From an uncultured Gammaproteobacteria bacterium (GTDB taxonomy: Bacteria; Patescibacteriota; Microgenomatia; Daviesbacterales; UBA10151): a DNA stretch of 64,000 bases. The position numbers and the translations under genes were made by a program. Location of the stretch: NCBI GenBank assembly GCA_964547465.1, contig CAZJNI010000001.1, positions 24,205 through 88,204 of the forward strand, in the 5' to 3' direction. Shown here piece by piece: positions 1-64,000 of the stretch (the first letter of the stretch is position 1; each line of letters opens with the position of its first letter). The notes beneath the pieces were generated by a model that made no database searches, was not told the origin of the DNA, and saw nothing but the letters and a program-made list of their open reading frames with translations.

Positions 1-1552
1 CTGAAATACTGGAAACATTATTGTAGGGAGTTAGTCCTTTATTCCTTAACTCTTGTTTAACTTTAGCCTCATCGTAAGTTTCCACTCCGGCAGGATTTGA
101 TTTATCTACCTGATAAAGATGCTCCGCGCTGGAAGAATCTGATTTCACCAGTAGTAGCGTATTTACGATATCTGCTATCTCTTCAGATTTTAACCAGGCT
201 GTTTTATTATATTGGCTTCGGGAGCCCCAATCACAATAAAACCAGGGAGAATCTTTATCATAAGCTCCTGCTTTAAGATCATCAAATCCTGATGCATTTC
301 CAGAAATGGTATCTACCCCATGTTTAGTCCAGGAAGTTACTGACCAGCCAATTTCAGAGCTGGATAAAATATATCCGCCATGGGTTGAAGAATACCAGGC
401 TTTAACAGGACTTCCTCCGGATACCATTACCCAACCCTTTGTATCATTAACAGCTGCTTCCCATTCCCCTCCTTTGGGCTCGCTTTTAAAAACCTGACAC
501 TGCTCGCTGACACAAATTGGCCCTTTGCCATTATTGGTATATGAGAGTGCATATGAGCGGGCAGCTATGGCTTGGGCTCTTAGCGCCTGTGGATGAAAGT
601 TGCTTGGCATTTCATAAATCCTTTTGACATAATCCTCAATAGAGCCAGACCAACCGGTAGTTGTTGAGATTTGGGTATTTGTATCGTAATCTTTTTTAAG
701 TTCAAAGTTGGCATAGTATGCATTTAAGATTTGTTCTGCGCTTTGTCCAGCCTTTCCCCGACCGTCTGCTCCAAATTGATTCATCCCGGTTCTGTTCGGT
801 ACCCCATAGGTGAAAAGGGCAAATCTGGGAGAGAAGCCCGGATCAATATGTCTATCATCACTGCAAGCTCCTATGGAAGCAGCAGACCTTGAGATATTTA
901 AACTGGCTAATCTTTGAGATAAGATCTCTTGCTGACGGGCGCTCAAAGCCACGATTTTGCTGGTTAAATCTGCCTGATATGCTTTGGCTTTTTTAATTTC
1001 TCCACCCAAAAACTTTGCATTTTTGTCAACATCTTTCTGGATTAATGCTAACCTAACCTGATCTTTTTCTAATTTATCTTTTTGGGTCAAAAGGTCCACT
1101 ACTTCATTAGTAATTGAGGTAATAATTGACCTGTCTTCTTTGGCAACAGTTTGACGGAAGATAAGTTCCCTGAATAAATCACCTGCATGAAATGAGGAAA
1201 GGATTACCACTAAAGGCTCTGTTAAATATGACCTTATATAATAGGCCCTGACCCTTCTTTCCAAAAGGGCTTGCTGCAGCGCTATTTTATCTTCCCTTAA
1301 ATCCAGCTCTTTTTGTTTAAGTTTAATATTGGCAGATAATGTATCAATTGTGGCTTGAATTTGGGCAAGCTGTCGCTGCAAGCCTTCCAGCTGCCCTTCC
1401 AGCGGTTTGGTTGCTTTAACTGAAAGCTCTCTTGCCTGATTTAGCGAATCAATCTGCTTTTGTAAATCTTCAATTTCATCAGCATGAACAGAATGGGTAA
1501 CAAGTAACAAGGTACAAGTGACAAGTAAGAAAATCGCAAGGAAACGGGGCAT
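1..1552 (-). CDS. SpoIID/LytB-like cell-wall protein with N-terminal signal peptide and coiled-coil region. The 3' end runs off the window start.
   Basis: Manual reverse-strand translation: ATG at 1550-1552 gives MPRFLAIFLLVTCTLLLVTHSVHA|D (signal peptide), then a heptad-rich coiled coil and a SpoIID-like C-terminal region that remains in frame to position 1. Absent from the ORF track because it is incomplete. Confidence 0.5.
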   Translation of the reverse strand, partial: MPRFLAIFLLVTCTLLLVTHSVHADEIEDLQKQIDSLNQARELSVKATKPLEGQLEGLQRQLAQIQATIDTLSANIKLKQKELDLREDKIALQQALLERRVRAYYIRSYLTEPLVVILSSFHAGDLFRELIFRQTVAKEDRSIITSITNEVVDLLTQKDKLEKDQVRLALIQKDVDKNAKFLGGEIKKAKAYQADLTSKIVALSARQQEILSQRLASLNISRSAASIGACSDDRHIDPGFSPRFALFTYGVPNRTGMNQFGADGRGKAGQSAEQILNAYYANFELKKDYDTNTQISTTTGWSGSIEDYVKRIYEMPSNFHPQALRAQAIAARSYALSYTNNGKGPICVSEQCQVFKSEPKGGEWEAAVNDTKGWVMVSGGSPVKAWYSSTHGGYILSSSEIGWSVTSWTKHGVDTISGNASGFDDLKAGAYDKDSPWFYCDWGSRSQYNKTAWLKSEEIADIVNTLLLVKSDSSSAEHLYQVDKSNPAGVETYDEAKVKQELRNKGLTPYNNVSSIS

Positions 1553-1618
1553 TATCTTAAAATTTTACCATTTCCAGCCAAAATGTGCTAAGCTAAGTTT
1601 GATGTCCAAAATTGAAGC

Positions 1619-1650
1619 TTGACAATATGTGTAGATTGCGCTATTATAAC
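1619..1650 (+). promoter_or_regulatory. sigma70-like promoter upstream of the AAA ATPase gene
   Basis: TTGACA (1619-1624), 17 nt spacer, TATTAT (1642-1647). Confidence 0.45.
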
Positions 1651-1686
1651 TATTAAGTAAGCGGAATTAACGCAATTTAGGCAAAT

Positions 1687-2820
1687 ATGTTTATACCTAG
1701 AATTTTAGAAAAAAAACTTATCAGTCAGCTAAAAACTTCTGAGCGCGGGATTGTAATCTTTGGACCAAGACAGATTGGGAAAACAACGCTGGCAAAGAGT
1801 ATTATTGCCAAACTCCACCTCAAAACATTAGAGGTAGACGGCGATACCTCTCATTACTCCGATGTATTTTCAAGCCAAGATCTGTCAAAATTAAAAGCAA
1901 CTGTCACAGGGTATGAGCTTCTATTTATAGATGAGGCTCAAAAAATAGACAGAATAGGAATAAATATCAAGCTGCTTCGCGATCATATACCCGGTTTAAA
2001 AATAATCGCCACCGGATCGTCTTCCCTGGATCTGGCAAGCAGCGTGAAAGAATCGCTGGTGGGACGAGTATGGAATTTCATACTTTATCCAATATCATTT
2101 TTGGAACTTAAGTCTATTTATAATAGATTTGAATTAGGAACACTTCTTGAGGAACAACTGCGGTTTGGTTCCTACCCTAATGTTTTTTCTCTGGAAGGCG
2201 ATCAAATAAAAAAAGAATACCTCGGTCAGGTCTCGGATGCTTATTTATATAGGGATATTCTGGAATTATCAGGTATTAAAAACTCAAGAAAAATTCGCGA
2301 TCTTCTAAAGCTACTTGCCTTCCAAGTTGGTTCCCAGGTTTCTCTCACTGAAGTGGGCAACCAACTTGATATGAGTAAGGATACTGTCTCAAGCTACATT
2401 GATCTACTGGAACAATCATTTGTGGTATTTCGTTTATCAGGGTTTAGTAGAAATTTAAGAAAAGAGGTCAGGAAAATGGATAAGATTTATTTTTATGATC
2501 TGGGTATCAGGAATGCAATAATAGGCAATTTTAATTATCTCAAAGACAGAAATGATGGTGGGCAACTCTGGGAAAACTTTTTGATGGTTGAAAGGATGAA
2601 ATTCTTAAGTTACACTGGAAAATCTACTTCAAAGTATTTTTGGAGAACTCATACTGGAGCTGAGCTTGACTTGGTAGAAGAGAGGGATGGTAAGCTGTTT
2701 GGATTTGAATTTAAGTTTAACAGTAAAAAACCAAAAACTCCTAAAACATGGCTTGAAACTTATTCAAATGCAACCTTTCAGTTTATCAATTTGGATAATT
2801 ATTTAGATTTTATTACGTAG
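1687..2820 (+). CDS. AAA+ ATPase (AAA_14/DUF4143-type)
   Basis: Walker A GPRQIGKTT, Walker B LLFIDEAQ, length and C-terminal region typical of DUF4143 ATPases. Confidence 0.7.
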   Translation: MFIPRILEKKLISQLKTSERGIVIFGPRQIGKTTLAKSIIAKLHLKTLEVDGDTSHYSDVFSSQDLSKLKATVTGYELLFIDEAQKIDRIGINIKLLRDHIPGLKIIATGSSSLDLASSVKESLVGRVWNFILYPISFLELKSIYNRFELGTLLEEQLRFGSYPNVFSLEGDQIKKEYLGQVSDAYLYRDILELSGIKNSRKIRDLLKLLAFQVGSQVSLTEVGNQLDMSKDTVSSYIDLLEQSFVVFRLSGFSRNLRKEVRKMDKIYFYDLGIRNAIIGNFNYLKDRNDGGQLWENFLMVERMKFLSYTGKSTSKYFWRTHTGAELDLVEERDGKLFGFEFKFNSKKPKTPKTWLETYSNATFQFINLDNYLDFIT

Positions 2821-3075
2821 ACCCTAAATTACAAAATGTGCTAAGCTAAAATTAATGTCCATTTTAACTAAATAACTGGTTTTAACTGACAACCAATACG
2901 ATAGGTTATCCAATATTTTTGATAATGCCGGTCAAGTGATATTCGGGGCAGTAGTGCTTTCACCTTTAATACTAACCTTTAACCAGATAAACTGGGTGGT
3001 GGAACTATGTGGTATAATAACTACCATAAGCAGCTGGATGATAAGTATTAGGCTAGCTAAAAAGGAGTCTGATTT

Positions 3076-3180
3076 ATGACATTTAATATAGTTTTTCTTT
3101 TAGCAATGATAGTTATACTTCTCTTTGGTATTATAGTGTTGATCCTAGCTCACCCAGGTCCTAGAAAAGAAAGACGCTAA
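3076..3180 (+). CDS. 34-aa hydrophobic small peptide (MTFNIVFLLAMIVILLFGIIVLILAHPGPRKERR)
   Basis: AAGGAG Shine-Dalgarno 7 nt upstream of ATG; single transmembrane-like segment. Below the ORF-track size cutoff. Confidence 0.25.
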   Translation: MTFNIVFLLAMIVILLFGIIVLILAHPGPRKERR

Positions 3181-3271
3181 CTTCACCCCTAATCCCTAGA
3201 CCCTAAATTACAAAATGTGGTAAGCCACAACTATCTCTCTTTTAGAGATTAATTGTGGTAAGCTAATTTTA

Positions 3272-4420
3272 ATGTCCAATTTTTTTTCCATTCTAGTAAC
3301 TACTCCAATTATCTTTTTTTTATATTTTAATCTCTTTCTATCTCCTGTATTTGCAGATAATTTATCCGATTGTCCCGCTTTTAGGAACGAGCCGTCTCAA
3401 TTATTTAATGATCCCTCAAAAACCCCGAAAGCTAAGTTTTTTGTAACACCAAGTGATAAAGATACTAAATATACTTCCTGGAAGATGCAGTTTGAATCTA
3501 GTGTTCCGCAAAATGTTGGTCCGGCTACTTTAGACACCAGTACAGGTGAGGTCTGGCGGGAAATAATTAGTGGTATGTTCACAAAGTATGATCTATTAAG
3601 TCCTGGACCTCATACTTTTATGCTAATTGGAATCACAGATAAAAACGAAGAAATCCGTCAATGTAGAGGACATTACAGTGTTACTGAATCAGATACCCAA
3701 TGTACTGTTAAACTTTCTGAAACAACAGGGATAACCCCTACGAGCAATCTTGAAGTATCGGGAGAAAATCTGACTAAAGATGAACGGTTTGGAGTTTTTA
3801 TAGATGGTGAAATAATAAAAGGTTCTCATTTATTAGATTTTGTCAGCACCTCTAACTTCTCCGGTGTTTCAATACCTAATAAATATTTATCCCCAAACAC
3901 ATCACATATTGTTAGTATTCGAAAGCAAGATAGCCATATACCTCTATCTGCAAGCAGACCTCTTTTTCCAATTGATTATGGTTCAGACCTTTGTAAAGTA
4001 ACTTTCAGTGTGGGTACACCCTCTGCACCGGGCAGTGTGGTTACTCCGGGAACTGCTCCGGTTCCAGGTACACCAGGGCTAACTGGTCCACCAACCACAT
4101 CTGGAGGGATACCATGTGATACAACAGATCCGGAAAATCCTGGTTTTCAAACAGCCATTGGGTGTGTTCATACCTCACCTGCGGCATTTATTAAGGATTT
4201 TCTTTCTTTTATAATCGGGATTTCCGGGGGGTTGGCGTTTTTGATGATGTTACTCGGAGCATTTCAGATGTTAACTTCTGCCGGAAACCCGGAGACTTTG
4301 CAAGCAGGGCGGGATAGATTCCAAAGTGCAATAATTGGACTGCTGATGGTTATTTTTGCAGTATTATTACTCCAGATAATCGGTTTTGATATCTTAAGAA
4401 TACCTGGATTTGAAAGGTAA
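3272..4420 (+). CDS. Secreted protein: signal peptide, about 250-aa ectodomain, Pro/Thr/Gly linker, and a C-terminal TrbC/VirB2-like pilin domain
   Basis: C-terminus has two hydrophobic helices separated by a small polar loop (LTSAGNPETLQAGRDRFQSAIIGLL), shared with the five downstream paralogs. Confidence 0.45.
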   Translation: MSNFFSILVTTPIIFFLYFNLFLSPVFADNLSDCPAFRNEPSQLFNDPSKTPKAKFFVTPSDKDTKYTSWKMQFESSVPQNVGPATLDTSTGEVWREIISGMFTKYDLLSPGPHTFMLIGITDKNEEIRQCRGHYSVTESDTQCTVKLSETTGITPTSNLEVSGENLTKDERFGVFIDGEIIKGSHLLDFVSTSNFSGVSIPNKYLSPNTSHIVSIRKQDSHIPLSASRPLFPIDYGSDLCKVTFSVGTPSAPGSVVTPGTAPVPGTPGLTGPPTTSGGIPCDTTDPENPGFQTAIGCVHTSPAAFIKDFLSFIIGISGGLAFLMMLLGAFQMLTSAGNPETLQAGRDRFQSAIIGLLMVIFAVLLLQIIGFDILRIPGFER

Positions 4421-4465
4421 AGTGATTTAAGATTTAAGAAATTAGATTTAAGATTAAGAATAGTA

Positions 4466-4852
4466 ATGAAGAATGGCAAAATACAGTCTTTTACAGATTT
4501 GAAAGTTTGGCAAGAAGGGCATATTCTTGTAATTATGGTTTATAAAATAACAAAAAAATTTCCCCAGGAAGAACTATATTCTTTGGTAGACCAAATGAGA
4601 AGAGCAACTTCTTCTATAACAGCTAATATTTCTGAAGGTTTTGGAAGACATTCTTATAAGGAAAAACTGCAATTTTATTATCTATCTCAAGGATCTTTAA
4701 CTGAACTTAAAAATTTCATACTTATTGCAAAAGATGTAGGCTATTTGACTACTAAAGATTTTAATGCATTAGCAGACCAAGCAAATTTAACTCATCAGAT
4801 TTTACAAGGATTTATCAAAAGCACAAAAACATTCATAAATCATAAATCATGA
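4466..4852 (+). CDS. Four-helix-bundle protein (23S rRNA intervening-sequence protein family)
   Basis: DLKVWQ...ITANISEGFGR...signature of the TIGR02436-like family. Confidence 0.65.
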   Translation: MKNGKIQSFTDLKVWQEGHILVIMVYKITKKFPQEELYSLVDQMRRATSSITANISEGFGRHSYKEKLQFYYLSQGSLTELKNFILIAKDVGYLTTKDFNALADQANLTHQILQGFIKSTKTFINHKS

Positions 4853-5181
4853 ATCTTAAATCTATTTTAGCTCTAAAACTACCCGGCGGGAATGAGATAC
4901 CGCTACCAAAAGAACTAACAGATAAAGGCTTATTAGATGTGGCCAGTGTTATTTCCGGTCTTTTAAATATTGCTTTCTATATTGCCATCTTTATGGCATT
5001 TTATTGGGTTATCTGGGCTGCATTTCAGTATATTTTAGCCTCTGGTAAAAAAGAAGACCTGGCAAAAGCCAGATCCAGAATTACCTGGGCGCTAATCGGA
5101 CTGGCTGTAGTTTTTGCAGCATACCTAATTGCAACATACGCATCTGAAATATTCCCATCTCAAACAGGAGTACCATTTTAA
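4849..5181 (+). CDS. TrbC/VirB2-like pilin paralog
   Basis: Transmembrane helix, loop AFQYILASGKKEDLAKARSRITWALIGL, second transmembrane helix; paralogous to neighbours. Confidence 0.45.
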   Translation: MNLKSILALKLPGGNEIPLPKELTDKGLLDVASVISGLLNIAFYIAIFMAFYWVIWAAFQYILASGKKEDLAKARSRITWALIGLAVVFAAYLIATYASEIFPSQTGVPF

Positions 5182-5564
5182 TGAATTTCAAATTTCCAAT
5201 TTCAAATTTCAAATGTCAAATTACTTTGTTACTTGTTACAAGTTATCTGTTACTTGTTACTCCTGCTCATGCCCAGGTTCCCATCAAGGACTATTTTGGC
5301 TTTGGAGATATTAAATCCTTGGGTCAGGGTACCACCAGAATTGTTATACCAATGTTTGAAATTGCTGCTTTTTTGGTTATTTTTTACTTTCTACTTGGTG
5401 CATTCAGGTTTTTGCGGGCAGGAGGAAATAAGGAAGAGGCAGAGGGTGGCAGACAAATGATTAATCATGCCATAATTGGGTTTATACTACTTATGTTTGT
5501 ATATTTACTATTTCAATTTATTCCGGATTTCTTTAATCTGCCGGGAATAGATATAATAAGATAA
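5181..5564 (+). CDS. TrbC/VirB2-like pilin paralog with signal peptide LLLVTPAHA|Q
   Basis: Same C-terminal topology (LGAFRFLRAGGNKEEAEGGRQMINHAIIGF). The first 41 nt are identical to the next gene. Confidence 0.45.
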   Translation: MNFKFPISNFKCQITLLLVTSYLLLVTPAHAQVPIKDYFGFGDIKSLGQGTTRIVIPMFEIAAFLVIFYFLLGAFRFLRAGGNKEEAEGGRQMINHAIIGFILLMFVYLLFQFIPDFFNLPGIDIIR

Positions 5565-6293
5565 ATGAATTTCAAATTTCCAATTTCAAATTTCAAATGT
5601 CAAATCTTGAAGCTATCATGCCTTGTATTACTACTTTTCACTTTTCACTTTTTACTTTTTACTTTTCTTGTCCAGTCAGCATTTGCTGCTAGTTGTCCAG
5701 CTGCAGGAACGAAAGTACCTGGAGACCAACAATTAACAGGCGGAAATAATACAAACCACGAGTATACTGGCAGAGACTGTAGTGCAATTCGTAATTCATC
5801 CGGCAGCATAGCCGGCCCCAGCCAATTCGGGAGAACCGAAAATTATAGATGTCTTGGTGGGTGTAAATATGAAGTAAATTATTGTACCCCCGGCGGGTGT
5901 GAGGCTATATATCCTCAAGAAGAATGCTCTTCAGCCCCTGCTTCTTGTAACAATCCTAATACAGGAGCATTATCACCAATAAGTCAGGTTTTTGGGAAAA
6001 TAATCCCACCCCAACAAATTATAAACTTCGGGTTTGGGGCAAAAGGAATTAGTACACTTTTATCCAACATTATTACCCTGTTTTATTCCATTGCCATAAT
6101 AGTTTTGATTTTTATGCTCCTCTGGGGAGCATGGGACTGGATGACATCAGAAGGTGATAAGGAAAAGTTAAGTTCTGCCCAAAAGAAAATTGTTAATGCC
6201 ATTATTGGAATTATGCTTTTTGCCGTAGCATTTGCCATAATCCAGGTTCTTGGAACTTTTACCGGATTTACCTTTTTTAAACGTGGCCCTTGA
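5565..6293 (+). CDS. TrbC/VirB2-like pilin paralog with a Cys-rich (9 Cys) N-terminal ectodomain
   Basis: WGAWDWMTSEGDKEKLSSAQKKIVNAIIG motif between two transmembrane helices; identical 5' end to the 5181 gene. Confidence 0.45.
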   Translation: MNFKFPISNFKCQILKLSCLVLLLFTFHFLLFTFLVQSAFAASCPAAGTKVPGDQQLTGGNNTNHEYTGRDCSAIRNSSGSIAGPSQFGRTENYRCLGGCKYEVNYCTPGGCEAIYPQEECSSAPASCNNPNTGALSPISQVFGKIIPPQQIINFGFGAKGISTLLSNIITLFYSIAIIVLIFMLLWGAWDWMTSEGDKEKLSSAQKKIVNAIIGIMLFAVAFAIIQVLGTFTGFTFFKRGP

Positions 6294-6706
6294 CAAGAGC
6301 TTTTGTCTATGAATATGATAAATTACTAATGAAAAAATTGGTTGCAGTATTATCTCCTTTATCCTATCTTTTTTTCACACCTTTAGTCTTTGCCGCAGAT
6401 CCAATTATAGTTAAAGCTCCTGAAGGAGGCTATTCAGATTTGGGACTATTTGTCACCAATATTTTAACTTTAGCTTTTGGCTTAGCTATTTTGGTAGTTT
6501 TGGTAATGCTGGTTTGGGGAGCATTTGAGTGGATTACATCAGGCGGAGATAAAGAAGCTGTTGGAAAAGCCAGGAACAGGATTATAAATGCCTTAATCGG
6601 CTTGGCAGTTTTAGCTATAGCCTATGCCCTAACCAGGGTAGCAGGACAATTCCTGGGCTTTGATATTACAAAAGGCATCACAATCCCAACCCCACCACCT
6701 CAATAA
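6290..6706 (+). CDS. TrbC/VirB2-like pilin paralog
   Basis: WGAFEWITSGGDKEAVGKARNRIINALIGL motif. The likely true start is the internal MKKLVAVL signal peptide. Confidence 0.45.
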   Translation: MTRAFVYEYDKLLMKKLVAVLSPLSYLFFTPLVFAADPIIVKAPEGGYSDLGLFVTNILTLAFGLAILVVLVMLVWGAFEWITSGGDKEAVGKARNRIINALIGLAVLAIAYALTRVAGQFLGFDITKGITIPTPPPQ

Positions 6707-6754
6707 TTGATTTATAGATTGATCTTTCATCTTTATTCATGTTAAGTTTTAAAT

Positions 6755-7171
6755 ATGGGGAAACGTATTATGTATTATGTATTGTGTATTGTGGGGTTTT
6801 TATTCATAATACATGCTACCAACTACTTACTACCAACTGTTCATGCTGCTAATTGTGATCCTAATCTGGTAGGTCCCCGTGTACCCGGAGATTGTCCTGC
6901 AGGATTGCAACAAATCGAAGATCTTTTTAAACAAATAATCACCGTTGCAACCGGGCTGGGATTTATTGCGCTTTTAGTGCTAATAGTTTTTGCCGGCTTT
7001 AAATATTTAATGTCAGGCGGAGAACAGAAAGCAGTCCAAGCTGCCCATCAAACCGTAACCTGGGCGCTTTTGGGAATAGTCTTTATGGCAATTGCCTGGT
7101 TAATATTACAACTGATACATGCATTTACTGGTGTTGATGTAACAACATTCACTTTTGGCCTTCCTAAATAG
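6755..7171 (+). CDS. TrbC/VirB2-like pilin paralog
   Basis: FAGFKYLMSGGEQKAVQAAHQTVTWALLGI motif. Signal peptide PTVHA|A. Shares a VPGD motif with the 5565 gene. Confidence 0.45.
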   Translation: MGKRIMYYVLCIVGFLFIIHATNYLLPTVHAANCDPNLVGPRVPGDCPAGLQQIEDLFKQIITVATGLGFIALLVLIVFAGFKYLMSGGEQKAVQAAHQTVTWALLGIVFMAIAWLILQLIHAFTGVDVTTFTFGLPK

Positions 7172-7175
7172 AAGT

Positions 7176-7204
7176 TTGACAATACGCATATAATCACATA
7201 TAAT
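7176..7204 (+). promoter_or_regulatory. sigma70-like promoter for the fic gene
   Basis: TTGACA (7176-7181), 17 nt spacer, TATAAT (7199-7204). Confidence 0.5.
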
Positions 7205-7220
7205 CCAATATAATTAGATT

Positions 7221-8276
7221 ATGCGAACTAAATTTGAGAAAAGATTAGCTCAAGTGTCAGCTGAAATTTTAACAAAGATCGCCCGGATTGATGAGTTAAA
7301 AGGCCGGTGGTCTGCCGGAGTAAATTTAAATCCCTATCTTTTGGGAAGACTTAAAAAATCAGTCTTAATTACCTCAACCGGAGCATCTACCAGAATTGAA
7401 GGATCCAGACTTTCTGATAAGGATGTAGAAAAATTAATGCAAGGTATTGCCATTCAAAAATTTGCTGATCGTGATATAGGAGAAGTCCAAGGATATTACG
7501 AACTGCTGGAGAATGTCTTTGGATCATGGGATTCTATCAGATTCTCTGAAAATACTATTAAACATTTTCACCAGCAGCTTTTAAAATACGTGGAGAAGGA
7601 TAAGCTACACCGCGGAGAATATAAAAAAGGGGAGAATAAAGTCCAAATGGTAGATGCAAATGGAAAAATCATTGGAACTGTTTTTGATACAACCCCTGCC
7701 TACCTTACACCCAAACAGATGCAAGAACTGGTGGAATGGACCAAAAATGCATTTGATGATAAAAAATATCATCCTTTACTTATTACGGGGAATTTTTTAG
7801 TGGAGTTTTTGAGTATTCATCCTTTTGAGGATGGAAATGGCAGACTTTCGCGGATTTTAACTAACTTTTTACTTCTTAAGATGGGCTATTTATATATGCC
7901 TTATATTTCCCATGAGAAGTTAATTGAAGAAAAAAAGGGAGGCTATTATCTTGCTTTAAGAAAAAGTCAAAAAACTTTTAAAAAAAGGGGGGATATTACT
8001 GATTGGCTTAATTTCTTTTTGAATATTATATTGGCTCAATCAGAGCAAGCAATTAATCTTGTCTCCTCGGAAAATCTTGAGAGTATCCTTTCAAACAAAC
8101 AGTTGGTTGTATGGAGGTATTTGCAAAGCGTTTCAGAGGCAACACCACGTAAGATAGCCAAAGTTACCAATACTGCCCGGCCGACAGTTTATCAGATACT
8201 TACTAAACTGCTTAAACTTAAAAAAATAGAACGCCTGGGTTTGGGGAGAAGCAGCCGCTACCGGAAGCTTTCTTAA
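7221..8276 (+). CDS. fic: Fic/Doc family protein (AMPylase-type) with C-terminal winged-helix
   Basis: Canonical Fic motif HPFEDGNGRLSR. Confidence 0.8.
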   Translation: MRTKFEKRLAQVSAEILTKIARIDELKGRWSAGVNLNPYLLGRLKKSVLITSTGASTRIEGSRLSDKDVEKLMQGIAIQKFADRDIGEVQGYYELLENVFGSWDSIRFSENTIKHFHQQLLKYVEKDKLHRGEYKKGENKVQMVDANGKIIGTVFDTTPAYLTPKQMQELVEWTKNAFDDKKYHPLLITGNFLVEFLSIHPFEDGNGRLSRILTNFLLLKMGYLYMPYISHEKLIEEKKGGYYLALRKSQKTFKKRGDITDWLNFFLNIILAQSEQAINLVSSENLESILSNKQLVVWRYLQSVSEATPRKIAKVTNTARPTVYQILTKLLKLKKIERLGLGRSSRYRKLS

Positions 8277-8315
8277 AACTTGCAAAAAGGTATTGGTTTG
8301 TTTTACTGTTAGAGT

Positions 8316-10214
8316 ATGTTTAAGAAATTTATAATGTACAATTTACAATGTACAATTAAGCTTATTTTACTGCTTTTTACTTTTTACTTTTTACATTTTA
8401 CATTTTACATTACTCCAGTTCATGCCCAATCTGCCAGCCCCAGTGCAAACCAGTTACCAGTTACCAGTTACCAGTTACCTACTACTGTCTCCCCTACTTC
8501 TCCGCTTTTTACTGATCTTTTATTAAATAATATGTTTCACAGCTTTTCCTGTTTAGCCATTGGCTCATCTTTCATTGGCCAGCCTTGTTTAACTTATAAA
8601 ATCACCCAAAATGCCCAGGGGGCAATCCAATCCATTCCAGTTCTCTCTCAAACTAATCTCTCCGGAGGAGCGCTGGGGGCTACCACCTCCCTCATAGGCA
8701 TGCTCTACGTAAATCCGCCTGTCAGGACAGCAGATTATTTAGCATCAGTTGGTCAAGGATTAGGAATTGTTAAAGAAGCCCATGCCCAGGTTGGAGGGTC
8801 AGGAGCAGGAGTATTGAGCCCGATCCTATCCCTTTGGCAAGTCTCCAGAAATATTTCTTATCTGATTATGATTATAATTTTTGTAATTATTGGCTTAATG
8901 GTGATGTTCAGACAAAGGATAAATCCCCAAACAGTCATCACCGCCCAGGCAGCGCTTCCGGGTTTGGTGATTGGTCTAATCCTAATAACTTTTTCCTACT
9001 TTTTAGCAGGATTGGTAGCAGATACTGCATTTGTAGGAACAAATTTGGTTGGGGCTTATTTTTCCGCAGTCAGGGGGGAAACAAATACCCCTCAAAATTT
9101 AGTGCAGGATTTAGATACCCTAGATCCTAATACCGGTCGCAAACCAAACCTGATCAGTATTTTTAGCAAATTTGCAGTTGTTGCTAATAAAGAGAAAGTT
9201 ACTGATGTAATAAATTCTTTCTGGGATGATATTAATAATGATGCACAACGCCTTTTGGTAACACTGGCAACCTTTGTTACCGTACAGGTAGCTGGTCAGG
9301 CTACAGAATTTCTTAAACTTGTCCCTAGATTCGGCGAAGGTATAATTGCAACGATACAAGCTGTGGTCGCTCTTAATACTATTACAGGGCCTATAGGGCC
9401 CCAGGCCGTAGTAGGTGCTCTTTTTGCTTTAGTTGTTACAGCCATATTATTATATGCCATGTTTAAACTGTTAATGCGCTTGGTCAATGTTTATTTAACC
9501 ATCATATTTTTAACAATAACGGCTCCTTTCCAATTCTTAGCAGCTGCTTTACCGGGAAGACAGGGAATTGCTACCAATTGGATATTAAGCATGCTTGGAA
9601 ATATCTTGGCATTCCCGGCTGTTTTAGCTGTTTTTTATTTTGTGGCTTTTATTTTAGGTCCTGCAAATAGTCCACACCCATTTATAGTATCTGATTCAGG
9701 TGGAACAACAACTATAGTCAATAATGGTTTAGTCTCCACAGTGAAAGCTGATGGCCCTGTTGAGATTACAGGGCCTAATACTTTTCCTCTTTTTGGGGGA
9801 ATGGGTGTAGATTTTATTAAACTACTTTTGGCTTTCGGGGCATTGGTTGCAACCCCAGCAATCCCGGATATAATTGCCAGAACTGTTGGCAGTGCAAGCC
9901 AGGCAGGGCAATTGATCGGCCAGGAAATCGGTGGAAGCATTGCCGCCGGCAGAGGCTACGGCGGGCAATTACAGCAGGGGGTAGGGGCAGCCAGTGGAAA
10001 TCTTGCCAGAGCCAGAGCATTGTTTAGCACACCAGGACATAGAGTTAATGAATATGGTGAGGTTGTAGAAACATATGCACCTGGTACAGGTGGTCAAATG
10101 GGATCTATTGCTAAAAGCGGGAATATATTCGCTCGTACTATTAGAAGAATCAGTGGCGGACGTATCGGAGGAGTCCCCGAAGCAGAAAAATTCAAAAGTA
10201 CATCTACATCATAG
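8316..10214 (+). CDS. Polytopic membrane protein, VirB6/TrbL-like
   Basis: Signal peptide (TPVHA|Q), at least 6 transmembrane segments, Gly/Ala/Ser-rich C-terminal tail; positioned after the pilin array. Confidence 0.45.
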   Translation: MFKKFIMYNLQCTIKLILLLFTFYFLHFTFYITPVHAQSASPSANQLPVTSYQLPTTVSPTSPLFTDLLLNNMFHSFSCLAIGSSFIGQPCLTYKITQNAQGAIQSIPVLSQTNLSGGALGATTSLIGMLYVNPPVRTADYLASVGQGLGIVKEAHAQVGGSGAGVLSPILSLWQVSRNISYLIMIIIFVIIGLMVMFRQRINPQTVITAQAALPGLVIGLILITFSYFLAGLVADTAFVGTNLVGAYFSAVRGETNTPQNLVQDLDTLDPNTGRKPNLISIFSKFAVVANKEKVTDVINSFWDDINNDAQRLLVTLATFVTVQVAGQATEFLKLVPRFGEGIIATIQAVVALNTITGPIGPQAVVGALFALVVTAILLYAMFKLLMRLVNVYLTIIFLTITAPFQFLAAALPGRQGIATNWILSMLGNILAFPAVLAVFYFVAFILGPANSPHPFIVSDSGGTTTIVNNGLVSTVKADGPVEITGPNTFPLFGGMGVDFIKLLLAFGALVATPAIPDIIARTVGSASQAGQLIGQEIGGSIAAGRGYGGQLQQGVGAASGNLARARALFSTPGHRVNEYGEVVETYAPGTGGQMGSIAKSGNIFARTIRRISGGRIGGVPEAEKFKSTSTS

Positions 10215-13200
10215 TACCATCTTATTAAATATCCAGTCAGACCACGTGCTGCCATCGTAGAATTTTACAGTCTCATCCTTCTTTGCTACTTCAAGCTTAC
10301 CCTTATCATTATTATAATACAATTCTCCTTTTTTAATTATTTTTAAATAGTAATAAGGCTCTAGAAGGAATTTGTAGTAAGGTTCTTCAGATGGATAAAT
10401 CTCCGCTCCCCCTCCAGGTCCATGATCCAACAACCATTCCACATAAGCATCCCAAAACATTCTGGCTATATGTCTTGAAGAACCAGTATTCCTGTCTGTA
10501 TTTATAGCCGGATTATATCTGCCGTCCGGTAAAAAGACATCTGTCTTTCTCAAATCCAACGCCCCTTGCGAATTTCTATTCTCCGAGTACATTGTCCTGA
10601 TTTGCTTTAATGTATCCCATTGCCTACCAAAAGTCTCTATTATCAGATAAAAAGCATCATTTTCAAGTTTCGGATCAGATCTAGATTGATGCAATAGAGT
10701 TCTAATAGCCACTAATTTATCAGAATTATTAAGTGGTTTAAAAAATAAACCTTCATGAGGAAGCCCTGTCTTAGGATCAGTACCCCCAACTAGTAAAAAA
10801 TATAATTGATTGCCGGCATCCATCAAATTAATAAATTTAGTAATACCAAACTGACCAAGTTGTCTTTGGCCGCTTATTTTACCAATTTGATCGTCCATCA
10901 TTGAAACAGCTCCTGTTACTCCTTTACGCCCTAAGTTACCAGCCATGGTATCAGCATACATTGGTGTAGCACCCAGTGCGGCAGCAAATCTTCTGTCAAA
11001 TCTTTTTTGCATTTTGGCAACTAAGTTTTCAATCATCAAAGTGAACCTGCTGTCTCCTCCCTTATCTTCAGTGTAATATCCTGCCTGCATATACTCCGGG
11101 TTCCCATCTGCAGGCAAGAATCTCTGGCTCAAGGCTTTTTTTACCTCAACCCAACTCAATAATGATTCTTCAACTGCAGCATCAAAAACAATATATTCTA
11201 TACCCATTTGATCACCGGGAAATGATCTAACATTACTAAGAGTGGGGTCTAAAGTAAGAAGTAAGCCAGCCAAACTATCTGCATCCTCAAATCGTAACCT
11301 TCCCTCCCTTATTTGTCTTGCCTGTTCAAATACATATTTAGGTACAAGAGTATGAGTATTATTATTTTGATAGGCCCAATAAGTATGAGTAGTATGCAAA
11401 GCTAAGTAACTGCCAACAGCTTTATCAAAATCCAAATGAACCTCTTCCACGTCTTCTACAACCATTTTGCCTGTTTGTGGATCAATTTCCCCTCTGGGTT
11501 GTCTTAACATCATAGGTTGTACTCTTCCTAAAGCCTCAACAGTTATCTCTTTCTTTTTTACATCAAAAGCTGTTGCTTTAAAGTCAGTAAAGTTAAATTT
11601 TGCTTCAAATCCCTTAGTCGCAATTTGCTCAACAGCCATATCCCTAGCCTTCTCAACCATAGCATCCCTGAAAACAGCTCTAAAGTTAGGATATCTGAAG
11701 TTACCTTTGGCATCTTTTGCCTGCACAAATAACTTCAAATCATCTCTGTCCCAAATATTGGAATCGTCTGCATATCTCATCTTTGTCCAATTTACAACTG
11801 CCTGAACAGCTTTTATAGCCAAATGGGTAGGAATTTGGTCAGCATAATTTTCTTTTTCTTTGTCACTTAAACCTTGATAAATTCTCAGCTCAGCTGGATC
11901 TAAAGTATCAACTCTTTTACCCTTTACTATCTCATTCAAAATCCAGCCTACATGTTGCTCCCTTGTCCATTTATTCTTCCTTTCGTCAGGTGATAGTTCA
12001 GAATCCTTATTTTCTCTAACCTTCAGATATTCTAAAATAAAAGGATTTTTATGTACAAAATATATCCCTCCACCTCTGATTGCTTCTTCCCGCATAGCAA
12101 TTTGCATTTGCATAGCAAGTGCAAAGCTGGATTTTGAACTCTCATATGTTTCTTTATACAATTTTCTATCCTCATCACTAATTGTTTTTAAGTCTACTAA
12201 TTTATCAATTAGTACCTCATTCCTCTTTAAAATAACTTCTCCTTGTCTAACTCGCCCGCGGAGGTCAATAATTGCTTGCTGAATTCTACCTAAAGCAACA
12301 GATTCTCTTAAACCTGACGGCAACTGATCTTCAGACAATTGCGTCAATATTTGATAATTTCTAAACATTTGATAATTTCTTAAATGAGCATCTCCTTTAA
12401 TAAAACCGTTCTCATCTCTACCCATTCCTTCATATAAGCTCCTGAATGCTTCTTCAGACTGATGGATACCTATCCGCTCCTGGTTCTCTCTTAAAAGTCT
12501 TCTTGACTCAATATATAAATTCTGATCTTCCTCACTTAGAACTTGTAAATTATTTCCGTTTCTTCTCAATTGAGTTTCAATGGCCTCTAAAAGACGCGCT
12601 CTCTCGTAACGAAACTCCGGATTTGAATATGCAGCCTCATCGCGGTTATCATAATCTTTTAGCACAACACCCATCCCTCTTTCTATAATCTTTCCTTCAA
12701 TCCACATCCTGAAATAATTTTGTATATCCGAACGCCTACCTAATTGTCCTCTTGAGCCTTGGGCATTATAGGCAAGTTCAACCAACGGATCATAATCTAG
12801 TGTAAATTCATATTCTCCGGTTTCTCCTCTTCTTGACCTAAGAGCTCTAACATGCCTTTGGGGGCCTTCATGCAAAGCCAATGCCATCTCACCTTGTTTG
12901 GCTCCATCTTTATTATAATTCTCGATGTTATAGGCGATATGCCAGAAAAAGCCTTCTCCTTCAAATTCCTGTCTTAATTCTTCTGCAAATTCTAGAGTCA
13001 TTTTGTCCGGTCCTTCAGGCCAATTCTTTTGTTGTATTGCCAAATCAGTTGCGTTCCTACTCATCACTTTTTTAAAATTTATCAAATTTTGTATTAACTC
13101 ATTAGGATCATAACCTAGGGCATGAGTAAAAAGCATCTGCAGAAAAGATTCCTTGGCTATAATAAATTGGGCAGGAGTTTTAGCGTTAACTGTATAATAA

Positions 13201-14402
13201 TCCGGATAACCTGCATAAGGTTCCCAGTAAGTTTCTTTTATTGCTCCTTGAGTCTGTTCTATAGGAAGAACCCATTCACCTCTTCGTTCAGGAGACTGCG
13301 GTTCTCCATTAAGTAAACTCTCAAACCTTATTCTGGCCCACCTTAGATAAGGCACCCATACATTATCCAGTCTAGGATTAACTTCTGGATCACTCATTCT
13401 AGCGATGAAAGCATCTTCCCCAGTTATATATGCTAAGGGTCTATCATTACCAGCAGTAACTTCTGTTGCTTGGTATAAAAGCTCCCTAGCTTGAGAAGGA
13501 GAAATAGTACCTCCAGCATATCTTAGATAAATTGAATTTAATCTATCATCTACACCTTTTAAAAGACCCTTCCTTTTTGCTTCATTGAAATATTTCAATA
13601 ACTCCTCTTCTATCTGAGGAATTTCAGCAGCCGGAGTAGTCCTATCACGATATCTTCTTTGAATCAACTCATCTAAGGATCTAACACCTGTAAAATCTTC
13701 TGGAGGAATTTGACTTTCTTGACTAGCTAGTTGAATAAGCTTATCAGCTCTCTCTTTATAAGATTTTTTAATTGCATCAATTAAGGGTTCATCAGGTTCA
13801 GGAATTACGTCCGGATGGGCTTCCTTAAGATTAAAAGAACTTCTATAGTATCTATTTTCTTCAAGTCCATCTACATATTCTATTAATTCCTCATATAAAC
13901 CATTTAAAATTGGCTCATTTTCTTCATTATATCTAACCTCATAAGGAAGTATAGTTTCCATGAAAGCAATCCGCTCCATCAACAATTCACCTCTTTCCGG
14001 ACTAGTCAACCATTCTGGCCCTCTTGCTGGAGGCTCCCTGTCCCCTCCACCCCCCCCTCTATCTACTCCATCTGGGGGTAATGTACTACCTTCTTCCAAT
14101 TCCATTCTGTCTTGTACTCCAACTTGAGTTTGATTTTGAGAAGTGGAAGGGGCTTGCGTATTCTGGGGTTGCTCTTCTGGATTTAAAATTTCAGTAATTT
14201 GAGGTTGCTGGTCTAAAACTAGTGGCTTGGTTTCTCCACCTACAATTTTCCTCCAAAAACTCGGACCCTTTGACTGCTCTTCTTTACCAGCTATAACTAC
14301 ATTTGGCTGATCAGACGGTTTTTCAGCCACAGCAGTTACCCCTTGTGGGGTTTGTGGTGGACCTCCTTCTTGTTGTTCTCCTGCCATAAGTCTTTCTGCC
14401 AT
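10209..14402 (-). CDS. 1397-aa hypothetical cytoplasmic protein with no recognisable domains
   Basis: Long uninterrupted ORF; Arg/Glu-rich; no signal peptide or transmembrane segment; no ATPase motifs seen. Confidence 0.55.
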   Translation of the reverse strand: MAERLMAGEQQEGGPPQTPQGVTAVAEKPSDQPNVVIAGKEEQSKGPSFWRKIVGGETKPLVLDQQPQITEILNPEEQPQNTQAPSTSQNQTQVGVQDRMELEEGSTLPPDGVDRGGGGGDREPPARGPEWLTSPERGELLMERIAFMETILPYEVRYNEENEPILNGLYEELIEYVDGLEENRYYRSSFNLKEAHPDVIPEPDEPLIDAIKKSYKERADKLIQLASQESQIPPEDFTGVRSLDELIQRRYRDRTTPAAEIPQIEEELLKYFNEAKRKGLLKGVDDRLNSIYLRYAGGTISPSQARELLYQATEVTAGNDRPLAYITGEDAFIARMSDPEVNPRLDNVWVPYLRWARIRFESLLNGEPQSPERRGEWVLPIEQTQGAIKETYWEPYAGYPDYYTVNAKTPAQFIIAKESFLQMLFTHALGYDPNELIQNLINFKKVMSRNATDLAIQQKNWPEGPDKMTLEFAEELRQEFEGEGFFWHIAYNIENYNKDGAKQGEMALALHEGPQRHVRALRSRRGETGEYEFTLDYDPLVELAYNAQGSRGQLGRRSDIQNYFRMWIEGKIIERGMGVVLKDYDNRDEAAYSNPEFRYERARLLEAIETQLRRNGNNLQVLSEEDQNLYIESRRLLRENQERIGIHQSEEAFRSLYEGMGRDENGFIKGDAHLRNYQMFRNYQILTQLSEDQLPSGLRESVALGRIQQAIIDLRGRVRQGEVILKRNEVLIDKLVDLKTISDEDRKLYKETYESSKSSFALAMQMQIAMREEAIRGGGIYFVHKNPFILEYLKVRENKDSELSPDERKNKWTREQHVGWILNEIVKGKRVDTLDPAELRIYQGLSDKEKENYADQIPTHLAIKAVQAVVNWTKMRYADDSNIWDRDDLKLFVQAKDAKGNFRYPNFRAVFRDAMVEKARDMAVEQIATKGFEAKFNFTDFKATAFDVKKKEITVEALGRVQPMMLRQPRGEIDPQTGKMVVEDVEEVHLDFDKAVGSYLALHTTHTYWAYQNNNTHTLVPKYVFEQARQIREGRLRFEDADSLAGLLLTLDPTLSNVRSFPGDQMGIEYIVFDAAVEESLLSWVEVKKALSQRFLPADGNPEYMQAGYYTEDKGGDSRFTLMIENLVAKMQKRFDRRFAAALGATPMYADTMAGNLGRKGVTGAVSMMDDQIGKISGQRQLGQFGITKFINLMDAGNQLYFLLVGGTDPKTGLPHEGLFFKPLNNSDKLVAIRTLLHQSRSDPKLENDAFYLIIETFGRQWDTLKQIRTMYSENRNSQGALDLRKTDVFLPDGRYNPAINTDRNTGSSRHIARMFWDAYVEWLLDHGPGGGAEIYPSEEPYYKFLLEPYYYLKIIKKGELYYNNDKGKLEVAKKDETVKFYDGSTWSDWIFNKMVL

Positions 14403-14521
14403 GATAGTTTGTAGTTGGTAGTTAGTAGTATGTAGTTTGCAACAAACTACGAACTCGAAAACTCTATGGCTAATTCCAGTGTAGAGCTTCGGTTAACTAA
14501 CTGTCAACTTTCCTTTCTGCG

Positions 14522-14584
14522 GTAAGTTTACAGTGAGCGAAGTTAAACTGCTTGATTTATTCCTTACAAAATCCTGACGGAATT
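14522..14584. repeat. Cassette boundary repeat A, copy 1
   Basis: GTAAGTTTACAGTGAGCGAAGTTAAACTGCTTGATTTATTCCTTACAAAATCCTGACGGAATT; near-identical at 16688-16749, partial at 15987-16022. Confidence 0.8.
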
Positions 14585-14598
14585 GAGGGTAAAAATTG

Positions 14599-15756
14599 CT
14601 AAAGTTGAAAACCGTAAATGGTCTTAATATCAGAATACTCAAATGAAACCATATTACTTACCTTTAATTTAAGCTCTTTAACTAATCTCTGCAGTCTTGA
14701 TTTATCAAAAACAGTAGCTTTTGTTTTAACTTCATAAGCTATCTGTTTGTTAAGAATAAAATCTATCTCCACCCCACTTTTACGCTGATAGTAGTTTATA
14801 CCTCCTTTAGCACGTAACTGATTATAAACTGTATTTTCAAAAAGACTGCCAAAAGGAATATTTTGTATGTTGTTAACTAAACCACTGTCACAAAGATATA
14901 CCTTTTTTGCCGATCTTATTTCCGTATCTTTATTTGTGGAGTATGGCAAGATAAGCGATATAAAATACGTCCCCTCCAAAAAGGCAAGATATTCCGTCAA
15001 TGTTACTCTGGTTATACCTAATTCAGTAGATAATTTTTGCACGTCAATTTTGCTGCCTACCCTACTTATTAGCAGGAGTATTAAATCTCTAACCGCCTGA
15101 TTATTTCTAAATCCCCCGATGTTTAAAACCTCTTTATTAAAATAAGCACTAAATATATCCATTAGGGCTTCGCGCTTCTCCTCTATTGATGTTTTTATAA
15201 CTACGCCTGGAAAACCACCAAACTCAATATATTCTTTGTACAATGGAATTATTATCTGATAAATAGAATCAGAAATCTTTTCAGGGATAATAATTTTACT
15301 TTCTTTAAGAAGCAAAAATTCTTCAAAATCCAAAGGAAATAATTCGTAAATTATTTTTCTGCCAGCAAGAGATTCGGAAAATAAATTTTTAAGATAAAAA
15401 CTACTTGAACCTGTAAGAAAAAACTTAATCTGATAATGATCGATCAGATATTTAACTACAGATGGTAAGTTTGAAACATTTTGTATTTCGTCTAAAAATA
15501 TATAGGCTTTTTGAGATAAATCTATACCTAAAGTCTGGAATTTATATTTAATTGCCTCATAATTTACTTCTTCAAAGTACTTTTGGTTAACAGGATTTTC
15601 CAAATCAAGAAAAATTTTATTATCACTCTTTATAGAATCATGTACTTGCTTCAGCAATATTGTTTTACCAACTCTACGCATACCAGTCACCACAATCGCT
15701 TCCGGCGCATCTATTCTGGAGGTAATTTGCTTAAATAATTTCCTTCTCACAATCAC
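14599..15756 (-). CDS. AAA+ ATPase (AAA_14/DUF4143-type), paralog-like of the 1687 gene
   Basis: Walker A GMRRVGKT, Walker B IFLDEIQ. Confidence 0.7.
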   Translation of the reverse strand: MIVRRKLFKQITSRIDAPEAIVVTGMRRVGKTILLKQVHDSIKSDNKIFLDLENPVNQKYFEEVNYEAIKYKFQTLGIDLSQKAYIFLDEIQNVSNLPSVVKYLIDHYQIKFFLTGSSSFYLKNLFSESLAGRKIIYELFPLDFEEFLLLKESKIIIPEKISDSIYQIIIPLYKEYIEFGGFPGVVIKTSIEEKREALMDIFSAYFNKEVLNIGGFRNNQAVRDLILLLISRVGSKIDVQKLSTELGITRVTLTEYLAFLEGTYFISLILPYSTNKDTEIRSAKKVYLCDSGLVNNIQNIPFGSLFENTVYNQLRAKGGINYYQRKSGVEIDFILNKQIAYEVKTKATVFDKSRLQRLVKELKLKVSNMVSFEYSDIKTIYGFQL

Positions 15757-15851
15757 TAATATACATTAAGTATTACTTTTTGTCAAGTACTAGTATCAAA
15801 CTCGTTTGTTGATCTGCCATAAGTCTTTCTGCCATGTATTCCTTTCTCTGG

Positions 15852-15890
15852 AAAATTCCATGGCCTGCTTTCAGCATAGAATTTCCCAAA
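15852..15890. repeat. Cassette boundary repeat B, copy 1
   Basis: AAAATTCCATGGCCTGCTTTCAGCATAGAATTTCCCAAA; copies at 17509-17564 and 18404-18441, which extend with AAATCCTGACGGGATT shared with repeat A. Confidence 0.8.
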
Positions 15891-15986
15891 CTTTGTGTCA
15901 AATTTTTTTAATGTGTCATGAGTCATGTGTCAGGTATCATGCCAAGACCATGACACTTGATACATGATACTTGATACACTACAAGT

Positions 15987-16022
15987 TGCTTGATTTATTC
16001 CTTACAAAATCCTGACGGAATT
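15987..16022. repeat. Repeat A, partial copy
   Basis: TGCTTGATTTATTCCTTACAAAATCCTGACGGAATT, abutting the stop codon of the PIN gene. Confidence 0.75.
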
Positions 16023-16395
16023 ATGCCTGAATTAAGGAGAGATCATACTTCCAGATCTTTTCGTCAGATGTTATGAGAGTTAAATTTTCTACTTTTGTCT
16101 GGGATATTAAAATCCTATCAAATGGGTCTTTATGAATACCAGGTAATTTCTCAACTTCCAATACATGATTAATATCTATGGAAAGTAGAACAAAGTTACT
16201 TTTTTTAATTCCTCCTAGGATATCTTTTGGGATTTTTAAACCTTTTCTCTTTTTAATAATGATCTCCCAAATAGTTGTAACACTAACAAATATTTCGTTG
16301 TTTGGATCAGAAATTTTACTTTTAATATCTCGGGGTAATCTTTTATTTTCCTCCATAGCCCAAATAAAAACATGGGTATCTAAGAGATAGCGCAT
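16021..16395 (-). CDS. vapC: PIN-domain toxin (VapC-like)
   Basis: MRYLLDTHVFIW..., PIN acidic residues. Confidence 0.75.
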   Translation of the reverse strand: MRYLLDTHVFIWAMEENKRLPRDIKSKISDPNNEIFVSVTTIWEIIIKKRKGLKIPKDILGGIKKSNFVLLSIDINHVLEVEKLPGIHKDPFDRILISQTKVENLTLITSDEKIWKYDLSLIQA

Positions 16396-16635
16396 TTAAA
16401 TGTCACCTTCATAGAAGAGCTTATTGATCTCTTCATCCTCATCATCAAAATTATCTGGAATAAAAACCTTTCCTTTCCACAGCCCCAGTTTGCGTGGCTT
16501 AAGCTTTTCTTTATAAAAAGAAAGTTTGGCCACTGGTTTACCTGCCTTGGCGATAATAACCTCCTCACCATTTAAGGTTTTCTCAATTAACTTAGATAAA
16601 TTTGTTTTTGCATCATGAATATTCACAACTTGCAT
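16396..16635 (-). CDS. Type II antitoxin (Phd/YefM-like)
   Basis: 79-aa protein upstream of and abutting the PIN gene; AKTNLSKLIE motif. Confidence 0.55.
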   Translation of the reverse strand: MQVVNIHDAKTNLSKLIEKTLNGEEVIIAKAGKPVAKLSFYKEKLKPRKLGLWKGKVFIPDNFDDEDEEINKLFYEGDI

Positions 16636-16687
16636 ATTATTTATATAATAGCTAACTTAGCTAACTTTGTCAAGTGCAAGTCTGGGA

Positions 16688-16749
16688 TAAGTTTACAGTG
16701 AGCGAAGTTAAACTGCTTGATTTATTCCTTACAAAATCCTGACGGAATT
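16688..16749. repeat. Repeat A, copy 2
   Basis: Near-identical to 14522-14584. Confidence 0.8.
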
Positions 16750-16753
16750 AAAT

Positions 16754-17179
16754 CTAAAGTAGATTCATCTTCCGCAGAAAAGGCAAAAATGCTTCCGGCT
16801 TTACAATCTTTGCGTCTTTCCACATTTGATCTGGTAAATCTAAAAGATCTTTATCCCGGGTAATAATGTAATCAACATGGGCAGTTTCAGCCAGCTCCAG
16901 GACAAAATTATCTTTGGGGTCGCGGCAAACAATAATCTTTATTTTGGTTTTAACTGCTATACCTTTTTTCAATACTGCTTTGACCTTCTTACGTATCTCT
17001 TCACTTGAGTTAAACTCGTTTAATTTCCTAAATATTTCATTTGTTAAATCAAAGGAAATAAAAAGTTTAAGTTTATTATCAATAATAAGATCGATAATTT
17101 TCTCTACCATTCCACCAAACACAGATGCGGAGATAACCATGTTGGTATCCAGCACTATTTTAAGCATGCTTGTGGTCAT
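16754..17179 (-). CDS. PIN-domain toxin (TIGR00305-like)
   Basis: VLDTNMVIS...ITRDKDLLDL. Confidence 0.65.
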   Translation of the reverse strand: MTTSMLKIVLDTNMVISASVFGGMVEKIIDLIIDNKLKLFISFDLTNEIFRKLNEFNSSEEIRKKVKAVLKKGIAVKTKIKIIVCRDPKDNFVLELAETAHVDYIITRDKDLLDLPDQMWKDAKIVKPEAFLPFLRKMNLL

Positions 17180-17465
17180 CCAGAAAGATGTTATAAAACT
17201 GCTGTTCTGTGACCTTTTTTGGATCTAAACCTTTCTCTCTCATAAGTTTATTGCCTAATTTCTTACCCTCTTTCTTTAAATGTTCCCACGCTTCCCTGAT
17301 TTTCTGATCTTTTTCTAAAAATTCCTCTTGTTCGTTAATATACTTCTCGGACAAAGCCACTTTAATAATATCTGCTTCGGAAAGCAGCTGATACTTACTG
17401 CGTAAAAATGTCAAAACTCTATTAACATCAGGAGTTCTGGTTAATCTTATTTGTGCTTGTGACAT
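17160..17465 (-). CDS. Putative antitoxin partner
   Basis: Small ORF overlapping the PIN gene start; operon position. Confidence 0.35.
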   Translation of the reverse strand: MSQAQIRLTRTPDVNRVLTFLRSKYQLLSEADIIKVALSEKYINEQEEFLEKDQKIREAWEHLKKEGKKLGNKLMREKGLDPKKVTEQQFYNIFLDDHKHA

Positions 17466-17508
17466 ATAGTACCCATTTTAGGGTATTAAGTGTTAAGAGT
17501 CAAGGGGT

Positions 17509-17564
17509 CAAAATTCCATGGCCTGCTTTCAGCATAGAATTTCCCAAAAAATCCTGACGGGATT
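17509..17564. repeat. Repeat B, copy 2
   Basis: Sequence identity to 15852-15890 plus AAATCCTGACGGGATT. Confidence 0.8.
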
Positions 17565-17573
17565 GAGCTTGGA

Positions 17574-18002
17574 TTATTTATTTGCTCTAAGAATTCCCAT
17601 AAATTCTTCGGGGGTGATAATTTTAATCCCTTGGTATTGATTAAGGTCAAGTAAATCTCTATCTCTACTGACAATATAATCAGCTTTCCCTTCAAGCGCT
17701 GCTGAAAGAATTTTATCATCTGATGGATCTCTTACTACTTCTATTCTAAAATTACCGGTGACAGATAAACTGACTCTGGATAATCCGTTCATTATCTCCT
17801 GTAACTCTTTATCAGATCTTTTGTGGGCTTTTATCACTTTTTCTCGATGCAAAACTTCATCAAGCTCTGACAAAATTTGTGGAGAAATTACCAGTACAAA
17901 GTGATTATCTTTGCAATTTTGATAAATCTCAGCAGCTACAGACGATCCAATGTTGATAACAGCGCTAACTAAAGTATTCGTGTCTAATACTGTTCGAATC
18001 AT
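17574..18002 (-). CDS. PIN-domain toxin (TIGR00305-like), paralog of the 16754 gene
   Basis: VLDTNTLVSA...IVSRDRDLLDL. Confidence 0.65.
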   Translation of the reverse strand: MIRTVLDTNTLVSAVINIGSSVAAEIYQNCKDNHFVLVISPQILSELDEVLHREKVIKAHKRSDKELQEIMNGLSRVSLSVTGNFRIEVVRDPSDDKILSAALEGKADYIVSRDRDLLDLNQYQGIKIITPEEFMGILRANK

Positions 18003-18316
18003 TCACCTCTAGCCCTTTTCTCTGCCCTAACCACTTCCACCTCCTCATCAATAATTTTATCTAATTCTACTGGGTCCATTTTAGGGATTCTAGCTCGTAT
18101 TTTATCAAGTTTTTTGAAACTTTTTTCCCATGCAGTCTTGCTTAACCTCTTCCTAGGATCCAAAAGCTTTTCGTATTCATCCAAACTGATAAGAACAGCT
18201 GCTTCCCGGTTGTACTTTTTAACCACTACCTTATCATTAGCATATGTTACGCGGTTGATAATATCAGCCAGGTTGGAACGAAGCTCATCAATGGAAACGA
18301 TATTATCGTTTAACAT
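17999..18316 (-). CDS. Antitoxin (Phd/YefM-like)
   Basis: IVSIDELRSNL...VVVKKYNREAAVLISLDEYEKL. Confidence 0.5.
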   Translation of the reverse strand: MLNDNIVSIDELRSNLADIINRVTYANDKVVVKKYNREAAVLISLDEYEKLLDPRKRLSKTAWEKSFKKLDKIRARIPKMDPVELDKIIDEEVEVVRAEKRARGE

Positions 18317-18403
18317 GTCTATACATTATAACAAATCTAGCAATTTGTCAAGTCTGCTACATTCGTCATGTTTTTCCCTTTCGACTTTGCTCAAGGTTAT
18401 TAA

Positions 18404-18441
18404 CTTCAGCATAGAATTTCCCAAAAAATCCTGACGGGATT
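18404..18441. repeat. Repeat B, copy 3 (partial)
   Basis: CTTCAGCATAGAATTTCCCAAAAAATCCTGACGGGATT. Confidence 0.75.
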
Positions 18442-18453
18442 AAGGGTAATCCT

Positions 18454-18903
18454 TTAGAAATCCTTTATATCTAATACTTTAATTTCATTATATAACTTGA
18501 AATCTTTGACATTCGCAGTAACTATTTGTTTAATTTGGTTTGACAACATGGTGGCCACAAGATATGCATCAAAAACTTGCCCGTTTTTAATCTTATTCTT
18601 GGTCATAAGCATGGATAATATCTTAATAGTTTCCTGATTAGGAATAACTACCTTAAAAGGTAATTTCAAATAATATTCAGATAGTTCTTGAGCTTTTAGC
18701 GATGAAAGTGGTTTAGCAACTCTTCTTTGATCTGTAATGATTGAATAAAATTCTAAAAGATTCTGTTGAGTCAAAATTCCTCTGAAGCGCCCTGCAATCA
18801 CTTCTTTGACTAAAGCTAAAGATTTTCTATGAAAAGGGCTATCCTGATTATGAGCATAGACTAAAATATTAGTATCAAAAAGCAACGGGTCAGATACTAT
18901 CAT
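18454..18903 (-). CDS. PIN-domain toxin
   Basis: LLFDTNILVYA... PIN-like N-terminus. Confidence 0.55.
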   Translation of the reverse strand: MIVSDPLLFDTNILVYAHNQDSPFHRKSLALVKEVIAGRFRGILTQQNLLEFYSIITDQRRVAKPLSSLKAQELSEYYLKLPFKVVIPNQETIKILSMLMTKNKIKNGQVFDAYLVATMLSNQIKQIVTANVKDFKLYNEIKVLDIKDF

Positions 18904-19111
18904 AGATTTGCACTCTTCTCATGTCACCTTTAATCTCACCCATGTTATAGACTTTTAAATTGTATTTAACACTCTTTCTTATTTGGGGTTTGCCAAGATA
19001 GCTTTCTAAAGCTTGATTAACTATATCTGCAAAAGCAATTCTTTCATCTATAGCTTTTTTGCGGGCCTCTTTAAATATATCTTCCTGCAGCCTTACTGTA
19101 GTACGGATCAT
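18890..19111 (-). CDS. Ribbon-helix-helix antitoxin
   Basis: 73-aa ORF overlapping the toxin start; RHH-like N-terminus. Confidence 0.45.
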   Translation of the reverse strand: MIRTTVRLQEDIFKEARKKAIDERIAFADIVNQALESYLGKPQIRKSVKYNLKVYNMGEIKGDMRRVQIYDSI

Positions 19112-19187
19112 AATAATGTCAGTTTAGCATCAAAACATCTTGATGTCAAGATGCATTATCTTAGCTAACCTTGTTAGCAATTAACAT

Positions 19188-20594
19188 TCAAGCAGCTTTT
19201 ACTAATTCTTGAGTTTCTTCTTTTTCTTCAGGATTATCTGCCTCAGCTGAGGTACCACAACCAAAAACATAACCGCATCCACATGAAGGTGTATAATCTC
19301 CCGCAGCTCTATTTGATTCATCTTCAAATCTTAAATTACAATCAGGACAATGGTAATGCCCATCCTTAGGCATTCCACAATCTCCACATACCCCACCCAA
19401 ACCCTCCCTACCTAAAGATATCCTTCCTAAACCTAAACTTATCCCTCTGAGTGATGCCATTGAACTTGAACCAGCACATCCTGCTCTGGTCCTTAAAAAA
19501 GCTGCAGCCATCATAAACTTATCCTGATCTCTAATTTGTTCTGAAACCCAACTGTTTTGAGGAGACAACCTATCAAAATATCTATTTGGTGTTTTTTGCA
19601 AATAATCAACTGTGATATTTAGTATTGTTTCCTCTATTATGCTGGCTATTTCAGCTTGGATAATTGAGTGATTTAAATTACTAAACTTTCTCCAAAGATT
19701 ATTTGTTAATTCTTTAATATGCTCTTCTATCTCCTTATTAAAATTCAGAAGCTGATTCATTCTTTGAATATCTGCTCTAGTTTGAGCTACTGATCTTATC
19801 TCTATAGTGCCGTCTTCCTGAACTAATCTAAAGTCAGCATCTCCTCTGATAGAGACAATTTTATCTAACACATATTCTGCAGGATTTTTTAAAGCTTGGG
19901 AGTAAGAAAAAAGAGCTGGGTTCCCAACAATATTAGATACTCTTTCTAACTGAGTCTGACCTGTTAATAAACCTTCAGATACACCAAGACTTTCTGAGAG
20001 TTCTTTTGATTGTCTTTCATCTAAATCTGAAACTAAAGTTAATCCATGCAACTCACCCTGCTGATCAGTCCAGAAAACCATGGTTTGGTTGTTTTTATAA
20101 GTAATTCCTGTTCCATCATTTTTGAAAAACCCGGAATGACCAAATGGACTATTAATAACAGCTATGCTATCAGCATTATTAGAAAGATATCCATCAACTT
20201 TTATTGAGGCCTGTTTAACCCCTCCTTGTCTCTCCTGATCAGTTATCCCATCTACCACCAATATTCCATTATTTCCCACCATTCTTCTGACCCCATTCAC
20301 TCTTTCTATTCTATTTTTATGCGGCAAAACAGTCTTTGACTGGATATATTCCAAAATATAACTTCTGATGTTGGTCTCCAGCTCTCCTAATGAAACTGCC
20401 CAAGCCTCTTCATTGTTTTTTCCTTCTCTTAGATTTTGATTGTAATTTTTAAATAAGCGTTTTATTTCTAAAGGCAGTATAAAACCTGTTCCTTGTAATC
20501 GAGATTGTTCACCTAGGTAAGGAGTTATTTGTACCTCTTGAGGCCTTTCAGTAGGGAAAATTCGGTTGTTTAATGGAAGTACTTCTAATGACAT
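19188..20594 (-). CDS. Hypothetical protein with C-terminal Cys-rich zinc-ribbon
   Basis: CGDCGMPKDGHYHCPDCN...CGCGYVFGCG; AGGAG Shine-Dalgarno 4 nt upstream of the ATG. Confidence 0.5.
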   Translation of the reverse strand: MSLEVLPLNNRIFPTERPQEVQITPYLGEQSRLQGTGFILPLEIKRLFKNYNQNLREGKNNEEAWAVSLGELETNIRSYILEYIQSKTVLPHKNRIERVNGVRRMVGNNGILVVDGITDQERQGGVKQASIKVDGYLSNNADSIAVINSPFGHSGFFKNDGTGITYKNNQTMVFWTDQQGELHGLTLVSDLDERQSKELSESLGVSEGLLTGQTQLERVSNIVGNPALFSYSQALKNPAEYVLDKIVSIRGDADFRLVQEDGTIEIRSVAQTRADIQRMNQLLNFNKEIEEHIKELTNNLWRKFSNLNHSIIQAEIASIIEETILNITVDYLQKTPNRYFDRLSPQNSWVSEQIRDQDKFMMAAAFLRTRAGCAGSSSMASLRGISLGLGRISLGREGLGGVCGDCGMPKDGHYHCPDCNLRFEDESNRAAGDYTPSCGCGYVFGCGTSAEADNPEEKEETQELVKAA

Positions 20595-20917
20595 ATGCTC
20601 CTGTTCACGGGACTAAAAATGTGGTCGGTCTCCTGACTTAAAGTTAGGTTGTAGGTGGTAGGTTTTAGGTTATAGCTCTCTTGCGATCACTACAACCTAC
20701 TCACTACTAGCTACCAACTAGCTAATCACAGTTGCGGCACAGCCCAGGATTTACACCTGGTTCCCATTGTTCCTTTCAGCCAAAGGCTGATGGTACACCA
20801 CACCTTTAAAATAACATCTCAAAACTCAAATGTCAAAACTCAAAACTATAACTCAAATGTTAAAACTTTTAAAGATTTTAGATTTAAGATATAGATTTGA
20901 CATTTGAGATCTAAGAT

Positions 20918-22057
20918 TTGAGATTAGTATGGATTTGTCCCATAATGATCTCTTTTGTGCTCCTTGCCATTATTTTTTTCACATTGTATATAGATAATAC
21001 CTATATGGAGCCACACCCTATTCCGCAAAATGTCACTACTTTTCAATTTCATCTGGTCGGGGATATGACTTTAAAGCAATTTATATATCTGGCCGCAGGC
21101 TCCGGTATTGCTTATATTCTCTTTGTCTTTTTTGCCCATGATTATCCTGCTGTTAGTTGGCCCTTGATTATAATATCCGCCCTTTCGGGGGTGGCTTTTG
21201 CTTTTTTACCTGTTAACTCAAGGCCGCTTGATTCCTGGGTTAAAGCATTTCTTAAGGCTATTTATTCCCCAACCAAAAGAGTTTGGAAGAAAAATAATAA
21301 ATCTTACAAAGAAGAGCCTACCTTCAGTAGCAGGTTTGTAGCATATCTTTCAGGGCTACAACCTACTCAACAAATTCAAGCTCCTATCATTATACCTGCA
21401 CCAATTTCTGTACAACCATCTCCACAACCAATTCCCCCAACTGAAACTAAAAAAGAGCCGGAAGACCTGCCTTCTCCGGAACAACTGCAAAAAACTGTGG
21501 ATCTGGCCCGTCAGGCTCAAAGTTTACAAATGAGGATAGTCCAGACAGAAAGGGCTCTAAGCCAGGTTAAGTCAACAGCTCAAAATCAAACCCAAATTCC
21601 GGCTGATTATACCCAGCAGGTAAATAAGATTTTGACTGATTTACAAACTTTAGTTACTCAAGCTTCTCAAATTAAACAACAAATTGAAGCAGTTAATCAA
21701 CCGGAAAGTCCAAAAATAGCACCAATTCCCCTGGTAAAGCCTAAGGTAAAAGTAGTTGTCTCAAATAAACCAAGGCTAACCCAGGTAGCTCTGACTTCTT
21801 TCCCAAATGTAATAAATGGCATAATTAGACAGTCAAATGGAAATTACCTGGAGGGAGCGGTGGTAGTTATTTACGATAAAGAAGGACTACCGGTACGTGC
21901 GCTTAAAACAAACAAACTGGGACAATTCAGCGGTGCTACTCCACTACCTAATGGTACATATACAGTTGAATTGGAAAAAGAAGGTTTTAGCTTTGATGTA
22001 TTACAGGTTGATTTAGTAGGGGCACTGCTGCCACCTTTAATGATTACAGCAAAATGA
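20918..22057 (+). CDS. Membrane protein (2-3 N-terminal transmembrane segments, coiled coil, C-terminal beta-sandwich); candidate VirB3/PrgI-like T4SS component
   Basis: Position immediately upstream of VirB4. The listed start is TTG; the probable true start is the ATG at 20948 (MISFVLLAIIFF...). Confidence 0.35.
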   Translation: MRLVWICPIMISFVLLAIIFFTLYIDNTYMEPHPIPQNVTTFQFHLVGDMTLKQFIYLAAGSGIAYILFVFFAHDYPAVSWPLIIISALSGVAFAFLPVNSRPLDSWVKAFLKAIYSPTKRVWKKNNKSYKEEPTFSSRFVAYLSGLQPTQQIQAPIIIPAPISVQPSPQPIPPTETKKEPEDLPSPEQLQKTVDLARQAQSLQMRIVQTERALSQVKSTAQNQTQIPADYTQQVNKILTDLQTLVTQASQIKQQIEAVNQPESPKIAPIPLVKPKVKVVVSNKPRLTQVALTSFPNVINGIIRQSNGNYLEGAVVVIYDKEGLPVRALKTNKLGQFSGATPLPNGTYTVELEKEGFSFDVLQVDLVGALLPPLMITAK

Positions 22058-22806
22058 ATACAACACAAAAACATTTATCAATTGCTGATATAACAGATAA
22101 TATCCTGCTGCTTAGGGACGGCGGCGGGGCACTAGTTCTGCAGGTCTCTGCTGTTAATTTTGGGTTATTATCAGAGCGGGAGCAAATAGCTATTATTTCC
22201 AGCTTTGCCCAGATGTTAAATTCTCTTTCTTTCTCTATTCAGATCCTCGTTTTTTCAGAGAGACTAAATATTAATTCTTACCTTAGTCTTTTGGATAAAG
22301 CACAAAGTTTGCAAACTAATCCCCTGCTTTCTAAATTAATCGTTAATTATAAGCAGTTTGTCCAGTCAACCATTAAAGAAAACGAAGTTTTAGATAAAAA
22401 ATTCTATATAGTCATACCTTTATACAAAATAGAACTTGGTTTAACAACCTCAAAAGAGGTTTTGCAACAAAAGATAAAAACAGTACTTTTGCCAAGAAGT
22501 GACCAGATTGCGAGACAACTGGCCAGAGTCGGCCTTAAAACTACCCAGCTTAATACAAAAGAGCTTCTGGAATTATTTTATGATATTTATAATGGCCAGT
22601 TTGTGGAGAATGTAGTACCAAAGCCAATTAACCCGGGTGAGATTACTGTAGCGCTAAATCAACCTGAAGTAAAACTTACAACCGAAACATTTAAAACACC
22701 CATTATGGCGCAACCTGCGAAAGTTACCCCACAGCCAAATTTAGTAAGTAGCCAGCCTGTCAGAACTCACCCATTTGTGGTGGAAGAATTGGATGAAAAC
22801 GTATGA
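22054..22806 (+). CDS. VirB4/TrbE N-terminal domain as a separate ORF
   Basis: LLLRDGGGALVLQVSAVNFGLLSEREQ resembles the VirB4 N-terminal domain. Its stop overlaps the next gene start by 4 nt (ATGA). Confidence 0.5.
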   Translation: MNTTQKHLSIADITDNILLLRDGGGALVLQVSAVNFGLLSEREQIAIISSFAQMLNSLSFSIQILVFSERLNINSYLSLLDKAQSLQTNPLLSKLIVNYKQFVQSTIKENEVLDKKFYIVIPLYKIELGLTTSKEVLQQKIKTVLLPRSDQIARQLARVGLKTTQLNTKELLELFYDIYNGQFVENVVPKPINPGEITVALNQPEVKLTTETFKTPIMAQPAKVTPQPNLVSSQPVRTHPFVVEELDENV

Positions 22807-24557
22807 AATTAAGTTTATTTAAAAAATCTAAACCTGAAGAATCAACTGTTCCTCAACTAACCATTGAGGATGTAATTGCTCCCGGGGAATTGGAGGTTGA
22901 TTTTAACCATTTAAGAATAGACAACCGCTTTTTTAGAACCTATTTTGTGTCAAATTATCCCAGGTTTGTTGAGCCTAACTGGCTTGAGCCGGTGATTTCT
23001 TTTGACCATTCTCTTTTAATTTCTATGTTTATATATCCTTCCCAATCTGCCGGGGTTTTGGATGAGTTAAAAAGAAAAATTGCCGAAATGGAAGCAACTA
23101 TCCAGACAGACTTTGAAAGAGGCAGGGCAATTGATCCGGCTGTTGAAGTTGCCCTGGAGGATGCCAAAGGACTGCAAGAACAGTTAGTTAAAGGTGTGGA
23201 GAGATTTTTTCAATTTGCTCTTTATATTACAGTTCCTGCTCAAAGCATGGAAGAGCTAAATAATACCTCCAAGCTGATTGAATCTACTTTGGCCTCACTT
23301 TCCATGACTGCCAAAGCTGCCACTTTGCAAATGGAAGACGGTTTTAAATCAACTCTTCCTCAAGGAACAGATCTTTTGAATTTAAATCACAATATGGATA
23401 CCACATCGCTAGCTACTACTTTTCCTTTTGCCTCATCTGAACTAACTGCTAATGAAGGCATCATGTATGGAATCAATGAACACAATGATTCTTTAATTTT
23501 ATTTGACAGGTTCAGTTTAGAGAACGCGAATTCGGTGGTATTTGCCAAAAGCGGAGCTGGCAAGAGCTATTTGGTCAAACTTGAGGCTTTACGTTCTTTG
23601 ATGTTTGGGACAGAAATTATTGTGATAGATCCTGAACAGGAATACCTGCCTTTAACTCAAGCTGTGGGAGGAGAGTTTATTAACTTTTCCGCCTCATCTC
23701 CAATTAAAATAAACCCGTTTGATTTAAACACCAAACTCTCACCCGGAGAAAATGAACTGGGCAGAAAAATTTTATCCTTAACTACTTTTTTAAAGCTGGT
23801 TTTAGGAAATTTGTCTGCCAACGAGGCTGCAATCTTGGATAGATCCTTAAAACAAACATATGCCTTAAAGGGCATAAACGATGATCCTAAAACTCAAGGT
23901 AGGACTCCGCCTTTAATGGAAGATCTGTATAAAGTATTAATCGGCATGGAAGAACCCTCGGCCCTGGAGCTGGCAGCCAGACTGGAAAGATTTGTCAAGG
24001 GTTCTTTGACTGGAATTTTTTCTGCCTATTCAAATGTAGAAATCTCTAATGCCTTTACTGTTTTTTCTGTGCGGGATTTGCCGGACCAACTGCGGCCTTT
24101 AGCCATCCATATGATTTTAGACTATGTCTGGACCAAGATCAGAAGCAGGCTGAAAAAAAGGATTTTAATTGTGGATGAAGCCTGGTATTTAATGAGAAAT
24201 CCTGATTCTGCTGATTTTTTGGTGGATATGGCCAAAAGAGCGCGCAAATATTATTTAGGCCTGACTACCATCACTCAAGATGTGGAGGATTTCCTGACAA
24301 CAGAGCGGGGCAAAGAAATAATTTCTAACTCCTCCATCCAGACTCTTTTAAAACAGGCTCCTGCCTCAATTGATCTTTTGGCGCAAGTTTTTAACCTTTC
24401 TGAAGGGGAGCAAAGATTGCTTTTGTCAGAAGGAGTTGGAGAAGGATTATTTTTTGCCGGCAATACTCATGTTGCCATGAAAGTGGTGGCCTCCCCACAG
24501 GAACATCAACTAATCACCTCAAATCCTAAGGAATTATTGGCCAGGGAAAGTGTTTGA
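22803..24557 (+). CDS. virB4: VirB4/TrbE/TraC-family T4SS ATPase (C-terminal ATPase portion)
   Basis: Walker A FAKSGAGKS, Walker B ILIVDEAW, TTITQD sensor-like motif. Confidence 0.8.
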   Translation: MKLSLFKKSKPEESTVPQLTIEDVIAPGELEVDFNHLRIDNRFFRTYFVSNYPRFVEPNWLEPVISFDHSLLISMFIYPSQSAGVLDELKRKIAEMEATIQTDFERGRAIDPAVEVALEDAKGLQEQLVKGVERFFQFALYITVPAQSMEELNNTSKLIESTLASLSMTAKAATLQMEDGFKSTLPQGTDLLNLNHNMDTTSLATTFPFASSELTANEGIMYGINEHNDSLILFDRFSLENANSVVFAKSGAGKSYLVKLEALRSLMFGTEIIVIDPEQEYLPLTQAVGGEFINFSASSPIKINPFDLNTKLSPGENELGRKILSLTTFLKLVLGNLSANEAAILDRSLKQTYALKGINDDPKTQGRTPPLMEDLYKVLIGMEEPSALELAARLERFVKGSLTGIFSAYSNVEISNAFTVFSVRDLPDQLRPLAIHMILDYVWTKIRSRLKKRILIVDEAWYLMRNPDSADFLVDMAKRARKYYLGLTTITQDVEDFLTTERGKEIISNSSIQTLLKQAPASIDLLAQVFNLSEGEQRLLLSEGVGEGLFFAGNTHVAMKVVASPQEHQLITSNPKELLARESV

Positions 24558-24572
24558 TGATACACTTAAGTC

Positions 24573-26858
24573 ATGGTAAAAGTAGCAACAAAGTTAACAC
24601 TATCAATAATAGATTTGACCAGAGCTTTAGTTGCCAAAAAAACCCCTGGATATGCCAATGCAGATAAATGGGGTATTTACAGTTACGAGGATGTTATCTA
24701 CCCACAAGCCCGATTAGCTTTTCCCACATATAACAAGCTCTATGACAGTAATGCAGAATTTACCAATTATTTTGTTCGTGATCTTAATAAAAAAGATAGC
24801 CAACTGGTTAAAATTATTGGAGAAAAAAATGTTGAGAAAATCTTAATTGGAGTTTCGGAAACAGAGGGAGAAGTATACGGAGAAGCTGTTCCGGAACAAA
24901 CAGCAGGAGCTGCAGCTTTGGATCAGGGAGTTAGCGGGGAGTCTCCTTCTACAATGGCTGGGGGGATACCTTTTGGCGGAGGAATTTCCGGCACTGCCCC
25001 TGCCCGAAGGATAATCCGTATTATCCCTCACGCACAAGAAGCAGCTAAATCAGATCTGGTTGTTGCAAATAAAAGTGGGGTAGTTAGAGAAGCCGGAGAC
25101 CCGTCAAAATTAGTTAAAACAACCCGCAGTGGAGCAATTATAGAACCCGGGCAACGATCAACATTAGTAACTGCAAACAGTAGCGGGGTAGTCAGGGAAG
25201 CACCACCATCAAAAATATTCATTGCTAACAAGAGTGGTGTGGTTACAGGGGTACGTAATATAAAATCTCCCAGCTGGTTAAAAACTTTTGGGTCTAATGC
25301 ACAAATATTCGCCAAAAAAAACTTAGGAAGAATAGGTAGTGGTCTTGGAGAAATGCTGGGGGGGATAGGCAGGGGGATTGGCGGTCCTGCGCTTAATGGC
25401 TTGTATAATCTCTCGGGAAAGGCAGGGGGTGGTGTTCTTAGTACTGTTGGAAGACTCCCAGGCTTCTCAGGTCCTAAACCTGGTGGCTTTAGCTTATCGA
25501 AGGGTCTTGGTGCGGGAAGGCAGGTAGCACTGGTATCTTTAGCTTTTATCTTACTTTTCGGATTCATTACTTTTTCAGCAGTTTCGCAATCTCCAACCTC
25601 CACAGAAGCCAGCCCGCAAACTCCTGGTTTTATTGGTACATTAGCTCCTCCTCCCAGTCCGGATTATCAAATATTACACGATGATATTTTAAAACAGTTT
25701 GGCGTTGATTTTGACCTACAAAACCCATTTCCCTATGATTATTTAACATATGCTTGGGAAAAGCTCTGGAATGTTTCCAATACAAAGTTTTTAGAACTGG
25801 TCCGTGGAGCGGATAAAAATAAAATCATAACTGTAAAACGGGAGGACAAAGGCTTTAATGAACAGAGAGGCTGTCTTTCTATAATCATGAGCGGTATAAG
25901 CTCGGTCGATCAAAAACCCTACCCAAAAAGTTTATTCCAGGTGGTTTTTATCCACGAGCTAACTCATGTAATACAAAGCTGCAATCCAAATGCTGTAAAT
26001 TTCACTGCGCTGGATGCTGCTCTAAAGCAAGAGGGGGGGATAAGCACTTTTTCACAAGACCCAACCAAGTGTATTAGTGGCGTAACCCAATTAAATGAAG
26101 ACTTCGCAGAAACTCTGGCATATTATTTAAACCAGGAGTGGGGGGAACAGTCTTATTTTAGCACATGCCCGCCAAAAGACAGTACCAATCCAATTTTGAG
26201 AGGAGATAAACCCCTGCACCAACAATTTGTAGCATCTTTACTTGGAGTAACTGCGCTAATCCCTCAAACAATACAATCAGGTAATCTCCCTAAATTCAGT
26301 TGCCCTGTAATAGGAGATGGGGAATCATGGTATGGTTCCTTCCAGGCAGATCCAAAAGATGGCCACTGTGGCTCAAACTATAATCAAAGACTAAAAACCT
26401 CTGATCCAAATTATGTTGCGTGTAGTGGAGATAGTCGGCGGGGTAAGTCCATGGATAGAAAAACAGGCGGTGCCAACGGAGATAATATAGTACTCCCCAT
26501 GATCGATAACAAAATAGTTGAATGGCAACTCATTAATCAATTTGACCTTTCAGCCAATGATTGTTTTGCGGAAGAAATTATTAATCCAGACGGCTTAAAC
26601 GGTGGCTGCGGCAAGGGTTATGTTTTCCAAACCCCGCCTGTTGCAAAACAAGTTAACGGGCAAAACTGGATATTACATTTACTTCACATGGGCCCAACCA
26701 GTTTTAATTTAAACCAAATATATACATCGGGTGAAACTGTAGGTAAAACCGAAGCCATTCATGTGCATATTTCCTTAGGTCAAAATATTTCTAATTCCTT
26801 GAGTCAAACTGAACCAGGATGGAAATCTGTTGATACAGAATTAAAATTATGTCAATAA
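24573..26858 (+). CDS. Membrane-anchored protein with HExxH (HELTH) zinc-peptidase motif and Cys-rich C-terminus
   Basis: Central transmembrane segment (ALVSLAFILLFGFITF); FIHELTHVIQ; Gly-rich repeats. Confidence 0.45.
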   Translation: MVKVATKLTLSIIDLTRALVAKKTPGYANADKWGIYSYEDVIYPQARLAFPTYNKLYDSNAEFTNYFVRDLNKKDSQLVKIIGEKNVEKILIGVSETEGEVYGEAVPEQTAGAAALDQGVSGESPSTMAGGIPFGGGISGTAPARRIIRIIPHAQEAAKSDLVVANKSGVVREAGDPSKLVKTTRSGAIIEPGQRSTLVTANSSGVVREAPPSKIFIANKSGVVTGVRNIKSPSWLKTFGSNAQIFAKKNLGRIGSGLGEMLGGIGRGIGGPALNGLYNLSGKAGGGVLSTVGRLPGFSGPKPGGFSLSKGLGAGRQVALVSLAFILLFGFITFSAVSQSPTSTEASPQTPGFIGTLAPPPSPDYQILHDDILKQFGVDFDLQNPFPYDYLTYAWEKLWNVSNTKFLELVRGADKNKIITVKREDKGFNEQRGCLSIIMSGISSVDQKPYPKSLFQVVFIHELTHVIQSCNPNAVNFTALDAALKQEGGISTFSQDPTKCISGVTQLNEDFAETLAYYLNQEWGEQSYFSTCPPKDSTNPILRGDKPLHQQFVASLLGVTALIPQTIQSGNLPKFSCPVIGDGESWYGSFQADPKDGHCGSNYNQRLKTSDPNYVACSGDSRRGKSMDRKTGGANGDNIVLPMIDNKIVEWQLINQFDLSANDCFAEEIINPDGLNGGCGKGYVFQTPPVAKQVNGQNWILHLLHMGPTSFNLNQIYTSGETVGKTEAIHVHISLGQNISNSLSQTEPGWKSVDTELKLCQ

Positions 26859-27292
26859 AAAAATCCGCTTTAGGTTTTGTAATTATTATTACGCTTCTAA
26901 TTACGTTCTGGGGAATAAAAAGTAGTATAACCCAATCCATTCCCCCTCCTCAATCTGATCCGGTTTCAAAAACTGACAAGCCGACTATTGTTTCCACCAA
27001 GCCTGATCCGCTGGAAGGAGCTGTTGTACCTGCAACTGCAACCATTGAAATTACATTTAACAGACAACTGGAAAATGCCCACGAAACCAAAATCAGGTTT
27101 GATCCTGAAATTCCTTACAAGATTGTTCTATCAGAGGACGGGAAAACTGCCAGAATTACTGCTGATGAACCATTTGAGCTGGGCTTAACTTATACCCTAT
27201 TTATAATCGGGGAAACTAAATTTAAAGGCCTTGGGCAATGGAATGAGGAAAAAATATTCCACTTCCAAACCATTAAATATAGAGGCGTTTAA
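26849..27292 (+). CDS. Small membrane-anchored Ig-like (SbsA_Ig-like) protein
   Basis: N-terminal transmembrane segment followed by a beta-rich about 100-aa domain. Confidence 0.35.
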   Translation: MSIKKSALGFVIIITLLITFWGIKSSITQSIPPPQSDPVSKTDKPTIVSTKPDPLEGAVVPATATIEITFNRQLENAHETKIRFDPEIPYKIVLSEDGKTARITADEPFELGLTYTLFIIGETKFKGLGQWNEEKIFHFQTIKYRGV

Positions 27293-27306
27293 GTAAAAAG
27301 GGGCGT

Positions 27307-28449
27307 CTAATTGATCCTTACCGGCATAATTATATATTGCAAACCCTCAATCCCAACTGGTTTTACTCGCGCCGCAGAAAGCGGACCGGAAAACTCAATC
27401 ATAATTTGAGAAGCTGGTGCATTGGAAATTGCATCAAGCAAAAACTTGGAATTAAAGGCAATTTGAATCTGGTCTCCTTCAACATTTGCTTCAATCTCAT
27501 TTTGTTGGCTACCCATTTCTTTGGCAGATGATTCAATCTTCAAGCCATTTTCAGCCAAAGTTAAAACAGCTACATTAACCTCGCCTTTGGCAAAAACAGC
27601 TGCCAGCTTAACTCCTTTTAGAAGCTCTTCTTTGTCTACCATAACCCTGGAAACTATTTCTGTAGGGATAATTTTCTCCCAGGCCGGGAATTGTCCTTCT
27701 ATTAACCTTGAGGAAAGAATGGTTTGGCCCAAAGTAAATATGACCTGATTTTGGTCTGAAGAGGCTGACAGTTCAACTTTATCTATTTCTGTTTCTGAAA
27801 TAATCCTTAAAACCTCTTCATATGTTTTTTTTGGGATCAGGCTTTTAAACCCTTCGACTCGTCCGCCTTTGGCGGGCTCGCCCAGGGCAAGCTGTACTCG
27901 ACGGTGGGCCAGCCTAAAACCATCTGTTGCCACAAAATCAATTTTCCCATCCCCTACATCAGTCAGAACTCCTGTTAAAACAGGCCTTCCTTCATCCACA
28001 GCCGAGGCAAAAAGAATTTGAGAGGAGGACAAAAGAATATCTTTTGGCAGGGTTACCTTGGTTTTTGAGGATAAAGGGATAGCCGGGAATTCAGAAGCTG
28101 CAATTCCATTTATACTGGCTTTAAATTTACCACTTTCTAAAGTCAGTATCTCACCAGTTGTCTCTATGCTAATTTTAGCTTGGCCCAAACCGGAAATCAG
28201 TTCTATTAAGGTTTTGGCAGGAACAGTAATCTCGCCAGTTTCTTCAACCTCAACATTTATATGCCTTATTACACCAATCTCTAAATTTGTAGCTGCAATT
28301 TTTAATCTTTTGCCTGCTTCGCCGCCAGGCGAGCCATCAATGGCCAGTAAAATATTATCTAAAACAGGCAGGGTTGAGTGCACTCCTACAGATCTTCCCG
28401 CAGCTTGCAAGTGCGGCAAAATATCCTGTTGCAAAACCTTAAACTTCAT
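27307..28449 (-). CDS. dnaN: DNA polymerase III beta sliding clamp
   Basis: 380 aa immediately downstream of dnaA; N-terminus MKFKVLQQDILPHLQ typical of DnaN. Confidence 0.9.
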   Translation of the reverse strand: MKFKVLQQDILPHLQAAGRSVGVHSTLPVLDNILLAIDGSPGGEAGKRLKIAATNLEIGVIRHINVEVEETGEITVPAKTLIELISGLGQAKISIETTGEILTLESGKFKASINGIAASEFPAIPLSSKTKVTLPKDILLSSSQILFASAVDEGRPVLTGVLTDVGDGKIDFVATDGFRLAHRRVQLALGEPAKGGRVEGFKSLIPKKTYEEVLRIISETEIDKVELSASSDQNQVIFTLGQTILSSRLIEGQFPAWEKIIPTEIVSRVMVDKEELLKGVKLAAVFAKGEVNVAVLTLAENGLKIESSAKEMGSQQNEIEANVEGDQIQIAFNSKFLLDAISNAPASQIMIEFSGPLSAARVKPVGIEGLQYIIMPVRIN

Positions 28450-28452
28450 TTT

Positions 28453-28483
28453 CAGTCGTCAGTCGTCAGTCGTCAGTCGTCAG
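28453..28483. repeat. Tandem heptamer (CAGTCGT) x4.4 immediately upstream of the dnaN ATG
   Basis: Direct reading of the sequence. Confidence 0.9.
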
Positions 28484-28518
28484 ATTTTGTCTGACAGCTG
28501 AAAGCTGAAGACTGATAG

Positions 28519-28977
28519 CTATTCTTCTCCCTTCTTGGCAGTAACAAACTTTTGAATTTCCTCTTCAGATACCTTAATCAACCTAAAATTAACTCTGCCG
28601 GCAGCAATTAGGTTTTTAATGTGTTTTTCCTCTTCTGTCAAAAGATGACTTATACCGGATTTAACTTCGATAAAATCAATTCTATCTCCATTTTTAATCC
28701 CAACAAAGTCAATCGGCCAACCTAAAGGGATAATCCGGTCATAATCATAGCGCAGTTCAGCATAAGTTAAAAGCTCTGCCATCCTGCCTTTTTGAGGGCT
28801 GATTGAACCTTGAATGACTTGCAAAACCCTGGCTGGTAAATCTTGAACCCCTTTGTATAAATCTATTAAGTCTGTTGGGATATCTTGCGGCTTTCTGCCG
28901 TGGAGTCTTCCTAAAAGATAAGCAATTACAATTCCGGCTAAAATAGCAATTATAATTGTCCAGTTAATGTTATCCAC
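28519..28977 (-). CDS. Membrane-anchored PD-(D/E)xK-like nuclease (Hjc/YraN-like fold)
   Basis: N-terminal transmembrane segment; IDFVG...IDFIEVKSG motif pattern. Confidence 0.4.
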   Translation of the reverse strand: MDNINWTIIIAILAGIVIAYLLGRLHGRKPQDIPTDLIDLYKGVQDLPARVLQVIQGSISPQKGRMAELLTYAELRYDYDRIIPLGWPIDFVGIKNGDRIDFIEVKSGISHLLTEEEKHIKNLIAAGRVNFRLIKVSEEEIQKFVTAKKGEE

Positions 28978-29146
28978 AAGAGGTTAGATTATACTACATA
29001 ATATTAATATAAATAGTAGTAATAATATGCTGTGTGGATATGTGTAAAAGCTATTTTTTGAGTTCAGTTTTGGGAGAATTTCGTGTGGGCAAACCCTTAT
29101 TTTTTGTGCAAATCTTTGTGGATAACTACTGAATAGTTGTGGATAA
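28970..29146. promoter_or_regulatory. oriC: oriC-like region: four DnaA boxes plus an AT-rich stretch
   Basis: TTATCCACA at 28970-28978; TGTGGATAT at 29033-29041; TGTGGATAA at 29117-29125 and 29138-29146; AT-rich 28990-29030. Additional boxes at 30477-30485 and 30504-30512 upstream of dnaA. Confidence 0.7.
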
Positions 29147-30484
29147 ATTTTGTTTTACTTCGCCCATCATCCTTTGAACCTCCCTGTTGTCCACAAGCAG
29201 TTTTTTAATCCTGTCCCGCCCGTGCATGACTGTGGTGTGGTCCCTGCCCCCCATGATCTCGCCGATTTTTTCAACTGTTAAATTTAGATCTTCAGATAAT
29301 ATATGCATAGCAATATGACGGGGCAGCACCAGCCCTTTTATTCTTCTCGGCCCGATTAAATCCAGTTGTTTGATGGAAAAATACTCACAAACCTTCATGA
29401 TAATTTGTTTTGGTGTCAGGTTTTTTAAACCGGCAGCCTCTTTTTTGCCAAGCAATTTGCCGATATTTTCCGGGGTTGGTTCTATTTGCTTTGTTTTTAA
29501 AGCCTGCAGAATCTGAATAAGTTTTCCTTCTAAATCTCTGGCGTTTGTTTCAACAGATCCGGCGATCAGATTAAGGGAAGGCTCATCCAAAAGATACTTT
29601 TGCTCAACACACTTATTTTTAAGTATGGCCACCCTGGTATCAAAATCAGGAGTCTGCATATCAACCATTAGCCCTCCCTGGAAGCGGCTTTTAAGACGAT
29701 CCTCGAGCTTTGCAATCTCGTATGGGGGTCTGTCTGAAGTAATGACAATTTGGGAATTTTTAGAAGAAAGCTCATTGAAGGTGTGGAAAAACTCCTCCTG
29801 GGTGCCTTCTCTGCCTGAAAAAAACTGGACATCGTCAATTAGTAAAATATTGACGTTTCTATAACGGGAGCGGAAAATACCAAATTGTTTTGTCTGTAGA
29901 GCTTCAACATAGTCATTGGTGAATTTTTCTGAAGAGCAATAGTTAACCTTGGAGCCGGGATATTTTTTCAGTACAGCGTTGCCTATTCCCAGCATCAGAT
30001 GAGTTTTCCCGACACCGGTTCCCCCGTAGATAAAAAGTGGATTATAAGAAGTGCCCGGGTTTTGAGCAACAGCTTCTGCCGCAGCGTAAGCCAGATTATT
30101 AGTAGGTCCTACCACAAAGTTTTCTAAAGTAAACTTAGGATTAGGCCGGGAAATTTGAGTTTGTACAGGCTGGAAAAATTCTTCCTCTGTTTCAGGTGCT
30201 TCTACATCTGCCTCTTTTACTGTAAATTCCACAATAACTTTCTGATCCAAAAGTTTTTCGAAAGTATCCTCAATTAGTTTGTTATATTTTTGCTGCAGAT
30301 TTTCCTTTATAAAAGCTGAAGGGGTTGATAGAACAACTTTGTTTCCCTCCCTCCCCTTTAAAAGAGTTTTGATAAAATAGGCCTTAAAATTATCCGGGCC
30401 TACTTCTGGTTTAATAAGCTGTAAAAATTTGTGCCAAAGTCTTAAATTATCCATATTACAGGGAGGGATGGGAAGGTTATCCAC
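29126..30484 (-). CDS. dnaA: Chromosomal replication initiator DnaA
   Basis: AAA+ Walker A GGTGVGKTHL; C-terminal DnaA-box-binding helix-turn-helix. The listed start is GTG; the probable true start is the ATG at 30454. Confidence 0.95.
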   Translation of the reverse strand: MDNLPIPPCNMDNLRLWHKFLQLIKPEVGPDNFKAYFIKTLLKGREGNKVVLSTPSAFIKENLQQKYNKLIEDTFEKLLDQKVIVEFTVKEADVEAPETEEEFFQPVQTQISRPNPKFTLENFVVGPTNNLAYAAAEAVAQNPGTSYNPLFIYGGTGVGKTHLMLGIGNAVLKKYPGSKVNYCSSEKFTNDYVEALQTKQFGIFRSRYRNVNILLIDDVQFFSGREGTQEEFFHTFNELSSKNSQIVITSDRPPYEIAKLEDRLKSRFQGGLMVDMQTPDFDTRVAILKNKCVEQKYLLDEPSLNLIAGSVETNARDLEGKLIQILQALKTKQIEPTPENIGKLLGKKEAAGLKNLTPKQIIMKVCEYFSIKQLDLIGPRRIKGLVLPRHIAMHILSEDLNLTVEKIGEIMGGRDHTTVMHGRDRIKKLLVDNREVQRMMGEVKQNLSTTIQ

Positions 30485-30779
30485 AATTTAATCTTAATTT
30501 GAGTTTTCCACAATATAGAGAAACTATTAAAAACTAGATCAAAATTTTTTAGGCTTTTTATGTTAAAATATTTATATGCAAATTTGGGATTATCAAATAG
30601 ACAAAAACTGGCAGCCGAAAACCCCAAAACAATGGGAATGGTTTTTGGTGCGCCAAATAAACTATGGCCATTTTAAAGGAATAAAAAAGGAAGTTATAAA
30701 AAAATTTCTGCCCAAAATTAAGAAGCTTTTGGATCCTGGGAAAAAAGCCATGCTGGAAAACTTCTTAAACTTAAAATAG

Positions 30780-31454
30780 ATGGAATTAACCAAAGGTCAA
30801 AAAACCGCTTTATCTTTACTGGCAGACTCCTCTCTGCGCGGTAAGTTCTATTGGACAGGAGGAACGCTGCTTGCTTATGAGTATCTTCAACACAGATTCT
30901 CGGAAGATTTGGATTTTTTTAGTGAAGAAAGCTTTCCCTTTGATGAGATTAACAACTTTATTCAAGACCTTAAAGAAAAAGGACATTTTGGAAAAGTGGA
31001 GTACCAAAAAATCTTTGACAGGCATCAGTTTTTACTTAAAAATAAGGAAGAGTTAAAAATTGAATTCGTCCACTACAATCACGATAAAAAAAGATTAGGT
31101 AAAAAAAGAGAAGTTTTGGGTGTTTGGGTAGACTCTTTGGAAGATTTGGCTGCCAACAAAGCTTTGGCCTATTTTGACAGGAATGAACCAAAAGATTTAT
31201 TTGATATTTATTTTTTGTTAACAAAAGGCAAATTTAGTTTAAAAAAGTTATTGGAACTGGCTTTGAGAAAATTCGGGGTTAAATTGCCTGAGAGTTTGTT
31301 TTGGAGCGAGGCTTTTAAAAAGATTGGGTTACTCTCTAAAATAAAACCACTGCTTCTGGAAAAAGATAGTAAAAAGAAACAACAGCTTTTGGATAAAGTA
31401 GAGCGCTATTTTAAAGAAAAATCCGTCCTTTATTTGAGAAAAAATCTGCAGTAA
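30780..31454 (+). CDS. Nucleotidyltransferase, AbiEii/AbiGii toxin family
   Basis: GG...SEDLDFF nucleotidyltransferase motif and length. Confidence 0.6.
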   Translation: MELTKGQKTALSLLADSSLRGKFYWTGGTLLAYEYLQHRFSEDLDFFSEESFPFDEINNFIQDLKEKGHFGKVEYQKIFDRHQFLLKNKEELKIEFVHYNHDKKRLGKKREVLGVWVDSLEDLAANKALAYFDRNEPKDLFDIYFLLTKGKFSLKKLLELALRKFGVKLPESLFWSEAFKKIGLLSKIKPLLLEKDSKKKQQLLDKVERYFKEKSVLYLRKNLQ

Positions 31455-31572
31455 CCCGCAGCAGAGAAACTACTTAAAAACTAGATCAAAAATCCTGTTG
31501 TATGTTGACGCCTTTTTCTATCAGTGTCGTTTACTTTACATAATGCAGCCGGGGGTGTAAAATTAAGTCGCA

Positions 31573-31929
31573 ATGGGAATGACGCAAGTTGCTTTAAAGA
31601 TTAAAAATCCTCAAAAACCCTCCAGTGGGTTTAGTGGTAAGTTTTTAGTTGATAGCGGCGCAACCTATACGGTGGTACCCGAGGATATACTTAAGGAATT
31701 AGGGATAAAACCAAAATGGGAGGAAGAATTTTCTTTGGCTGATGGACGGATAATTAAAAGATGGGTAGGTAATGCTTTGTATGAATTCGAGGGGAGAGAG
31801 TCAGCAGCCCCAGTCTTATTTGGAGAAAAAGATGACAGTTTACTATTAGGAACTTTTACACTGGAAGCATTAGGTTTAACATTAGATCCTTTAAAAAGAA
31901 AATTATATAAAGCTTTTTTGAGAATGTAA
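31573..31929 (+). CDS. Retropepsin-like (clan AA) aspartic protease
   Basis: LVDSGAT active-site motif. Confidence 0.7.
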
Positions 31930-31934
31930 TACAT

Positions 31935-32072
31935 ATGCCGAAGAGGACGTACCAGCCTAAAAAATTAAAAAGGGCTAAGAAACATGGGTTTTTGTCCAGA
32001 ATGGCAACCCGTGATGGGGCTAAAGTAATAAATAGAAGAAGAGCACAGGGTAGAATAAGACTGGCAGTTTAA
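31935..32072 (+). CDS. rpmH: 50S ribosomal protein L34
   Basis: Manual translation [45 protein letters not shown]. Below the ORF-track cutoff. Confidence 0.9.
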
Positions 32073-32404
32073 TGCTCCCTAAATATCAACGTTTAAATTT
32101 AAAAAAAGATTTTAAATGGGTTGCATCCGGCAGGAAACTTGAGACTCAAAACTTAAAACTTTTTGTAAAATTAGGAGAAAATATAAACCCCAGAATCGGA
32201 ATAGCTGTTTCTTCTAAAAACTTTAAGAAGGCTCATGAAAGAAACAGAGCTAAACGTTTAGTTTATCAAGCTTTCCAGTCCATCATCCGCCTTCTACCTC
32301 CCGCCATCAATATTATAGCTCTTCCCAAAACCAGTGTGATTGGTGTAAAATCATCTGATCTGGGAAAAGAGCTGGAGAGTATTTATGAAAAAATTATTGA
32401 TTAA
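32072..32404 (+). CDS. rnpA: RNase P protein component
   Basis: Overlaps the rpmH stop (TAATG); basic 110-aa protein; synteny. Confidence 0.85.
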   Translation: MLPKYQRLNLKKDFKWVASGRKLETQNLKLFVKLGENINPRIGIAVSSKNFKKAHERNRAKRLVYQAFQSIIRLLPPAINIIALPKTSVIGVKSSDLGKELESIYEKIID

Positions 32405-32585
32405 TCTAATAACCTTTTATCAAAGATATTTATCTTTTGACCGTGGTTTCCTGGCTATTCTTGCTCCTGGTGGGGCCTGCAAATACCAGGTCAGCTGTTC
32501 TGAATATACAAAAATAGCAATTAGGGATTTTGGGGTGTTTAAGGGAGGTTTAATGGGAGCAAAGAGAATTTGGAGTTGTAGATGA
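32385..32585 (+). CDS. yidD: Membrane protein insertion efficiency factor YidD
   Basis: Conserved Cys-containing fold (GGACKYQVSCSEY); synteny. Confidence 0.8.
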   Translation: MKKLLINLITFYQRYLSFDRGFLAILAPGGACKYQVSCSEYTKIAIRDFGVFKGGLMGAKRIWSCR

Positions 32586-33430
32586 AAGAGATTGGGGATA
32601 TCTTTAATTTAGTTTTCATGGGTCCGGTTATAAATTTGCTGGTGTTAATCTTTCAGGGTTTACAGGCTATTCATATACCCGGTGCCTTAGGTTTTGCCAT
32701 AGTATTTTTAACTGTTTTAATAAGGATTTTAGTTTGGCCTTTTATGTCAAGTCAGATAAAAGCCACTAAAAAAATGGCAGATCTTAAACCGCATTTAGAT
32801 GAGTTAAAGGTAAAACATAAGGGTGATAAACAAGGACTAGCTTCTGCCCAGATGGCTTTATACAAAGAACATGGGGTTAACCCGGCAGGAGGATGTTTGC
32901 CGGCTATAATTCAAATCCCCATCTTTATTGCTCTTTATCAATCAATCATTAATATTTTGCCAGGAGCAGGCGGGCATATAGAAAACATCAATTCGCTTTT
33001 ATATTTTCCACAATTTAAGCTTTCAGGAAACTTAGATCCAAATTTTTTCGGTCTTAATTTAGGGCTAAAACCATCTGAATTTGGAAGTCATGGAATTTTG
33101 CTTCTTTTAATACCACTGGCTACAGCAGCTTTAACTTTTGTGCAGTCTAAAATGGCTCTTCCTAAAGTAATTAAAACCTATCCTTCGGATTCTCCAAAAG
33201 AGAAAAAGGAGAAGGAGGGAATTGAAGAGAGTATGGGGGCAGTGCAGTCCCAAATGGTTTATATGATGCCTATAATGATTGGCTATTTTGCTTTTTCTTT
33301 CCCCATAGGCCTTGCAATTTACTGGAATACGTATACAATACTGGGGATTATCCAGCAACATCGGATTTCCGGCTGGGGAGGAGCCGCGGACTTTGTCAGC
33401 GGAATTAAAAATTTAAAATTTAAAATTTAA
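32582..33430 (+). CDS. yidC: Membrane protein insertase YidC (short form)
   Basis: Five transmembrane segments; PFMSSQIKATKKMADLKP; synteny. Confidence 0.85.
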   Translation: MKEIGDIFNLVFMGPVINLLVLIFQGLQAIHIPGALGFAIVFLTVLIRILVWPFMSSQIKATKKMADLKPHLDELKVKHKGDKQGLASAQMALYKEHGVNPAGGCLPAIIQIPIFIALYQSIINILPGAGGHIENINSLLYFPQFKLSGNLDPNFFGLNLGLKPSEFGSHGILLLLIPLATAALTFVQSKMALPKVIKTYPSDSPKEKKEKEGIEESMGAVQSQMVYMMPIMIGYFAFSFPIGLAIYWNTYTILGIIQQHRISGWGGAADFVSGIKNLKFKI

Positions 33431-33455
33431 AATTTGGGAAGAAACAACAAAAACC

Positions 33456-33986
33456 ATGGAACAGCAACTAAGTGACGTATTAGATAATATATTAGGGTTA
33501 TTACTCCTGGAGGGGAGTTATGATATAGAGGAGAAAGAAGAGGGGTTTTTAGTCTCTGTTGATACAAAAGATGCAGGCAGATTAATTGGAGTCAGAGGAG
33601 AATCACTGGATGCTCTGCAGCTTATTTTAAATCAGATTATGTCCCGCAAAACAGGGGAAGGTCCGTCAGCTGACGGATTTAAAAGAGTTATTTTAGATGT
33701 AGGTGGTTGGAGAAAACAAAGAGAAGAAGAGCTTTCCAAAAGTGCTGTTGATTGGGGTAAACAAGTATTAGATTCGAAGGAAGAGATGGAGCTGGAACCA
33801 ATGTCTGCCTGGCAAAGAAGAATTGTACACACAGTAATTGGAGAGATTAAAGGCTTGGAAACAGAAAGTGTTGGTGAGGGAAGAGACAGACATATTGTAA
33901 TAAAGTTAAAAGGCAAAAGTGAGAAGGCAAAAGGAAAAAGCCAAAAAGAAGACCCAAACACAGATGCTGAAACTGAAGAAAGCTGA
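33456..33986 (+). CDS. jag: Jag/KhpB RNA-binding protein (KH+R3H)
   Basis: R3H motif WQRRIVHTVI; synteny after yidC. Confidence 0.8.
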   Translation: MEQQLSDVLDNILGLLLLEGSYDIEEKEEGFLVSVDTKDAGRLIGVRGESLDALQLILNQIMSRKTGEGPSADGFKRVILDVGGWRKQREEELSKSAVDWGKQVLDSKEEMELEPMSAWQRRIVHTVIGEIKGLETESVGEGRDRHIVIKLKGKSEKAKGKSQKEDPNTDAETEES

Positions 33987-35142
33987 AGAAACCCTTTTCT
34001 TCCTAACCATTCTTTTTCTGCCAACACAACTGGGGCGGCATTTCTGGCCACAATTTTCTTTTATTTATTCCCTGCCTGTAGATTACCTTTCCCCGACCCT
34101 TTATTTTTGGGATATTTTGGTTTTACTTCTTTGGCTGACCTTTCTTTTAAGCGGCAAACATATAAGTAAGCTTGCGTTGTTTTTTTTCTATTTTTTTATC
34201 TTAACTCAAGCTTTGTCTTTAGTTTTTAACCCGGATTCGCTGGGAGCAGGTTTTATAAGGCTGGAACAATATGTCATCGCAGGATTATTCGGGGTATATA
34301 TTGCAAGTAATAAGTTTTCAGTTTTAAGTCCCAAGTTATTTTGGCCTTTGGGATTGGCAATATTCGGGGAATCAGTTTTAGCAATTTTACAGTTTTTAAA
34401 AGGAGCCAGTATAGGATTTTGGGTCTTGGGTGAGCGGACTTTCTCTCTGACCAGTCCTGGAATTGCTAAATTTGATTTTTATGGAACGGAGTTTTTAAGA
34501 CCATATGCTACTTTTCCCCATCCAAATGTTTTGGCTGGTTTTGTCTTGATCACGCTACTGCTTATGCCTGTGCGCCGGACTTTAGCTATTTTAGGAGGCT
34601 TGGTCATTCTTTTAACAGTATCCAGAGCCACAATTGCTGCAGCCTTTATATCAACAATGTTTACTCTAAAAACCCAAGGCAGAAAATTAATTATTATAAT
34701 TTCTATATTACTCCTGCCTATTTTATATACCAGATATTCCTCTGTATTCAGCTTTGATAACTTAACACTTCACAGAAGAGAAGAGTTAGCATTTACTGCT
34801 TTTAACTTATGGCGTACAAATCCTTTATTCGGGGTGGGTTTAAATAACTTTATTCCTACAGCAGCTGACTCCCTGTTAACCGGCCCAAGCAGGTTTTTAC
34901 AACCAGTACATAATATTTTCCTGCTGACTCTTTCTGAAACCGGGGTAATCGGGTTAATCGGGTTAATCGGGCTGATAGGCTATCCGATATTGAAAAAATT
35001 TCAAATTTCAAATTTCAAATTTCTAATTATTTGGGCAGTAATAATTTTTTTAGGGCTTTTTGATCATTATTTTTTAACTCTGCCTCAAGGGTATAGACTA
35101 CTTTTTCTAATATGGGGAATATCTTTATCCATGCTAAAATAA
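33919..35142 (+). CDS. O-antigen ligase/Wzy-like polytopic membrane protein
   Basis: About 10 transmembrane segments and a Wzy_C-like loop. The true start is probably internal (MLKLKK...). Confidence 0.55.
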   Translation: MRRQKEKAKKKTQTQMLKLKKAEETLFFLTILFLPTQLGRHFWPQFSFIYSLPVDYLSPTLYFWDILVLLLWLTFLLSGKHISKLALFFFYFFILTQALSLVFNPDSLGAGFIRLEQYVIAGLFGVYIASNKFSVLSPKLFWPLGLAIFGESVLAILQFLKGASIGFWVLGERTFSLTSPGIAKFDFYGTEFLRPYATFPHPNVLAGFVLITLLLMPVRRTLAILGGLVILLTVSRATIAAAFISTMFTLKTQGRKLIIIISILLLPILYTRYSSVFSFDNLTLHRREELAFTAFNLWRTNPLFGVGLNNFIPTAADSLLTGPSRFLQPVHNIFLLTLSETGVIGLIGLIGLIGYPILKKFQISNFKFLIIWAVIIFLGLFDHYFLTLPQGYRLLFLIWGISLSMLK

Positions 35143-35147
35143 TTTAA

Positions 35148-36350
35148 GTGAGCCAATTTTTAAAAATTCTTAATCAAACCTCCTGGCAGATTTCAGGTAA
35201 AGTTGTAACTGCAGTTACAACTTTTGTAATTTTGGGGATAATTGCCAGAAATTACGGCGAATCTGGTACCGGTGTTTTTACTTTAGCCTTAACATACCTG
35301 GCTATCTTCTATTTGCTGACTGATTTTGGTTTTAATGCACATGTCCTGAAAAAAGTTCAAAGTTCAAAGTTCAAAGTTCAGATAGAAGAATTCAGAAAGT
35401 TGCTGGGGACAAGGATATTATGGTCAGCAGTACTGATGATTTTTGCCGTATGGCTGCTTCCCTTTTTGCCCTTTGCCAGTCCTCAATTTTACCAGGCTGT
35501 TTTGTTTGGCAGTTTAGCAATTGTTGCCTCCGGAATATTTATTACATGTAATTTGATTTTTCAAAGCCGCCTGAAATACGACTTATCTGTTATAGCCTCA
35601 AGTATTGGGGTAATTCTTGGTTTGGTTGTTGCTTTTTATTTATCGTCTTTTAAATATCCAGTCCCTTTTTTACTTTTAGCCCATCTTTTAGGTTGGATGG
35701 TTATATCCGCGGCGGCACTTGTTTTAATAAAGAGACTTTCATATGTAATTTTTCCAATATACGATAAAGGATACACCATAAACTTATTTAAACAGTCTTG
35801 GCCAATTGGGGCAACGTTACTTTTAAACGTAGTTTATTTTCGGGCTGACGCTTTTATGGTAGCTTACTTCAAAGGCGTATCCGATGCGGGTATTTATAAC
35901 GTTGCTTACAGCGTTTTTCAATCAGCTTTGGTCCTGCCTACCTTTATTATGAATTCATACTACCCGATGATGCTTAAATCATTCAGGGGTATTAAATTTG
36001 TGGGCTTAAGTTTATTTTTATTGGCTACACTGGGAACTCTGCTGACATTTTTTATGGCTCCGTTTATCACCAGTATTCTGACAGGAGGCGGATTTTTGGG
36101 ATCTTCTCAAAGTTTACAAATTCTATCCCTGGGATTTCCGGCGTATTTTTTGTCAGCGCTCTTGATGTGGATTTTAGTGACTAGAGGTAGGTATAAAACT
36201 TTACTTATAATCTATATATCCGGGCTGATAATAAATCTAGCTCTAAACTTTATTTATATACCGCAAGATTCATTTTATGCTGCTTCCTGGGTAAGCGTAA
36301 TTTCTGAATACTTGATTTTGGTCTTACAGCTTGTTAGTCTTCTTCTATGA
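35148..36350 (+). CDS. Polysaccharide flippase (MOP/Wzx-like)
   Basis: 12-transmembrane-segment profile; adjacent to the ligase-like gene. Confidence 0.55.
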   Translation: MSQFLKILNQTSWQISGKVVTAVTTFVILGIIARNYGESGTGVFTLALTYLAIFYLLTDFGFNAHVLKKVQSSKFKVQIEEFRKLLGTRILWSAVLMIFAVWLLPFLPFASPQFYQAVLFGSLAIVASGIFITCNLIFQSRLKYDLSVIASSIGVILGLVVAFYLSSFKYPVPFLLLAHLLGWMVISAAALVLIKRLSYVIFPIYDKGYTINLFKQSWPIGATLLLNVVYFRADAFMVAYFKGVSDAGIYNVAYSVFQSALVLPTFIMNSYYPMMLKSFRGIKFVGLSLFLLATLGTLLTFFMAPFITSILTGGGFLGSSQSLQILSLGFPAYFLSALLMWILVTRGRYKTLLIIYISGLIINLALNFIYIPQDSFYAASWVSVISEYLILVLQLVSLLL

Positions 36351-36760
36351 AATTAACGATCTTCACTGATGGAGCATCCAGAGGCAATCCTGGTGAGTCC
36401 TCTTATGGCTTTGTGATTACAGACGAGGCCGGGGATAAGGTATATGAAGAAGGAAAATATATTGGTATTGCTACAAATAACATTGCAGAATACACAGCTG
36501 TTTTAAGTGCTTTTGAATACATTAGGAAAAATTTATTCAGTAAAGGAATAATTTTAGAGTTTTTTATGGACTCAAGATTGGTAGCAGAGCAGCTTTCGGG
36601 TAGGTTTAAGATTAAAAGTGAAAACCTGAAGCCGCTTGTAGCGAAGATAAAGACCTTTGAGGGAAAATTCAAATCAGTAACATATACGCACGTACCCAGA
36701 GAAAAAAATAAAAAAGCGGATTTTATGGCAAATCTGGCGCTGGATAAATTGACTGCTTAA
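36347..36760 (+). CDS. rnhA: Ribonuclease H
   Basis: TDGASRGNPG...EYTAVL RNase H catalytic motifs. Confidence 0.8.
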   Translation: MKLTIFTDGASRGNPGESSYGFVITDEAGDKVYEEGKYIGIATNNIAEYTAVLSAFEYIRKNLFSKGIILEFFMDSRLVAEQLSGRFKIKSENLKPLVAKIKTFEGKFKSVTYTHVPREKNKKADFMANLALDKLTA

Positions 36761-36811
36761 GATATGTTTTATCTCTCTTGAAATTGTTTCCATCAGTAGT
36801 ACGATTTACCC

Positions 36812-39718
36812 GTGAGCCAAAATTTAAACTCTATCAATAAAAAAACTATTATTTCTGTTTCGCGAAACAATCCGGTGGCTTTAGTTGTGGGAGCGGCAGG
36901 CTTTTTTGGCTCTCATTTGGCAGATAAGCTTTTGGATAAAGGAATACAGGTTATTGGAGTAGATAACTTATCAGGAGGAAGAAAAGATAATTTAAATGAA
37001 GCGGTAAGATTTAAGAATTTTCATTTCCTCCTGCAGGATGCCGGGGATTTGAATCTGGAGCTGGCTAGACTGGATTATGTATTTATTGTGGGGGGTAAGG
37101 ATTGGGATCTGGCTAATCTTTTAAATCTTGTGAAGATGCATAAAGCTAAATGTTTATTTGTTTCAACAATAGATTTGTATGACGAGGAGGCTGCAAGAGA
37201 ATTTGAATGGTATAAAAGATCAGAGATAAAAATTGCCAGGTATGCTGCAGAAAATAATTTAAATGCCCGGGTTTTAAGATTGGGAGCAGTATATGGCTCA
37301 AGAATGAGTTTTAATCAAAAAGATCCAATCGTTAAGCTAATCCAATCCTCAATAAACAATCAATTGCAAAAAGATACCTCCTTGGAATTTTCAACAAGAG
37401 CTTTATATATTTTGGATGCTGTTGATTTAATGATCAAAGCCATGCTATCCGGTGAAACTGCCCAAAAAATCTTTGACGGAGTGCTGCCCACTCCGATCAA
37501 AGTGTCTGAAATCAAACAGATCCTGCTGGACCCTGTTTGGTATGAGCAAAAAGGGTATCATTTGCAGGAGTTGCCTCTCTGGTCAACCCCTAATCTTTTA
37601 AGAACAATAAAAATATTAAATTGGGAACCTAAACTAAATTTAGTCAGTCACCTTAAGAAAACCTTAAGCTACTTTAAGGACCATGAAATAAAAGTACCTA
37701 AATTGGAGGATCGAAACTGGGAACTGGAAACTGGAAATACACAGTGGAAAGAAGAAAAGAAAGAGGCGCTGGAGGGGTTAAAAAAACAAGAAAAAAAAGA
37801 ACAGGTTAAAGATAAAGGGGGGAGGAGAGTAAGATTTAATTTTTCCTGGGGAAGAGTTTTAGGATTGGGAATAATTGTCCTGATATTATATGCTTTGGTT
37901 TTTCCGGTAGTTGAGATTGGCTGGGGAGTTTTAACTTTCAGGTTTCAGCTTTCCCAGGCTTTAAATAATTTAGGCAAAGGGGAGTTTCCAAAAAGCCTTC
38001 AGAATTTAGATAGTGCTAAAAAAGGAGTAATGGGAGCCAAGTCAGTATTTGATGTTTTGGATCCAATCAGAAAAACAGGACAGTTCAGTAGTTTTTTTGA
38101 TCTGGGGGATAATCTTTACAGTTTATCCATGCTTTCTTTATCTTCTGCTGAAAATACTGTTTTAGGTACAAAGTCGCTGTACGAAGGAATCCTGGCAGTC
38201 ACAGGAGAGACTAATGAGTCTCCGAAAGATTATTTTTCAAAAGCCCAATTACAACTTAGTAGTGCAAATGAAGATGTGCTGAAGGCTCAACTGCTAATTT
38301 CAGATTCAGACTTTACTTCATCTTTACCAAAAATTTTACTCCCTAAAGTAGAGAGTTTAAAAGGAAAACTTTCTTTATATTCAGATTTGGTGGAAAAGGG
38401 CAGAGCTTCTGCTATTTTACTGCCGGAAATTGTGGCCATAGACGGAGTAAAAAGTTATTTGATACTTTTGCAAAATAATAACGAACTTCGTCCAACCGGT
38501 GGGTTTATTGGATCATACGCCCAGATTTCTTTTGAAGGGGGTAAACTTAAAAAAATTGATGTTAATGATATTTATGCAATAGATGGTCAACTAAATTTGC
38601 ATGTTGAACCGCCAAAAGAAATTAAGGAAGATTTAGGTCAAAATAGCTGGTATCTAAGGGATAGTAATTGGGAGGCTGATTTTCCCACCTCTGCCAGACA
38701 GGCCGAGTGGTTTTTTACCAAAGAAACAGGCCAGCGGGTTTCAGGGGTAGTGGCTTTGGATATAGCTTCAATGGAAAAACTGCTGGAAGCAGTTGGGCCG
38801 CTGGATTTGCCGGATTACAGTGAAAAAATTACCCCGGATAATCTTTTTGAAAAATCTATTACCCATGCAGAAAATTCTTTTTTTGCCGGATCCCAGGCCA
38901 AGAAGAATTTTTTATCAGCTCTGACAAACGGACTTTTTAATAAAATCTTTTTTCTACCCAAGCCTAACTGGCCGGGTATAGTTAAAGCTTTAGGTGATTC
39001 ACTGGAAAGTAAGCACATGAGTATATTTTTGGATGATCCAAAACTTTTCTCATATTTGATTTCTCAAAATTGGGCAGGGGTATTGCCCAGGCAAAGCAGT
39101 GGAGAAAGTGAAAAGTTTGAAGATTTCCTGGCTCCGGTTGAGGCTAATTTGGGAGCGAATAAATCTAATTATTATCTGGATAGAAGTTACAACCTGGAAA
39201 CAGTAATAGGCAAAGAAGGGGATGTTAAGCATCGTTTAAAAATAAACTATGTTAATAAAAGTCCTTCAAATACCTGGCCGGCAGGAGTGTATAAAAACAG
39301 GATGAGAATTTATCTGCCTTTTGGGGCTAAATTAACCAGGGTTTTATGGGGAGAGACAAATATCACCAAAGATGTGAGTGCTTTTGTAGATTATGGCAGG
39401 TCCGGCTTTTCCATGCTTTTGCAGCTTGAAGCAAGGGAAACAAAAGCCTTGATCATAGATTATGAAGTTCTCGGAAACATAAATTTTACAAAAGAGATTG
39501 GGGTATATAAATTAAATGTGGTTAAACAGGCAGGTACTTTGCAGGATCCTTTTGTCTGGAGGTTAACTTACCCGCTAAATTATAAACCGTGGGACTATTT
39601 TCCTCCGGAAAAGAAACCAACAGTTTCCAGCCAAAACCAAAACTTAAGTCCACAGGAGCAAACAATCCAAACAGATTTATCAAAAGATAGAAGTTTTGAA
39701 GTCCGGTTTAAAAAATAA
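36812..39718 (+). CDS. Fusion protein: N-terminal NAD-dependent epimerase/dehydratase-like Rossmann domain, a transmembrane segment, and a large DUF4012-like C-terminal domain
   Basis: GAAGFFGSHLADKLL Rossmann motif, then a transmembrane helix near residue 350 and a long extracytoplasmic domain. Confidence 0.5.
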   Translation: MSQNLNSINKKTIISVSRNNPVALVVGAAGFFGSHLADKLLDKGIQVIGVDNLSGGRKDNLNEAVRFKNFHFLLQDAGDLNLELARLDYVFIVGGKDWDLANLLNLVKMHKAKCLFVSTIDLYDEEAAREFEWYKRSEIKIARYAAENNLNARVLRLGAVYGSRMSFNQKDPIVKLIQSSINNQLQKDTSLEFSTRALYILDAVDLMIKAMLSGETAQKIFDGVLPTPIKVSEIKQILLDPVWYEQKGYHLQELPLWSTPNLLRTIKILNWEPKLNLVSHLKKTLSYFKDHEIKVPKLEDRNWELETGNTQWKEEKKEALEGLKKQEKKEQVKDKGGRRVRFNFSWGRVLGLGIIVLILYALVFPVVEIGWGVLTFRFQLSQALNNLGKGEFPKSLQNLDSAKKGVMGAKSVFDVLDPIRKTGQFSSFFDLGDNLYSLSMLSLSSAENTVLGTKSLYEGILAVTGETNESPKDYFSKAQLQLSSANEDVLKAQLLISDSDFTSSLPKILLPKVESLKGKLSLYSDLVEKGRASAILLPEIVAIDGVKSYLILLQNNNELRPTGGFIGSYAQISFEGGKLKKIDVNDIYAIDGQLNLHVEPPKEIKEDLGQNSWYLRDSNWEADFPTSARQAEWFFTKETGQRVSGVVALDIASMEKLLEAVGPLDLPDYSEKITPDNLFEKSITHAENSFFAGSQAKKNFLSALTNGLFNKIFFLPKPNWPGIVKALGDSLESKHMSIFLDDPKLFSYLISQNWAGVLPRQSSGESEKFEDFLAPVEANLGANKSNYYLDRSYNLETVIGKEGDVKHRLKINYVNKSPSNTWPAGVYKNRMRIYLPFGAKLTRVLWGETNITKDVSAFVDYGRSGFSMLLQLEARETKALIIDYEVLGNINFTKEIGVYKLNVVKQAGTLQDPFVWRLTYPLNYKPWDYFPPEKKPTVSSQNQNLSPQEQTIQTDLSKDRSFEVRFKK

Positions 39719-39798
39719 AAACAGGCACGTGAGAATACTATGGGTTTTATTCGGTGACTTTAATCTTGAATATTAAAGATCATTTGTGCTAAAGTACC

Positions 39799-40560
39799 GT
39801 GATGGACAGATTAAGTTTAAAGGCAGACGAGAGAAAAATATTGGGCAAAAAAGTGAAGCAGCTACGCCGTGACGGGATGCTGCCTGCTCATGTGTTTGGA
39901 AAAGGAGTAGAGAATGAGGATGTGACTGTGGAGGCCAAGGAGTTTTTAAAAACTTTCCATCAGGCAGGTGAAACAGGATTAATAGATTTAAAAATCGGCA
40001 AAGAGAAGGTCAGGCCGGTTTTGGTCCGTGAGGTCCAATATGATCCTGTGTCAGGGAAACTGATCCACATTGATTTTTACCAGGTTGATTTATCTAAAAA
40101 AGTTAAAGTGCCGGTTCCGCTGATTTTGATTGGCGAGCAACCGGAATCTGTTCATCTGGGAGAAACAATTGTTTTGCAAACTTTAAATGAGGTGGAAGTT
40201 GAGGCTTTGCCAACGGATTTAGTGGAAAAAATTGAGGTGGATATAACTGCTTTAAAAGCAATTGATGATGCTATAACTATTTCCCAGCTAAATTATGATA
40301 AAGAAAAATTAATCTTACATGCTGATGCAGAAGCCATAGTTGTAAAATTGGCTCCGGCTGTGACAGCTGAAATGGAGAAGTTAATGGAAGAGCAGGCTGC
40401 AGAAACTGCTGCAGCAGCTGCAGAAACCGAGGAAGGCGCAGCTCCTGCTGAAGGAACTGAAGGTGAAGAAGGTGTAGTCCCTGCTGAAGGTGAAGCGCCA
40501 GTTGAGGGTGAAGCTCCCAAAGAAGGTGGAGAAACTCCAGAAGAAAAACCACAAGAATAA
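39799..40560 (+). CDS. rplY: 50S ribosomal protein L25/Ctc with an acidic C-terminal tail
   Basis: N-terminal L25 domain (KADERKILGKK...RRDGMLPA). Confidence 0.85.
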   Translation: MMDRLSLKADERKILGKKVKQLRRDGMLPAHVFGKGVENEDVTVEAKEFLKTFHQAGETGLIDLKIGKEKVRPVLVREVQYDPVSGKLIHIDFYQVDLSKKVKVPVPLILIGEQPESVHLGETIVLQTLNEVEVEALPTDLVEKIEVDITALKAIDDAITISQLNYDKEKLILHADAEAIVVKLAPAVTAEMEKLMEEQAAETAAAAAETEEGAAPAEGTEGEEGVVPAEGEAPVEGEAPKEGGETPEEKPQE

Positions 40561-40864
40561 TTTTCCTCCTTGACTCAATTAATTTCCATTTAATACAATG
40601 GAATATGCTCCACAAAAATCTTCTTTGGTTAGCAATTTTTCAATTTCTATTTGGGAAGGGGGTGATCTTGTGGCAGAAAGAATAGCTGGTGGTGTATGGC
40701 CGACGAATGAGTTTATGAGAAGATTAGCGCAAGTTACACCAAATCTTGGTATTGCATTAAAACGAATGGAATTTGTTGTTCAGAGAGCAACACAGAAACC
40801 AAAGATTTTAGAAGAGAAAAAGTGATAGTTTGCGGATAATTTGCGTTAATTTTGCGGGGATCAA

Positions 40865-41032
40865 TTGGTAGAATGTAGCTAGTAGTATGTAGTAAGGGTT
40901 CTAAACACGACTTTTAATACTTTTTATCAAGCCGTTTAGGAGTTTGTGTCCCGCTTGCCATACATAAAGATCTGTAAATGAGGTTATTTTTGTCTTATCC
41001 ATACTACATTCTACATACTACTTACTACTAAC
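40865..41032. repeat. Inverted blocks of GTAG heptamer repeats flanking a ~100 nt spacer, between rplY and valS
   Basis: Left block TTGGTAG AATGTAG CTAGTAG TATGTAG (40865-40896). Right block CCATACTAC ATTCTAC ATACTAC TTACTAC (40999-41032), the reverse-complement type. Confidence 0.8.
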
Positions 41033-43231
41033 TTCAGGCCATTTTGTGATCATGATGGATTTTCCGTTGTGAGGCAGTTTTTGCCAGAGTTCTTCTGTGA
41101 TATATGGCATAAAGGGATGAAGAAGCTCCAGGGAGGTTTTGAAGACATATTCCAGGGTTGGTTGGGCCTCGGTGCGTCTTTCTTTGGTACTTTCAATATA
41201 TTTATCTGCAAACTCATGCCAGATAAATTCATAAAGTTGACTTGCCCCATCATGTAATCTGAATGTTTCCAGAGCTTTGGTGACTATTTCTATAGTTTTT
41301 CTAAGTTTTTCTAATATGTCTTTGTCATCCTTATTGTCATTGCGAGGGATGTACCAGACGGTACGTCCCGTAGCAATCTTTCTTTTGTCAAGATTCCTAC
41401 GCTCGCTTCGCTCGCTCGGAATGACACTTAGGTGCTTGGCATTCTCTGGCGCGAAATCAATTATAAATCTAGCTATATTCCAGAGTTTATTGGTAAAGTT
41501 TCTCATAGCCTGCAGTTTTGGATGAGACAGAGCCTGATCATGGCCAAAAGCAGTCCCGTAAACTAGAGCCATTCTGACTGCATCTGCTCCGTAAAGGTCA
41601 GCAGTTTCCATTGGATTTACCACATTGCCTTTAGATTTACTCATTTTTTTGCCTAGCGGATCAAGTATTTTTCCATGCAGAATCACATCTTCAAAAGGTA
41701 TTTTACCTGTGGAGTAAATGCCCAGCATGATCATTCTGGCCACCCAAAATAGCAGGATGTCGTAGCCTGTTTCCATGACCGAGGTTGGATAAAACTTATC
41801 AAAATCACCAGGCTGGCTTGCCTTTAGCGTAGCGAAGGGCCACTGACCAGAGGAAAACCAGGTATCAAATACATCAGGGTCACGTTCTAAACTGACATTG
41901 CCGCAATTATTGCATACATCAGGCGTTTCGCCTTCAGTGACTGTCCATTTTTGGCACTCCTCACAAAACCAGGCCGGAATTTGCATGCCCCAGACAATTT
42001 GCCTACTGATATTCCAGTCTTTAATGTTTTTTAGCCAGTTAAAATAAGTTGTTTCCCAGTTCTTGGGATAAATTTTAATATCACCTTTTTTAACCACCTC
42101 AATTGCAGATGTGGCTAAACTTGAAACTTTAATAAACCATTGTTCCATTGGCAGAGGTTCTATCTCTGTTCCGCATTTATAGCAGGTGGCCACCCTGTTT
42201 TGATACTCATAATCTATTTTTTCAATTAAGCCTTTTTCCTCCATTTCCTGGGCAATTGTCTGCCTTGCTTCTTTAACCCTCATCCCGGAAAATTTGCCGG
42301 CTTTTTCATTTAATCTGCCGTCATAACCAATCACCTGACGAACCTCCAGATTATGTCTTTGGCCTATTTCAAAGTCCACTGCAGAATGAGCAGGAGTAAC
42401 TTTAACAACCCCTGTTCCGAATTCTTTATCAACAGCCTGATCAGCTACAACTTTGATTTTTCTTTTTCCTAAAACAGTTTCAATATCAATTTCTTGGCCA
42501 ATATATTTAAGGTAGCGTTTATCATCAGGATGGACTGCCACTGCTGTATCGCCAAATTTAGTTTCCAAACGCACGGTTGCTAAGGTCAGCGGGCCATATT
42601 TCATATAGTAAAGTGGAGTTTTCCGATCCTCATAAATTACTTCCAAATCGGAAAAGCTGGTGCCATGCTTGGTACAAAAATTGACAATTCTATTGCCCCG
42701 GTAAATTAAACCTTCATCAAACATTTTCTTGAATGTTTTATAAACAATTTTGACAATATCCGGGTCAAGGGTGAATTTATATCTGGACCAATCAAGTGAA
42801 AATCCTAAACGTCGCAGTTGTCCTTCCATAGTGCCTTTGTTTTCCTGAACAAAGTCCCAGATCATTTGGTAGAGCTCTTCACGTTTGTAATCAAATCTGG
42901 ATTTTCCCTGTTTTTCCAGATGTTTTTCAAAAACCACCTGGGTTTCAAAGCCGGCATGGTCTGCTCCGGGCAGCCATAAAGTAGCTTTTCCTTTCATTCT
43001 GTGAAATCTGACTAATATATCCTCTACCACATACATGGCATGGCCAAAATGAAGCGGGGCATTGGCATTTGGTGGGGGAAGGATGATGGTATATGGTTTA
43101 CCATCAGGGTTTATTTCAGGCTTAAAATAGCCGGAATCTTCCCAAAGTTTATACCATTTAGGTTCAACTTTTGTCTGGTCATATATCTTATTCATGAACT
43201 TAAGTATAATCAGGATTAAGCCCGAGGTCAA
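41018..43231 (-). CDS. valS: Valine--tRNA ligase (compact form) carrying an in-frame palindromic-element insertion
   Basis: HIGH motif PNANAPLHFGH, KMSKS; the two repeat elements at 41335-41424 encode about 32 extra residues. Confidence 0.9.
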   Translation of the reverse strand: MTSGLILIILKFMNKIYDQTKVEPKWYKLWEDSGYFKPEINPDGKPYTIILPPPNANAPLHFGHAMYVVEDILVRFHRMKGKATLWLPGADHAGFETQVVFEKHLEKQGKSRFDYKREELYQMIWDFVQENKGTMEGQLRRLGFSLDWSRYKFTLDPDIVKIVYKTFKKMFDEGLIYRGNRIVNFCTKHGTSFSDLEVIYEDRKTPLYYMKYGPLTLATVRLETKFGDTAVAVHPDDKRYLKYIGQEIDIETVLGKRKIKVVADQAVDKEFGTGVVKVTPAHSAVDFEIGQRHNLEVRQVIGYDGRLNEKAGKFSGMRVKEARQTIAQEMEEKGLIEKIDYEYQNRVATCYKCGTEIEPLPMEQWFIKVSSLATSAIEVVKKGDIKIYPKNWETTYFNWLKNIKDWNISRQIVWGMQIPAWFCEECQKWTVTEGETPDVCNNCGNVSLERDPDVFDTWFSSGQWPFATLKASQPGDFDKFYPTSVMETGYDILLFWVARMIMLGIYSTGKIPFEDVILHGKILDPLGKKMSKSKGNVVNPMETADLYGADAVRMALVYGTAFGHDQALSHPKLQAMRNFTNKLWNIARFIIDFAPENAKHLSVIPSERSERRNLDKRKIATGRTVWYIPRNDNKDDKDILEKLRKTIEIVTKALETFRLHDGASQLYEFIWHEFADKYIESTKERRTEAQPTLEYVFKTSLELLHPFMPYITEELWQKLPHNGKSIMITKWPEVSSK
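41335..41378. repeat. GTCATTGCGAG-hairpin-GCAATCT element, copy 1, in frame within valS
   Basis: GTCATTGCGAGGGATGTACCAGACGGTACGTCCCGTAGCAATCT. Confidence 0.85.
41391..41424. repeat. GTCATT(C)CGAG element, copy 2 (inverted), in frame within valS
   Basis: Reverse complement GTCATTCCGAGCGAGCGAAGCGAGCGTAGGAATC. Confidence 0.8.
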
Positions 43232-43242
43232 TTAAGGATGAG

Positions 43243-43629
43243 TTAACTATTTCCAACAATCAATCTTAATGGTTTAGTTTGGACTTGAGGTATTCTATGG
43301 CGACCTTTAGCCCTTTGTGTCATAAACAAAGCATTAATTCTATAGATATTACCATCAGAATCCTTTTTATAAATTGTGATTGGAGCGAATTTACCAGTTG
43401 AATCTTTTAATCTTTTAGGAAATTGATGCTCTTCAATCTCTCCTGATATTGACAGTACAACATTATAAATTCCGATATGCGCCTCATTTGCCCTTCGTGC
43501 ATCTATTATACGAGCAGATTGATTTGTAATAGGGACAGCTATAGCTATCAGTTGATCACGCTCTTCGCTATTGACTATGAAAACTTGCCCTGGTGAAGCT
43601 ATTTGTTCATTCTCTACACTTACAGCCAT
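43243..43629 (-). CDS. Hypothetical protein (weakly MazF/PemK-like)
   Basis: ORF only; weak pattern similarity. Confidence 0.3.
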   Translation of the reverse strand: MAVSVENEQIASPGQVFIVNSEERDQLIAIAVPITNQSARIIDARRANEAHIGIYNVVLSISGEIEEHQFPKRLKDSTGKFAPITIYKKDSDGNIYRINALFMTQRAKGRHRIPQVQTKPLRLIVGNS

Positions 43630-43666
43630 ATTAATTGGTAGATTTTAGGTTTAAGTTGCCGAGATG

Positions 43667-44818
43667 TCAAGCCATAGACAAATTTGGATCTGCCTGTAAG
43701 GATAAAGGATCTTTAGTAGGTTTTGTAAAAAAAGCTGCTGCTGCAATCATGGCTCCATTGTCTGTACACAGATTTGGTTCCGGTATGTGAAGTTTGATAT
43801 TTAAACCTTGATTCTTAATTCTTGATTCTAAATTCTCTTTCAGTTTTCTGTTAGCTGCAACACCACCTGCAATCATTACATCTTTTACTGGATAAATCTT
43901 TAAAGCCAGCATGACTTTGTCGATTAAAGATATAACAATAGTTTCCTCAATTGCTGCAGCTAAATCTTGCCTCACCTCCGAGGTGTAAGACATTTTTTTC
44001 ACCTCGGAGGTGTGGACTAAGTTCGCAACTGCTGTTTTTAAACCAGAGTATGAAAAGTCCAAGTCCTTTGATCCTTTCATAGGAACAGGGAGTTTGAACC
44101 TTAAGGCCTGGCCTTGCGAGGCTAATTTAGAAATCTCTGGACCGCCTGGGTATGGAAGGCCTAAAAGACGGGCACATTTATCAAAACATTCCCCGGCCGC
44201 ATCATCCCTGGTTCCACCCAGGTATTTATATTTGCCATGGTCAGTAAACAGGACTAAATCTGTATGGCCGCCGGAAACCAATAAACCGAGGCAAGGGAAG
44301 TTTGGTACTTCAAAATTGTCATTGCGAGGAGCCGAAGGCGACGAAGCAATCTGGGTGGGGTTTATTTCTTGACTAGATTGCTTCGCTGTCGCTCGCAATG
44401 ACGAAGGAGTAATCCAGTTGGCATAAAAGTGACCAAGCAAGTGATTAACCGGAATAAGTGGTTTGTTCCAGACTAGACTTAAAGTTTTAGCTGTTTCTAC
44501 TCCTACTAAAAGCGATCCAATTAATCCCGGGCCATAAGTGACAGCTATTGCATCTATCCCAATCCCGTCATTGCGAGCCCCGAAGGGACGTGGCAATCTT
44601 TTTTTAGGAAAGACTTGAGTTAACGCTTCTTCAATCACAGGAATTATAGATTTTATCTGCTCACGAGCAGCTTGTTCCGGGATAATTCCCCCGTATTTAG
44701 CCTGTAGAGAGGCAGATGAAGCCACCACATTGGATAATATAGTTATTCGATCTCCTTGCTTTTGTAAGATAGCACAAGCCGTCTCGTCACAAGAAGTCTC
44801 AATTCCTAAAATAATCAT
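43667..44818 (-). CDS. tsaD: tRNA N6-adenosine threonylcarbamoyltransferase TsaD with three in-frame palindromic-element insertions
   Basis: GIETSCDET, GPGLIGSLLVG and LLVSGGHT motifs; inserted segments KKRLPRPFGARND and SSLRATAKQSSQEINPTQIASSPSAPRND. Confidence 0.9.
   Translation of the reverse strand: MIILGIETSCDETACAILQKQGDRITILSNVVASSASLQAKYGGIIPEQAAREQIKSIIPVIEEALTQVFPKKRLPRPFGARNDGIGIDAIAVTYGPGLIGSLLVGVETAKTLSLVWNKPLIPVNHLLGHFYANWITPSSLRATAKQSSQEINPTQIASSPSAPRNDNFEVPNFPCLGLLVSGGHTDLVLFTDHGKYKYLGGTRDDAAGECFDKCARLLGLPYPGGPEISKLASQGQALRFKLPVPMKGSKDLDFSYSGLKTAVANLVHTSEVKKMSYTSEVRQDLAAAIEETIVISLIDKVMLALKIYPVKDVMIAGGVAANRKLKENLESRIKNQGLNIKLHIPEPNLCTDNGAMIAAAAFFTKPTKDPLSLQADPNLSMA
44318..44352. 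repeat. GTCATTGCGAG element, copy 3 (in tsaD)
   Basis: GTCATTGCGAGGAGCCGAAGGCGACGAAGCAATCT. Confidence 0.85.
44376..44407. repeat. GTCATTGCGAG element, copy 4 (inverted; in tsaD)
   Basis: Reverse complement CCTTCGTCATTGCGAGCGACAGCGAAGCAATC. Confidence 0.85.
44567..44599. repeat. GTCATTGCGAG element, copy 5 (in tsaD)
   Basis: GTCATTGCGAGCCCCGAAGGGACGTGGCAATCT. Confidence 0.85.
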
Positions 44819-44884
44819 GACTGAATTTTAGCATAGATATTGAAATTGTTGAGAATTTTAGTATTATAGGGTATAATCATATAT

Positions 44885-46309
44885 ATGAAAGATTGGGAAC
44901 CTAGGAGAATACCGCTATACGAAGGCCCACCATGGATAAACAGGAGCAGGAGGGAATTTTTAATAGCTGGCGGAGCAACTGCAGGAATTGCAATATTAGC
45001 CTTGTATGGCTTTAGTGGGTTTGGTAAGAATGAGGGAGGTGAACAACCTGTTGATAAACCTATTAATAATGATCCGTCTGTTGATCTTGGAGAGCTTGAT
45101 GTGTTAGCTGAAATTAAAAAATTTGAAACACAGATTGGAGACGACACTCTTTCTACGCATCAAGTTAAAAACTATTATATTCCGCTTGTCGCAGAGTATT
45201 TTAGAAGGCAGATAAATGTACCGGCAATCGGTACGCGAAGAACAATGTCGGAAATTCTCAACAATACCTTCTTAATAAGAAGAGACTTTACTACTCAGGA
45301 AGAATCAGAAGAAGAATTTATGAGAGCATTAGGAGGTAAAGATGAAGATGTGCTTTCGGCGCCACCTGTGAGGATACTTAGACTTGACTATCCCAATCTA
45401 CCTGTGTCGGCAGAAATGGCCAGAGCAATTATAGCTACTATGACTATGGGTGCTTTGGCATGGGTTGATCAGGATAAGGTTTTTCTTGTTCTCAGTAGGG
45501 TTAATAGTAAGGAAACTTCAGTGAGATATAAAGGGTTTGATGATAGCGAGAGAGAATATCCAATTTACCAATTCCAAGGTCTAGATTATCAAGTTCAGTG
45601 TGAGCCTCCGAAGGCTGTTGTTAAACTCCGTTCCGTTTTTCAGCACGAGTTAGTTCATTGGGAGTGCGAGTGCAATTGGCAGAGTTTACCTCAGGATGTT
45701 GTAGAGGCATATCAGAGAGCAAAGAATACCCCGCTTGGCGTAGATGGAAAAACATATGAACTCCCTTCAGAGTATCGTGTTCTGCTCAAATCTGGGAGAA
45801 CTAAAAACTTTATGGCCAGCTTTGATCATGCAGCTAAACAAGGTTCAACAACAGAAAGAGGATTTAATGAATTTGTTACAGACTATTTGGCTGCGAGGAT
45901 GAGTATTATCGATCGATTACCCTACACCCTTGGGTACCATGGAAAACATTCTCCAGGCGATTTCAAAAATTTCGAGGTGGTTTTACAAAACGCACGTATT
46001 TCTAATCCTGATCTCTATAAATTTTATCGATCATCGCAACTGCGGGAATTTCTTATCCAAGTAGCTAAAGGTGCGAAAAACATCACATTTGCAAACGAAG
46101 GAGAAATGTTGGAATTTACAACAAGACTTTTTCTTCAGGATAGTGATTTTAAGACCTACTGGAAGTACTTTCGGCCTTACTTTTATGGAATTAATACCAC
46201 AGATTATCGCTATTATGTTGATCCGGATAAATTTAAACCTGATCCTGGGATTAAGTGGGATGATCCTATGCTAACAGTTCCTCCAACAGAGCTTGGTTGT
46301 ATCCATTAG
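44885..46309 (+). CDS. Tat-signal secreted protein with HExxH motif
   Basis: Twin-arginine motif SRREFLIAGGATAG followed by a hydrophobic stretch; QHELVHWECEC. Confidence 0.45.
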   Translation: MKDWEPRRIPLYEGPPWINRSRREFLIAGGATAGIAILALYGFSGFGKNEGGEQPVDKPINNDPSVDLGELDVLAEIKKFETQIGDDTLSTHQVKNYYIPLVAEYFRRQINVPAIGTRRTMSEILNNTFLIRRDFTTQEESEEEFMRALGGKDEDVLSAPPVRILRLDYPNLPVSAEMARAIIATMTMGALAWVDQDKVFLVLSRVNSKETSVRYKGFDDSEREYPIYQFQGLDYQVQCEPPKAVVKLRSVFQHELVHWECECNWQSLPQDVVEAYQRAKNTPLGVDGKTYELPSEYRVLLKSGRTKNFMASFDHAAKQGSTTERGFNEFVTDYLAARMSIIDRLPYTLGYHGKHSPGDFKNFEVVLQNARISNPDLYKFYRSSQLREFLIQVAKGAKNITFANEGEMLEFTTRLFLQDSDFKTYWKYFRPYFYGINTTDYRYYVDPDKFKPDPGIKWDDPMLTVPPTELGCIH

Positions 46310-46410
46310 TTAAGTCTATATCATTTGGATATTTTAACAGAAATGCCTTTTAGCCCGCTTCGCCCGCCTTTGGCGAAACTTCGCGAGGCGAGCCATTTGG
46401 AATTTGGTTT

Positions 46411-46815
46411 TTAAATATTTTTCTCATAAATTATCTTTCCCTCCTCAATCTTGATTAGTTTATTAATAGTCACCTTAATAAGCGAATCTTTTAGAAGATC
46501 CTTGCTAACTAATTTTAATATTTTTTGACAAACCTTGGTAATATTAGTTGGGGTTGTTGAGCCTACAGAGATAATAATTACGCCTGGAAATCCTTTTAAA
46601 GAAGATTGCTCATATTCATTGAAATCTCTGTCTAATGTAATAAGCACCCGACCTAACTTTCTACTTATGAGAAGGTGAAACCTATCACTTTTTTGAATAA
46701 AGTTTTTATCATAAGCATGGATAATAGAAATTCCTTGTGATTTTAAGTAGGTAACTACAGGAACAGGAAAACATTCATCTGCATATAATTGAATGTGTGA
46801 TTTTTTAGAGGGCAT
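46411..46815 (-). CDS. DUF5615-like putative toxin (PIN-like)
   Basis: Paired with the DUF433-like gene; YADECFP N-terminus. Confidence 0.45.
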   Translation of the reverse strand: MPSKKSHIQLYADECFPVPVVTYLKSQGISIIHAYDKNFIQKSDRFHLLISRKLGRVLITLDRDFNEYEQSSLKGFPGVIIISVGSTTPTNITKVCQKILKLVSKDLLKDSLIKVTINKLIKIEEGKIIYEKNI

Positions 46816-46999
46816 AACCAGAGGTAAATTCTCTGTTTTTAATTTCTTCCAGGGCTTTTTCTACATTTTTTCTCTTAACCCAAGGATATGATGCAAGAAA
46901 ATCTGAAATAGTTAATCCTTCTTTAATATAATCTAGCAAGTAGGCAATAGGAATTCTGCTTTTAGGAACAAGATTTTTCTTCGAAGTCTTAGTTGGCAT
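46805..46999 (-). CDS. DUF433-like putative antitoxin
   Basis: SDFLASYPWVKRKNVEKALEE pattern typical of DUF433. Confidence 0.55.
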   Translation of the reverse strand: MPTKTSKKNLVPKSRIPIAYLLDYIKEGLTISDFLASYPWVKRKNVEKALEEIKNREFTSGYAL

Positions 47000-47037
47000 A
47001 TATTAGCATCATACCACAAATGTACTGACAGAGGCTA

Positions 47038-47328
47038 TTGTATTTGTATTTTAATAAAAATTTATGGTACGCTAAAAATATGTCCAAAAAAGCGTTTGTG
47101 GTTATTTTAGTATTAAGTGTGATTGTGACATACGGGGCTACAATTATAGCTGTTTTATGGAGTGGAAGTGTAGTAACTGGAAAATCTGGTTTCCCCTTCA
47201 TATTTAATTACTCTTCATTATTTGGGGGATCCAGTATAAATTACCCCATGTTTTTAGCAGATATAGCCTTCTGGTTTTTTGTCCTTTGGGCGACTTGGAA
47301 AGCACTACAAAAAGTTATTGGTAAATAG
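47038..47328 (+). CDS. Small membrane protein (2-3 transmembrane segments)
   Basis: Hydrophobicity profile only. Confidence 0.3.
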   Translation: MYLYFNKNLWYAKNMSKKAFVVILVLSVIVTYGATIIAVLWSGSVVTGKSGFPFIFNYSSLFGGSSINYPMFLADIAFWFFVLWATWKALQKVIGK

Positions 47329-47330
47329 TA

Positions 47331-50051
47331 TTAACGTAACCCAAAGCTAAATTCTATATTAGTTCCATCATTAAGGCTAATTTTATAAGAATATGTTTCT
47401 CCTGCGGATAAATTTTTAGTACTCATATTAAATATCCACTGCTGGTTAGTTGTATCCCATCTGAAATTTGATTCCGGGGTAGTTGATAAAACTGGTTCAT
47501 TGATAGTACTAACTAAAGTTCCGGAGACAGTTTGTATTAGGGAAAATCCGGTTACTACCCCAGAGTTACTGATTGAGGCTCCATTATTATCACAAACTCT
47601 AAACTTAACAGGAATAGTGCTGCCTTGTTTAAAAACGCTTGTACCATCAGTATTTATGGGTTGTAAAACGCTGTGTCCGTCTTGATTAAGACATAATCCA
47701 CTGCTTAGATATTGGACTTTAAAATTATTTATTAAATCTTTCGAGTTCCCTGCTTTGTCTTCAGTATAAACCCTGAAACTTTTATTCCCAACTGAAGCAG
47801 TATCTAAATTTTCTCCTAAATCAGTAGAACCTATACATTTATCTACTCCGGAGCTTTCATCCAAACACTGGAAATTAGCCGTTGTTTGCTGATTTAATAT
47901 CAAGCTTTGATTATTTGCCGGAGTATTTATATTAATTGCTGGAGGAGTAAGGTCATAATTAGCATCTCCAGCTAGAGTGGCATCAGGAGTAATAGTTTGT
48001 TGATCAATTAAAAGATCCGGAGGTTCTGGAGAGTTAGTATCAAAGACAGTTTGTCCTTCAGACGAAGAGATAATTGGGATATTTTTGTAAAGTATGGTTT
48101 CTGAATTTATATCATTTTCAAATTTCCTGATTTTAAAATCAAAACTGCCGTTATCTGTAGCCTCAAAATTAATATTATAGATTCCATCTTCCGGCAAAAA
48201 GATAAATTTGGCATCATCTAAGCTGTCATATGAACTTCCGGGAATGTTTGCTTCAAACCCTTCAGAGGTTGGGCCGGTATGGTTATGATTTGCATCATAT
48301 ACATGAATATTAACCGGTGAATGAACAGAAAAACTTGTTCCTTTAAAAGAATAAGGCTGGCTGGAAACACCTGTGGGGATAGTAGTATCTTCATTTAAAA
48401 TATTTTTCACCAGATTTAGCGTAGGACCATCGGAAACTAGTTGACCATGTTCTTGGTTAGTATAGTAAACTTTTGCCGAGCCCAGTAACGACCTATTCTT
48501 AGCAGAGTCGTTTAAAGATGCACTAAAAAGAGGAACTGTATTATCTCCATTTATATTTATAATATCTTTGTGAATACCATGTATTCCCAAAAGGCTGGTA
48601 GTTTTTTGCTCAACGATCTGTCCTAAGGTGCTTTTACCAGAGCCAGCTATAACTGTAACATCAACCCCATTCGTGTTGGAGAGAGAATTGTCAATATTAT
48701 GAAAAATTTCGCTTGGGGTGAATAAAGAAGTGTTGTGTGAATTGATAGCTAGGAAATTTTTTATCTGTGAATAATTTAAAGTTCCCGTCTCTGTTTTATA
48801 AGGATATGGATGTTGATTGTCTTCTCCTGTATAGAAATTGAAATAAGACTGACTTGGCGCGAGTTCAAAGCCACTGATCATATTCTGGAATACATCTTTT
48901 ACTTCGGATGGAGATATACCTAAACAGATGAATTGAGCCAGTGAGGTTAAAGTAGTAAGACAGCCACCATGAATGATAGTCTTTAGTGACTCCACAGCGC
49001 CTAAATGTGGTGTCCCTAAAGTAATTAACCTTTTAACATTTTGGGCTCTTTGGGAATCTGAGATATAATTCCTTGCAACTAAGCCTCCCATAGAATGGGC
49101 AACAATATCTACCTTTTGATTAGCTGTTTGTTGGTTTATTGTTTGAATTTTCTGATCAAGTAAAGAAGCTGTGGTCGATATATCTTTTCTCCAGTCATAA
49201 GGAAATACAAAAAGATTCTGATTTAAGATGTAACCATTAGCTGTAAAAAAATTTACAAACTCTTGGTAAGGAGAAATAAAATTATTTGTCAAATTTATGT
49301 TGGCTTCTGAATTTACTCCATCAGTTTGCATCCTTAAAATGTCAAAGTAATCATCTTCTCCAGCTGCTCTAGCCTCTGGTTCATTTAGCCAGATTACTTC
49401 ATCTTGTGTATATGCCCGGCTATATTCTCCCCCATGTCCGTCATCTTTATTCCAGATAGTATTCTCTGCAACCTTTAATTCTGATCCTCCAATTCCCGGG
49501 ATTAAAATTAAAGGAGTTTTAGGCTCCGGAGTTGGTGTAGGAGTAGGGGTTGGATCAGGAGCATTAGTATTAACTAAATAAAGAGATGAGCTACTAATAA
49601 CTGTCCCGCAAATATCATAAAGTCTGACTTGAACTTGATTAATACCTACTTGAAAAAAAGATGTCACATCCCGAGGAGGGAAAGAGGAGATAAAAGTACA
49701 GTTATTATCATATCTGATTGTAGTAGAAGCAGAAGTGCCATCCGGCCGCTCTACTACCCAGATTATCGCTGCATCATCTACACTGGTATTTCCTGTCCCG
49801 TCGGGATTTCCGCTATAAATCATTTGTCCACTTTGGTAGTTAATACTAAAATTAACAGTTAAAAATGTTGCTCCCTTGGTAGTTGATTGTCCGGGAATGC
49901 CGGTGGTAATAGTATAGGGTAGGGTTGCTGCATTGATCGGAGAGGGGAAAAGAAGTGCTACAAAAAGGAAAAAACTTATAAGGATTTTAAGCATACTTTC
50001 ATTATTAGAAAATTTATAGGTATAATGCAACAGTAATGATCCAAGCTGCAA
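47331..50051 (-). CDS. Large secreted alpha/beta-hydrolase (lipase/PGAP1-like) with PT linker and C-terminal beta-rich domains
   Basis: Signal peptide; PDPTPTPTPTPEP linker; nucleophile elbow AHSMGG. Confidence 0.55.
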   Translation of the reverse strand: MQLGSLLLHYTYKFSNNESMLKILISFFLFVALLFPSPINAATLPYTITTGIPGQSTTKGATFLTVNFSINYQSGQMIYSGNPDGTGNTSVDDAAIIWVVERPDGTSASTTIRYDNNCTFISSFPPRDVTSFFQVGINQVQVRLYDICGTVISSSSLYLVNTNAPDPTPTPTPTPEPKTPLILIPGIGGSELKVAENTIWNKDDGHGGEYSRAYTQDEVIWLNEPEARAAGEDDYFDILRMQTDGVNSEANINLTNNFISPYQEFVNFFTANGYILNQNLFVFPYDWRKDISTTASLLDQKIQTINQQTANQKVDIVAHSMGGLVARNYISDSQRAQNVKRLITLGTPHLGAVESLKTIIHGGCLTTLTSLAQFICLGISPSEVKDVFQNMISGFELAPSQSYFNFYTGEDNQHPYPYKTETGTLNYSQIKNFLAINSHNTSLFTPSEIFHNIDNSLSNTNGVDVTVIAGSGKSTLGQIVEQKTTSLLGIHGIHKDIININGDNTVPLFSASLNDSAKNRSLLGSAKVYYTNQEHGQLVSDGPTLNLVKNILNEDTTIPTGVSSQPYSFKGTSFSVHSPVNIHVYDANHNHTGPTSEGFEANIPGSSYDSLDDAKFIFLPEDGIYNINFEATDNGSFDFKIRKFENDINSETILYKNIPIISSSEGQTVFDTNSPEPPDLLIDQQTITPDATLAGDANYDLTPPAININTPANNQSLILNQQTTANFQCLDESSGVDKCIGSTDLGENLDTASVGNKSFRVYTEDKAGNSKDLINNFKVQYLSSGLCLNQDGHSVLQPINTDGTSVFKQGSTIPVKFRVCDNNGASISNSGVVTGFSLIQTVSGTLVSTINEPVLSTTPESNFRWDTTNQQWIFNMSTKNLSAGETYSYKISLNDGTNIEFSFGLR

Positions 50052-50869
50052 CCAAAACTTTTATTAAAAATCCCATTTTTATTTCCTACACTTCTTTAAA
50101 GGATTTTTTAAAATGTCCGCGCAGCTATTATTTAAAAAATATTTACCGTGATCCAAAAACCGGCTTTAGACTGCAGGTGGCCTCACCATATCTATCTTTA
50201 GGTTCAACAGTGCATGATAGCGTTAAGTGGTTTCTGGATTTAGAAGATAAGCCAACCCTAGATGAAACTATAAAAAAATTCCGTAATTTATGGCTAAAGT
50301 TCAGGGGTAAAAAAGGAGGGTTTTCCTCAAGAGAGGAAGAGGGTAATTTTGGCAGCCGAGGCTTAAAAATGCTGGAAAATTTCTACCAAAATTGGCAGGT
50401 TTTAGAAAAAAAAGCTCCGGAGATAACTTTTCCAAAATATAACCTGCTGGATAATATTGTTTTGATCGGAAATTTTGATTATATAGGAGAAAAAGAGGAT
50501 GGCTCGCTTCATGTTGTGGATTTTAAAACCGGGGCAAATGATGAAGATGACCCGACCCAGCTTTATATCTACTCAATTTTGGCTGAGGCAAATTTTGGAA
50601 AATCTGTTTCAGCAGCCGGCTTTTGGTATCTGGATCGGGAAGATACTCCACGCGATATTGTCCTGGATCCGCTGGAGCCTAAGCTGGAGTGGCTAAAAGA
50701 TAAGGCCAAAGAGTTAAAACAGGCAATAGAGTTAGGTGAATGGGTTTGCGTGAAAGGAGATCAGTTTTGCCGGGACTGCAGGGATTACCAGGCCATAATT
50801 GACGGAAAAGGGCAGTTCCAATTTTCAGATTATAGGTATAAAAAGGATGTATATTATTTATCTCATTGA
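50036..50869 (+). CDS. PD-(D/E)XK nuclease, Cas4/RecB-like, with a Cys cluster
   Basis: N-terminal CPRSYY, HVVDFKTG motif III-like, C-terminal C-x-C..CRDCRDY. Confidence 0.55.
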   Translation: MIQAATKTFIKNPIFISYTSLKDFLKCPRSYYLKNIYRDPKTGFRLQVASPYLSLGSTVHDSVKWFLDLEDKPTLDETIKKFRNLWLKFRGKKGGFSSREEEGNFGSRGLKMLENFYQNWQVLEKKAPEITFPKYNLLDNIVLIGNFDYIGEKEDGSLHVVDFKTGANDEDDPTQLYIYSILAEANFGKSVSAAGFWYLDREDTPRDIVLDPLEPKLEWLKDKAKELKQAIELGEWVCVKGDQFCRDCRDYQAIIDGKGQFQFSDYRYKKDVYYLSH

Positions 50870-51183
50870 CATACTATTCATACTATGGTATGATTTATAC
50901 TATTATGGCAAAAAAGATTGTGACTAATTTAAGAATAGATGAAACTGATTGGTTACTTGTTAAATCTATGGCAGGAGAACTTGGCATGAGTGTCAATGAT
51001 TTTTTAAACTTTTTGGCACAAAATGCCATTTCCAAGGCCCGTTTTGGCTACCCCATAAAAATCTCCAGCAGTAAGGGTAAAAGGAAAAGTATTTATGATT
51101 TATTACCCTCTTTGCTTAAGAAAAGAAGCAAAGTAAAGACCTTTGAATTATCAGAGATTGATAAAATTATTTATGGTGTATGA
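50866..51183 (+). CDS. Putative antitoxin partner of the downstream PIN gene
   Basis: Small ORF with a 4-nt overlap onto the PIN gene. Confidence 0.35.
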   Translation: MTYYSYYGMIYTIMAKKIVTNLRIDETDWLLVKSMAGELGMSVNDFLNFLAQNAISKARFGYPIKISSSKGKRKSIYDLLPSLLKKRSKVKTFELSEIDKIIYGV

Positions 51184-51587
51184 AAAATGCCTTTGTTGAT
51201 ACCAGTTTTTTTAAAGCTTATGTGGATATAAAAGATGATTTTCACCCTCAAGCCTTACAAATTTTTCAAAAGTTAAAGATAGAAAAAATGCAACTTATTA
51301 CCTCCAACTATATTTTGGATGAGAGTTTTACTGTGATCAGAAGTAAGTGCGGACTTGATAAAGCTTTGGATTTTAAATCAATTTTGGAACAATTCGAGAC
51401 AGATCTTAAAATCTTAAGAGTTTTGATAATTGATGAGGCAGATGCCTGGGATTACTTTTTAAATGATTGGTCAAATCTGTCATTTACTGATTGTGTCTCA
51501 TTTGCCATGATGAAACGCTTAGAAATAAATCAGGTTGTGGCTTTTGATGAGCATTTTAAAAGAGCAGGGTATAAACTAATTTCTTAA
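51180..51587 (+). CDS. PIN-domain protein (VapC-like)
   Basis: FVDTSFF..., DESF, FTDCVSFA, AFDEHF acidic-residue pattern. Confidence 0.6.
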   Translation: MKNAFVDTSFFKAYVDIKDDFHPQALQIFQKLKIEKMQLITSNYILDESFTVIRSKCGLDKALDFKSILEQFETDLKILRVLIIDEADAWDYFLNDWSNLSFTDCVSFAMMKRLEINQVVAFDEHFKRAGYKLIS

Positions 51588-51695
51588 AAGGTGAATTCCA
51601 ATTTTCAGATTACAGATATAAGCAAAGCTTGCGAGCTAATCGCTCTTAAAAAAGATGTTTATTTTTTGGGTAAATAGAATATACTTTGCTGTATA

Positions 51696-52460
51696 ATGGG
51701 CATAATGAGCTATTCATTTTTATCAACCTTTGGTTTAACAGAAAAAGAAATTGTTTTATATGAGCTGCTTTTAGAAAAGGGTCAAATGCTTGCCGGGGAT
51801 ATTATTAGGGAGTCAAAGTTAAAGCGGGCAACGGTTTATCAATCACTTTATGCGCTAGAGAAAAAAAGTCTAATTTCACAAATAGAAATTGATAAAAAAA
51901 TACACTTTAAACCAGAGCCGCCCACCAATTTATTGCAGCTGGCAAATTCGCAGTTAAAAAATTACGAGGAATCTCATAGACAGCTAACAAGCGTCATCTC
52001 CAGTTTAGATTCAAAATATGTCCTTGCAGTAGAAAAACCGGTTATATCTCTATTTGAGGGAGCTGAAGGACTAAAAGAGATCTATAATGATATGGTTTTA
52101 GTTGGTAAACCTATTTATGCTGCTTTAACAACAGAAGAGATTGACCCCAGTTTTCTTAAGTGGGTAGATAATGTTCATGTAAAACAACGTGCCGTCCGCA
52201 AAATACCTGCCTATGTACTGGTGGCACAGGGAGAACAAACGGAAGAATATATTTCCAAAAATCAGCAGGAATTTAGAATTACCAAATTGGTTGATAAAGA
52301 AAAATATCCATTTAAACATGAAATAGATATTTATGGTGATAAGGTAGCATTTATCAACTCTCGCAAAGATCAACACCTTCTAGGAGTGGTTATACATCAC
52401 CCAATGATAGTTGCTACTATGAAAGCTTTATTTGATCTTGCTTGGGATGGGGTTAAATAA
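51696..52460 (+). CDS. TrmB-family transcriptional regulator
   Basis: N-terminal wHTH (LTEKEIVLYELLLEKGQMLAGDI) plus C-terminal TrmB-like domain. Confidence 0.55.
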   Translation: MGIMSYSFLSTFGLTEKEIVLYELLLEKGQMLAGDIIRESKLKRATVYQSLYALEKKSLISQIEIDKKIHFKPEPPTNLLQLANSQLKNYEESHRQLTSVISSLDSKYVLAVEKPVISLFEGAEGLKEIYNDMVLVGKPIYAALTTEEIDPSFLKWVDNVHVKQRAVRKIPAYVLVAQGEQTEEYISKNQQEFRITKLVDKEKYPFKHEIDIYGDKVAFINSRKDQHLLGVVIHHPMIVATMKALFDLAWDGVK

Positions 52461-54134
52461 TCAATAGTTGTCTATTTCCAATCCTCGGTTACCAGAAGGT
52501 ACGAGGTCTTTTAGAGGTTGTAATTCTTCTACCTCGGATTTTAGCGGTTCTTGAGAACGGATTGCCATCTTCCAATATTCATTTTCAGCTTCTTTACCAC
52601 TTGCTCCGGTATAAGGAATCTTTTTCATTATTCTGGCATCAAAACCAGCCAGAAGAGCAACCTCATAAATATGTGGCCACAAAGATCTATCTGTGTAATA
52701 TTTTCCATCTGGGCTGTCATGAACTGCACCTGATTCTTTGTTCCAGATATGCAATTTATCCCATAAATACCTATGACGCTGCTCCAAATATTCCCTCATC
52801 TCCTGGCTGCCTGAATTAGGTAAATCAAGCAAAACTACACCTCCATCCTTTAATACACGGCGGAATTCTCTAAATATAGCGATTGCTTCATTTATAGATG
52901 TAATATCAGCGATGGTACGCCCTAAAATATAGACTGCATCCACAGAAGCATCTTCGTAGGGCAGATTATTCATTGAGCCTAATTTTAGTTTAGCATCAGG
53001 TATCTCTTTTAGAATTTGTCCAAATGTCGTCTCATCAATTTCTATTCCTTCGACACGGTAACCCTCTTTTAAAAGAGGAATCAAATGACGTCCTCCTCTG
53101 AAACCGACATCAATAATTAACCCGTCTCTTGGTAACTCCGAATGTAGAAAATCTAAATCCCGTTGCTGAAGTTGTAAATTGGGAGAATAATCTCCCCAAG
53201 ATGCTTCTTCCTCGATAGTCTGATAAAATTCCTTCAAATCAAAAAATACCTTTTCACCTGAATCAAGCCCAACCTGTTTTGAGAGTTTTTCTAATTTTTC
53301 TCTTGAGCTAGGATGTGTTCTGACGTATTCGTTTATATAGGCTCTCACTGTTTCAAAGCCTAAAGCATTGCCAAGAACTTGCAAAAACCCCGCAGGTATT
53401 TGAGCCTGTTCTTGTAAAAACTGATACATAATTTCCCGGGTGGCAGCTTTACCACAAGCTAAAGTATAAGCAAGAGTTCTTCTTTCGGTGTTATAGGGGT
53501 AGACTGACCGCCCGTTTATGATTACCGGATAGTCTGGCGGGAGTGATCTTAATTCTGTGAGTATCTCACCTGCCACTTCTTCTTTTATGCCTAAACGTTC
53601 ATTTCCCATGTCACTATTTCTCTCATCTAAAACAATCAATTTTGCCACATTACTTTGTTCAATATATTGCATTTCCCAAGCTCCAATATTTTGTAGCGGA
53701 TTCGCAACATATAAATCTTTTATTTTTCTTATTGCTTGAGAAGGAAAGGGAATAGAGGGATTATGGCGGTAATTCGTGAGAAGATTAGCAATAGCACCTT
53801 GGCTGTGACGTATTCTGTCGAACTCCTCGTTAGATAAATGAGGTTTACTGACCTCTTTTTGTACTTGAGTTGCGATATCATCAACTACCGTGACTAACAC
53901 ATCCGTTGGGATTTGATCTACATTTATTTTCTTCATTACTTCGAGTCTTGTTACAAAATCATCGTAAGGAGCATTCATCAGCAGGTTTGTATCAACATCT
54001 CCATTAGGAGAAATAATGTAGTCGACACGGGCATGTTCAAGGTAATAGTGTCTGGGTGGGTCATGAGGTTTTTCTAAAACTTTTAGTATTCTTTTTTGTG
54101 GTGGACTAACTGGTTCACCTAAATCTTGTGCCAT
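52461..54134 (-). CDS. Two-domain protein with a C-terminal class I SAM-dependent methyltransferase
   Basis: IIDVGFRGGRH (motif I-like) ... GGVVLLD. Confidence 0.5.
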   Translation of the reverse strand: MAQDLGEPVSPPQKRILKVLEKPHDPPRHYYLEHARVDYIISPNGDVDTNLLMNAPYDDFVTRLEVMKKINVDQIPTDVLVTVVDDIATQVQKEVSKPHLSNEEFDRIRHSQGAIANLLTNYRHNPSIPFPSQAIRKIKDLYVANPLQNIGAWEMQYIEQSNVAKLIVLDERNSDMGNERLGIKEEVAGEILTELRSLPPDYPVIINGRSVYPYNTERRTLAYTLACGKAATREIMYQFLQEQAQIPAGFLQVLGNALGFETVRAYINEYVRTHPSSREKLEKLSKQVGLDSGEKVFFDLKEFYQTIEEEASWGDYSPNLQLQQRDLDFLHSELPRDGLIIDVGFRGGRHLIPLLKEGYRVEGIEIDETTFGQILKEIPDAKLKLGSMNNLPYEDASVDAVYILGRTIADITSINEAIAIFREFRRVLKDGGVVLLDLPNSGSQEMREYLEQRHRYLWDKLHIWNKESGAVHDSPDGKYYTDRSLWPHIYEVALLAGFDARIMKKIPYTGASGKEAENEYWKMAIRSQEPLKSEVEELQPLKDLVPSGNRGLEIDNY

Positions 54135-54324
54135 GTATTTATTATATATCCTTTAATCTTTTAGAGATTTTGCCATATATAAATAACATTATTGCATAAT
54201 AATGAATAGAGATGTATCAGAGATTTTAGCTTCAAATAATAAAAAATTATTGGAATAAATAATTTATTGTCGTAGATACTTGACAATTAAATAAACTTAT
54301 AGTAAACTATTCAGTTATAAACTT

Positions 54325-55707
54325 ATGGAAAGATCAATCATAGGGGAAATGGTGGGAGAACCAACGCCGATTACTTTTTATAAATTAGGAGGTACTTGGG
54401 ATATGGTAAATAGGGATGGAAGGCTGGTAGGCTCCGGGAATTTAGATGATGAAAAAATACTGGAACTTGAAAAATCTGTTGGTTTATATGGTACCAAAGT
54501 TACTAACAAGCAGAAATTATCAGCAGCGGAGAAAAAATTATCAAGATTAATTTATGATACCCTTTTGAAAACAAAACCTGAATCGGATTCAGTTCAAGAG
54601 CATATTAAATCCTGGTGTGGGGATTTTGGCAGATATTCAGAAGGCTCCTTCACAGCATTATATAGCGGGGACAGTTCACACCTCCGTGCAGTTTTAGTGG
54701 CTCCGATAGTCTCTGTTTTATTAAGAGATGTTTTGGCAAACCCGGAAAGGGTTGTTGTTTTTGGACAAGGTACTGATACAGCAGATACAGCAATATTACC
54801 GCTTCTTGATGTTTTAATTTATGATACGCAGCTTCCATCATTTTATGGAGTGGGTGCTAATAGGTCTCACCTTGAAGATGGTTCAGATGCACCAAATAAT
54901 TTCACAAATGCAGCCAAGTTAACCAGAATTAATATTGCAAATTTATTTAATCATGGTATAAATTATTCCAGATACAAATCTGTAGCAGCCTGGATATTTG
55001 GTAGACAAATTTATCAAGCTGCGGATGTAGTGAAATTGGATCCTCTGGAGACGAGATTAATTGAAGGGCAGACAACATTTTATTCCCCAAATCAGACAGC
55101 TTTAAGTATAGACAAAATAGTAGCTTACTATAATTCTTCTCATCTAGTTGAATATGGGCATGAAGAGGACGTGATTGCAGGCGATTTAGGAGGTATCTTA
55201 AAGAGCGCGGCAGATCCACCTAGTTATCATGTAGTAAGGGCGATTGCAAAGGACATGGATAAATTATTTGAGGCAATGTCTAGTGTTTACACTGTTGATT
55301 TAGGTAGCCAGAATAGCTTGGAGAATGAAGTGTTAAATATTCTCGATCCCAGGTATAAAGCTATTGTGATTGCAGCACACAGTTTAGGTAATGTAAGCAA
55401 TCCAATTAGGTGGGCTTGTGTGGAAGCAGCAAAGAGCGGGAAACTGGTAGTGGATTCAAGCAGATGCTTGATCGGTATGGTTAATCAAAGATACGCAGGA
55501 TCACTGCTTGATGCAAATATAAATACCGAAGAGCTGGGTGGATCTCAATTTAAAATTCTTTCGGGCCAACAGTTAAATAAAGGATCAGCAAGGGCTGTTT
55601 TGACAAGGGCTTTAGTTGAAGGACGTGATCAAGCATCTACAGAATGGCTTTTAAATGACTATTATCTGACAAGATTTCCAACAGCAAAATCTTTTCTATT
55701 CGCTTAA
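54325..55707 (+). CDS. L-asparaginase-family protein
   Basis: LGGTWDM near the N-terminus and GQGTDTADTA (hGTDT motif). Confidence 0.45.
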   Translation: MERSIIGEMVGEPTPITFYKLGGTWDMVNRDGRLVGSGNLDDEKILELEKSVGLYGTKVTNKQKLSAAEKKLSRLIYDTLLKTKPESDSVQEHIKSWCGDFGRYSEGSFTALYSGDSSHLRAVLVAPIVSVLLRDVLANPERVVVFGQGTDTADTAILPLLDVLIYDTQLPSFYGVGANRSHLEDGSDAPNNFTNAAKLTRINIANLFNHGINYSRYKSVAAWIFGRQIYQAADVVKLDPLETRLIEGQTTFYSPNQTALSIDKIVAYYNSSHLVEYGHEEDVIAGDLGGILKSAADPPSYHVVRAIAKDMDKLFEAMSSVYTVDLGSQNSLENEVLNILDPRYKAIVIAAHSLGNVSNPIRWACVEAAKSGKLVVDSSRCLIGMVNQRYAGSLLDANINTEELGGSQFKILSGQQLNKGSARAVLTRALVEGRDQASTEWLLNDYYLTRFPTAKSFLFA

Positions 55708-55734
55708 AACTATGTTTATAGAGAGGAAAATAAA

Positions 55735-56673
55735 ATGGCAATAACACCAGAAATACCAAAAGGACGCTTTGTAACATTCTATTCCACTGAAGGTGGAGTA
55801 GGTCGTAGTTTAGCTGCTTATAATATGGCTGCTTTACTGGCAGCTTCTGGAGAACGGACACTTTTAATTGATTTGGATTTTGATAAACCAAGGCTCACTC
55901 CTGAACTAGCTCCAAACAGTAAAGGAGGAGTGCTCGATATATTTTATAGTTTAATGGGTGACTCAGATTTGCTTTATGAAGATGGTGCAATTCAAGGTCT
56001 TCTCAAAGGAAAAAGATATCTGAAACACCTTCGATTACCAAGTAGTCTAACTTCTGCAAATTCAGGTAGCCGGCATAGTTTTGATTTCCTCCCTGTCACT
56101 ACTGCTAATTGTGAATCATATCTAGGTCGACTCGATCAGTTTCAGTCTGATATAGATAGCTTTGGGGTTGTCAGCGATGAGCTTGCCATTCGGATGCGGA
56201 GAGATCTAACAGCCTATGATTATATCCTAGTCGATTCCCCTTCAGGATTTTCAAATATAACTTACTTTACTATAAACGAGCTTAGTAATATGGTCGTAGC
56301 TTTTACCAGACCTGGAAAAGGTAACCAGATTGGATTTAAAACATTCCTGGAAAAAATAAGTCTATGCTTGCCTCAGCAAGAACAGCAAGAGAAATCAGCC
56401 ATGCATCTTGTTAGTGTAATTAGTCTTGTCCCTGAAGTAGAAGCACAAGAGTTTAACCAAGTAAGGCAGGGTATGAAAAGACTAATTAATAAGGCTCTAC
56501 CAACAGTGATTGATCAGGAACGCCAACCTTTGGAATTACATTTTGACCCTCACCTTCTATACGGTGACTTCCCAATCGTCAGAGCTGTGTTGCCAGAGAG
56601 CGGCCTTGATCTGGACTACATAAAACTTTGTCAAACAATCAGAAGTAGATTTGATAGTGAAATGACGCACTGA
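55735..56673 (+). CDS. ParA/MinD-like protein with a degenerate deviant Walker A (EGGVGRS instead of KGGVGKT)
   Basis: FYSTEGGVGRSLAAYNMAALLAASGERTLLIDLDFD. Confidence 0.4.
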   Translation: MAITPEIPKGRFVTFYSTEGGVGRSLAAYNMAALLAASGERTLLIDLDFDKPRLTPELAPNSKGGVLDIFYSLMGDSDLLYEDGAIQGLLKGKRYLKHLRLPSSLTSANSGSRHSFDFLPVTTANCESYLGRLDQFQSDIDSFGVVSDELAIRMRRDLTAYDYILVDSPSGFSNITYFTINELSNMVVAFTRPGKGNQIGFKTFLEKISLCLPQQEQQEKSAMHLVSVISLVPEVEAQEFNQVRQGMKRLINKALPTVIDQERQPLELHFDPHLLYGDFPIVRAVLPESGLDLDYIKLCQTIRSRFDSEMTH

Positions 56674-56717
56674 CATTTATAGCAAAAACTTTATGTATTT
56701 TAAGAAAGGAAAATAAA

Positions 56718-57413
56718 ATGAGTGTAATAAGAATAGAAGGAATTCAAGAATTAGCTAGAGCCTTGTTAGTAGTTGGCGGTGTTATAGATCCTAACTCTAC
56801 GCAAGTAATGCCATATACTTCTTTCAATCAACCAATTGGTCGAACAGAGTTTACTGATGGAGCAAAAAGAGATTTACAGAGGAACGGTTTCGAAATTTTT
56901 GATCCATTCGTTGCATCATTAAGTGTTTTAAAGGCAGCTGGTAGACCCTTTTTTGTTATTGATCAGGATGGTGAATTCATGAGATTACTGCCTAGGCCCA
57001 CTCAAGTTGCCATTAATCCAAGAGCACTCACATATCATCCAGATAGATCACCACAGTTGTACATACCAAATAGTGACTCTAAAAATTTTGAACAACAAAA
57101 AGAAATGGTTGAGCAATATGCTCATGAAGATATAAAGGGTCGTATGAAAATAGGTGGTGCAGAGGCGATTATTGGAGATGCTCCAACTCATTGCGGATTG
57201 GTCTTTGCTTATTATGACAGAGGAATTCAATTGCATGGCAGGAATTATGAGTATGCTAAAGTTATAACTGTTACATCAGGTTTGACAGACGCTTATTATG
57301 CTGCTATTGGGTGTTTCCGTGAATTGGATGGTTTAGAAGTTCTTAAAGTTTACCCTCATGTTAGCTATAGCAAAGTTAGAGTTGCTCCATTATTAGTACC
57401 TGCTCGAGAGTAG
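56718..57413 (+). CDS. Hypothetical protein
   Basis: ORF with a strong Shine-Dalgarno context (AAGGAAAATAAAATG). Confidence 0.4.
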   Translation: MSVIRIEGIQELARALLVVGGVIDPNSTQVMPYTSFNQPIGRTEFTDGAKRDLQRNGFEIFDPFVASLSVLKAAGRPFFVIDQDGEFMRLLPRPTQVAINPRALTYHPDRSPQLYIPNSDSKNFEQQKEMVEQYAHEDIKGRMKIGGAEAIIGDAPTHCGLVFAYYDRGIQLHGRNYEYAKVITVTSGLTDAYYAAIGCFRELDGLEVLKVYPHVSYSKVRVAPLLVPARE

Positions 57414-57468
57414 ATTTATCAAATCACATAGCATATGACACAAAGATTAGAGGTGAAAGGAAAATAAA

Positions 57469-58026
57469 ATGACTCAAGAAAGAATAATTACAGAAATAGA
57501 TGGTCCCAAACTACCTTTTAAATTGATAGGACACTTTAATTCTTCGGCTAAAGATTTTTACCCTGACAGAGTTATTCCAATAGGGATCATTAGAAGAGGA
57601 CTTTATGCAGTATATGGTTCTCCTTTGAAAGGAAAACTTGAGCTTTACCCTTTTATTGAAGATGATGGTGTAGTAAATCATGGAAAAGAGCTTACAAAGC
57701 GTCTTTTAGATTATGACTATAGAGTACATAGTTTATGGGCGCATACTGCCGAAGATGTAGTGTTTTATGAGGCAAAGAAATCAGATGTTTTTTACAGGCA
57801 ATTACTACAAGATCCGCAATTTTCATCTGAAAACCCAGTTTTAAGATTAGCATTAGCTGAGAGAGTAGGAGAAGAGGAATATAAAAAAGAAATGATAGTT
57901 TGTTTGGCTATTTTTGCTCGTGACAGTGAACCTGTTACTAATCATTGGTATAGCCAAAGAAGAAAACAGCTACAGGAAGAGGGCAGTTTTAATCTTCCTG
58001 AAAGATGGCAGGACTTATTAAGCTAA
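57469..58026 (+). CDS. Hypothetical protein
   Basis: ORF with the identical Shine-Dalgarno context. Confidence 0.4.
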   Translation: MTQERIITEIDGPKLPFKLIGHFNSSAKDFYPDRVIPIGIIRRGLYAVYGSPLKGKLELYPFIEDDGVVNHGKELTKRLLDYDYRVHSLWAHTAEDVVFYEAKKSDVFYRQLLQDPQFSSENPVLRLALAERVGEEEYKKEMIVCLAIFARDSEPVTNHWYSQRRKQLQEEGSFNLPERWQDLLS

Positions 58027-58062
58027 TTTAACTTCTGCCAAAGTAATGTGGGAGTGGAAGCT

Positions 58063-58311
58063 TTATTGATAATGATCATTTATATCAAGTATTTCAATTT
58101 CTCCAACCTCTGTGATGTTAAATATGGCCCTGTACTTTCTATCAATTCTAAATGAATACAGATTAAAATCTTTTGGTTCTAATTTCTCTATATTCAGTGA
58201 AGGATAGTTAAAATTTTCTTCTAATAATTGGATCTGCTTGTTGAGCTTTTCAGTGAGAGCACGATTAGTAATATATTTAACCAGCCTGGCTTTAAGAGGT
58301 TTTACCTTCAT
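58063..58311 (-). CDS. RelE/ParE-family toxin
   Basis: YSFRIDRKYRAIFNI..EIEILDI C-terminal pattern. Confidence 0.55.
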   Translation of the reverse strand: MKVKPLKARLVKYITNRALTEKLNKQIQLLEENFNYPSLNIEKLEPKDFNLYSFRIDRKYRAIFNITEVGEIEILDINDHYQ

Positions 58312-58585
58312 AGAAAGAAGAGTCTTTTAATCCTTTGATAACGCTTTTAATAAATTTTTGATTATATTTCCCGGTTTGAGATAAACCCTGCTCTATTTCC
58401 TCTAAAGGTCTTGATACAAATGGCTCAAGTTTTAGTTCCTCTTGAGTAAAATATTTGCGGAGTAGGTTTCTAATGAATTCAGAACGTGTAGCAAAGCCCA
58501 TTTTGCGGGTTTCTGTATCTATTTTTTTAGCAATTTGTTGTGGAAGAGAAATAGTTATCGTGCTCATACTATTAAATTTTAACAA
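58292..58585 (-). CDS. Ribbon-helix-helix antitoxin
   Basis: TITISLPQQIAKKIDTETRKMGFATRSEFIRNLL. Confidence 0.5.
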   Translation of the reverse strand: MLKFNSMSTITISLPQQIAKKIDTETRKMGFATRSEFIRNLLRKYFTQEELKLEPFVSRPLEEIEQGLSQTGKYNQKFIKSVIKGLKDSSFYEGKTS

Positions 58586-58591
58586 ATTTGC

Positions 58592-59158
58592 TTAATTCTT
58601 GTCAAGTTTTATTTCTGCCAGGGTATTGTGTTTATGGAAGCCTTCGTTGGGCACGGATTCAAAGAGTTTAATGGAGGAAATTTGAATTGGGGTTAAATCT
58701 TCTGTCATGATTTTTTCCAAATTTGCTTCTAAGCTCCTATCAACTGAAAATTCCTTGTTAAATTTGGCAATGGAAATATGGGGGACAAACCTGCGCTCAT
58801 CAACCGGCAGGTGCAAAGAAGCCAGACCGTCTTTGATATATTCCCTGATCAGCAAAACTTTATCAATATCTCCCTTCACTCCTACCCATAAAATATTTGG
58901 ATGATGGATATTGGGAGATCCATCTATATAGGCCGGGGTTACCTCAAAACTTGCAACTCCCGAAATTGCTGCCTGAATAATCTGGGTCAGTTTATCTTTA
59001 AGTTCATCCGGTTGTTCACCTAAAAAGGCTAAAGTCAGGTGAATTTTATCTAAATCAGTTAATCTGGCTTGAGGAATTAATGTATGCAATTTGGCCTGTA
59101 TAGCCTGAAAGGAAGGGATATTCTCACTCGGTATTTCTAATGCTATGAAAAACCTCAT
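58592..59158 (-). CDS. thpR: RNA 2',3'-cyclic phosphodiesterase (2H family)
   Basis: Two H-x-T/S-x motifs (HLTLAF, HISIAK). Confidence 0.8.
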   Translation of the reverse strand: MRFFIALEIPSENIPSFQAIQAKLHTLIPQARLTDLDKIHLTLAFLGEQPDELKDKLTQIIQAAISGVASFEVTPAYIDGSPNIHHPNILWVGVKGDIDKVLLIREYIKDGLASLHLPVDERRFVPHISIAKFNKEFSVDRSLEANLEKIMTEDLTPIQISSIKLFESVPNEGFHKHNTLAEIKLDKN

Positions 59159-59162
59159 AAAT

Positions 59163-60947
59163 CTAAGCAGCTACCAAAGCTTGTTTCATTAAAGGTTGAT
59201 AGAATCTAGCATTATATTCACTCGTCATTCTAGATGCACTGAAGTGAGTTATTATGTATGCCATTGAGCGCATAGCTTCTCTCATCCAAGTTTCTCCTAA
59301 GGGTGCTCCGTCATTTGTATAAAATTCTTGAATCATTCTTCCCTGCATAAGCTGGTATATTCTATCTGCTACAACTTTAGGATCTCTGTCGTCTTCTATT
59401 TTAAGGAACAGATCTATGGGAACTTCATTCATCCAGCCATCATCTACCGAAAGTTGACGTCCACCATTCATCCCACTTTTCATTCCACTTGTACCAGAGG
59501 CCTCTTTTCCTTTCTCAGGCACATTTAGCCAAGCATCAGAGCCCACAACTAAATATTTGGCAATCCTACTATCATAATCAGGGATAAAAAGGGTATTTTT
59601 TCTAAATTTTGTATCTTTAGTCCAATTAACTAATCTTTGGATCATTTCTTTTCCCTGTGTATCCTGAGGATGAGCCTTAGCAGCTAAAACAATTTGGATA
59701 GGATGTTCAGAGTCAGTTAAGATAGAATGAAGTTTATCTGGATCATGAAATGGCAAGTCTAATCTTTTATAAGTAGTAGCCCTTCTAGCATAACCTATCA
59801 GTAGAGTATCAGGATCCAAAAGGGGTTTTTCTAAATAAGAATTTACAAAATCATCTGCTTCTCTACGCTTTTTATTTCGTAAGTCTCTTAGCTCTTGTGG
59901 ATCTACTTGCTCCATTCTCCAGCGCATATAATCAGGATCAGTGTGTTTTTTAACAAACCTTTCCTGATCAGAATCAATTAAGGCTTTTATTTCATCATCC
60001 ATCCAGCTATGATGGACCCCGTTTGTTACATAATCAACTTTATTTCTGTTCCATTGAACTGCTAAGACTTCTGAATGAAGTCTACTAACTCCTGTAGCGT
60101 ATCTTGATGTAGAGAGGGCAAAATTTGACTGAGACCAACTACCAGCAGGTTGATTATCCAAATGGTTTGCCCGATCTCTTAAGGTAGTAAAACCCGCTGG
60201 TCCTAATAAAGATATGTGTGAAGAAAACTCTCTTTCCAAAACTTCTCCTGGGAAAATATCGTTACCCGCAGGAACTGGGGTATGATTGGTATATAATTGA
60301 TTTTCTTCTACCTGTATTAATGCTTCATCAGCAGATAATCCTTTTTCAACCAGCTCTTCAACTCTGGCTATGGTTAAGAAAGCAGAATGTCCTTCATTCA
60401 TATGATCAACTGCTACTTTGAGGCCTAACTTATCCAGCATTTTCTTACCACCTATTCCTAAAATCATTTCTTGTCTGACTCTGGTTTGTTTATCATTTTC
60501 ATCAACCCCTCCATATAAATGAGCAGTAATCATTTTGTCCTCCTCGGTATTCCCTTCAACATCGGTGGTCAATAGTACTATAGGAAGATTGTCCAACGTG
60601 TAGGCTCCTGCTTTTACCTCTCTTTCCTCAATAGGCACTGTAATAGTAACTGGGAGGCCTTCTTTATCAACTAAAGTTTTAAGATTAGCAGCTTTGGGAT
60701 CCACCAGAGGGTATTCTTCTACCTGCCAGCCATCTTCTCTAAATCTTTGTCTAAAATAGCCATGATGGTAAAATATTCCTACTCCTACAACTGGAAGATC
60801 TAGATCAGTAGCTGCTTTAAGGTTATCTCCTGCTAAAACTCCTAAACCTCCTGAATATATAGGTAAATCGGGATTTATACAAAACTCCATTGAGAAATAG
60901 GCAACTGAGGGAGTAGAAGTTCCTGCAAGTTTTTCTATTACAGACAT
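59163..60947 (-). CDS. glgP: Alpha-glucan phosphorylase (GT35)
   Basis: FSMEFCINPDLPIYSGGLGVLAGD N-terminal signature. Confidence 0.85.
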   Translation of the reverse strand: MSVIEKLAGTSTPSVAYFSMEFCINPDLPIYSGGLGVLAGDNLKAATDLDLPVVGVGIFYHHGYFRQRFREDGWQVEEYPLVDPKAANLKTLVDKEGLPVTITVPIEEREVKAGAYTLDNLPIVLLTTDVEGNTEEDKMITAHLYGGVDENDKQTRVRQEMILGIGGKKMLDKLGLKVAVDHMNEGHSAFLTIARVEELVEKGLSADEALIQVEENQLYTNHTPVPAGNDIFPGEVLEREFSSHISLLGPAGFTTLRDRANHLDNQPAGSWSQSNFALSTSRYATGVSRLHSEVLAVQWNRNKVDYVTNGVHHSWMDDEIKALIDSDQERFVKKHTDPDYMRWRMEQVDPQELRDLRNKKRREADDFVNSYLEKPLLDPDTLLIGYARRATTYKRLDLPFHDPDKLHSILTDSEHPIQIVLAAKAHPQDTQGKEMIQRLVNWTKDTKFRKNTLFIPDYDSRIAKYLVVGSDAWLNVPEKGKEASGTSGMKSGMNGGRQLSVDDGWMNEVPIDLFLKIEDDRDPKVVADRIYQLMQGRMIQEFYTNDGAPLGETWMREAMRSMAYIITHFSASRMTSEYNARFYQPLMKQALVAA

Positions 60948-61016
60948 ATCAGACGGCTCTTTCAGTATGCCTATAAGTTGTTTTGAATGTCAAGTTACCT
61001 GCCTGCTGGTAGCAGG

Positions 61017-61044
61017 TTGACAAAAATAAGCTTCCTGTTATATA
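61017..61044 (+). promoter_or_regulatory. sigma70-like promoter preceding the candidate ncRNA
   Basis: TTGACA (61017-61022), 16 nt spacer, TATATA (61039-61044); a CCTGCT..AGCAGG palindrome sits just upstream. Confidence 0.45.
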
Positions 61045-61049
61045 GTAGT

Positions 61050-61238
61050 TTTACAATTAAATATTAATCAAGAGTGATGGGGAGACCCATGAAGTAGAAA
61101 TAAATTTCACTTCAGGGCGCGGGATTTGGCCCGATGATCCATCCAGCAACCGACCTGAAAGCACGGTGCTACACCCAAGCCCGCAAGGGAGGATTAGGCT
61201 TTTAGCAAAAATTAACCTCTCTTAGGAGAGGTTTTTTA
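61050..61238 (+). ncRNA. Candidate structured ncRNA or riboswitch-like leader of about 190 nt; family not identified
   Basis: Bounded by a promoter and an intrinsic terminator. GC-rich helices in an AT-rich context (CGGGATTTGGCCCG, CCCGCAAGGG with a GNRA loop). No ORF. Confidence 0.35.
61213..61238 (+). terminator. Rho-independent terminator
   Basis: AACCTCTC-TTA-GGAGAGGTT followed by TTTTT. Confidence 0.6.
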
Positions 61239-61248
61239 ATGGAAACTT

Positions 61249-61470
61249 ATGGCTGAATTTGAAATAAAATTGAAACATGGAATTAAGACAGCGGATCAAG
61301 CAATGGCTAGATTTAAAAGAGTCCGCAGGATAATTGGTGTAAAGAGCAGTCACGGTGAACCTGTTGATGAACTTGTGCCAGAGATAAAGGAATTAGATGA
61401 TTTTTTATCAGCCAATCAACCTGGTTGGAAATCGTATTTAATCAGACTAATTAGAGGAGAAAGGAGGTAA
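61249..61470 (+). CDS. Hypothetical small protein
   Basis: ORF only. Confidence 0.3.
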   Translation: MAEFEIKLKHGIKTADQAMARFKRVRRIIGVKSSHGEPVDELVPEIKELDDFLSANQPGWKSYLIRLIRGERR

Positions 61471-61605
61471 AAATGGGTAGAGAATGTTTAGAACCAGTTA
61501 TACTACCTGAAGGAAATATTCTACCAGAAAATAAACAGTCCTTAAAGCAGCCGCCTGTAAAAGCGGACTTTGATAGTTTGTATAAAGAGTTAAGCAGAAG
61601 ACCAC

Positions 61606-61986
61606 TTGCAGATAAAGTTTATGGGGAGTGGGAGCTTTAATTTAAAAAACCTTAAGTTTCTTCGTTCCAGGAGGCCAGGTTTTTTCTGGAACACAATATT
61701 GCGATTACTTGACAAGTTGTCAAGAAAATGTGGTATAATATTTTATATGACTCAATTAACTGTAGGAGAGTTCAAAGCTAAATTTTCTGAAGTTATACAA
61801 GCGCTTCTTCAAGGCCAGGAAGTTGTAGTATCTTTCGGCAAAAAAAAGGAAAAAATTGGTGTAATGATCCCTTATCAAAGTTACCAGAAGAAAAAAAAGA
61901 TCAAATTAGGCTTGTTAGAAGGTAAGGCTTCAGTTAAATTTGCTAAGGATTTCAAAATGACAATTAATGAATTTCTTGGCCAATGA
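61606..61986 (+). CDS. Phd/YefM-like antitoxin (likely true start about 61747, MTQLTVGEF...)
   Basis: Immediately upstream of the PIN gene with a 4-nt overlap. Promoter TTGACAAGTTGTCAA palindrome plus TGGTATAAT at 61709-61737. Confidence 0.5.
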   Translation: MQIKFMGSGSFNLKNLKFLRSRRPGFFWNTILRLLDKLSRKCGIIFYMTQLTVGEFKAKFSEVIQALLQGQEVVVSFGKKKEKIGVMIPYQSYQKKKKIKLGLLEGKASVKFAKDFKMTINEFLGQ

Positions 61987-62402
61987 ATTATTTATTAGAT
62001 ACACATACTCTTATATGGAGTATTATTTATCCTGATAAACTTTCACCAAAGATAAGAAAAATTATTAAAAGCAAAGATAATACCTTCTGGGTGAGTGCAA
62101 TAGTATTCTGGGAAATTTCCTTAAAATATGCAATCGGTAAACTTGACCTTAAAGGTACTACCCCGGATGAGCTCTACGAATACTCAAATCGTGCCGGTTT
62201 TATAATTTTAGATTTGTCCTCCGCCACGGCTGCTTCGGTTTACAAACTTACAAGATTGGGAAATAAGCAAAGCTTTTCTACGAATAAAGACCCATTTGAT
62301 TTAATGCTTGCCTGGCAAGCCATAACTGGGGATTACATTTTAGTAACAAATGATTCAGGTTTTGCAGGCTATAAAAATTATGGTCTGAAAACAGTCTGGT
62401 AA
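61983..62402 (+). CDS. vapC: PIN-domain toxin VapC
   Basis: MNYLLDTHTLIW..., LVTNDSGF. Confidence 0.75.
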   Translation: MNYLLDTHTLIWSIIYPDKLSPKIRKIIKSKDNTFWVSAIVFWEISLKYAIGKLDLKGTTPDELYEYSNRAGFIILDLSSATAASVYKLTRLGNKQSFSTNKDPFDLMLAWQAITGDYILVTNDSGFAGYKNYGLKTVW

Positions 62403-62408
62403 GTTATT

Positions 62409-63665
62409 TTAAGTTCCTTCGTTCCAGGAGGATAGGTATTTTTCCTGCTCGGAGGTGAGTTTATCTATTTTTATGCCTAATGATTCTAGCTTAAGAGAAG
62501 CAATCATTTGATCCAATTCTTTGGGGATGGTGTGTACGCCAACTTTTAATTTGCCACGGTTTTGAACTAAATATTCTGCAGCCAAAGCCTGGTTAGCAAA
62601 GCTCATATCCATTACATCAGGGGGGTGGCCTTCTGCTGAAGCCAAATTAATTAATCTACCCTCACCTAAAACAAATAGTTTTTTATTCCCCTCCAGGGTA
62701 ATCTCCTCTAAATTTTCTCTTAAGTGTCTTCTGTTTTTAGCCTCCTTAACCAATCCATCATAGTCAAACTCCACATTAAAATGTCCGGTATTGGCTACAA
62801 TCGCCCCATTTTTTAAATTTTTTAAATCAGAAAGGGAAATAACAGATTTATTACCGGTGGCTGTGCAAATAATATCAGCCAGTTTTACAGCTTGCGAGAT
62901 AGGCATGACTTCAAACCCATCCATGGTTGCCTCCAAAGCCCGGGTAGCATCTACCTCTGTAATAATTACCTGGGCTCCCATGCCTTTAGCCCTGGTGGCC
63001 AGGCCCCTGCCGCACCAGCCATAGCCTACCACCACAAATTTCTTGCCTGCCAAAAGCACATTGGTAGCCCGCAATATTCCATCAATGGTTGACTGGCCGG
63101 TGCCGTATCTATTATCAAACATATGCTTGGTGGCACTATCATTTACTGCCATCACCGGAATCTTAAGAGTCCCGTCTTCTAACATGGCCCTTAGCCTTAT
63201 TACACCGGTGGTGGTTTCCTCAGATGAGCCAATTACTTGCTTTAGTTGAGATTTTCTTTCTGTATGAAGTAATGTTACTAAATCCGCCCCGTCATCCATG
63301 GTAATTTGCGGCTTAAAATCCAAAACTTCATTTAAGTGTTTGTAATAAGTGGTGTTATCCTCACCTTTGATGGCAAAAGTTGAAATACCATAATCTTCAA
63401 CCAGTGATGCAGCTACTTCATCCTGGGTGGATAAAGGATTGGAAGCACATAAAGCTAATTCAGCCCCGCCCTCTTTTAAGGCAATCATTAAATTAGCTGT
63501 TTCAGAGGTAACATGTAAGCAAGCTCCTAAAGTGATACCTTTAAGAGGTTTTTCTTTGGCAAAACGCTCATGGATAAGCTGGAGTACTTTCATTTGTGAC
63601 CCAGCCCACTCAATGCGTAGTTTTCCTTTTGCAGCTAAATTTTTATCTTTAATATCAGATTTCAT
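62409..63665 (-). CDS. ahcY: Adenosylhomocysteinase
   Basis: NAD-binding GYGWCGRG motif; conserved AhcY N-terminus. Confidence 0.9.
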   Translation of the reverse strand: MKSDIKDKNLAAKGKLRIEWAGSQMKVLQLIHERFAKEKPLKGITLGACLHVTSETANLMIALKEGGAELALCASNPLSTQDEVAASLVEDYGISTFAIKGEDNTTYYKHLNEVLDFKPQITMDDGADLVTLLHTERKSQLKQVIGSSEETTTGVIRLRAMLEDGTLKIPVMAVNDSATKHMFDNRYGTGQSTIDGILRATNVLLAGKKFVVVGYGWCGRGLATRAKGMGAQVIITEVDATRALEATMDGFEVMPISQAVKLADIICTATGNKSVISLSDLKNLKNGAIVANTGHFNVEFDYDGLVKEAKNRRHLRENLEEITLEGNKKLFVLGEGRLINLASAEGHPPDVMDMSFANQALAAEYLVQNRGKLKVGVHTIPKELDQMIASLKLESLGIKIDKLTSEQEKYLSSWNEGT

Positions 63666-63677
63666 ATACTCTTTTAC

Positions 63678-63714
63678 GTCATTGCGAGGTCGCCAAAGGC
63701 GACCGTGGCAATCT
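63678..63714. repeat. GTCATTGCGAG element, copy 6, just upstream of the ahcY start
   Basis: GTCATTGCGAGGTCGCCAAAGGCGACCGTGGCAATCT. Confidence 0.85.
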
Positions 63715-63724
63715 ATATTAATAA

Positions 63725-63756
63725 GATTGCTTCGTCGCTACGCTCCTCGCAATGAC
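63725..63756. repeat. GTCATTGCGAG element, copy 7 (inverted), encoding the C-terminus of the kinase
   Basis: Reverse complement CCGTCATTGCGAGGAGCGTAGCGACGAAGCAATC; supplies ...YPSLRGA-stop. Confidence 0.85.
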
Positions 63757-64000
63757 GGGTAGGGTAGCTCCTTATTAAAATTTTCTTTGTATCTTGCTTT
63801 AAACTCCTCCATTGTAAATGTATGAGAAGTTGTACCATATTTTTCTATGGCGTAACAAGATGCAACTGCCCCCATTTGCCCACAAATTTGTAAATCCAAA
63901 CCTTTAAGATATCCTGCTAAAAATCCTGCTCTATAAGCATCCCCAGCTCCTGTGGGATCAATTACCTCATTTAGTTTTGCAGCCCCAATCTGCCACCTTC
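63738..64000 (-). CDS. PfkB-family carbohydrate kinase (C-terminal part; the 5' end lies beyond the window)
   Basis: GAGDAYRAGFLAGYL motif (PfkB signature 2) in manual translation. Confidence 0.65.
   Translation of the reverse strand, partial: RWQIGAAKLNEVIDPTGAGDAYRAGFLAGYLKGLDLQICGQMGAVASCYAIEKYGTTSHTFTMEEFKARYKENFNKELPYPSLRGA

What the first reader, a model, noticed from the sequence alone, without database searches (positions are those of the whole stretch)
1497..8478. Signal peptides and gene 5' ends built from tandem heptanucleotide repeats
Repeated 7-nt units of 3-6 copies recur at gene starts: GTAACAA-like x5 at 1497-1531 (encodes LLVTCTLLLVT); (T)TACTTGTTAC at 5222-5252; TTTTCAC/TTTTTAC x5 at 5633-5670; TNTACAA x3 at 8336-8356; TTTTTAC/ATTTTAC x6 at 8374-8413; CAGTTAC x4 at 8451-8478. 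Several of the resulting signal peptides end in the same cleavage context ((P/S)(A/V)HA|(Q/A/D)). Because 7 is not a multiple of 3, a one-unit slippage would shift the reading frame. That would create slipped-strand phase variation of secreted or T4SS proteins.
Basis: seen in the sequence. Interest (0 to 1): 0.65.

Follow-up and report, generated by a model that had tools for sequence, protein, structure and literature searches.

The report
Heptanucleotide repeats encoding signal peptides

Summary
Period 7 is the only tandem-repeat period in excess: 16 strict arrays against 0 for most other periods and 0 in shuffles.

It is also wider than reported. There are about 26 to 30 arrays across the window. 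In 1.06 Mb from 59 related Daviesbacteria loci there are 198 period-7 arrays, against 3 of period 6 and 4 of period 8.

Arrays cluster at gene starts. 52% lie in the first 60 codons and 35% are intergenic, nearly all of those beside a start codon. Gene bodies are 8-fold depleted.

In ORFs the arrays are read in frame as 7-residue-periodic n-regions, h-regions and mature N-termini of T4SS pilins, a conserved membrane protein and a SpoIID-like hydrolase.

Phase variation is not supported:
- No copy-number difference was seen among contigs of four related species.
- 42 of 42 orthologues are in frame.
- Arrays are short, at 4 to 6 units.
- Arrays also sit in or beside rnpA, tsaD, yidC and dnaN.

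Over longer times the arrays do turn over. Perfect arrays cluster at 30 to 31 nt, change in concert and are shared between genes.

Best reading: a lineage-specific 7-nt slippage bias whose products are tolerated at gene starts and used there.

The parts
1497..1528 (-). Array (TTGTTAC on the coding strand) x4.6. It encodes the h-region LLVTCTLLLVT of the SpoIID-domain protein (ORF 2..1552, minus strand).
   Evidence: TRF; translation; Pfam SpoIID
4424..4459 (+). Intergenic array GATTTAA x5.3. It starts 3 nt after the stop of pilin gene 3272..4420 and ends 6 nt before the start of 4466..4852.
   Evidence: TRF
4833..4862 (+). Array TCATAAA x4.3 spanning the junction of the 23S_rRNA_IVP gene's 3' end and the start of pilin gene 4849..5181.
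   Evidence: TRF
5184..5222 (+). n-region array AATTTCA x5.6, beginning at codon 2 of pilin gene 5181..5564 (NFKFPISNFKCQI). The 41 nt from the ATG are identical to those of gene 5565.
5221..5261 (+). h-region array TTACTTG x5.7 (ITLLLVTSYLLLVT), followed by PAHA|Q.
5568..5605 (+). n-region array AATTTCA x5.4 of pilin-domain gene 5565..6293.
5633..5667 (+). h-region array ACTTTTC/TTTTTAC x5.0 (LLFTFHFLLFTFL).
6765..6790 (+). Array GTATTAT x3.7 at codons 4-12 of pilin gene 6755..7171 (RIMYYVLCI).
8326..8357 (+). n-region array AATTTAC/AATGTAC x4.6 (period 7 and 14) of the 632-aa membrane protein 8316..10214 (KFIMYNLQCTI).
8375..8411 (+). h-region array TTTTTAC/ATTTTAC x5.3 (LFTFYFLHFTFYI), followed by TPVHA|Q.
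8449..8479 (+). Perfect array ACCAGTT x4.4 (31 nt) encoding the mature N-terminus NQLPVTSYQLP.
14405..14439 (-). Array starting 2 nt upstream of the start codon of the 1397-aa gene 10209..14402 (minus strand).
28452..28483 (-). Perfect array (CGACTGA on the mRNA strand) x4.6, ending 2 nt before the dnaN start codon. It pairs with a degenerate inverted copy at 28484-28520 to form a hairpin.
20818..20925 (.). Inverted pair of arrays (CTCAAAA / AGATTTG) forming a roughly 100-nt hairpin with periodic bulges, between divergent genes.
   Evidence: z -3.6 on plus, -7.0 on minus
32135..32161 (+). Weak array AAACTTA x3.9 inside rnpA (KLETQNLKL).
33403..33435 (+). Array AATTTAA x4.7 encoding the C-terminal tail of YidC (GIKNLKFKI*).
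34996..35028 (+). Array AAATTTC x4.7 inside the Wzy_C O-antigen-ligase-like gene (KFQISNFKFLI).
35352..35380 (+). Perfect array AAAGTTC x4.1 inside the Polysacc_synt flippase gene (KVQSSKFKVQ).
43807..43836 (-). Array inside tsaD (ENLESRIKNQG).
3272..7171 (+). Cluster of six T4SS_pilin (PF18895) genes: 3272, 4849, 5181, 5565, 6329 and 6755. Three of them (5181, 5565, 6755) have array-built 5' ends.
   Evidence: Pfam; lag-7 scan

Best explanation
The arrays are the visible products of a lineage-specific microsatellite process that strongly favours 7-nt units. The process is presumably replication slippage seeded by 2-3 nt of microhomology spaced 7 nt apart. It operates throughout the genomes of a Daviesbacteria subclade.

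Selection removes the arrays from constrained gene bodies. What remains sits around gene starts: leaders, the first ~60 codons and a few tails and loops.

Inside ORFs an array is read through all three frames of its unit and gives a 7-residue-periodic peptide.
- T-rich, G-poor, stop-free units (TTTTTAC, TTGTTAC, CTATACC, TTACTAC) give hydrophobic h-regions.
- A-rich units (AATTTAC, AAAATTC, AAAAGTC) give K/N/Q-rich n-regions.
- Units such as CTACCAA or ACCAGTT give P/T/Y/Q-rich mature N-termini.

Only net changes of three units (21 nt, 7 aa) keep the frame. Coding arrays are therefore quantised, with a sharp mode at 4 units plus 2-3 nt (30-31 nt, about 10 residues). That is the length of an h-region.

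Over species-level time the arrays turn over. They change in concert, are replaced by other units at the same position, and are copied between genes as a two-array signal-peptide cassette. On strain-level time they are stable and always in frame.

Shown: the period bias, the positions, in-frame translation, the quantised length, strain-level invariance, and cross-species homogeneity and turnover.

Inferred: slippage as the generating mechanism, selection on h-region length, and gene conversion between genes.
For: Period bias:
- In the window, 16 arrays of period 7 against 0 for most other periods and 0 in shuffles.
- In 1.06 Mb from the window plus 59 related loci: 198 arrays of period 7, 51 of period 14 and 7 of period 21, against 3 of period 6, 4 of period 8, 12 of period 9 and 25 of period 12.
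- Array density falls from 2.8 to 1.8 to 0.4 per 10 kb as relatedness drops. Other periods stay near 1.1 per 10 kb and GC content is unchanged.

Position:
- 52% of arrays lie in the first 60 codons (3.0x enrichment).
- 35% are intergenic (4.7x enrichment). 88 of those 90 flank a gene start.
- Enrichment is 0.56x in the last 30 codons and 0.12x in gene bodies.

Translation:
- 134 arrays in gene 5' ends are read as n-, h- or mature-N-terminal segments.
- The same peptides recur across genes and species: LLFTFYF, LYPIPYTLYP, LLVTSYLLLVT, FTIYNLQFTIK, KIQNSKFKIQNY, TNYQLPTT.
- Coding-strand units contain 6% G.

Quantisation:
- The length histogram of perfect period-7 runs has a trough at 22-29 nt and a peak at 30-31 nt.
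- 20 of 37 coding runs of 26 nt or more are 30-31 nt long.
- Runs of 54-64 nt occur only in intergenic DNA.

Turnover and concerted evolution:
- The SpoIID-like orthologues carry four different array types at the same h-region position, and some carry none.
- Three species keep a 30/30 perfect CTATACC array, although third codon positions in the adjacent conserved region are only 49-59% identical.
- In the L049 cassette every n-array unit is AGGGTAC instead of AATTTAC.
- Window genes 5181 and 5565 share an identical 41-nt imperfect array.

Stability:
- No array indel was found in any strain-level comparison.
- 42 of 42 orthologues are in frame.

Housekeeping genes carry arrays too.

Against: - Tolerance alone does not explain why 3' ends and convergent spacers are not enriched.
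- Tolerance alone also does not explain why several arrays are perfect in species whose synonymous sites are near saturation. Both points leave room for a function at the DNA or RNA level, or for frequent slippage.
- A jump from 1 to 4 units in one step is not what simple stepwise slippage predicts.
- Gene calls were crude: longest ORF with the most upstream start. Some arrays scored as '5' coding' may really lie in leaders.
- No signal-peptide predictor was available. I judged signal peptides from charge, hydrophobicity and AXA-like sites only.
- No read-level data and no close strain of the window's own species were available.
Confidence: 0.6

Rival explanations
1. Slipped-strand phase variation. 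Gain or loss of one or two 7-nt units switches pilins and other T4SS surface proteins OFF and ON. This would generate surface diversity in an epibiotic bacterium.
For: - The unit length is not a multiple of 3, and arrays sit in the leader-peptide region of surface proteins. Neisseria opa CTCTT repeats do the same (PMC3745409).
- Some arrays are perfect.
- Homogeneity of arrays across diverged species implies that slippage does occur over evolutionary time.
Against: - No copy-number polymorphism was seen in any array across 7, 9, 8 and 2 contigs of four related species. One of those sets had 47 SNP columns and other indels.
- In ten strain-level protein clusters, the full-length members of each cluster that start at the same codon are equally long. 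The one exception, cluster 10 (585 vs 593 aa), differs only by an N-terminal extension.
- The one truncated cluster member I checked (P0127) is cut by a contig end.
- 42 of 42 orthologues are ON.
- Tracts are 4 to 6 units and 76-96% matched in this window. In the opa precedent, switching is about 1e-3 per cell per generation. From my own knowledge, opa tracts are also much longer and variable.
- The same arrays occur in rnpA, tsaD, the yidC tail and the dnaN leader.
Confidence: 0.12
2. The arrays are functional nucleic-acid elements at mRNA 5' ends. They could be repeated binding sites for a translational regulator or S1/CSP-like protein, shared sequence tags for co-regulation of T4SS genes, or arms of regulatory hairpins when they occur as inverted pairs. 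On this view translation into signal peptides is secondary.
For: - Arrays concentrate from about -100 to +150 around start codons rather than in all unconstrained DNA.
- Several start or end within 0-25 nt of a start codon, for example 2 nt before the dnaN start codon and 2 nt before the start of the 1397-aa gene.
- Inverted array pairs fold far better than shuffles, with z from -3.4 to -7.
- Perfect arrays are conserved at synonymous sites.
- TAACTGA heptamer repeats just upstream of start codons in Beggiatoaceae have been proposed as regulator sites (PMC4679880).
Against: - 69 different canonical units occur among 131 coding arrays, so there is no single recognisable motif.
- Orthologous positions carry unrelated units or no array at all.
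- Coding arrays show frame-dependent length quantisation, which is what translation constraint predicts.
- No candidate binding factor was identified.
Confidence: 0.15
3. The arrays are a by-product of codon or amino-acid bias in hydrophobic leaders, a chance pattern, or an assembly artefact.
For: Signal peptides are low-complexity and T-rich in an AT-rich genome (GC 0.34-0.42).
Against: - Lag-6 and lag-8 periodicity is absent from the same 5' ends, and shuffles give 0 arrays.
- Arrays also occur in intergenic DNA and in hydrophilic segments.
- Identical arrays appear in independent assemblies from NCBI, JGI, ENA and Logan.
Confidence: 0.02

Closest known systems
Over-representation of heptameric simple sequence repeats in some bacteria: cyanobacterial STRR heptanucleotides, and GGGAATC/GGGGAYT arrays in Xanthomonas and Nostoc (PMC4692102, citing Mrazek et al. 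2007 and Mazel et al. 1990)
   Same: - Period 7 dominates the tandem-repeat spectrum of the genome.
- Many loci are involved.
- Some arrays occur as inverted pairs.
- Arrays vary in length and sequence between related species.
- The cause is unknown; a polymerase-footprint slippage hypothesis has been proposed.
   Different: - The known cases are mostly intergenic and often G-rich.
- Here the units are A/T/C-rich with 6% G on the coding strand.
- There are dozens of different units.
- More than half of the arrays lie inside the first 60 codons and are translated.
- The lineage is a CPR/Patescibacteria clade. Three full-text searches found no report of this for CPR.
Neisseria opa genes: CTCTT pentamer repeats in the leader-peptide coding sequence (PMC3745409)
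   Same: A tandem repeat whose unit is not a multiple of 3 lies in, and encodes, the hydrophobic leader of a surface protein.
   Different: - opa tracts change number at about 1e-3 per generation, and ON and OFF alleles coexist.
- Here the tracts are 4 to 6 units, invariant between strains and always in frame.
- Here they are part of a genome-wide repeat bias that includes housekeeping genes.
TAACTGA direct repeats of marine Beggiatoaceae, cyanobacteria and some Bacteroidetes (PMC4679880)
   Same: Heptamer direct repeats of 2 to 6 copies lie mostly within a few nucleotides upstream of start codons, including those of essential genes.
   Different: - That system uses a single conserved unit. 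Here there are many units.
- Here a large share of arrays is inside ORFs.
- The array upstream of dnaN (CGACTGA) shares only ACTGA with that unit.
Borg tandem repeats that create amino-acid repeats in extracellular and membrane proteins (PMC9879509)
   Same: - Perfect nucleotide tandem repeats occur in both intergenic DNA and ORFs.
- They are enriched in extracellular and membrane proteins.
- They are flanked by partial repeats.
- They evolve fast and create new low-complexity protein segments.
   Different: - Borg repeats in ORFs always have unit lengths divisible by three and vary within populations.
- Here the unit is 7 nt. The frame is kept only because arrays change by three units. No within-species variation was seen.

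Membership tests
SSR-mediated phase-variable (contingency) locus | Tandem repeat with a unit not divisible by 3 inside an ORF or promoter | tested here: met
   Period-7 arrays lie in the first ~55 codons of five ORFs.
SSR-mediated phase-variable (contingency) locus | Repeat number differs between strains or within a population | tested here: not met
   There were 0 array indels in contig sets of four related species and in ten 90% protein clusters. The window's own population could not be tested, because its proteins are not on record and the P0001 cluster has one member.
SSR-mediated phase-variable (contingency) locus | Both in-frame (ON) and out-of-frame (OFF) alleles are found among genomes | tested here: not met
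   42 of 42 orthologues of the 632-aa gene have the hydrophobic N-terminus in frame. The truncated cluster member P0127 is cut by a contig end.
SSR-mediated phase-variable (contingency) locus | Long, perfect tracts restricted to contingency (surface or restriction) genes | tested here: not met
   Tracts are 3.7-5.7 units and 76-100% matched. Arrays are also in rnpA, tsaD, the yidC tail and the dnaN leader.
Genome-wide heptameric SSR over-representation (STRR-like) | Period 7 in clear excess over neighbouring periods across many loci | tested here: met
   198 arrays of period 7 against 3 of period 6 and 4 of period 8 in 1.06 Mb.
Genome-wide heptameric SSR over-representation (STRR-like) | The canonical STRR units (CCCCAGT, TTGGTCA, CAACAGT; recalled from my own knowledge) or G-rich GGGAATC-type units | tested here: not met
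   The unit census has ACCCTAT, ACTTGTT, ACTTTTT, ACATTTT and AAAATTC on top, with 6% G.
Genome-wide heptameric SSR over-representation (STRR-like) | Predominantly intergenic location | tested here: not met
   35% are intergenic and 52% lie in the first 60 codons, with crude ORF calls.
Sec-type cleavable signal peptide (signal peptidase I) | Positively charged n-region, a hydrophobic h-region of about 7-15 residues, and small residues at -3 and -1 before the cleavage site | tested here: inconclusive
   The sequences fit by eye and by hydropathy. Examples are MNFKFPISNFKCQ-ITLLLVTSYLLLVT-PAHA|Q and KD10 values of 2.5-3.3. No SignalP-type predictor or experiment was available.
T4SS pilin (Pfam PF18895, VirB2-like) | Match to the family HMM above the gathering threshold | tested here: met
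   Six ORFs scored 30.1-39.5 bits against a cut-off of 26.6. PrgI and VirB4-like genes are at 20918 and 22803.
Borg-type amino-acid tandem repeats | The repeat unit in ORFs is divisible by three | tested here: not met
   The unit is 7 nt. The Borg rule is taken from PMC9879509.
TAACTGA repeat system | The unit TAACTGA | tested here: not met
   TAACTGA is absent from the unit lists shown (top 40 coding units, top 25 intergenic units). The nearest is CGACTGA upstream of dnaN.

The most novel reading that the evidence does not exclude
A Daviesbacteria subclade has a dedicated way of making and remaking export signals. A modular two-array cassette has the form (A-rich heptamer)n - short linker - (T-rich heptamer)n - xVHA|Q. 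On this reading the cassette is generated by 7-nt slippage, kept homogeneous by concerted evolution, exchanged between non-homologous T4SS surface-protein genes, and resized only in 21-nt steps. Such arrays would be an evolvability device for N-terminal targeting sequences. They might also be slow contingency loci or shared 5' regulatory tags, rather than passive microsatellites.
Probability: 0.25. Interest if true: 0.75.

Novelty: new variant of a known kind. Interest (0 to 1): 0.55.

Why it matters
This is a clear natural case in which a mutational bias writes functional protein segments. Here that bias is a strong preference for 7-nt tandem duplication.

Because 7 is not a multiple of 3, each array is read in all three frames. 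It gives a 7-residue-periodic peptide, and only 21-nt steps survive.

That offers a simple route for de novo birth and resizing of signal peptides and membrane-proximal linkers in CPR bacteria. The T4SS and pilin arrays of these bacteria are thought to be central to their epibiotic lifestyle (10.1101/2025.01.22.634366).

It also extends the poorly understood heptameric-SSR phenomenon to Patescibacteria. The sharp phylogenetic gradient (2.8 to 0.4 arrays per 10 kb) could be used to look for the responsible replication or repair factor.

On the practical side:
- These arrays break short-read assemblies.
- They mislead start-codon calling.
- They can look like phase-variable loci when they are not.

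Tried and rejected
1. Exact look-ups of two window proteins (632 aa and 242 aa) found nothing on record. The P0001 cluster has one member. So no strain of the window's own species could be compared, and I ran no further search on an exact-flank pattern.

2. Truncated members of the 90% clusters looked like possible OFF alleles. The one I checked (P0127) is cut by a contig end.

3. Gene-length differences between contigs L009-L017 (135/132/128/125 aa, 1523/1529 aa, 330/310 aa) looked like 7-aa steps. The alignments show them to be start-call differences, plus a 9-nt and a 72-nt non-repeat indel.

4. My first motif for locating orthologue N-termini was too strict and gave only 28 loci. I replaced it.

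5. Pairwise identity within arrays is not register-aligned for the TTGTTAC group. I use only the counts of mismatches to a perfect array, not those means.

6. I considered -1 frameshift slippery sites (X XXY YYZ) and rejected them. TTTTTAC does not fit the pattern.

7. I considered telomerase-like or templated addition and rejected it, because there are dozens of units.

8. I considered a general lack of mismatch repair and rejected it as the sole cause, because periods 1 to 6 show no excess.

9. I looked for no sortase motif.

10. The difference in copy-number distribution between coding and intergenic arrays (a gap at 5.7-7.5 copies in ORFs) is suggestive but rests on few arrays. I do not lean on it.

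Full report
**Observation.** I read 1-9500 of the window and ran Tandem Repeats Finder on all 64 kb.

- Five more lie in the same stretch: 4424-4459, 4833-4862, 5184-5222, 5568-5605 and 6765-6790.
- With one fixed scoring rule, the window holds 16 arrays of period 7, 5 of period 14 and one each of periods 9, 10, 18 and 21.
- It holds none for any other period from 1 to 21, and none in shuffled sequence.

The periodicity is therefore real and specific to 7 nt.

**Setting.**

- Homologues of the 632-aa protein 8316..10214 are almost all from Candidatus Daviesbacteria (Microgenomates, CPR). The identical protein comes from a 131.5-kb NCBI contig.
- ORFs 3272, 4849, 5181, 5565, 6329 and 6755 are T4SS_pilin PF18895 proteins.
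- 2..1552(-) is a SpoIID-domain protein.
- 4466 is a 23S_rRNA_IVP protein, and 7221 is Fic.
- PrgI-like and VirB4-like genes follow at 20918 and 22803.
- dnaN, rnpA, yidC and jag lie at 27-34 kb.

This matches the published picture of CPR T4SS clusters, which have VirB2-like pilin arrays and lie near the replication origin (10.1101/2025.01.22.634366).

**The arrays are window-wide, not a signal-peptide speciality.** About 26 to 30 period-7 or period-14 arrays lie between 1.5 and 44 kb.

- Some are in leaders. The perfect TCAGTCG x4.6 array ends 2 nt before the dnaN start codon. Another array ends 2 nt before the start of the 1397-aa gene.
- Some are in spacers as inverted pairs that fold into long, periodically bulged hairpins, with z from -3.4 to -7.
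- Some are in C-terminal tails (YidC, Jag).
- Some are inside rnpA, tsaD, a Wzy_C protein, a flippase and a DUF4012 protein.
- Among 17 window ORFs with a hydrophobic N-terminus, only five have a strongly 7-periodic 5' end (at least 21 of 28 lag-7 matches). None of them shows lag-6 or lag-8 periodicity.
- Those five are 2..1552(-), 5181, 5565, 6755 and 8316.

**The pattern is clade-wide.**

- N-termini of the 120 best homologues show 7-residue-periodic motifs such as IYNLQFTIK, RIKNLEFRIK, MSNFKSNLNFKK and NYQLPVNSYQLP.
- I fetched 59 related loci from one-genome-per-species contigs. Together with the window they make 1.06 Mb.
- TRF finds 198 arrays of period 7, 51 of period 14 and 7 of period 21. 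It finds 3 of period 6, 4 of period 8, 12 of period 9 and 25 of period 12.
- Density falls from 2.8 to 1.8 to 0.4 arrays per 10 kb as the marker protein's identity drops from at least 50%, to 40-49%, to below 40%. Other periods stay near 1.1 per 10 kb and GC content is unchanged.

The bias is a trait of a Daviesbacteria subclade.

**Position.** I used crude ORF calls (longest ORF, most upstream start).

| Region | Share of arrays | Share of DNA | Enrichment |
|---|---|---|---|
| First 60 codons | 52% | 17.6% | 3.0x |
| Intergenic | 35% | 7.5% | 4.7x |
| Last 30 codons | 4.7% | 8.4% | 0.56x |
| Gene bodies | 7.8% | 66.6% | 0.12x |

Of the 90 intergenic arrays, 88 flank at least one gene start. 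Only one lies in a convergent spacer, although such spacers hold about 7% of intergenic length.

**What the coding arrays encode.**

- A 7-nt unit read three times gives seven codons, so the peptide has period 7.
- T-rich, stop-free units give h-regions: TTTTTAC gives FLLFTFY, TTGTTAC gives LLLVTCY, CTATACC gives LYPIPYT and TTACTAC gives LLLTTYY.
- A-rich units give n-regions: AATTTAC gives NLQFTIY, AAAATTC gives KIQNSKF and AAAAGTC gives KSQKSKV.
- Units such as CTACCAA give the P/T/Y/Q-rich start of the mature protein.
- Coding-strand units contain only 6% G, as expected if TAG and TGA must be avoided in all three frames.
- The same peptides recur in pilins, in the 632-aa family and in the SpoIID-like protein of many species.

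**A shared cassette.**

- The 5' ends of the 632-aa gene (window, L024) and of pilin genes in other species (L009, L060, L049) align as one module.
- The module is (AATTTAC)n - AATTAAAC - (TTTTTAC)n - TCCnGTTCATGCC|CAA.
- In L049 every unit of the first array is AGGGTAC, which is a concerted change.
- In the window, genes 5181 and 5565 share an identical 41 nt from the ATG, including the same two imperfections. The mature proteins differ.
- Leaders are therefore copied between genes as well as inherited.

**Test of phase variation.** I could not find any strain of the window's own species, so I tested relatives.

1. P0002 species. Six Logan contigs from different runs are 100% identical to the NCBI contig over 6.9 kb, including three arrays in the gene's 5' end.
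2. P0108 species. There are nine contigs from JGI, ENA and NCBI samples.
 - The 11.7 kb downstream has 47 variable columns and no indel.
 - Upstream, the perfect arrays CTTTTTA x4.6, AATTTAC x4.6 and TTTTTAC x6.0, and the near-perfect CTTTTTA x4.7, are invariant.
 - In the same region a 72-nt and a 9-nt non-repeat indel and a recombined pilin domain do vary.
3. P0023 species (8 contigs) and P0133 species (2 shown of 24 read). All are identical.
4. Ten protein clusters at 90% identity. Full-length members of each cluster are equally long and differ in the N-terminus only by point changes.
 - The exception is cluster 10 (585 vs 593 aa), which differs by an N-terminal extension upstream of an otherwise identical N-terminus.
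 - The one truncated member I checked is cut by a contig end.
5. Across species, 42 of 42 orthologues have the hydrophobic N-terminus in frame, and 34 of them have a TRF-detectable array.

In addition, tracts are short (4 to 6 units) and arrays occur in essential genes. In the opa precedent, CTCTT repeats in the leader switch at about 1e-3 per generation (PMC3745409). I conclude that an ON/OFF switch is not supported. Low-frequency slippage in reads remains untested.

**Evidence that arrays are nevertheless dynamic.**

- The length histogram of perfect period-7 runs is bimodal. It decays to about 21 nt, has a trough at 22-29 nt and peaks at 30-31 nt (22 runs).
- In ORFs, 20 of 37 runs of at least 26 nt are 30-31 nt long, that is four units plus 2-3 nt.
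- The runs of 54-64 nt are all intergenic.
- This is what is expected if only net 21-nt changes survive in ORFs and about 10 residues suits an h-region.
- In the SpoIID-like protein the mature N-terminus DEIEDLQKQID... is conserved, but its third codon positions are only 49-59% identical between species.
- Even so, the CTATACC h-region array is 30/30 perfect in three species and 2-3 mismatches from perfect in three more.
- Other subclades carry TTACTAC, TTGTTAC or TTTTTAC-type arrays at the same place, and some orthologues have none.
- Period-14 substructure (L026, L042, L053, window 8326) shows duplication of two-unit blocks.
- These facts point to repeated collapse, re-expansion or conversion over species-level time.

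**Comparison with what is known.**

- Heptameric SSRs are reported as over-represented in many bacterial genomes. Cyanobacteria and Xanthomonas are the studied cases, and a polymerase-footprint hypothesis has been proposed (PMC4692102).
- TAACTGA heptamer repeats sit just upstream of start codons in Beggiatoaceae (PMC4679880).
- Borg tandem repeats create amino-acid repeats in surface proteins, but their units are divisible by three (PMC9879509).
- Three full-text searches found no report of heptamer arrays in CPR, or of heptamer-encoded signal peptides.

I therefore class this as a new variant of a known kind.

**Verdict.**

The mechanistic interpretation as phase variation is not supported.
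- The best-supported reading (confidence about 0.6) is a lineage-specific 7-nt slippage bias. Its products are purged from gene bodies and retained around gene starts. In secreted T4SS-cluster proteins they are translated in frame as the building blocks of signal peptides.
- A nucleic-acid-level role at 5' ends (about 0.15) and slow phase variation (about 0.12) remain open.

Noticed in passing
window 20818-20925; 15911-15978; 28452-28520; 20645-20729: Intergenic heptamer arrays often come as an array plus its inverted copy. They fold into long hairpins with a bulge about every 7 nt (z -3.4 to -7). One hairpin's 3' arm ends 2 nt before the dnaN start codon.
   Followed up: partly
window 20606-20817 (minus strand): A cobalamin riboswitch (RF00174, 61.8 bits) lies upstream of ORF 19188..20594, which has no Pfam match. 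Two inverted heptamer arrays (20645-20675 and 20687-20729) sit inside the riboswitch match and pair with each other.
   Followed up: partly
window 27307-33986: An origin-proximal gene set is present: dnaN, rnpA, yidC and jag/KhpB. Cumulative GC skew reaches its minimum near 28-30 kb. The T4SS cluster therefore lies next to the probable replication origin, as reported for CPR. ORF 29126..30484 was not checked for DnaA.
   Followed up: partly
window 5181-5221 and 5565-5605: The first 41 nt of two adjacent pilin-domain genes are identical, including the same two imperfections in the array. The rest of the genes differ. This suggests gene conversion or duplication of the leader only.
   Followed up: partly
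L009-L014 (P0108 species), about 900 nt upstream of the 582-aa gene: A 72-nt presence/absence polymorphism removes the whole signal peptide of one pilin gene in three of six contigs. The N-terminal domain of the first pilin gene is completely different between L009 and L010. So there is strain-level variation in these clusters, but not at the repeats.
   Followed up: partly
L051 1724-1813; L048 7645-7712; L042 1-55: Much longer heptamer arrays occur in relatives, but only outside ORFs: AGATTAA x13.1 (whose perfect run ends at the 632-aa orthologue's start codon), AATTAGA x9.7, and AATTAGC x7.9 at a contig end.
   Followed up: no
window 44000-64000: No period-7 array occurs in the last 20 kb of the window, although GC content is similar. 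The uneven distribution is unexplained.
   Followed up: no
L009 6382-6403 and 6783-6822; L010 1942-1963 and 2343-2382: 9-nt arrays (AATTAACCT) flank the 23S_rRNA_IVP gene inside the pilin cluster of the P0108 species. They are one of the few recurrent tandem repeats that is not a heptamer.
   Followed up: no
window 1687-2820, 14599-15756, 16021-19111: Several DUF4143/AAA_14 ATPase genes are interspersed with the T4SS cluster, as in the related loci. A run of small ORFs lies at 16-19 kb; their orthologues in related loci carry PIN-domain annotations, but I did not scan them here.
   Followed up: no

What the first reader, a model, noticed from the sequence alone, without database searches (positions are those of the whole stretch)
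3272..27292. T4SS-like locus with a six-gene tandem array of VirB2/TrbC-like pilin paralogs carrying different ectodomains
Six consecutive genes (3272-7171) share a C-terminal module: transmembrane helix, short polar loop (xGxxxxxxAxxRIxxAxIG), transmembrane helix. This is the TrbC/VirB2 pilin topology. Their N-terminal regions differ: a ~250-aa domain with a Pro/Thr linker, a 9-Cys domain, and short ones. They are followed by a Fic gene, a polytopic VirB6/TrbL-like protein with a Gly-rich tail, and then VirB3-like, VirB4 and HExxH/Ig-like membrane proteins. No VirD4 coupling protein, relaxase or VirB11 is visible, so this is not an obvious conjugation module. A host-interaction or cell-cell contact apparatus with a variable set of pilin tips is plausible. 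The multiplicity and ectodomain fusion of VirB2-like subunits is unusual.
Basis: partly seen in the sequence, partly recalled or inferred. Interest (0 to 1): 0.85.

Follow-up and report, generated by a model that had tools for sequence, protein, structure and literature searches.

The report
Patescibacterial type IV secretion pilin array
This is the chromosomal type IV secretion locus of an uncultivated ultrasmall bacterium (Candidatus Daviesbacteria), with six divergent pilin genes; such loci were described for this bacterial group in 2023-2025, so it is a typical example with a few new details.

Summary
Six ORFs between 3272 and 7171 each score above Pfam's cut-off for PF18895 (T4SS_pilin). 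A VirB3-like PrgI gene, a split VirB4 (TrsD-like protein plus a CD1110-type ATPase) and two membrane/Ig-like proteins lie at 20918-27292, next to dnaN and dnaA. The 64-kb window holds no relaxase, VirD4 or VirB11.

- A seventh ORF (4466-4852, a PF05635 four-helix-bundle protein) sits inside the array.
- About 10.7 kb of other genes separates the two halves of the locus.
- VirB6 homology of the 632-aa polytopic protein could not be shown.

The kind is already published. The Patescibacteria T4SS (VirB4 clade within MPF_FATA, TrsD, PrgI, no relaxase, near dnaA) and its VirB2-like arrays of 2-11 genes, sometimes interrupted by a non-pilin gene and common in Microgenomatia, are in PMC12102498. A six-pilin array is essential in Southlakia epibionticum (PMC10633639).

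Details I did not find in those papers:
- The six paralogs are ancient orthologues that keep their order across genomes.
- The lead pilin carries two Ig/FN3-like domains on a Pro/Thr linker.
- PF05635 genes recur beside these arrays.
- A large, fast-evolving soluble protein always follows the polytopic gene.

Verdict: real, correctly read in outline, a new member of a known kind.

The parts
3272..4420 (+). P1, the lead pilin (382 aa). It consists of a signal peptide, two Ig/FN3-like beta-sandwich domains, a Pro/Thr linker, a small beta-hairpin, and a C-terminal T4SS_pilin helical hairpin.
   Evidence: PF18895 at 35.8 bits, residues 304-370. AF2 model with mean pLDDT 82.7: helix 2-21, strands 37-138 and 145-257, disordered 261-278, helices 303-335 and 340-374. 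Foldseek against PDB returns tandem FN3/Ig domains at E 8e-6 to 1e-3. There are 48 full-length homologues, and 54 proteins that share only the linker plus pilin module at a median 70% identity.
4466..4852 (+). Non-pilin gene inside the array: a four-helix-bundle protein of the '23S rRNA intervening sequence protein' family. It is flanked by imperfect inverted heptamer arrays.
   Evidence: PF05635 at 120.6 bits and TIGR02436 at 112.8 bits. Its stop overlaps the P2 start (gap -4). Inverted repeat 4419-4453 / 4833-4867. The same family recurs next to pilin arrays or just upstream of prgI in 6 of 10 occurrences across 80 related loci.
4849..5181 (+). P2, a short pilin (110 aa) with no obvious cleavable signal peptide.
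   Evidence: PF18895 at 37.1 bits. Orthologue in L003 at 59% identity in the same position.
5181..5564 (+). P3, a short pilin (127 aa). Its signal peptide is encoded by heptamer tandem arrays.
   Evidence: PF18895 at 30.1 bits. Its first 42 nt are identical to those of P4. Period-7 arrays at 5184-5222 and 5221-5261. Orthologue in L003 at 56% identity.
5565..6293 (+). P4, a pilin (242 aa) with a Cys-rich ectodomain of about 115 aa (8 Cys).
   Evidence: PF18895 at 35.0 bits, and a weak PF04956 TrbC hit at E 0.0035. The orthologues in L003 and L006 are only 140 and 184 aa, so the ectodomain is lineage-specific.
6290..6706 (+). P5, a short pilin. The listed TTG start lies in a promoter-like TTGACA hexamer, so the true start is probably the ATG at 6329.
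   Evidence: PF18895 at 39.2 bits. Promoter-like site 6290-6319, 11 of 12 matches. Orthologue in L003 at 70% identity.
6755..7171 (+). P6, a short pilin (138 aa). This type is always the last gene of the array in related genomes.
   Evidence: PF18895 at 32.2 bits. NF045849 (Mycoplasma ICE pilin-like protein) at E 8.9e-7. P6-type pilin is last in L003, L006, L008, L009, L029, L035, L037, L044, L047, L055, L069 and L079.
7221..8276 (+). Fic-domain protein with a C-terminal winged-helix domain. It is an accessory insertion, not a conserved part of the system.
   Evidence: PF02661 at 57.5 bits. Motif HPFEDGNGRLSR and inhibitory-type STRIEG. Perfect TTGACA-17-TATAAT promoter at 7176-7204. No homologue in any of 80 related loci.
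8316..10214 (+). Conserved polytopic membrane protein (632 aa). It has a signal peptide, a conserved two-Cys ectodomain, multiple transmembrane helices and a Gly-rich tail. It is a candidate VirB6 equivalent by position and topology only.
   Evidence: No Pfam or NCBIfam hit. It lies between the pilin array and prgI in 24 of 80 loci. The family has 3222 representatives at E<=1e-3. TrbL is hit in only 1 of 42 relatives, at E 0.008. The AF2 model has mean pLDDT 56.5 and finds no PDB fold match.
10209..14402 (-). Large soluble protein (1397 aa, no Cys, highly charged, disordered N-terminus), convergent on the polytopic gene. The position is conserved but the sequence evolves very fast.
   Evidence: No family or PDB hit. 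A convergent ORF of 574-1397 aa occupies this slot in 22 of 23 related loci, with almost no mutual similarity. The window protein is 29% identical to that of L004, where VirB4 is 82% identical.
20918..22057 (+). VirB3-like PrgI membrane protein with a long linker and a C-terminal beta-sandwich (CarboxypepD_reg-like) domain.
   Evidence: PF12666 PrgI at 37.6 bits against a cut-off of 27. PF13620 at 31.4 bits, just below its cut-off.
22054..22806 (+). TrsD-like protein, homologous to the N-terminal domain of VirB4.
   Evidence: NF045975 VirB4_plasma region 132-278 at E 2.9e-9, and NF041427 TrsD at E 5.8e-8. It overlaps prgI and virB4 by 4 nt each.
22803..24557 (+). VirB4 ATPase of the monoderm (CD1110 / MPF_FATA) type.
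   Evidence: NF045971 at 391.3 bits against a cut-off of 325. PF19044 at 80.6 bits. P-loop AKSGAGKS read from the translation and Walker B ILIVDE. It is 57-84% identical to VirB4 in 80 Patescibacteria loci.
24573..26858 (+). Single-pass membrane protein (761 aa) with a repeat-rich N-terminal half and an extracellular Cys-rich HExxH domain. It may remodel the cell wall or process other components.
   Evidence: HELTH at residue 461. No Pfam or PDB hit. Conserved after virB4 in L001, L002, L003, L005, L008 and L045.
26849..27292 (+). Small membrane-anchored Ig-like (Big_5) protein, the last gene before dnaN.
   Evidence: PF13205 at 34.2 bits against a cut-off of 23.6. Conserved in L001-L003, L005, L006, L008 and L009.

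Best explanation
The window comes from a Candidatus Daviesbacteria genome (class Microgenomatia, phylum Patescibacteria/CPR). The region is that lineage's chromosomal type IV secretion system, placed next to the replication origin genes dnaN and dnaA.

Its motor is a monoderm-type VirB4 ATPase. With it come a separate TrsD-like N-terminal-domain protein and a VirB3-like PrgI membrane protein.

Upstream lies an operon of six VirB2-like pilins (PF18895). These are old, order-conserved paralogues, not recent copies.

Inferred mechanism:
1. The pilins are inserted into the membrane by Sec/YidC and processed by signal peptidase at AxA-type sites.
2. They are held in the membrane as helix-loop-helix hairpins, with the basic loop facing the cytoplasm.
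3. The VirB4/TrsD/PrgI platform extracts them, probably with the conserved 632-aa polytopic protein acting as the VirB6 equivalent.
4. They assemble into a heteromeric pilus or stalk that crosses the monoderm envelope.
5. The lead pilin P1 carries two Ig/FN3-like domains on a flexible Pro/Thr linker at its N-terminus. The N-terminus is the end exposed on the outside of known VirB2-type pili, so P1 would act as the adhesin. P4 carries a lineage-specific Cys-rich domain.

There is no relaxase or coupling protein nearby, and the position is fixed on the chromosome. The system therefore most likely mediates contact with a host cell and exchange of proteins or other molecules, not conjugation.

Shown here: family membership, gene content, synteny, orthology, and the fold of P1. 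Inferred: pilus assembly, the adhesin role, and the substrate.

The confidence of 0.6 is for the whole statement, inferred mechanism included. The identification of the locus as a Patescibacteria-type T4SS with a VirB2-like pilin array would on its own rate about 0.9.
For: Pilin family: all six ORFs score above the PF18895 cut-off. All six also give sub-threshold matches that cover nearly the whole NF045849 model, a pilin-like conjugal transfer protein of Mycoplasma ICEs (E 8.9e-7 to 0.021).

Topology: each has two C-terminal hydrophobic helices. The AF2 model of P1 shows a helical hairpin at 303-335/340-374.

T4SS core: VirB4 matches NF045971 at 391 bits, above its cut-off of 325. TrsD-like and VirB4 N-terminal hits are at E 1e-8 to 1e-9. 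PrgI is above its cut-off. The genes overlap by 4 nt, which suggests translational coupling.

Taxon and synteny: 80 Patescibacteria loci carry VirB4 at 57-84% identity, and the closest named ones are Candidatus Daviesbacteria. The order pilins, polytopic protein, large convergent ORF, prgI, trsD, virB4, (HExxH, Big_5), dnaN, dnaA recurs across them.

Orthology and conserved order of the paralogues.

P1 ectodomain: tandem FN3/Ig folds. The family has 48 full-length homologues, and 54 proteins that share only the linker plus pilin module at about 70% identity with other ectodomain lengths.

No conjugation genes: no relaxase, VirD4 or VirB11 in 64 kb.

Literature: the same architecture, arrays of 2-11 pilins, absence of a relaxase and proximity to dnaA are described in PMC12102498. 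The pilin series and T4SS are essential in Southlakia epibionticum (PMC10633639; PMC12857230).
Against: - No pilus made by a patescibacterial T4SS has been observed. That these proteins polymerise is an inference.
- The direct sequence link to canonical VirB2/TrbC (PF04956) is weak. Only P4 hits it, at E 0.0035 and below the cut-off. The same model also weakly hits 7 of 42 relatives of the polytopic protein, so it tends to pick up transmembrane hairpins in general.
- A profile of the six modules found no VirB2 or TraA chain in the PDB.
- I could not superpose an isolated C-terminal module on a solved pilin.
- The VirB6 role of the 632-aa protein rests on position and topology only.
- No VirB8 or VirB1 homologue was identified.
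- A coupling protein could be encoded elsewhere in the genome, as PMC12102498 reports for most Patescibacteria.
- The two halves of the locus are separated here by 10.7 kb of other genes.
Confidence: 0.6

Rival explanations
1. The six pilins are interchangeable variants used for antigenic or host-range variation. Alternative major subunits would be expressed at different times, as proposed for the VirB2 paralogue arrays of Bartonella and Anaplasma. Switching might use the heptamer tandem repeats in the 5' ends of the genes.
For: - PMC12102498 suggests that this versatility may help adaptation to different host strains.
- The ectodomains of P1 and P4 differ between orthologues.
- Period-7 tandem arrays lie in the first 20-150 nt of P3, P4, P6 and the polytopic gene. 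Because 7 is not a multiple of 3, slippage would shift the reading frame.
- P3 and P4 share an identical 42-nt start.
Against: - The paralogues are only 21-42% identical to each other, yet 56-70% identical to their same-position orthologues in another genome. The order P1...P6 is kept across several Microgenomatia lineages. This is the pattern expected of specialised subunits, not of a turnover-prone variant pool.
- The genes overlap or abut (gaps -4, -1, 0, -4), which suggests co-translation rather than alternative expression.
- Heptamer arrays are a feature of the whole window (23 arrays, many of them intergenic or in housekeeping genes), not specific to the pilins.
- No copy-number variants could be found.
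Confidence: 0.15
2. The locus is a remnant or a functional part of an integrative conjugative element that transfers DNA. The relaxase and coupling protein would be encoded elsewhere, or be too divergent to recognise.
For: - VirB4, TrsD and PrgI are homologous to components of Gram-positive conjugation systems.
- All six pilins weakly resemble a Mycoplasma ICE pilin-like protein.
- T4CP homologues exist elsewhere in many Patescibacteria genomes.
- Toxin-antitoxin modules and a Fic gene sit inside the locus.
Against: - There is no relaxase, T4CP or integrase in 64 kb.
- The locus keeps the same chromosomal position, next to dnaN/dnaA, across dozens of genomes and several candidate phyla. That indicates vertical inheritance of a housekeeping-like system.
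- PMC12102498 finds relaxases in only 103 of about 3000 genomes, and rarely near virB4.
- In S. epibionticum the T4CP homologue is not essential, while the T4SS is.
Confidence: 0.05
3. The system imports material rather than exporting it. It would take up DNA or nucleotides, as the ComB T4SS of Helicobacter or the archaeal Ced system do, or take other nutrients from a host cell.
For: - VirB4 gives a weak hit to the archaeal DNA importer CedB (NF041017, E 2.3e-14).
- Reviews raise uptake as a possible function of the essential Saccharibacteria T4SS (PMC11665869; PMC12857230).
- These organisms lack nucleotide and amino-acid biosynthesis, according to the same reviews.
Against: - The CedB hit is far weaker than the match to conjugative VirB4 (53 against 391 bits).
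- No competence or DNA-processing genes lie next to this locus in the window.
- Nothing in the sequence indicates the direction of transport.
Confidence: 0.15
4. The PF18895 proteins do not form a filament. They would be two-helix membrane anchors that display surface domains, or parts of the membrane channel itself. The name 'pilin' would then reflect only a shared hairpin topology.
For: - No direct hit to solved VirB2 or TraA sequences.
- The polytopic neighbour contains a segment that weakly resembles the pilin loop plus second helix (hhalign probability 19%; TrbC hits in 7 of 42 relatives). This hints that the hairpin could be a channel-building unit.
- Monoderm T4SSs otherwise lack pili.
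Against: - All six pass the curated cut-off of a family defined as T4SS pilins.
- The genes are tightly linked to VirB4, VirB3 and TrsD across the phylum.
- Structure-based annotation in S. epibionticum also called them pilin subunits.
- Four of the six have only short N-terminal tails, so they would display nothing.
Confidence: 0.15

Closest known systems
Patescibacteria-clade T4SS with VirB2-like pilin arrays (Quinonero-Coronel et al. 2025, PMC12102498)
   Same: - VirB4 nested in the monoderm MPF_FATA class.
- TrsD-like gene next to virB4, and a PrgI/VirB3 homologue.
[quoted passage not shown]
- No relaxase.
- Location next to dnaA/dnaN.
- VirB6 is hard to detect in Microgenomatia.
All of these are seen here.
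   Different: Nothing differs in kind. The points below are ones I did not find in that paper:
- The order-conserved orthology of the six paralogues.
- The Ig/FN3 ectodomain of the lead pilin.
- The identity of the interrupting gene (PF05635).
- The fast-evolving large ORF.
- The Fic gene and toxin-antitoxin island inserted in this particular genome.
T4SS of Southlakia epibionticum ML1 (Saccharimonadia), SEML1_0006-0019 (Wang et al. 2023, PMC10633639)
   Same: - A series of six predicted pilins inside a Gram-positive-like T4SS cluster.
- No recognisable coupling protein or relaxase in the cluster.
- Peptidase-type genes downstream of virB4.
   Different: - It belongs to a different class (Saccharimonadia, not Microgenomatia).
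- Essentiality was shown there by Tn-seq, and nothing functional is known here.
- VirB6 is detectable there but not here.
VirB2 paralogue arrays of Bartonella and Anaplasma phagocytophilum effector-translocating T4SSs
   Same: Tandem, sequence-divergent VirB2-type genes in a non-conjugative, host-interaction T4SS (cited in PMC12102498).
   Different: - Those are diderm MPF_T systems with an outer-membrane core complex.
- Their paralogues are thought to serve antigenic variation.
- Here the paralogues are conserved, ordered orthologues in a monoderm system.
Gram-positive conjugative T4SSs of the MPF_FATA class (pCF10 Prg, pGO1 Trs, Clostridioides CTn2 CD1110 family)
   Same: A CD1110-family VirB4 above the equivalog cut-off, a TrsD-like protein and PrgI.
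   Different: - Those systems have a relaxase and a coupling protein.
- They use surface adhesins such as PrgB.
- They are described as lacking VirB2-type pilins.
Mbov_0395 / MMCAP2_0565 pilin-like conjugal transfer protein of Mycoplasma ICEs (NCBIfam NF045849)
   Same: All six window pilins align to nearly the whole 80-residue model, at E 8.9e-7 to 0.021.
   Different: - All scores (14.5-28.5 bits) are below the equivalog cut-off of 40, so none is a member.
- Those proteins belong to mobile elements that carry conjugation genes.

Membership tests
Pfam PF18895 T4SS_pilin | Score at or above the family's gathering cut-off (26.6 bits) | tested here: met
   The six ORFs score 35.8, 37.1, 30.1, 35.0, 39.2 and 32.2 bits.
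Pfam PF18895 T4SS_pilin | Two hydrophobic helices joined by a short polar, basic loop at the C-terminus | tested here: met
   Hydropathy scan and alignment of the six modules. AF2 helices 303-335 and 340-374 in P1.
Pfam PF18895 T4SS_pilin | N-terminal export signal, so that the N-terminus lies outside the cell | tested here: inconclusive
   Five of the six have a hydrophobic N-terminal segment ending in an AxA-like site (VFA, AHA, AFA, VFA, VHA), read from the translations. P2 has none. No signal-peptide predictor was available.
Canonical VirB2/TrbC pilin (Pfam PF04956) | Score at or above the gathering cut-off (27.9 bits) | tested here: not met
   Only P4 hits, at 18.0 bits and E 0.0035. The other five give no hit at E<=0.1.
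Canonical VirB2/TrbC pilin (Pfam PF04956) | Sequence similarity to pilins with solved pilus structures | tested here: not met
   A profile of the six modules searched against all PDB chain sequences found no VirB2 or TraA hit at E<=10.
Canonical VirB2/TrbC pilin (Pfam PF04956) | Polymerises into an extracellular filament in a VirB4-dependent way | not testable with these tools
   Needs cryo-ET, cryo-EM or biochemistry.
Patescibacteria-clade T4SS (derived from MPF_FATA) | VirB4 ATPase of the monoderm FATA type | tested here: met
   NF045971 (CD1110 family) at 391.3 bits against a cut-off of 325. It is 57-84% identical to VirB4 of 80 Patescibacteria loci. No phylogeny was computed.
Patescibacteria-clade T4SS (derived from MPF_FATA) | TrsD-like (VirB4 N-terminal-domain) gene adjacent to virB4 | tested here: met
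   ORF 22054-22806 matches NF041427 TrsD at E 5.8e-8 and residues 132-278 of VirB4_plasma at E 2.9e-9. Both are below the equivalog cut-offs but significant. The gene is conserved next to virB4 in most of the 80 loci.
Patescibacteria-clade T4SS (derived from MPF_FATA) | PrgI/VirB3 homologue | tested here: met
   PF12666 at 37.6 bits against a cut-off of 27.
Patescibacteria-clade T4SS (derived from MPF_FATA) | No relaxase or coupling protein in the neighbourhood, and a chromosomal position near dnaA/dnaN | tested here: met
   None in 64 kb. dnaN is at 27307-28449 and dnaA at 29126-30484, as read from the translations and their matches in related loci.
VirB6/TrbL (Pfam PF04610), for the 632-aa protein | Sequence match to a VirB6/TrbL/PrgH profile | tested here: not met
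   No hit for the window protein. None among 31 close relatives. One of 42 diverse relatives hits, at E 0.0084 and below the cut-off. Profile searches against PDB sequences were empty.
VirB6/TrbL (Pfam PF04610), for the 632-aa protein | Polytopic membrane protein with five or more helices, encoded within the T4SS cluster | tested here: met
   The AF2 secondary structure shows long helices through 162-447 and 498-542. The position between pilins and prgI is conserved.
VirB6/TrbL (Pfam PF04610), for the 632-aa protein | Fold similarity to solved VirB6-family subunits | tested here: inconclusive
   The model has mean pLDDT 56.5. Foldseek against PDB gave nothing below E 5. The model is too poor to decide.
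Conjugative element (ICE or plasmid) | Relaxase, type IV coupling protein, and integrase or replication functions | tested here: not met
   None among the ORFs of the window that I scanned. The rest of the genome was not available.
Fic/DOC (Pfam PF02661) | HxFx(D/E)GNGRxxR active-site motif and a score above the cut-off | tested here: met
   57.5 bits against a cut-off of 24. HPFEDGNGRLSR at residue 200.

The most novel reading that the evidence does not exclude
The six pilins are six ancient, order-conserved subunit classes of one heteromeric T4SS filament in a monoderm bacterium. A modular lead pilin would display exchangeable Ig/FN3-type adhesin domains on a Pro/Thr tether. The conserved cytoplasmic four-helix-bundle (PF05635) protein and the fast-evolving large soluble protein next to the polytopic gene would be, respectively, a dedicated assembly or regulatory factor and the secreted substrate. 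The locus would then encode a complete adhesin-tipped host-contact organelle, with parts that published surveys have not assigned.
Probability: 0.25. Interest if true: 0.6.

Novelty: new member of a known kind. Interest (0 to 1): 0.3.

Why it matters
The T4SS is one of the few systems known to be essential for the epibiotic life of Patescibacteria, and its function is still unknown (PMC11665869, PMC12857230). This locus adds no new kind of system. It is, however, a clean Microgenomatia example that sharpens testable questions:

- Do the six ordered pilin classes play major and minor subunit roles?
- Is the Ig/FN3-bearing lead pilin the adhesin that surveys did not find?
- Is the fast-evolving large protein beside the polytopic gene the substrate?
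- Why do PF05635 genes keep turning up in these operons?

If a pilus is confirmed, it would be the first VirB2-type pilus in a monoderm.

Tried and rejected
- **Pilin profile against PDB sequences.** A profile of the six pilin modules found only designed helical proteins, and no VirB2 or TraA.
- **Structural superposition of a pilin module on VirB2/TraA.** This was not possible. The only pilin model is the full-length P1, and its Foldseek matches are dominated by the Ig/FN3 domains.
- **VirB6 identity of the 632-aa protein.** All of these were negative or too weak: Pfam and NCBIfam on the protein; Pfam on 31 close and 42 diverse relatives; profile against PDB; an AF2 model with pLDDT 56.5; Foldseek against PDB; and a profile search of the 5.8-billion-protein database, which returned only unannotated close relatives.
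- **Pilin module against the polytopic family.** hhalign gave probability 19%, so the idea that the polytopic protein contains a pilin-like hairpin remains undecided.
- **Sub-domains.** Pfam scans of the HExxH protein, the P1 and P4 ectodomains and the ectodomain of the polytopic protein, at E<=10, found nothing.
- **1397-aa protein.** No family hit, no PDB hit, and no detectable homologue in same-position ORFs other than L004.
- **DGR hypothesis for the PF05635 gene.** Rejected. The match to the Avd equivalog is weak (22 bits against a cut-off of 80). The only reverse-transcriptase-like hit is an RNase H/RVT_3 domain at 36347-36760.
- **Fic as a T4SS effector, as in the Bartonella Bep proteins.** Considered unlikely. 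It has a C-terminal HTH domain rather than a transfer signal domain, it has its own consensus promoter, and it is absent from all related loci.
- **Strain variants of the heptamer tracts.** Two exact-pattern scans of metagenome contigs found nothing. The look-up of contigs encoding P1 returned only a 1.4-kb contig.
- **Literature on heptamer repeats in Patescibacteria.** Nothing relevant was found.

Full report
**1. What is in the sequence**

Nine + strand ORFs lie between 3272 and 10214, and most of them abut. Six of them score above the Pfam gathering cut-off for PF18895, 'Type IV secretion system pilin' (30.1-39.2 bits against 26.6). These are 3272-4420, 4849-5181, 5181-5564, 5565-6293, 6290-6706 and 6755-7171, which I call P1 to P6. 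In every case the match covers the C-terminal 60-70 residues.

A hydropathy scan finds two C-terminal hydrophobic segments in each. The modules align without difficulty at 21-42% pairwise identity, with an invariant Gly in the loop and an A..G motif in the second helix. The repeated module is therefore real and not a chance resemblance.

ORF 4466-4852 is a four-helix-bundle protein of the '23S rRNA intervening sequence protein' family (PF05635 at 120.6 bits, TIGR02436 at 112.8 bits). Its stop codon overlaps the start of P2.

After P6 come two more genes:
- A Fic gene (PF02661 at 57.5 bits, motif HPFEDGNGRLSR).
- A 632-aa polytopic protein with a Gly-rich tail and no family hit.

**2. The second half of the locus**

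The second half lies at 20918-27292. It contains:
- A PrgI (VirB3-like) protein with a C-terminal beta-sandwich domain (PF12666 at 37.6 bits against 27).
- A 250-aa protein homologous to TrsD and to the N-terminal domain of VirB4 (E 6e-8 and 3e-9).
- A 584-aa VirB4 ATPase of the Gram-positive CD1110 family (NF045971 at 391 bits, above its cut-off of 325). Its Walker B motif is intact, and an AKSGAGKS P-loop can be read in the translation.
- A 761-aa single-pass membrane protein with an HExxH motif and no family hit.
- A small Big_5 Ig-like protein.

prgI, trsD and virB4 overlap by 4 nt each. dnaN and dnaA follow immediately on the other strand.

**3. What separates the two halves**

The two halves are 10.7 kb apart. 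The interval holds:
- A 1397-aa ORF on the - strand with no detectable family.
- An AAA_14/DUF4143 ATPase and four PIN/Phd-type toxin-antitoxin pairs.
- A 468-aa gene of unknown function behind a cobalamin riboswitch (RF00174 at 61.8 bits).

**4. No conjugation genes**

I scanned the ORFs of the 64-kb window against Pfam, including every ORF long enough to encode a coupling protein or a relaxase. The rest of the window is housekeeping: YidC, LeuRS, TsaD, L25, glycan synthesis genes and others. There is no VirD4/TcpA-type coupling protein, relaxase, VirB11 or integrase.

**5. Where it comes from, and the conserved layout**

VirB4 finds 80 loci in a species-representative genome collection at 57-84% identity. 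The records that carry a specific name are almost all Patescibacteria; some auto-labelled MAG titles name other groups. The closest named ones are Candidatus Daviesbacteria, followed by Curtissbacteria, Levybacteria, Woesebacteria and other Microgenomatia. Homologues of P1 and of the polytopic protein are likewise named Daviesbacteria or Microgenomates.

I annotated the ORFs of those loci with the window's proteins and with an HMM of the six modules. This gives a recurring layout:
1. Large pilin, often followed by a PF05635 gene.
2. Three to five small pilins.
3. The polytopic protein.
4. A large convergent ORF.
5. prgI, trsD and virB4.
6. In Daviesbacteria, the HExxH and Big_5 proteins.
7. 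dnaN and dnaA.

The locus is therefore a vertically inherited chromosomal system near the origin, not a mobile element. The Fic gene has no counterpart in any of the 80 loci, and it has its own perfect TTGACA-17-TATAAT promoter. I treat it, and the toxin-antitoxin island, as insertions specific to this genome.

**6. Comparison with what is published**

A 2025 survey (PMC12102498) describes this system in detail:
- VirB4 is present in 2,417 of 3,035 Patescibacteria genomes and forms a clade nested in the monoderm MPF_FATA class.
- TrsD is the most abundant associated component, and PrgI-type VirB3 is present.
- VirB6 is scarce in Microgenomatia, which the authors attribute to 'extreme sequence divergence'.
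- Almost no relaxases are found.
- Coupling-protein homologues are usually far from virB4.
- The locus lies close to dnaA and dnaN in Microgenomatia and Paceibacteria.

In Southlakia epibionticum the T4SS cluster, including a series of six pilins, is essential for epibiotic growth and lacks recognisable coupling and relaxase proteins (PMC10633639; PMC12857230).

That is correct as a reading, but it is not new.

**7. Details I did not find in those papers**

(a) *Order-conserved orthology.* In L003, where VirB4 is 83% identical, the five pilins within the fetched flank are best matches of P2, P3, P4, P5 and P6, in that order. They are 56-70% identical over the C-terminal 90 residues. Paralogues within the window are only 21-42% identical. 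In more distant Microgenomatia a P1-type large pilin is always first and a P6-type pilin always last. This argues for specialised subunit classes rather than a pool of interchangeable variants.

(b) *The lead pilin.* The AF2 model of P1 (mean pLDDT 82.7) shows these parts:
- A signal helix.
- Two beta-sandwich domains (about 32-138 and 145-257).
- A disordered Pro/Thr linker (261-278).
- A small beta-hairpin.
- The helical hairpin (303-335 and 340-374).

Foldseek against the PDB returns tandem FN3/Ig domains of adhesion molecules at E 8e-6 to 1e-3.

Among the 120 best relatives, 48 align over the full length. Another 54 align only from about residue 260 onward, at a median 70% identity, and their total lengths range from 250 to 622 aa. 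The anchor is thus strongly conserved while the displayed part changes.

P4's Cys-rich domain of about 115 aa is absent or shorter in the orthologues of L003 and L006. PMC12102498 reports finding no adhesins. These ectodomain-bearing pilins are candidates for that role.

(c) *PF05635 genes.* Six of the ten PF05635 genes in the 80 loci lie within 600 nt of a pilin gene or directly upstream of prgI. That zone makes up 6% of the sequence (binomial p about 9e-6). The loci are related to each other, so this p-value overstates independence.

(d) *The large convergent ORF.* An ORF of 574-1397 aa follows the polytopic gene in 22 of 23 loci. These proteins share a composition: 15-18% acidic and 13-16% basic residues, almost no Cys, and usually Pro/Gly/Glu-rich N-termini. 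They share almost no sequence. The window protein is 29% identical to that of L004, where VirB4 is 82% identical. It shows no detectable similarity to that of L003, where VirB4 is 83% and the polytopic protein 53% identical.

**8. What could not be shown**

- *Link to canonical VirB2.* The link rests on the definition of PF18895, on the literature, and on the hairpin fold. Only P4 touches PF04956, at E 0.0035. A profile of the six modules finds no solved pilin.
- *Mycoplasma ICE pilin-like family.* All six give sub-threshold but nearly full-length matches to NF045849 (E 8.9e-7 to 0.021). This hints that such two-helix proteins also exist in monoderm FATA-type systems. It bears on the open question in PMC12102498 of whether the pilins were co-opted from diderm systems. 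It is weak evidence.
- *VirB6 assignment.* The role of the 632-aa protein remains positional and topological. No profile, structure or database route connected it to VirB6, TrbL or PrgH. Its family is large, with 3222 cluster representatives.
- *Pilin-like hairpin in the polytopic protein.* A weak profile-profile match aligns the pilin loop and second helix with residues 190-237 of this protein (probability 19%). It is not interpretable on its own.

**9. Most likely mechanism**

Steps 1, 2 and 5 are shown here. Steps 3, 4 and 6 are inferred from how VirB2-type systems work.
1. The pilins carry export signals and a hairpin with a basic loop.
2. They are encoded with VirB4, a TrsD-like protein and PrgI.
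3. VirB4 extracts the membrane-embedded pilins and drives their polymerisation on a VirB3/VirB6-type platform.
4. The filament or stalk crosses the monoderm envelope.
5. P1 and P4 carry N-terminal domains.
6. Because the N-terminus faces outward in known VirB2-type pili, those domains decorate or cap the filament and bind a host cell.

The direction of transport and the substrate are unknown. The fast-evolving large protein is a candidate substrate or cytoplasmic partner.

**10. Rivals**

- *Variant pool or phase variation (0.15).* It is weakened by the conserved orthology and by the overlapping genes. It is kept alive by the heptamer tracts in the 5' ends of P3, P4, P6 and the polytopic gene.
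- *Conjugation (0.05).* It is weakened by the missing genes and the fixed chromosomal position.
- *Import (0.15).* It cannot be separated from export by sequence alone.
- *Non-filament membrane anchors (0.15).* It cannot be excluded without structural work.

**11. Verdict**

The finding is real and was read correctly in outline. It belongs to a kind of system that has been in the literature since 2023-2025. I rate it a new member of a known kind, with interest 0.3. The residual interest lies in the subunit orthology, the adhesin-like lead pilin, the PF05635 association and the fast-evolving neighbour.

Noticed in passing
whole window, e.g. 1497-1528, 4424-4459, 4833-4862, 5184-5261, 5568-5667, 6765-6790, 8326-8479, 14405-14439, 15911-15978, 20645-20925, 28452-28483, 33403-33435, 33908-33946, 34996-35028, 35352-35380, 41000-41028: The window holds 23 tandem arrays of period 7, each with about 4-6 copies and each with a different unit. 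Ten Markov-shuffled copies of the window gave 1 in total. The arrays sit mostly at gene boundaries and in the first 20-150 nt of ORFs. There they encode the 7-aa-periodic signal peptides of P3, P4 and the polytopic protein, and orthologues in other Daviesbacteria have similar periodic leaders of varying length. The feature is patchy among related genomes, at 0 to 4.5 arrays per 10 kb. Slippage by one unit would shift the reading frame. No variants and no literature were found.
   Followed up: partly
20606-20817 (-) and 19188-20594 (-); also L001 3237-3461, L009 7549-7694, L005 7918-7996: A cobalamin riboswitch (RF00174, 61.8 bits) lies directly upstream of a 468-aa gene of unknown function with a C-terminal Cys-rich zinc-ribbon-like tail, next to prgI. 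Homologous or same-position genes in three related Daviesbacteria loci also carry a cobalamin or AdoCbl-II riboswitch. This is a B12-regulated gene with no family assignment, in a lineage not expected to make B12.
   Followed up: partly
10209-14402 (-) and the equivalent slot in 22 related loci: A large soluble, Cys-poor, highly charged protein always lies convergent on the polytopic T4SS gene, but its sequence is almost unrecognisable between genomes. The window protein is 29% identical to that of L004, where VirB4 is 82% identical. It shows no similarity to that of L003, where VirB4 is 83% identical. It is either extremely fast-evolving or repeatedly replaced.
   Followed up: partly
4466-4852 (+), flanks 4419-4453 and 4833-4867; L037 4622-5086, L054 1353-1724, L029 7585-7974, L035 7162-7548, L007 182-556, L014 6746-7225: PF05635 four-helix-bundle ('23S rRNA IVP') genes recur inside pilin arrays or just upstream of prgI: 6 of 10 copies fall in 6% of the sequence. 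In the window the gene is bracketed by imperfect inverted heptamer arrays (74% complementary over 35 nt), and its stop overlaps the next pilin's start. It may mark an RNA processing site or act as an assembly factor. This was not tested.
   Followed up: partly
5180-5221 and 5564-5605: The first 42 nt of P3 and P4, start codon included, are identical, while the rest of the two genes is only distantly related. This suggests recent gene conversion or a shared repeat-derived leader.
   Followed up: no
14599-19111 (-), 1687-2820 (+): Two AAA_14/DUF4143 ATPase genes and four PIN-domain toxin / Phd-type antitoxin pairs are inserted in and beside the T4SS locus. They are absent from this position in most related loci.
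   Followed up: partly
8316-10214 (+), residues about 190-237: The first transmembrane pair of the polytopic protein weakly resembles the pilin loop plus second helix (hhalign probability 19%). Seven of 42 family members give weak TrbC/VirB2 hits. P6 weakly hits the CD3337/EF1877 mobilome membrane protein family. There may be a shared hairpin building block between the pilins and the channel protein, but this is undecided.
   Followed up: partly
1-1552 (-): A partial ORF at the window edge encodes a SpoIID-domain protein, a peptidoglycan lytic transglycosylase family (PF08486 at 54.9 bits). It lies 1.7 kb upstream of the pilin array. No VirB1 homologue was found in the locus, so this could be the wall-remodelling partner. 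This was not tested.
   Followed up: no
2820-2860 and 3197-3277: A direct repeat (ACCCTAAATTACAAAATGTG[C/G]TAAGC ... AATTTTAATGTCC) occurs upstream of a tiny ORF and again upstream of P1. A 33-aa hydrophobic ORF (3078-3179) lies between the two copies, as read from the sequence. These may be promoter or leader elements of the pilin operon.
   Followed up: no

Follow-up and report, generated by a model that had tools for sequence, protein, structure and literature searches.

Toxin-antitoxin and defence cassettes appear to accumulate in the promoter and leader region of a large gene in a Patescibacteria chromosomal T4SS locus

Chromosomal integrons and superintegron arrays, for example those of Vibrio, often carry toxin-antitoxin (TA) cassettes. 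The usual integration hotspots are either tRNA-linked and integrase-driven or exchanged through recombination within long flanking genes. Natural transformation in Acinetobacter and Streptococcus provides known cases of homology-facilitated illegitimate recombination and Campbell-type integration, and PhoB/OmpR-type promoters have direct repeats in 10-11 bp phase in place of a -35 element. In Patescibacteria, a chromosomal T4SS has been described near dnaA/dnaN (Quinonero-Coronel et al. 2025, PMC12102498). The window analysed here, a 64-kb stretch of DNA, matches this locus type as presented there, with VirB4-like, PrgI, TraC-like, CHAP and VirB2-like pilin genes, adjacent dnaN and dnaA, and no relaxase; a term search of that paper's text, and its chromosomal-context section, yielded no mention of a variable slot for cassettes, of E1 or of a B12 riboswitch, all of which are reported below.

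The host is a Daviesbacteria-like (CPR) genome, and the cassette slot lies within the T4SS locus. All genes from 10209 to 20594, and all features given below, are on the minus strand. On its 5' side the slot is bordered by p468 (19188..20594), a conserved gene of unassigned function with no Pfam match, whose homologues were found only in Daviesbacteria and Woesebacteria. The transcription unit that begins with p468 is headed by a cobalamin riboswitch (20606..20817; Rfam RF00174, 61.8 bits), the conserved 5' edge of the slot; RF00174 occupies the equivalent position in nine related loci, and AdoCbl-II in a tenth. The other border is a large conserved gene of 1397 aa (10209..14402), whose product has no known domain and neither a Pfam nor a PDB match, and whose homologues (35-71% identity) lie downstream of the slot in every case. 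The insertion target is the promoter and leader region of this large gene. The ancestral order, still seen in relatives, would have been B12 riboswitch, p468, E1, leader and large gene.

In the window the slot is filled by four PIN toxin-antitoxin operons, all co-directional, plus a single AAA_14/DUF4143 ATPase, each ending in one of two related repeats, A or B. The sequence-only reading had described such an array, and both its composition (Pfam; uniform strand) and the repeat at the end of each unit (repeat alignment) were borne out. All four PIN toxins were confirmed by Pfam, and each has a small upstream partner, two of these being Phd/YefM antitoxins and two having no family. TA1 (18454..19149) consists of a promoter at 19149-19121 (TTGACA-17-TAAACT), a 73-aa antitoxin (18890-19111) and a PIN/VapC toxin (18454-18903), which matches Pfam PIN and scores 72.6 bits against TIGR00028 VapC, slightly under the 73.6 cut-off. 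TA2 (17574..18359) pairs a Phd/YefM antitoxin (17999-18316) with a PIN_3 toxin (17574-18002; also NCBIfam), TA3 (16754..17506) a 101-aa antitoxin (17160-17465) with a PIN_3 toxin (16754-17179; also TIGR00305), and TA4 (16021..16673) a Phd/YefM antitoxin (16396-16635) with a PIN toxin (16021-16395). The ATPase cassette (14599..15792) has a promoter at 15786-15758 and an AAA_14+DUF4143 gene (14599-15756; Pfam, NCBIfam, PADLOC) of the candidate defence family PDC-S01 (PADLOC). In a promoter scan, the best sigma-70-like minus-strand matches coincided with cassette starts (19149, 17503, 16673 and 15786).

We compared about 45 related loci, a biased sample in which most were retrieved via the exact E1 pattern and just seven slots via an unbiased protein search. 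Cassette content at this exact position differs, as the sequence-only reading would lead one to expect, ranging from an empty slot to five or more cassettes. The kinds include VapBC/PIN, BrnTA, HigBA-like (Gp49/HTH), AbiE (AbiEii) and PDC-S01 ATPases. L076 and L078 carry a single TA pair and L082 carries two; L079 and L080 have an ATPase there and L081 an uncharacterised gene, while L087 and L097 are empty. TA1 aligns with L083 at 76% DNA identity exactly over 19149-18453; homology of TA2 to L100 begins at 18359, that of TA3 to L125, L082 and L117 at 17506/17504, and that of TA4 to L117 (87% DNA identity) at 16673, and the left end of the ATPase cassette is identical in L083, L092 and L121. 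Some cassettes share 83-95% protein identity between genomes whose flanking genes share only 29-64%, as in L117, where AT79/PIN124 are 95/83% identical to the window and PrgI and the large gene 64% and ~29%. The ATPase cassette is a real insertion: in L083, PrgI and mem632 are 53-54% identical to the window and the large gene 24-29%, yet the ATPase reaches 86% (DNA) and 89% (protein). The slot is hypervariable, and our best explanation takes it to be an accretion hotspot for toxin-antitoxin and defence cassettes.

Upstream of TA1, positions 19150..19187 likely hold a decayed TA4-type promoter/operator with an 'ATGCA' pseudo-start (TAACAAGGTTAGCTAAG vs TGACAAAGTTAGCTAAG; repeat family D3), with a local alignment score of 31 against 18.4 +/- 3.9 (maximum 39) in shuffles. 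This remnant was likely left behind upstream of an inserted TA1-TA3 block; a TA4-type operon directly follows the p468-position gene in L078, L117 and L086.

The core shared by the repeats, E1, is about 48 nt long and reads TCAGGATTTT-N3-AG-N7-TCAAGCA, with three T-N-A-G type direct repeats and, in the alignment of copies, invariant blocks in 11-bp phase. The shared motif AATCCTGACGGRATT occurs five times in the 64 kb, always in the array region, where 0.02 occurrences are expected by chance. By alignment, repeat A appears to be E1 with its -10, and repeat B the first part of E1 joined to a second, TATGCT promoter of the large gene and its 5' UTR. Repeat A has two full copies, 92-94% identical (92% over 78 nt). 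The copy at 14516..14593 (-10 TAAACT at 14530-14525) is predicted to act as the large gene's functional upstream promoter, and the one at 16681..16758 (-10 TAAACT at 16695-16690) is now directed into TA4. In a partial copy (15986-16022 in the repeat alignment, annotated as 15986..16031) E1 is cut directly after TCAAGCA and the -10 is lost (ATCATG at +18). The long copy of repeat B (17509..17573) contains the first part of E1, the TATGCT promoter and the large-gene 5' UTR (GAAAGCAGGCCATGGAATTTT), and over 17509-17564 has an exact 36-39 nt stretch in common with 15852-15890; its segment 17528-17567 is 98% identical to 18405-18444. In the short copy (18404..18449) the first part of E1 (..CCGTCAGGATTTT) runs directly into TTGGGAAATTCTATGCTGAA, which is the -10 region in the sigma-70-type promoter of the large gene; this fusion is also found in L117 and L119. 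At 14478..14507 the promoter scan places the large gene's second promoter, of sigma-70 type (TTGACA-18-TACACT), which is conserved in L079, L080 and L081.

The 23-nt duplication of the start of the 1397-aa gene was confirmed at 14381-14403 and 15814-15836 (none expected by chance), 1-3 nt from where the sequence-only reading had placed it, and extends to 31 nt with 28/31 identity. It belongs to a stranded older leader copy (15806..15901) with a TTGACA-17-TATGCT promoter, 5' UTR, Shine-Dalgarno and the first 10 codons, the pseudo-start spanning 15836-15806. This copy is 74-92% identical to the true large-gene leader in L076, L086, L125, L122, L117 and L113, and a repeat-B-like sequence stands immediately 5' of the large-gene ATG in L076 and six other loci. 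The repeats thus appear to be reiterated pieces of the 1397-aa gene's native promoter, leader and first codons, as judged from these alignments, and not integron-type recombination sites.

Could such pieces stem from a single TA operon that was duplicated locally in tandem, along with the intergenic region downstream of it, and then diverged, with no horizontal input? The similarity of the two full A copies would fit, and the pseudo-start junctions resemble tandem-duplication joints. However, the four TA pairs are of different families (PIN vs PIN_3; Phd/YefM vs two unrelated antitoxins), each is closer to other genomes (57-95% protein identity) than to its array mates, and the E1 copies in other arrays are of different subtypes. 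E1 copies are also no more alike within one array (mean similarity 0.66) than between genomes (0.62), which fits each cassette having been imported with its own E1. We regard duplication as a very improbable origin of the whole array; it may be the source of single steps, such as the two A copies.

A TANNNT -10-like hexamer lies exactly 18 nt downstream of E1 in 49 of 55 distinct copies, compared with counts of 0-3 at the other tested offsets and 11 at one of them. E1 immediately follows the last cassette in every relative, or p468 when the slot is empty, and thus occurs in empty slots as well. It is also positioned at, or overlapping, the start of a divergent gene that encodes a 357-405 aa protein (L107, L118, L101, L102, L095 and L129-L132), three of these proteins showing Trans_reg_C. 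This regulator gene was not found within the 64-kb window; in one case it is on the same 1.15-Mb contig as a slot locus (L109). Given the -10 at fixed +18 and the overlap with the divergent regulator start, we read E1 as a regulated promoter, from architecture and gene neighbourhood. Since E1 also makes up the divergent promoter of that regulator at its separate locus in these genomes, the AAA-like/OmpR-type winged-helix regulator probably binds E1; an alternative sigma factor is possible. A point against this reading is a weak helix of 5 bp, two of its pairs covarying, between TCAAGCA and the -10.

The hairpin ascribed to both repeat types held up in part: its motif is common to the repeats, but it is perfect only in repeat B, as repeat A requires a G-U pair on the transcribed strand, and it is not conserved among homologues, its 5' arm varying without compensation and 10 of 21 sequences lacking the middle pair. 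A U run comes after the 5-bp stem AAUCC/GGAUU of repeat B, and the element adjoins stop codons, as would suit ordinary intrinsic terminators, or REP-like extragenic palindromes, unlinked to cassette boundaries. Yet the terminator scan calls none at the repeats, and the stem has only two G-C pairs, with 74% of cells pairing across homologues and no compensatory changes. The motif is absent from the rest of the window despite many other operon ends, a search of 185,579 species genomes gave 74 exact 19-mer matches, every one of them unrelated and due to chance, and E1 lies upstream of genes where it accompanies the regulator. We find this explanation scarcely credible. The combination of genome-wide terminators with unvarying cassette content, which would have spoken against the sequence-only reading, is not what was found.

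The same reading had likened the array to integron cassettes. Its discrete, exchangeable cassettes are real, but the cassettes have their own promoters, the repeats are pieces of a native leader, and no attC-like bulged hairpin was found: the predicted folding of repeat A and the long B copy does not surpass that of shuffled sequences, and just the two shortest B-related segments do better. Its remark that no integrase is visible and that the repeats are not canonical attC sites agrees with our scans and folding. No integrase, resolvase or transposase domain was detected in about 60 window ORFs of at least 110 aa (four others of this size all lie inside annotated genes) or in about 28 slot and neighbouring ORFs from related loci, and the precomputed Pfam tables for L076-L082 list none. 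Overall the sequence-only reading was partly supported, the truth lying between an integron and ordinary terminators.

Across loci, cassettes keep a constant left end, located at the -35 of their own promoter. On the target side the breakpoints differ: they fall after GGATTTT, ATCAG, TAAGGA, TTTAAT, TCAA or TCAAGCA, after the -10, within the 5' UTR or inside large-gene codons 5-10. Pseudo-starts of the large gene precede cassettes in the window, L079, L082, L125 and L113. The proposal that the ATPase cassette was inserted by recombination at the repeats therefore stands as to the insertion but not the site, its left junction being in codon 10 of the large gene, outside any repeat.

These junctions bear on an integron-like site-specific system, in which E1 would be the 3' attachment site of each cassette, an attC analogue, and the recombinase would be encoded elsewhere or go unrecognised (p468, the large protein or the DUF4143 ATPase). 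Such a system would account for the uniformly oriented E1 behind each cassette, both in the window and in the arrays of 12 or more other loci, for a cassette-side left end that stays the same across several independent contexts and for cassettes far more similar than their flanks; several truncated copies break right after TCAGGAT(TTT), where L122 and L113 carry an inserted 28-nt unit duplicating TCAGGAT. It sits poorly with the occurrence of E1 in two cassette-free settings, the empty slots and the regulator locus, with the fixed -10 at +18, with the cassettes' own promoters and with junctions even inside coding sequence; the p468 AF2 model (pLDDT 78) matched no recombinase-like fold. We consider site-specific insertion unlikely, if still deserving some weight. 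The non-conserved hairpin, the absent attC-like fold, the lack of a detected recombinase and the varying target-side junctions favour homology-anchored additive recombination.

Under homology-anchored accretion, self-contained cassettes that bring their own genes and sigma-70 promoter/operator would have been inserted successively into a target of about 200 nt, from the E1 start to codon 10 of the large gene. Every insertion would strand a truncated E1, leader or start codons upstream of the incoming cassette and place a complete promoter copy downstream, so that the large gene would always retain an intact promoter. The events could use general recombination, with the conserved E1, leader and 5' coding sequence as its anchor, and proceed by Campbell-type integration of circles or by homology-facilitated illegitimate recombination after DNA uptake. 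Addiction to the resident TA modules may block replacement, so that only additive events would survive. We hold this whole explanation, comprising the accretion hotspot, E1 as a regulated promoter and additive homology-anchored insertion, to be reasonably probable.

Compared with known systems, the window resembles a Vibrio-type superintegron in its co-directional, small, exchangeable, TA-rich cassettes with a related repeat at each 3' end, in content that varies between relatives and in an array plausibly stabilised by TA modules. It differs in having no IntI or attI, in a repeat without the R''/L''/L'/R' imperfect palindrome that is instead a resident promoter, present also where cassettes are absent, and in imprecise target-side junctions. 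With integration hotspots, additive flexible islands and defence islets it shares a fixed position between conserved genes and TA and defence cargo that differs by strain or species and is common to several lineages; unlike the usual hotspots, the slot is the ~200-nt promoter and leader of one gene, and each addition duplicates part of this promoter, giving a repeat-bounded array without a visible recombinase. The three short direct repeats of E1 in 11-bp phase end at the -35 position, with no TTGACA, a -10 hexamer at fixed distance and an adjacent Trans_reg_C gene, as in PhoB/OmpR-type activator-dependent promoters, although the candidate regulator has an AAA/STAND-like N-terminal part instead of a receiver domain. 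As in homology-facilitated illegitimate recombination, one side is anchored in homology (E1, leader, large-gene 5' end) and the other is variable and illegitimate, and the target segment is duplicated on both sides of the insert; relative to the Acinetobacter and Streptococcus systems, the donor molecules, the uptake route and any RecA dependence are here inferred.

All genes between 10209 and 20594 lie on the minus strand. In transcription order, the region begins with a cobalamin riboswitch (Rfam RF00174, 20817-20606) directly upstream of p468, a 468-aa gene that always forms the 5' border of the variable interval ending at the 1397-aa large gene (hereafter, the slot). Four PIN toxin-antitoxin (TA) cassettes follow: TA1 (73-aa antitoxin, 149-aa PIN toxin), closed by a short copy of repeat B; TA2 (105-aa Phd/YefM antitoxin, 142-aa PIN_3 toxin), closed by a long copy of repeat B; TA3 (101-aa antitoxin, 141-aa PIN_3 toxin), closed by repeat A; and TA4 (79-aa Phd/YefM antitoxin, 124-aa PIN toxin), closed by a partial repeat A. 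Downstream of the latter are a 95-nt spacer, a repeat-B-like piece, a Shine-Dalgarno sequence and a 31-nt copy of the large-gene start, which precede an AAA_14+DUF4143 ATPase (14599-15756, minus strand), again followed by repeat A and then by the large gene itself (14402-10209). The 15-mer common to the repeats was found in five copies in the 64 kb, all of them in the array (0.02 expected), and the duplicated 23-mer of the large-gene start has a chance expectation of 0. The array described in the sequence-only reading was thus borne out, with positions off by 1-7 nt.

In type II TA systems of the VapBC kind, one promoter serves a small antitoxin gene and the PIN toxin gene that follows, overlaps or abuts it. 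The four array pairs have this architecture and are predicted to be VapBC-like: a PIN or PIN_3 domain was found in all four toxins and Phd/YefM in two of the four antitoxins, and the two family-less antitoxins are still kept as pairs with their toxins in related loci (L083, L125, L082, and L117). Each cassette starts with its own TTGACA-17-TAnnnT promoter, with a palindromic operator directly seen in TA1, TA3, and TA4. The ATPase matched the PADLOC profile PDC-S01 (E = 2e-63), which assigns it to this candidate defence family (AAA_14 + DUF4143). A 2434-bp Logan contig (L001, SRR12113430) is identical to window positions 19250-18412 and terminates within repeat B. The repeats evidently cause breaks in assembly, and arrays of this kind are therefore probably under-represented in short-read MAGs.

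After the last cassette of every relative we found the element RTCAGRATTTT-N3-AS-N7-TCAAGCA, the core common to repeats A and B (designated E1), with constant spacing and often with TTTAnCCTCAA before it. In L076, a repeat-B-like piece (GGGAAGTTCTATGCT..GGCCATGGATTTCCC) directly precedes the Shine-Dalgarno sequence and ATG of the large gene, and the stranded copy in the window (15903-15814) is 74-92% identical to the true large-gene leader in L076 and five other loci. The repeats are therefore fragments of the intergenic region that natively precedes the large gene. Repeat A is E1 with its following 30 nt, repeat B is made up of the E1 core's first 17 nt attached to a sigma-70-type promoter (TTGACA-17-TATGCT) and 5' UTR, and the 23-31 nt duplicate matches codons 1-10 of the large gene. 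Two loci (L122 1463-1510 and 3093-3237; L113 3623-3695) carry a 28-nt unit with an internal palindrome, ACGTTTATGAAACTAAACGTATCAGGAT, inserted in E1 directly after TCAGGAT, which it duplicates; it is tandemly repeated in L122. A conserved ~90-nt element (..GGACCTTCTTGTTCGCAGTGTAAAT...CTTCGAAGAACCTTGAA..) lies between an E1 5' stump and a full E1 in L081 (5871-5965) and L086 (592-690), and may represent a small insertion or a further variant of the leader.

Homologues of the 1397-aa protein (35-71% identity) come from Daviesbacteria and always show the same synteny, with an interval between the p468-position gene and the large gene that differs in content: an HTH_17 antitoxin with PIN_3 in L076, Phd/YefM with PIN in L078, RHH with PIN and then a 101-aa product with PIN_3 in L082, the ATPase in L079 and L080, and a 156-aa gene in L081. 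Searching with a cross-species consensus built from the sequence that follows the last cassette, we recovered 46 JGI metagenome loci, ~36 of them clearly homologous, and nearly all of these fall in the same slot by tblastn. Only this consensus pattern worked, a 25-mer specific to the window's repeats having 0 matches in the JGI metagenomes. The slot is empty in L087 and L097, where the p468 stop directly abuts E1, and holds up to five E1-bounded units in L113, L122, and L117. Cassette types among the relatives include PIN/VapBC, BrnT/BrnA, Gp49 with HTH_3, AbiEii, 23S_rRNA_IVP, and up to three tandem DUF4143 ATPases. Compared with the window, L083 shares 89% identity in the ATPase and 73/70% in the TA1 proteins (AT73/PIN149), whereas its flanks share 53% (PrgI), 54% (mem632), and 24-29% (large gene); L117 shares 95/83% in the TA4 proteins (AT79/PIN124) versus 64% in PrgI. 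Cassettes so much more alike than their flanks argue for movement between lineages, with landing in the same place. The proposal that the cassettes are exchangeable thus held, slot content ranging from empty to five units among the related loci compared, and we interpret the slot as a conserved accretion hotspot for mobile TA and defence cassettes in a CPR lineage.

The array neighbourhood is a Patescibacteria chromosomal T4SS locus adjoining dnaN and dnaA. The MPF-FATA-like type of such loci combines a VirB4-like ATPase, PrgI/VirB3-like and TraC-like proteins, and VirB2-like pilins near dnaA/dnaN, without a relaxase. Judged by gene content, the locus fits this type: the window has matches to PrgI, a VirB4/TraG-like ATPase (P-loop_TraG/AAA_10), six VirB2-like T4SS_pilin genes, DnaN, and DnaA, with a TraC-like gene documented only for syntenic relatives (L076, L081, and L082). 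The locus type has already been described (PMC12102498); neither a term search of that paper nor its section on chromosomal context yielded a mention of the cassette slot. The large protein had no sequence match in Pfam or PDB, and the AF2 model of p468, predicted with confidence (pLDDT 78), had no significant match to any solved fold and none that was recombinase-like.

Several further features of the T4SS locus were observed. The cobalamin riboswitch, which lies inside it, also precedes the p468-position gene in nine relatives (L076 7889-8084, L078 1744-1888, L081 3385-3508, L082 6325-6451, L087, L097, L106, L117, and L128), and the L113 contig has an AdoCbl-II riboswitch match. A second AAA_14/DUF4143 ATPase (1687-2820, plus strand; PDC-S01, E = 2e-142), with no adjacent E1, precedes the pilin genes at the opposite end of the locus. 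The pilin genes are repeatedly interspersed with genes for 23S_rRNA_IVP (bAvd-like four-helix bundle) proteins (window 4466-4852, plus strand; L078 1027-1416; L082 21280-21666 and 23538-23849; L128 7373-7753), and in L128 one also sits within the cassette slot.

The hairpin in which both repeat types had been said to end is not kept across relatives. Its 3' arm GGATT is invariant and its 5' arm variable with no compensatory change; pairing holds in only 74% of cells, and 10 of 21 sequences lack the middle pair. Rho-independent terminators have a stable G+C-rich stem followed by a U tract and are conserved in structure. The scan called no terminator at the repeats, the stem has 5 bp with two G-C pairs, and the variation of its 5' arm is uncompensated.

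The conserved features of E1 point instead to a promoter. Its invariant blocks begin at alignment columns 21, 32, and 43 and constitute three direct repeats of the form T-N-A-G, phased at 11 bp. A TANNNT hexamer (TAAACT, TAAGAT, TAAAAT, TAGAGT, and others) follows TCAAGCA by exactly 18 nt in 49 of the 55 distinct full copies; at other offsets the count was 0-3, except for a single offset with 11. The sequence between TCAAGCA and TANNNT belongs to several unrelated families, yet the spacing is fixed. The conserved TGTAAACT of repeat A is accordingly best assigned, from this spacing, as the -10 following E1, and this explains it better than a structured RNA, the consensus structure of the repeats being a single 5-bp helix of -2.4 kcal/mol with two covarying pairs. 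That helix lies between TCAAGCA and the -10 (alignment A1 columns 47-51 / 64-68; window 14547-14543 with 14530-14526), and its covariation (C-G in 11 versus G-C in 6 sequences; U-A in 17 versus C-G in 2) is too weak to call a structure. A sigma-70 promoter inside E1 itself was rejected, no TTGACA-like -35 being found at 16-18 nt from the -10. In activator-dependent promoters of the OmpR/PhoB type, phased direct repeats lie at or upstream of the -35, with the -10 at a fixed distance; E1 shows this predicted architecture of phased repeats and fixed -10.

A candidate regulator emerged from gene neighbourhood. In L107, L118, L101, L102, and L095, as well as at the regulator loci L129-L132, E1 adjoins or overlaps the start of a divergent gene with a 357-405 aa product, an association with a Trans_reg_C-family gene that extends over at least four lineages. 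A C-terminal winged helix of the OmpR/PhoB type (Trans_reg_C) was demonstrated in three of these proteins, and further E1 copies precede the next genes at these loci. The family is highly conserved in Daviesbacteria and Microgenomates and occurs in genomes having the slot; in one case, the regulator gene and a slot locus (L109) share a 1.15-Mb contig. No E1 was found in the window outside the array, and the E1 pattern had 0 matches in viral contigs. We predict that E1 is the regulated promoter/operator of a small regulon; its promoter function is probable, and binding by the AAA-like/Trans_reg_C regulator is about as likely as not.

At L107 (9257-14444), L118, and L129-L132, the AAA-like + Trans_reg_C regulator gene and E1 are divergently arranged. 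Genes for a radical SAM enzyme, a peptidase MA, and an 88-aa Pro/Cys-rich peptide come after E1 in L107, a RiPP-like arrangement; more E1 copies then stand before a 376-424 aa Gly-rich protein at the regulator locus. A HicA-like ORF (~112 aa) lies between two E1 copies in L118 and L132. TA-type genes outside the array in the window (AbiEii, 30780-31454; a DUF5615 PIN-like gene, 46411-46815; a PIN toxin with a 126-aa partner, 61606-62402) have no E1 next to them.

Comparing the same cassette at the nucleotide level across different genomes indicated how the array was built. The cassette-side left end is constant and coincides with the -35 of the promoter that the cassette itself carries, 36-43 nt upstream of the first start codon (TA1, 19149; TA2, 18359; TA3, 17506; TA4, 16673; ATPase, 15792). 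The sequence upstream of this point varies by genome and in each case is a stretch of the target region, of differing length: an E1 stump that ends in GGATTTT, ATCAG, TAAGGA, TTTAAT, TCAA or TCAAGCA; E1 with the -10; the sigma-70 promoter with part of the 5' UTR; or the Shine-Dalgarno sequence with the first 5-10 large-gene codons. Such large-gene pseudo-starts precede cassettes in the window (15836-15806), L079, L082, L125, and L113. Downstream, every cassette has E1, starting at the E1 5' end. Directly after the p468 stop, 19187-19150 appears to hold a decayed TA4-type promoter followed by ATGCA, which suggests, with moderate support, that codon 2 of the TA4 antitoxin was the entry point of the TA1-TA3 block.

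Variable target breakpoints, duplication from E1 to the breakpoint, and the lack of a detected recombinase fit general recombination, in which conserved E1, leader, and 5' coding sequence would serve as the anchor and the other joint would be illegitimate. Candidate routes are homology-facilitated illegitimate recombination and the integration of a circle in the Campbell manner, and arrays may grow by addition if resident TA modules penalise replacement. Copies of E1 are no more alike within one array (0.66) than between genomes (0.62), apart from the window's two A copies (0.94), suggesting that cassettes usually arrive with their downstream E1. A site-specific enzyme acting in trans would suit the constant left ends, the breakpoint that recurs immediately after TCAGGAT(TTT), and the 28-nt unit found there in L122/L113; set against the variable breakpoints on the target side, we consider such an enzyme unlikely. 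It would place junctions always at one nucleotide within TCAGGATTTT, and general recombination, which we favor, anywhere in the shared homology.

The sequence-only reading had likened the array to an integron. Integrons encode the tyrosine recombinase IntI beside the cassette array, their cassettes are mostly promoterless and expressed from a common Pc, and their attC sites are imperfect inverted repeats of 57-141 nt with R''/L'' and L'/R' boxes that fold into a bulged hairpin. The likeness failed on all three points. No Phage_integrase/integrase, resolvase or transposase domain was detected in ~60 scanned window ORFs of at least 110 aa, nor any recombinase domain in a sample of slot ORFs from related loci, and each cassette has its own promoter. 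An attC-like bulged hairpin is not formed: repeat A and the long B copy did not fold better than shuffled sequence, either as RNA or as DNA (z -0.6 to -1.9), only the two shortest B-related segments folded better (z -2.9 and -3.7), as short local hairpins, and the single GTTRRRY-like box has no inverse partner. An Rfam search over 14350-19250 gave nothing at the repeats at the gathering threshold or at E-values up to 10. The 19-mer hairpin core had 74 single exact matches across 185,579 species genomes, in unrelated taxa and with at most 18 of 42 flanking bases alike, and these were attributed to chance. A dif/Xer-type (11-6-11) or other dyad core was also discarded, as the window symmetries ATTCC..GGAAT and AGTTTA..TAAACT are lost in relatives (alignment inspected by eye). 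We conclude that E1 is neither a terminator nor an attC. What stands of the earlier interpretation is real mobile cassettes in a conserved hotspot; their boundaries are reiterated copies of the large gene's promoter, leader, and start codon, not integron-type sites.

CPR/Patescibacteria have tiny genomes and, to our knowledge, few mobile elements have been described there, with gene exchange and T4SS regulation little understood. New here, on the strength of comparative sequence analysis, are a TA/defence hotspot in a CPR lineage whose repeat boundaries are a predicted regulated promoter, and a candidate regulon (E1 with an AAA-like/winged-helix regulator) plus a B12 riboswitch wired to the T4SS locus. 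The hotspot is a defined one, in which cassettes are swapped between species only distantly related at flanking genes. It is doubtful that E1 is dual, acting both as the regulated promoter of the T4SS-associated large gene and as the attachment site of an integrase-less or trans-acting cassette mobilisation system in Microgenomates; if it were, the system would be a CPR analogue of the integron, shuttling TA/defence cassettes between species, possibly via DNA uptake by the adjacent T4SS/pilus machinery. For genome annotators, the array is a caution that TA arrays bounded by repeats may be other than integrons: a conserved promoter can serve both as portable homology and as the boundary repeat of an array, and so mimic an integron without an integrase.
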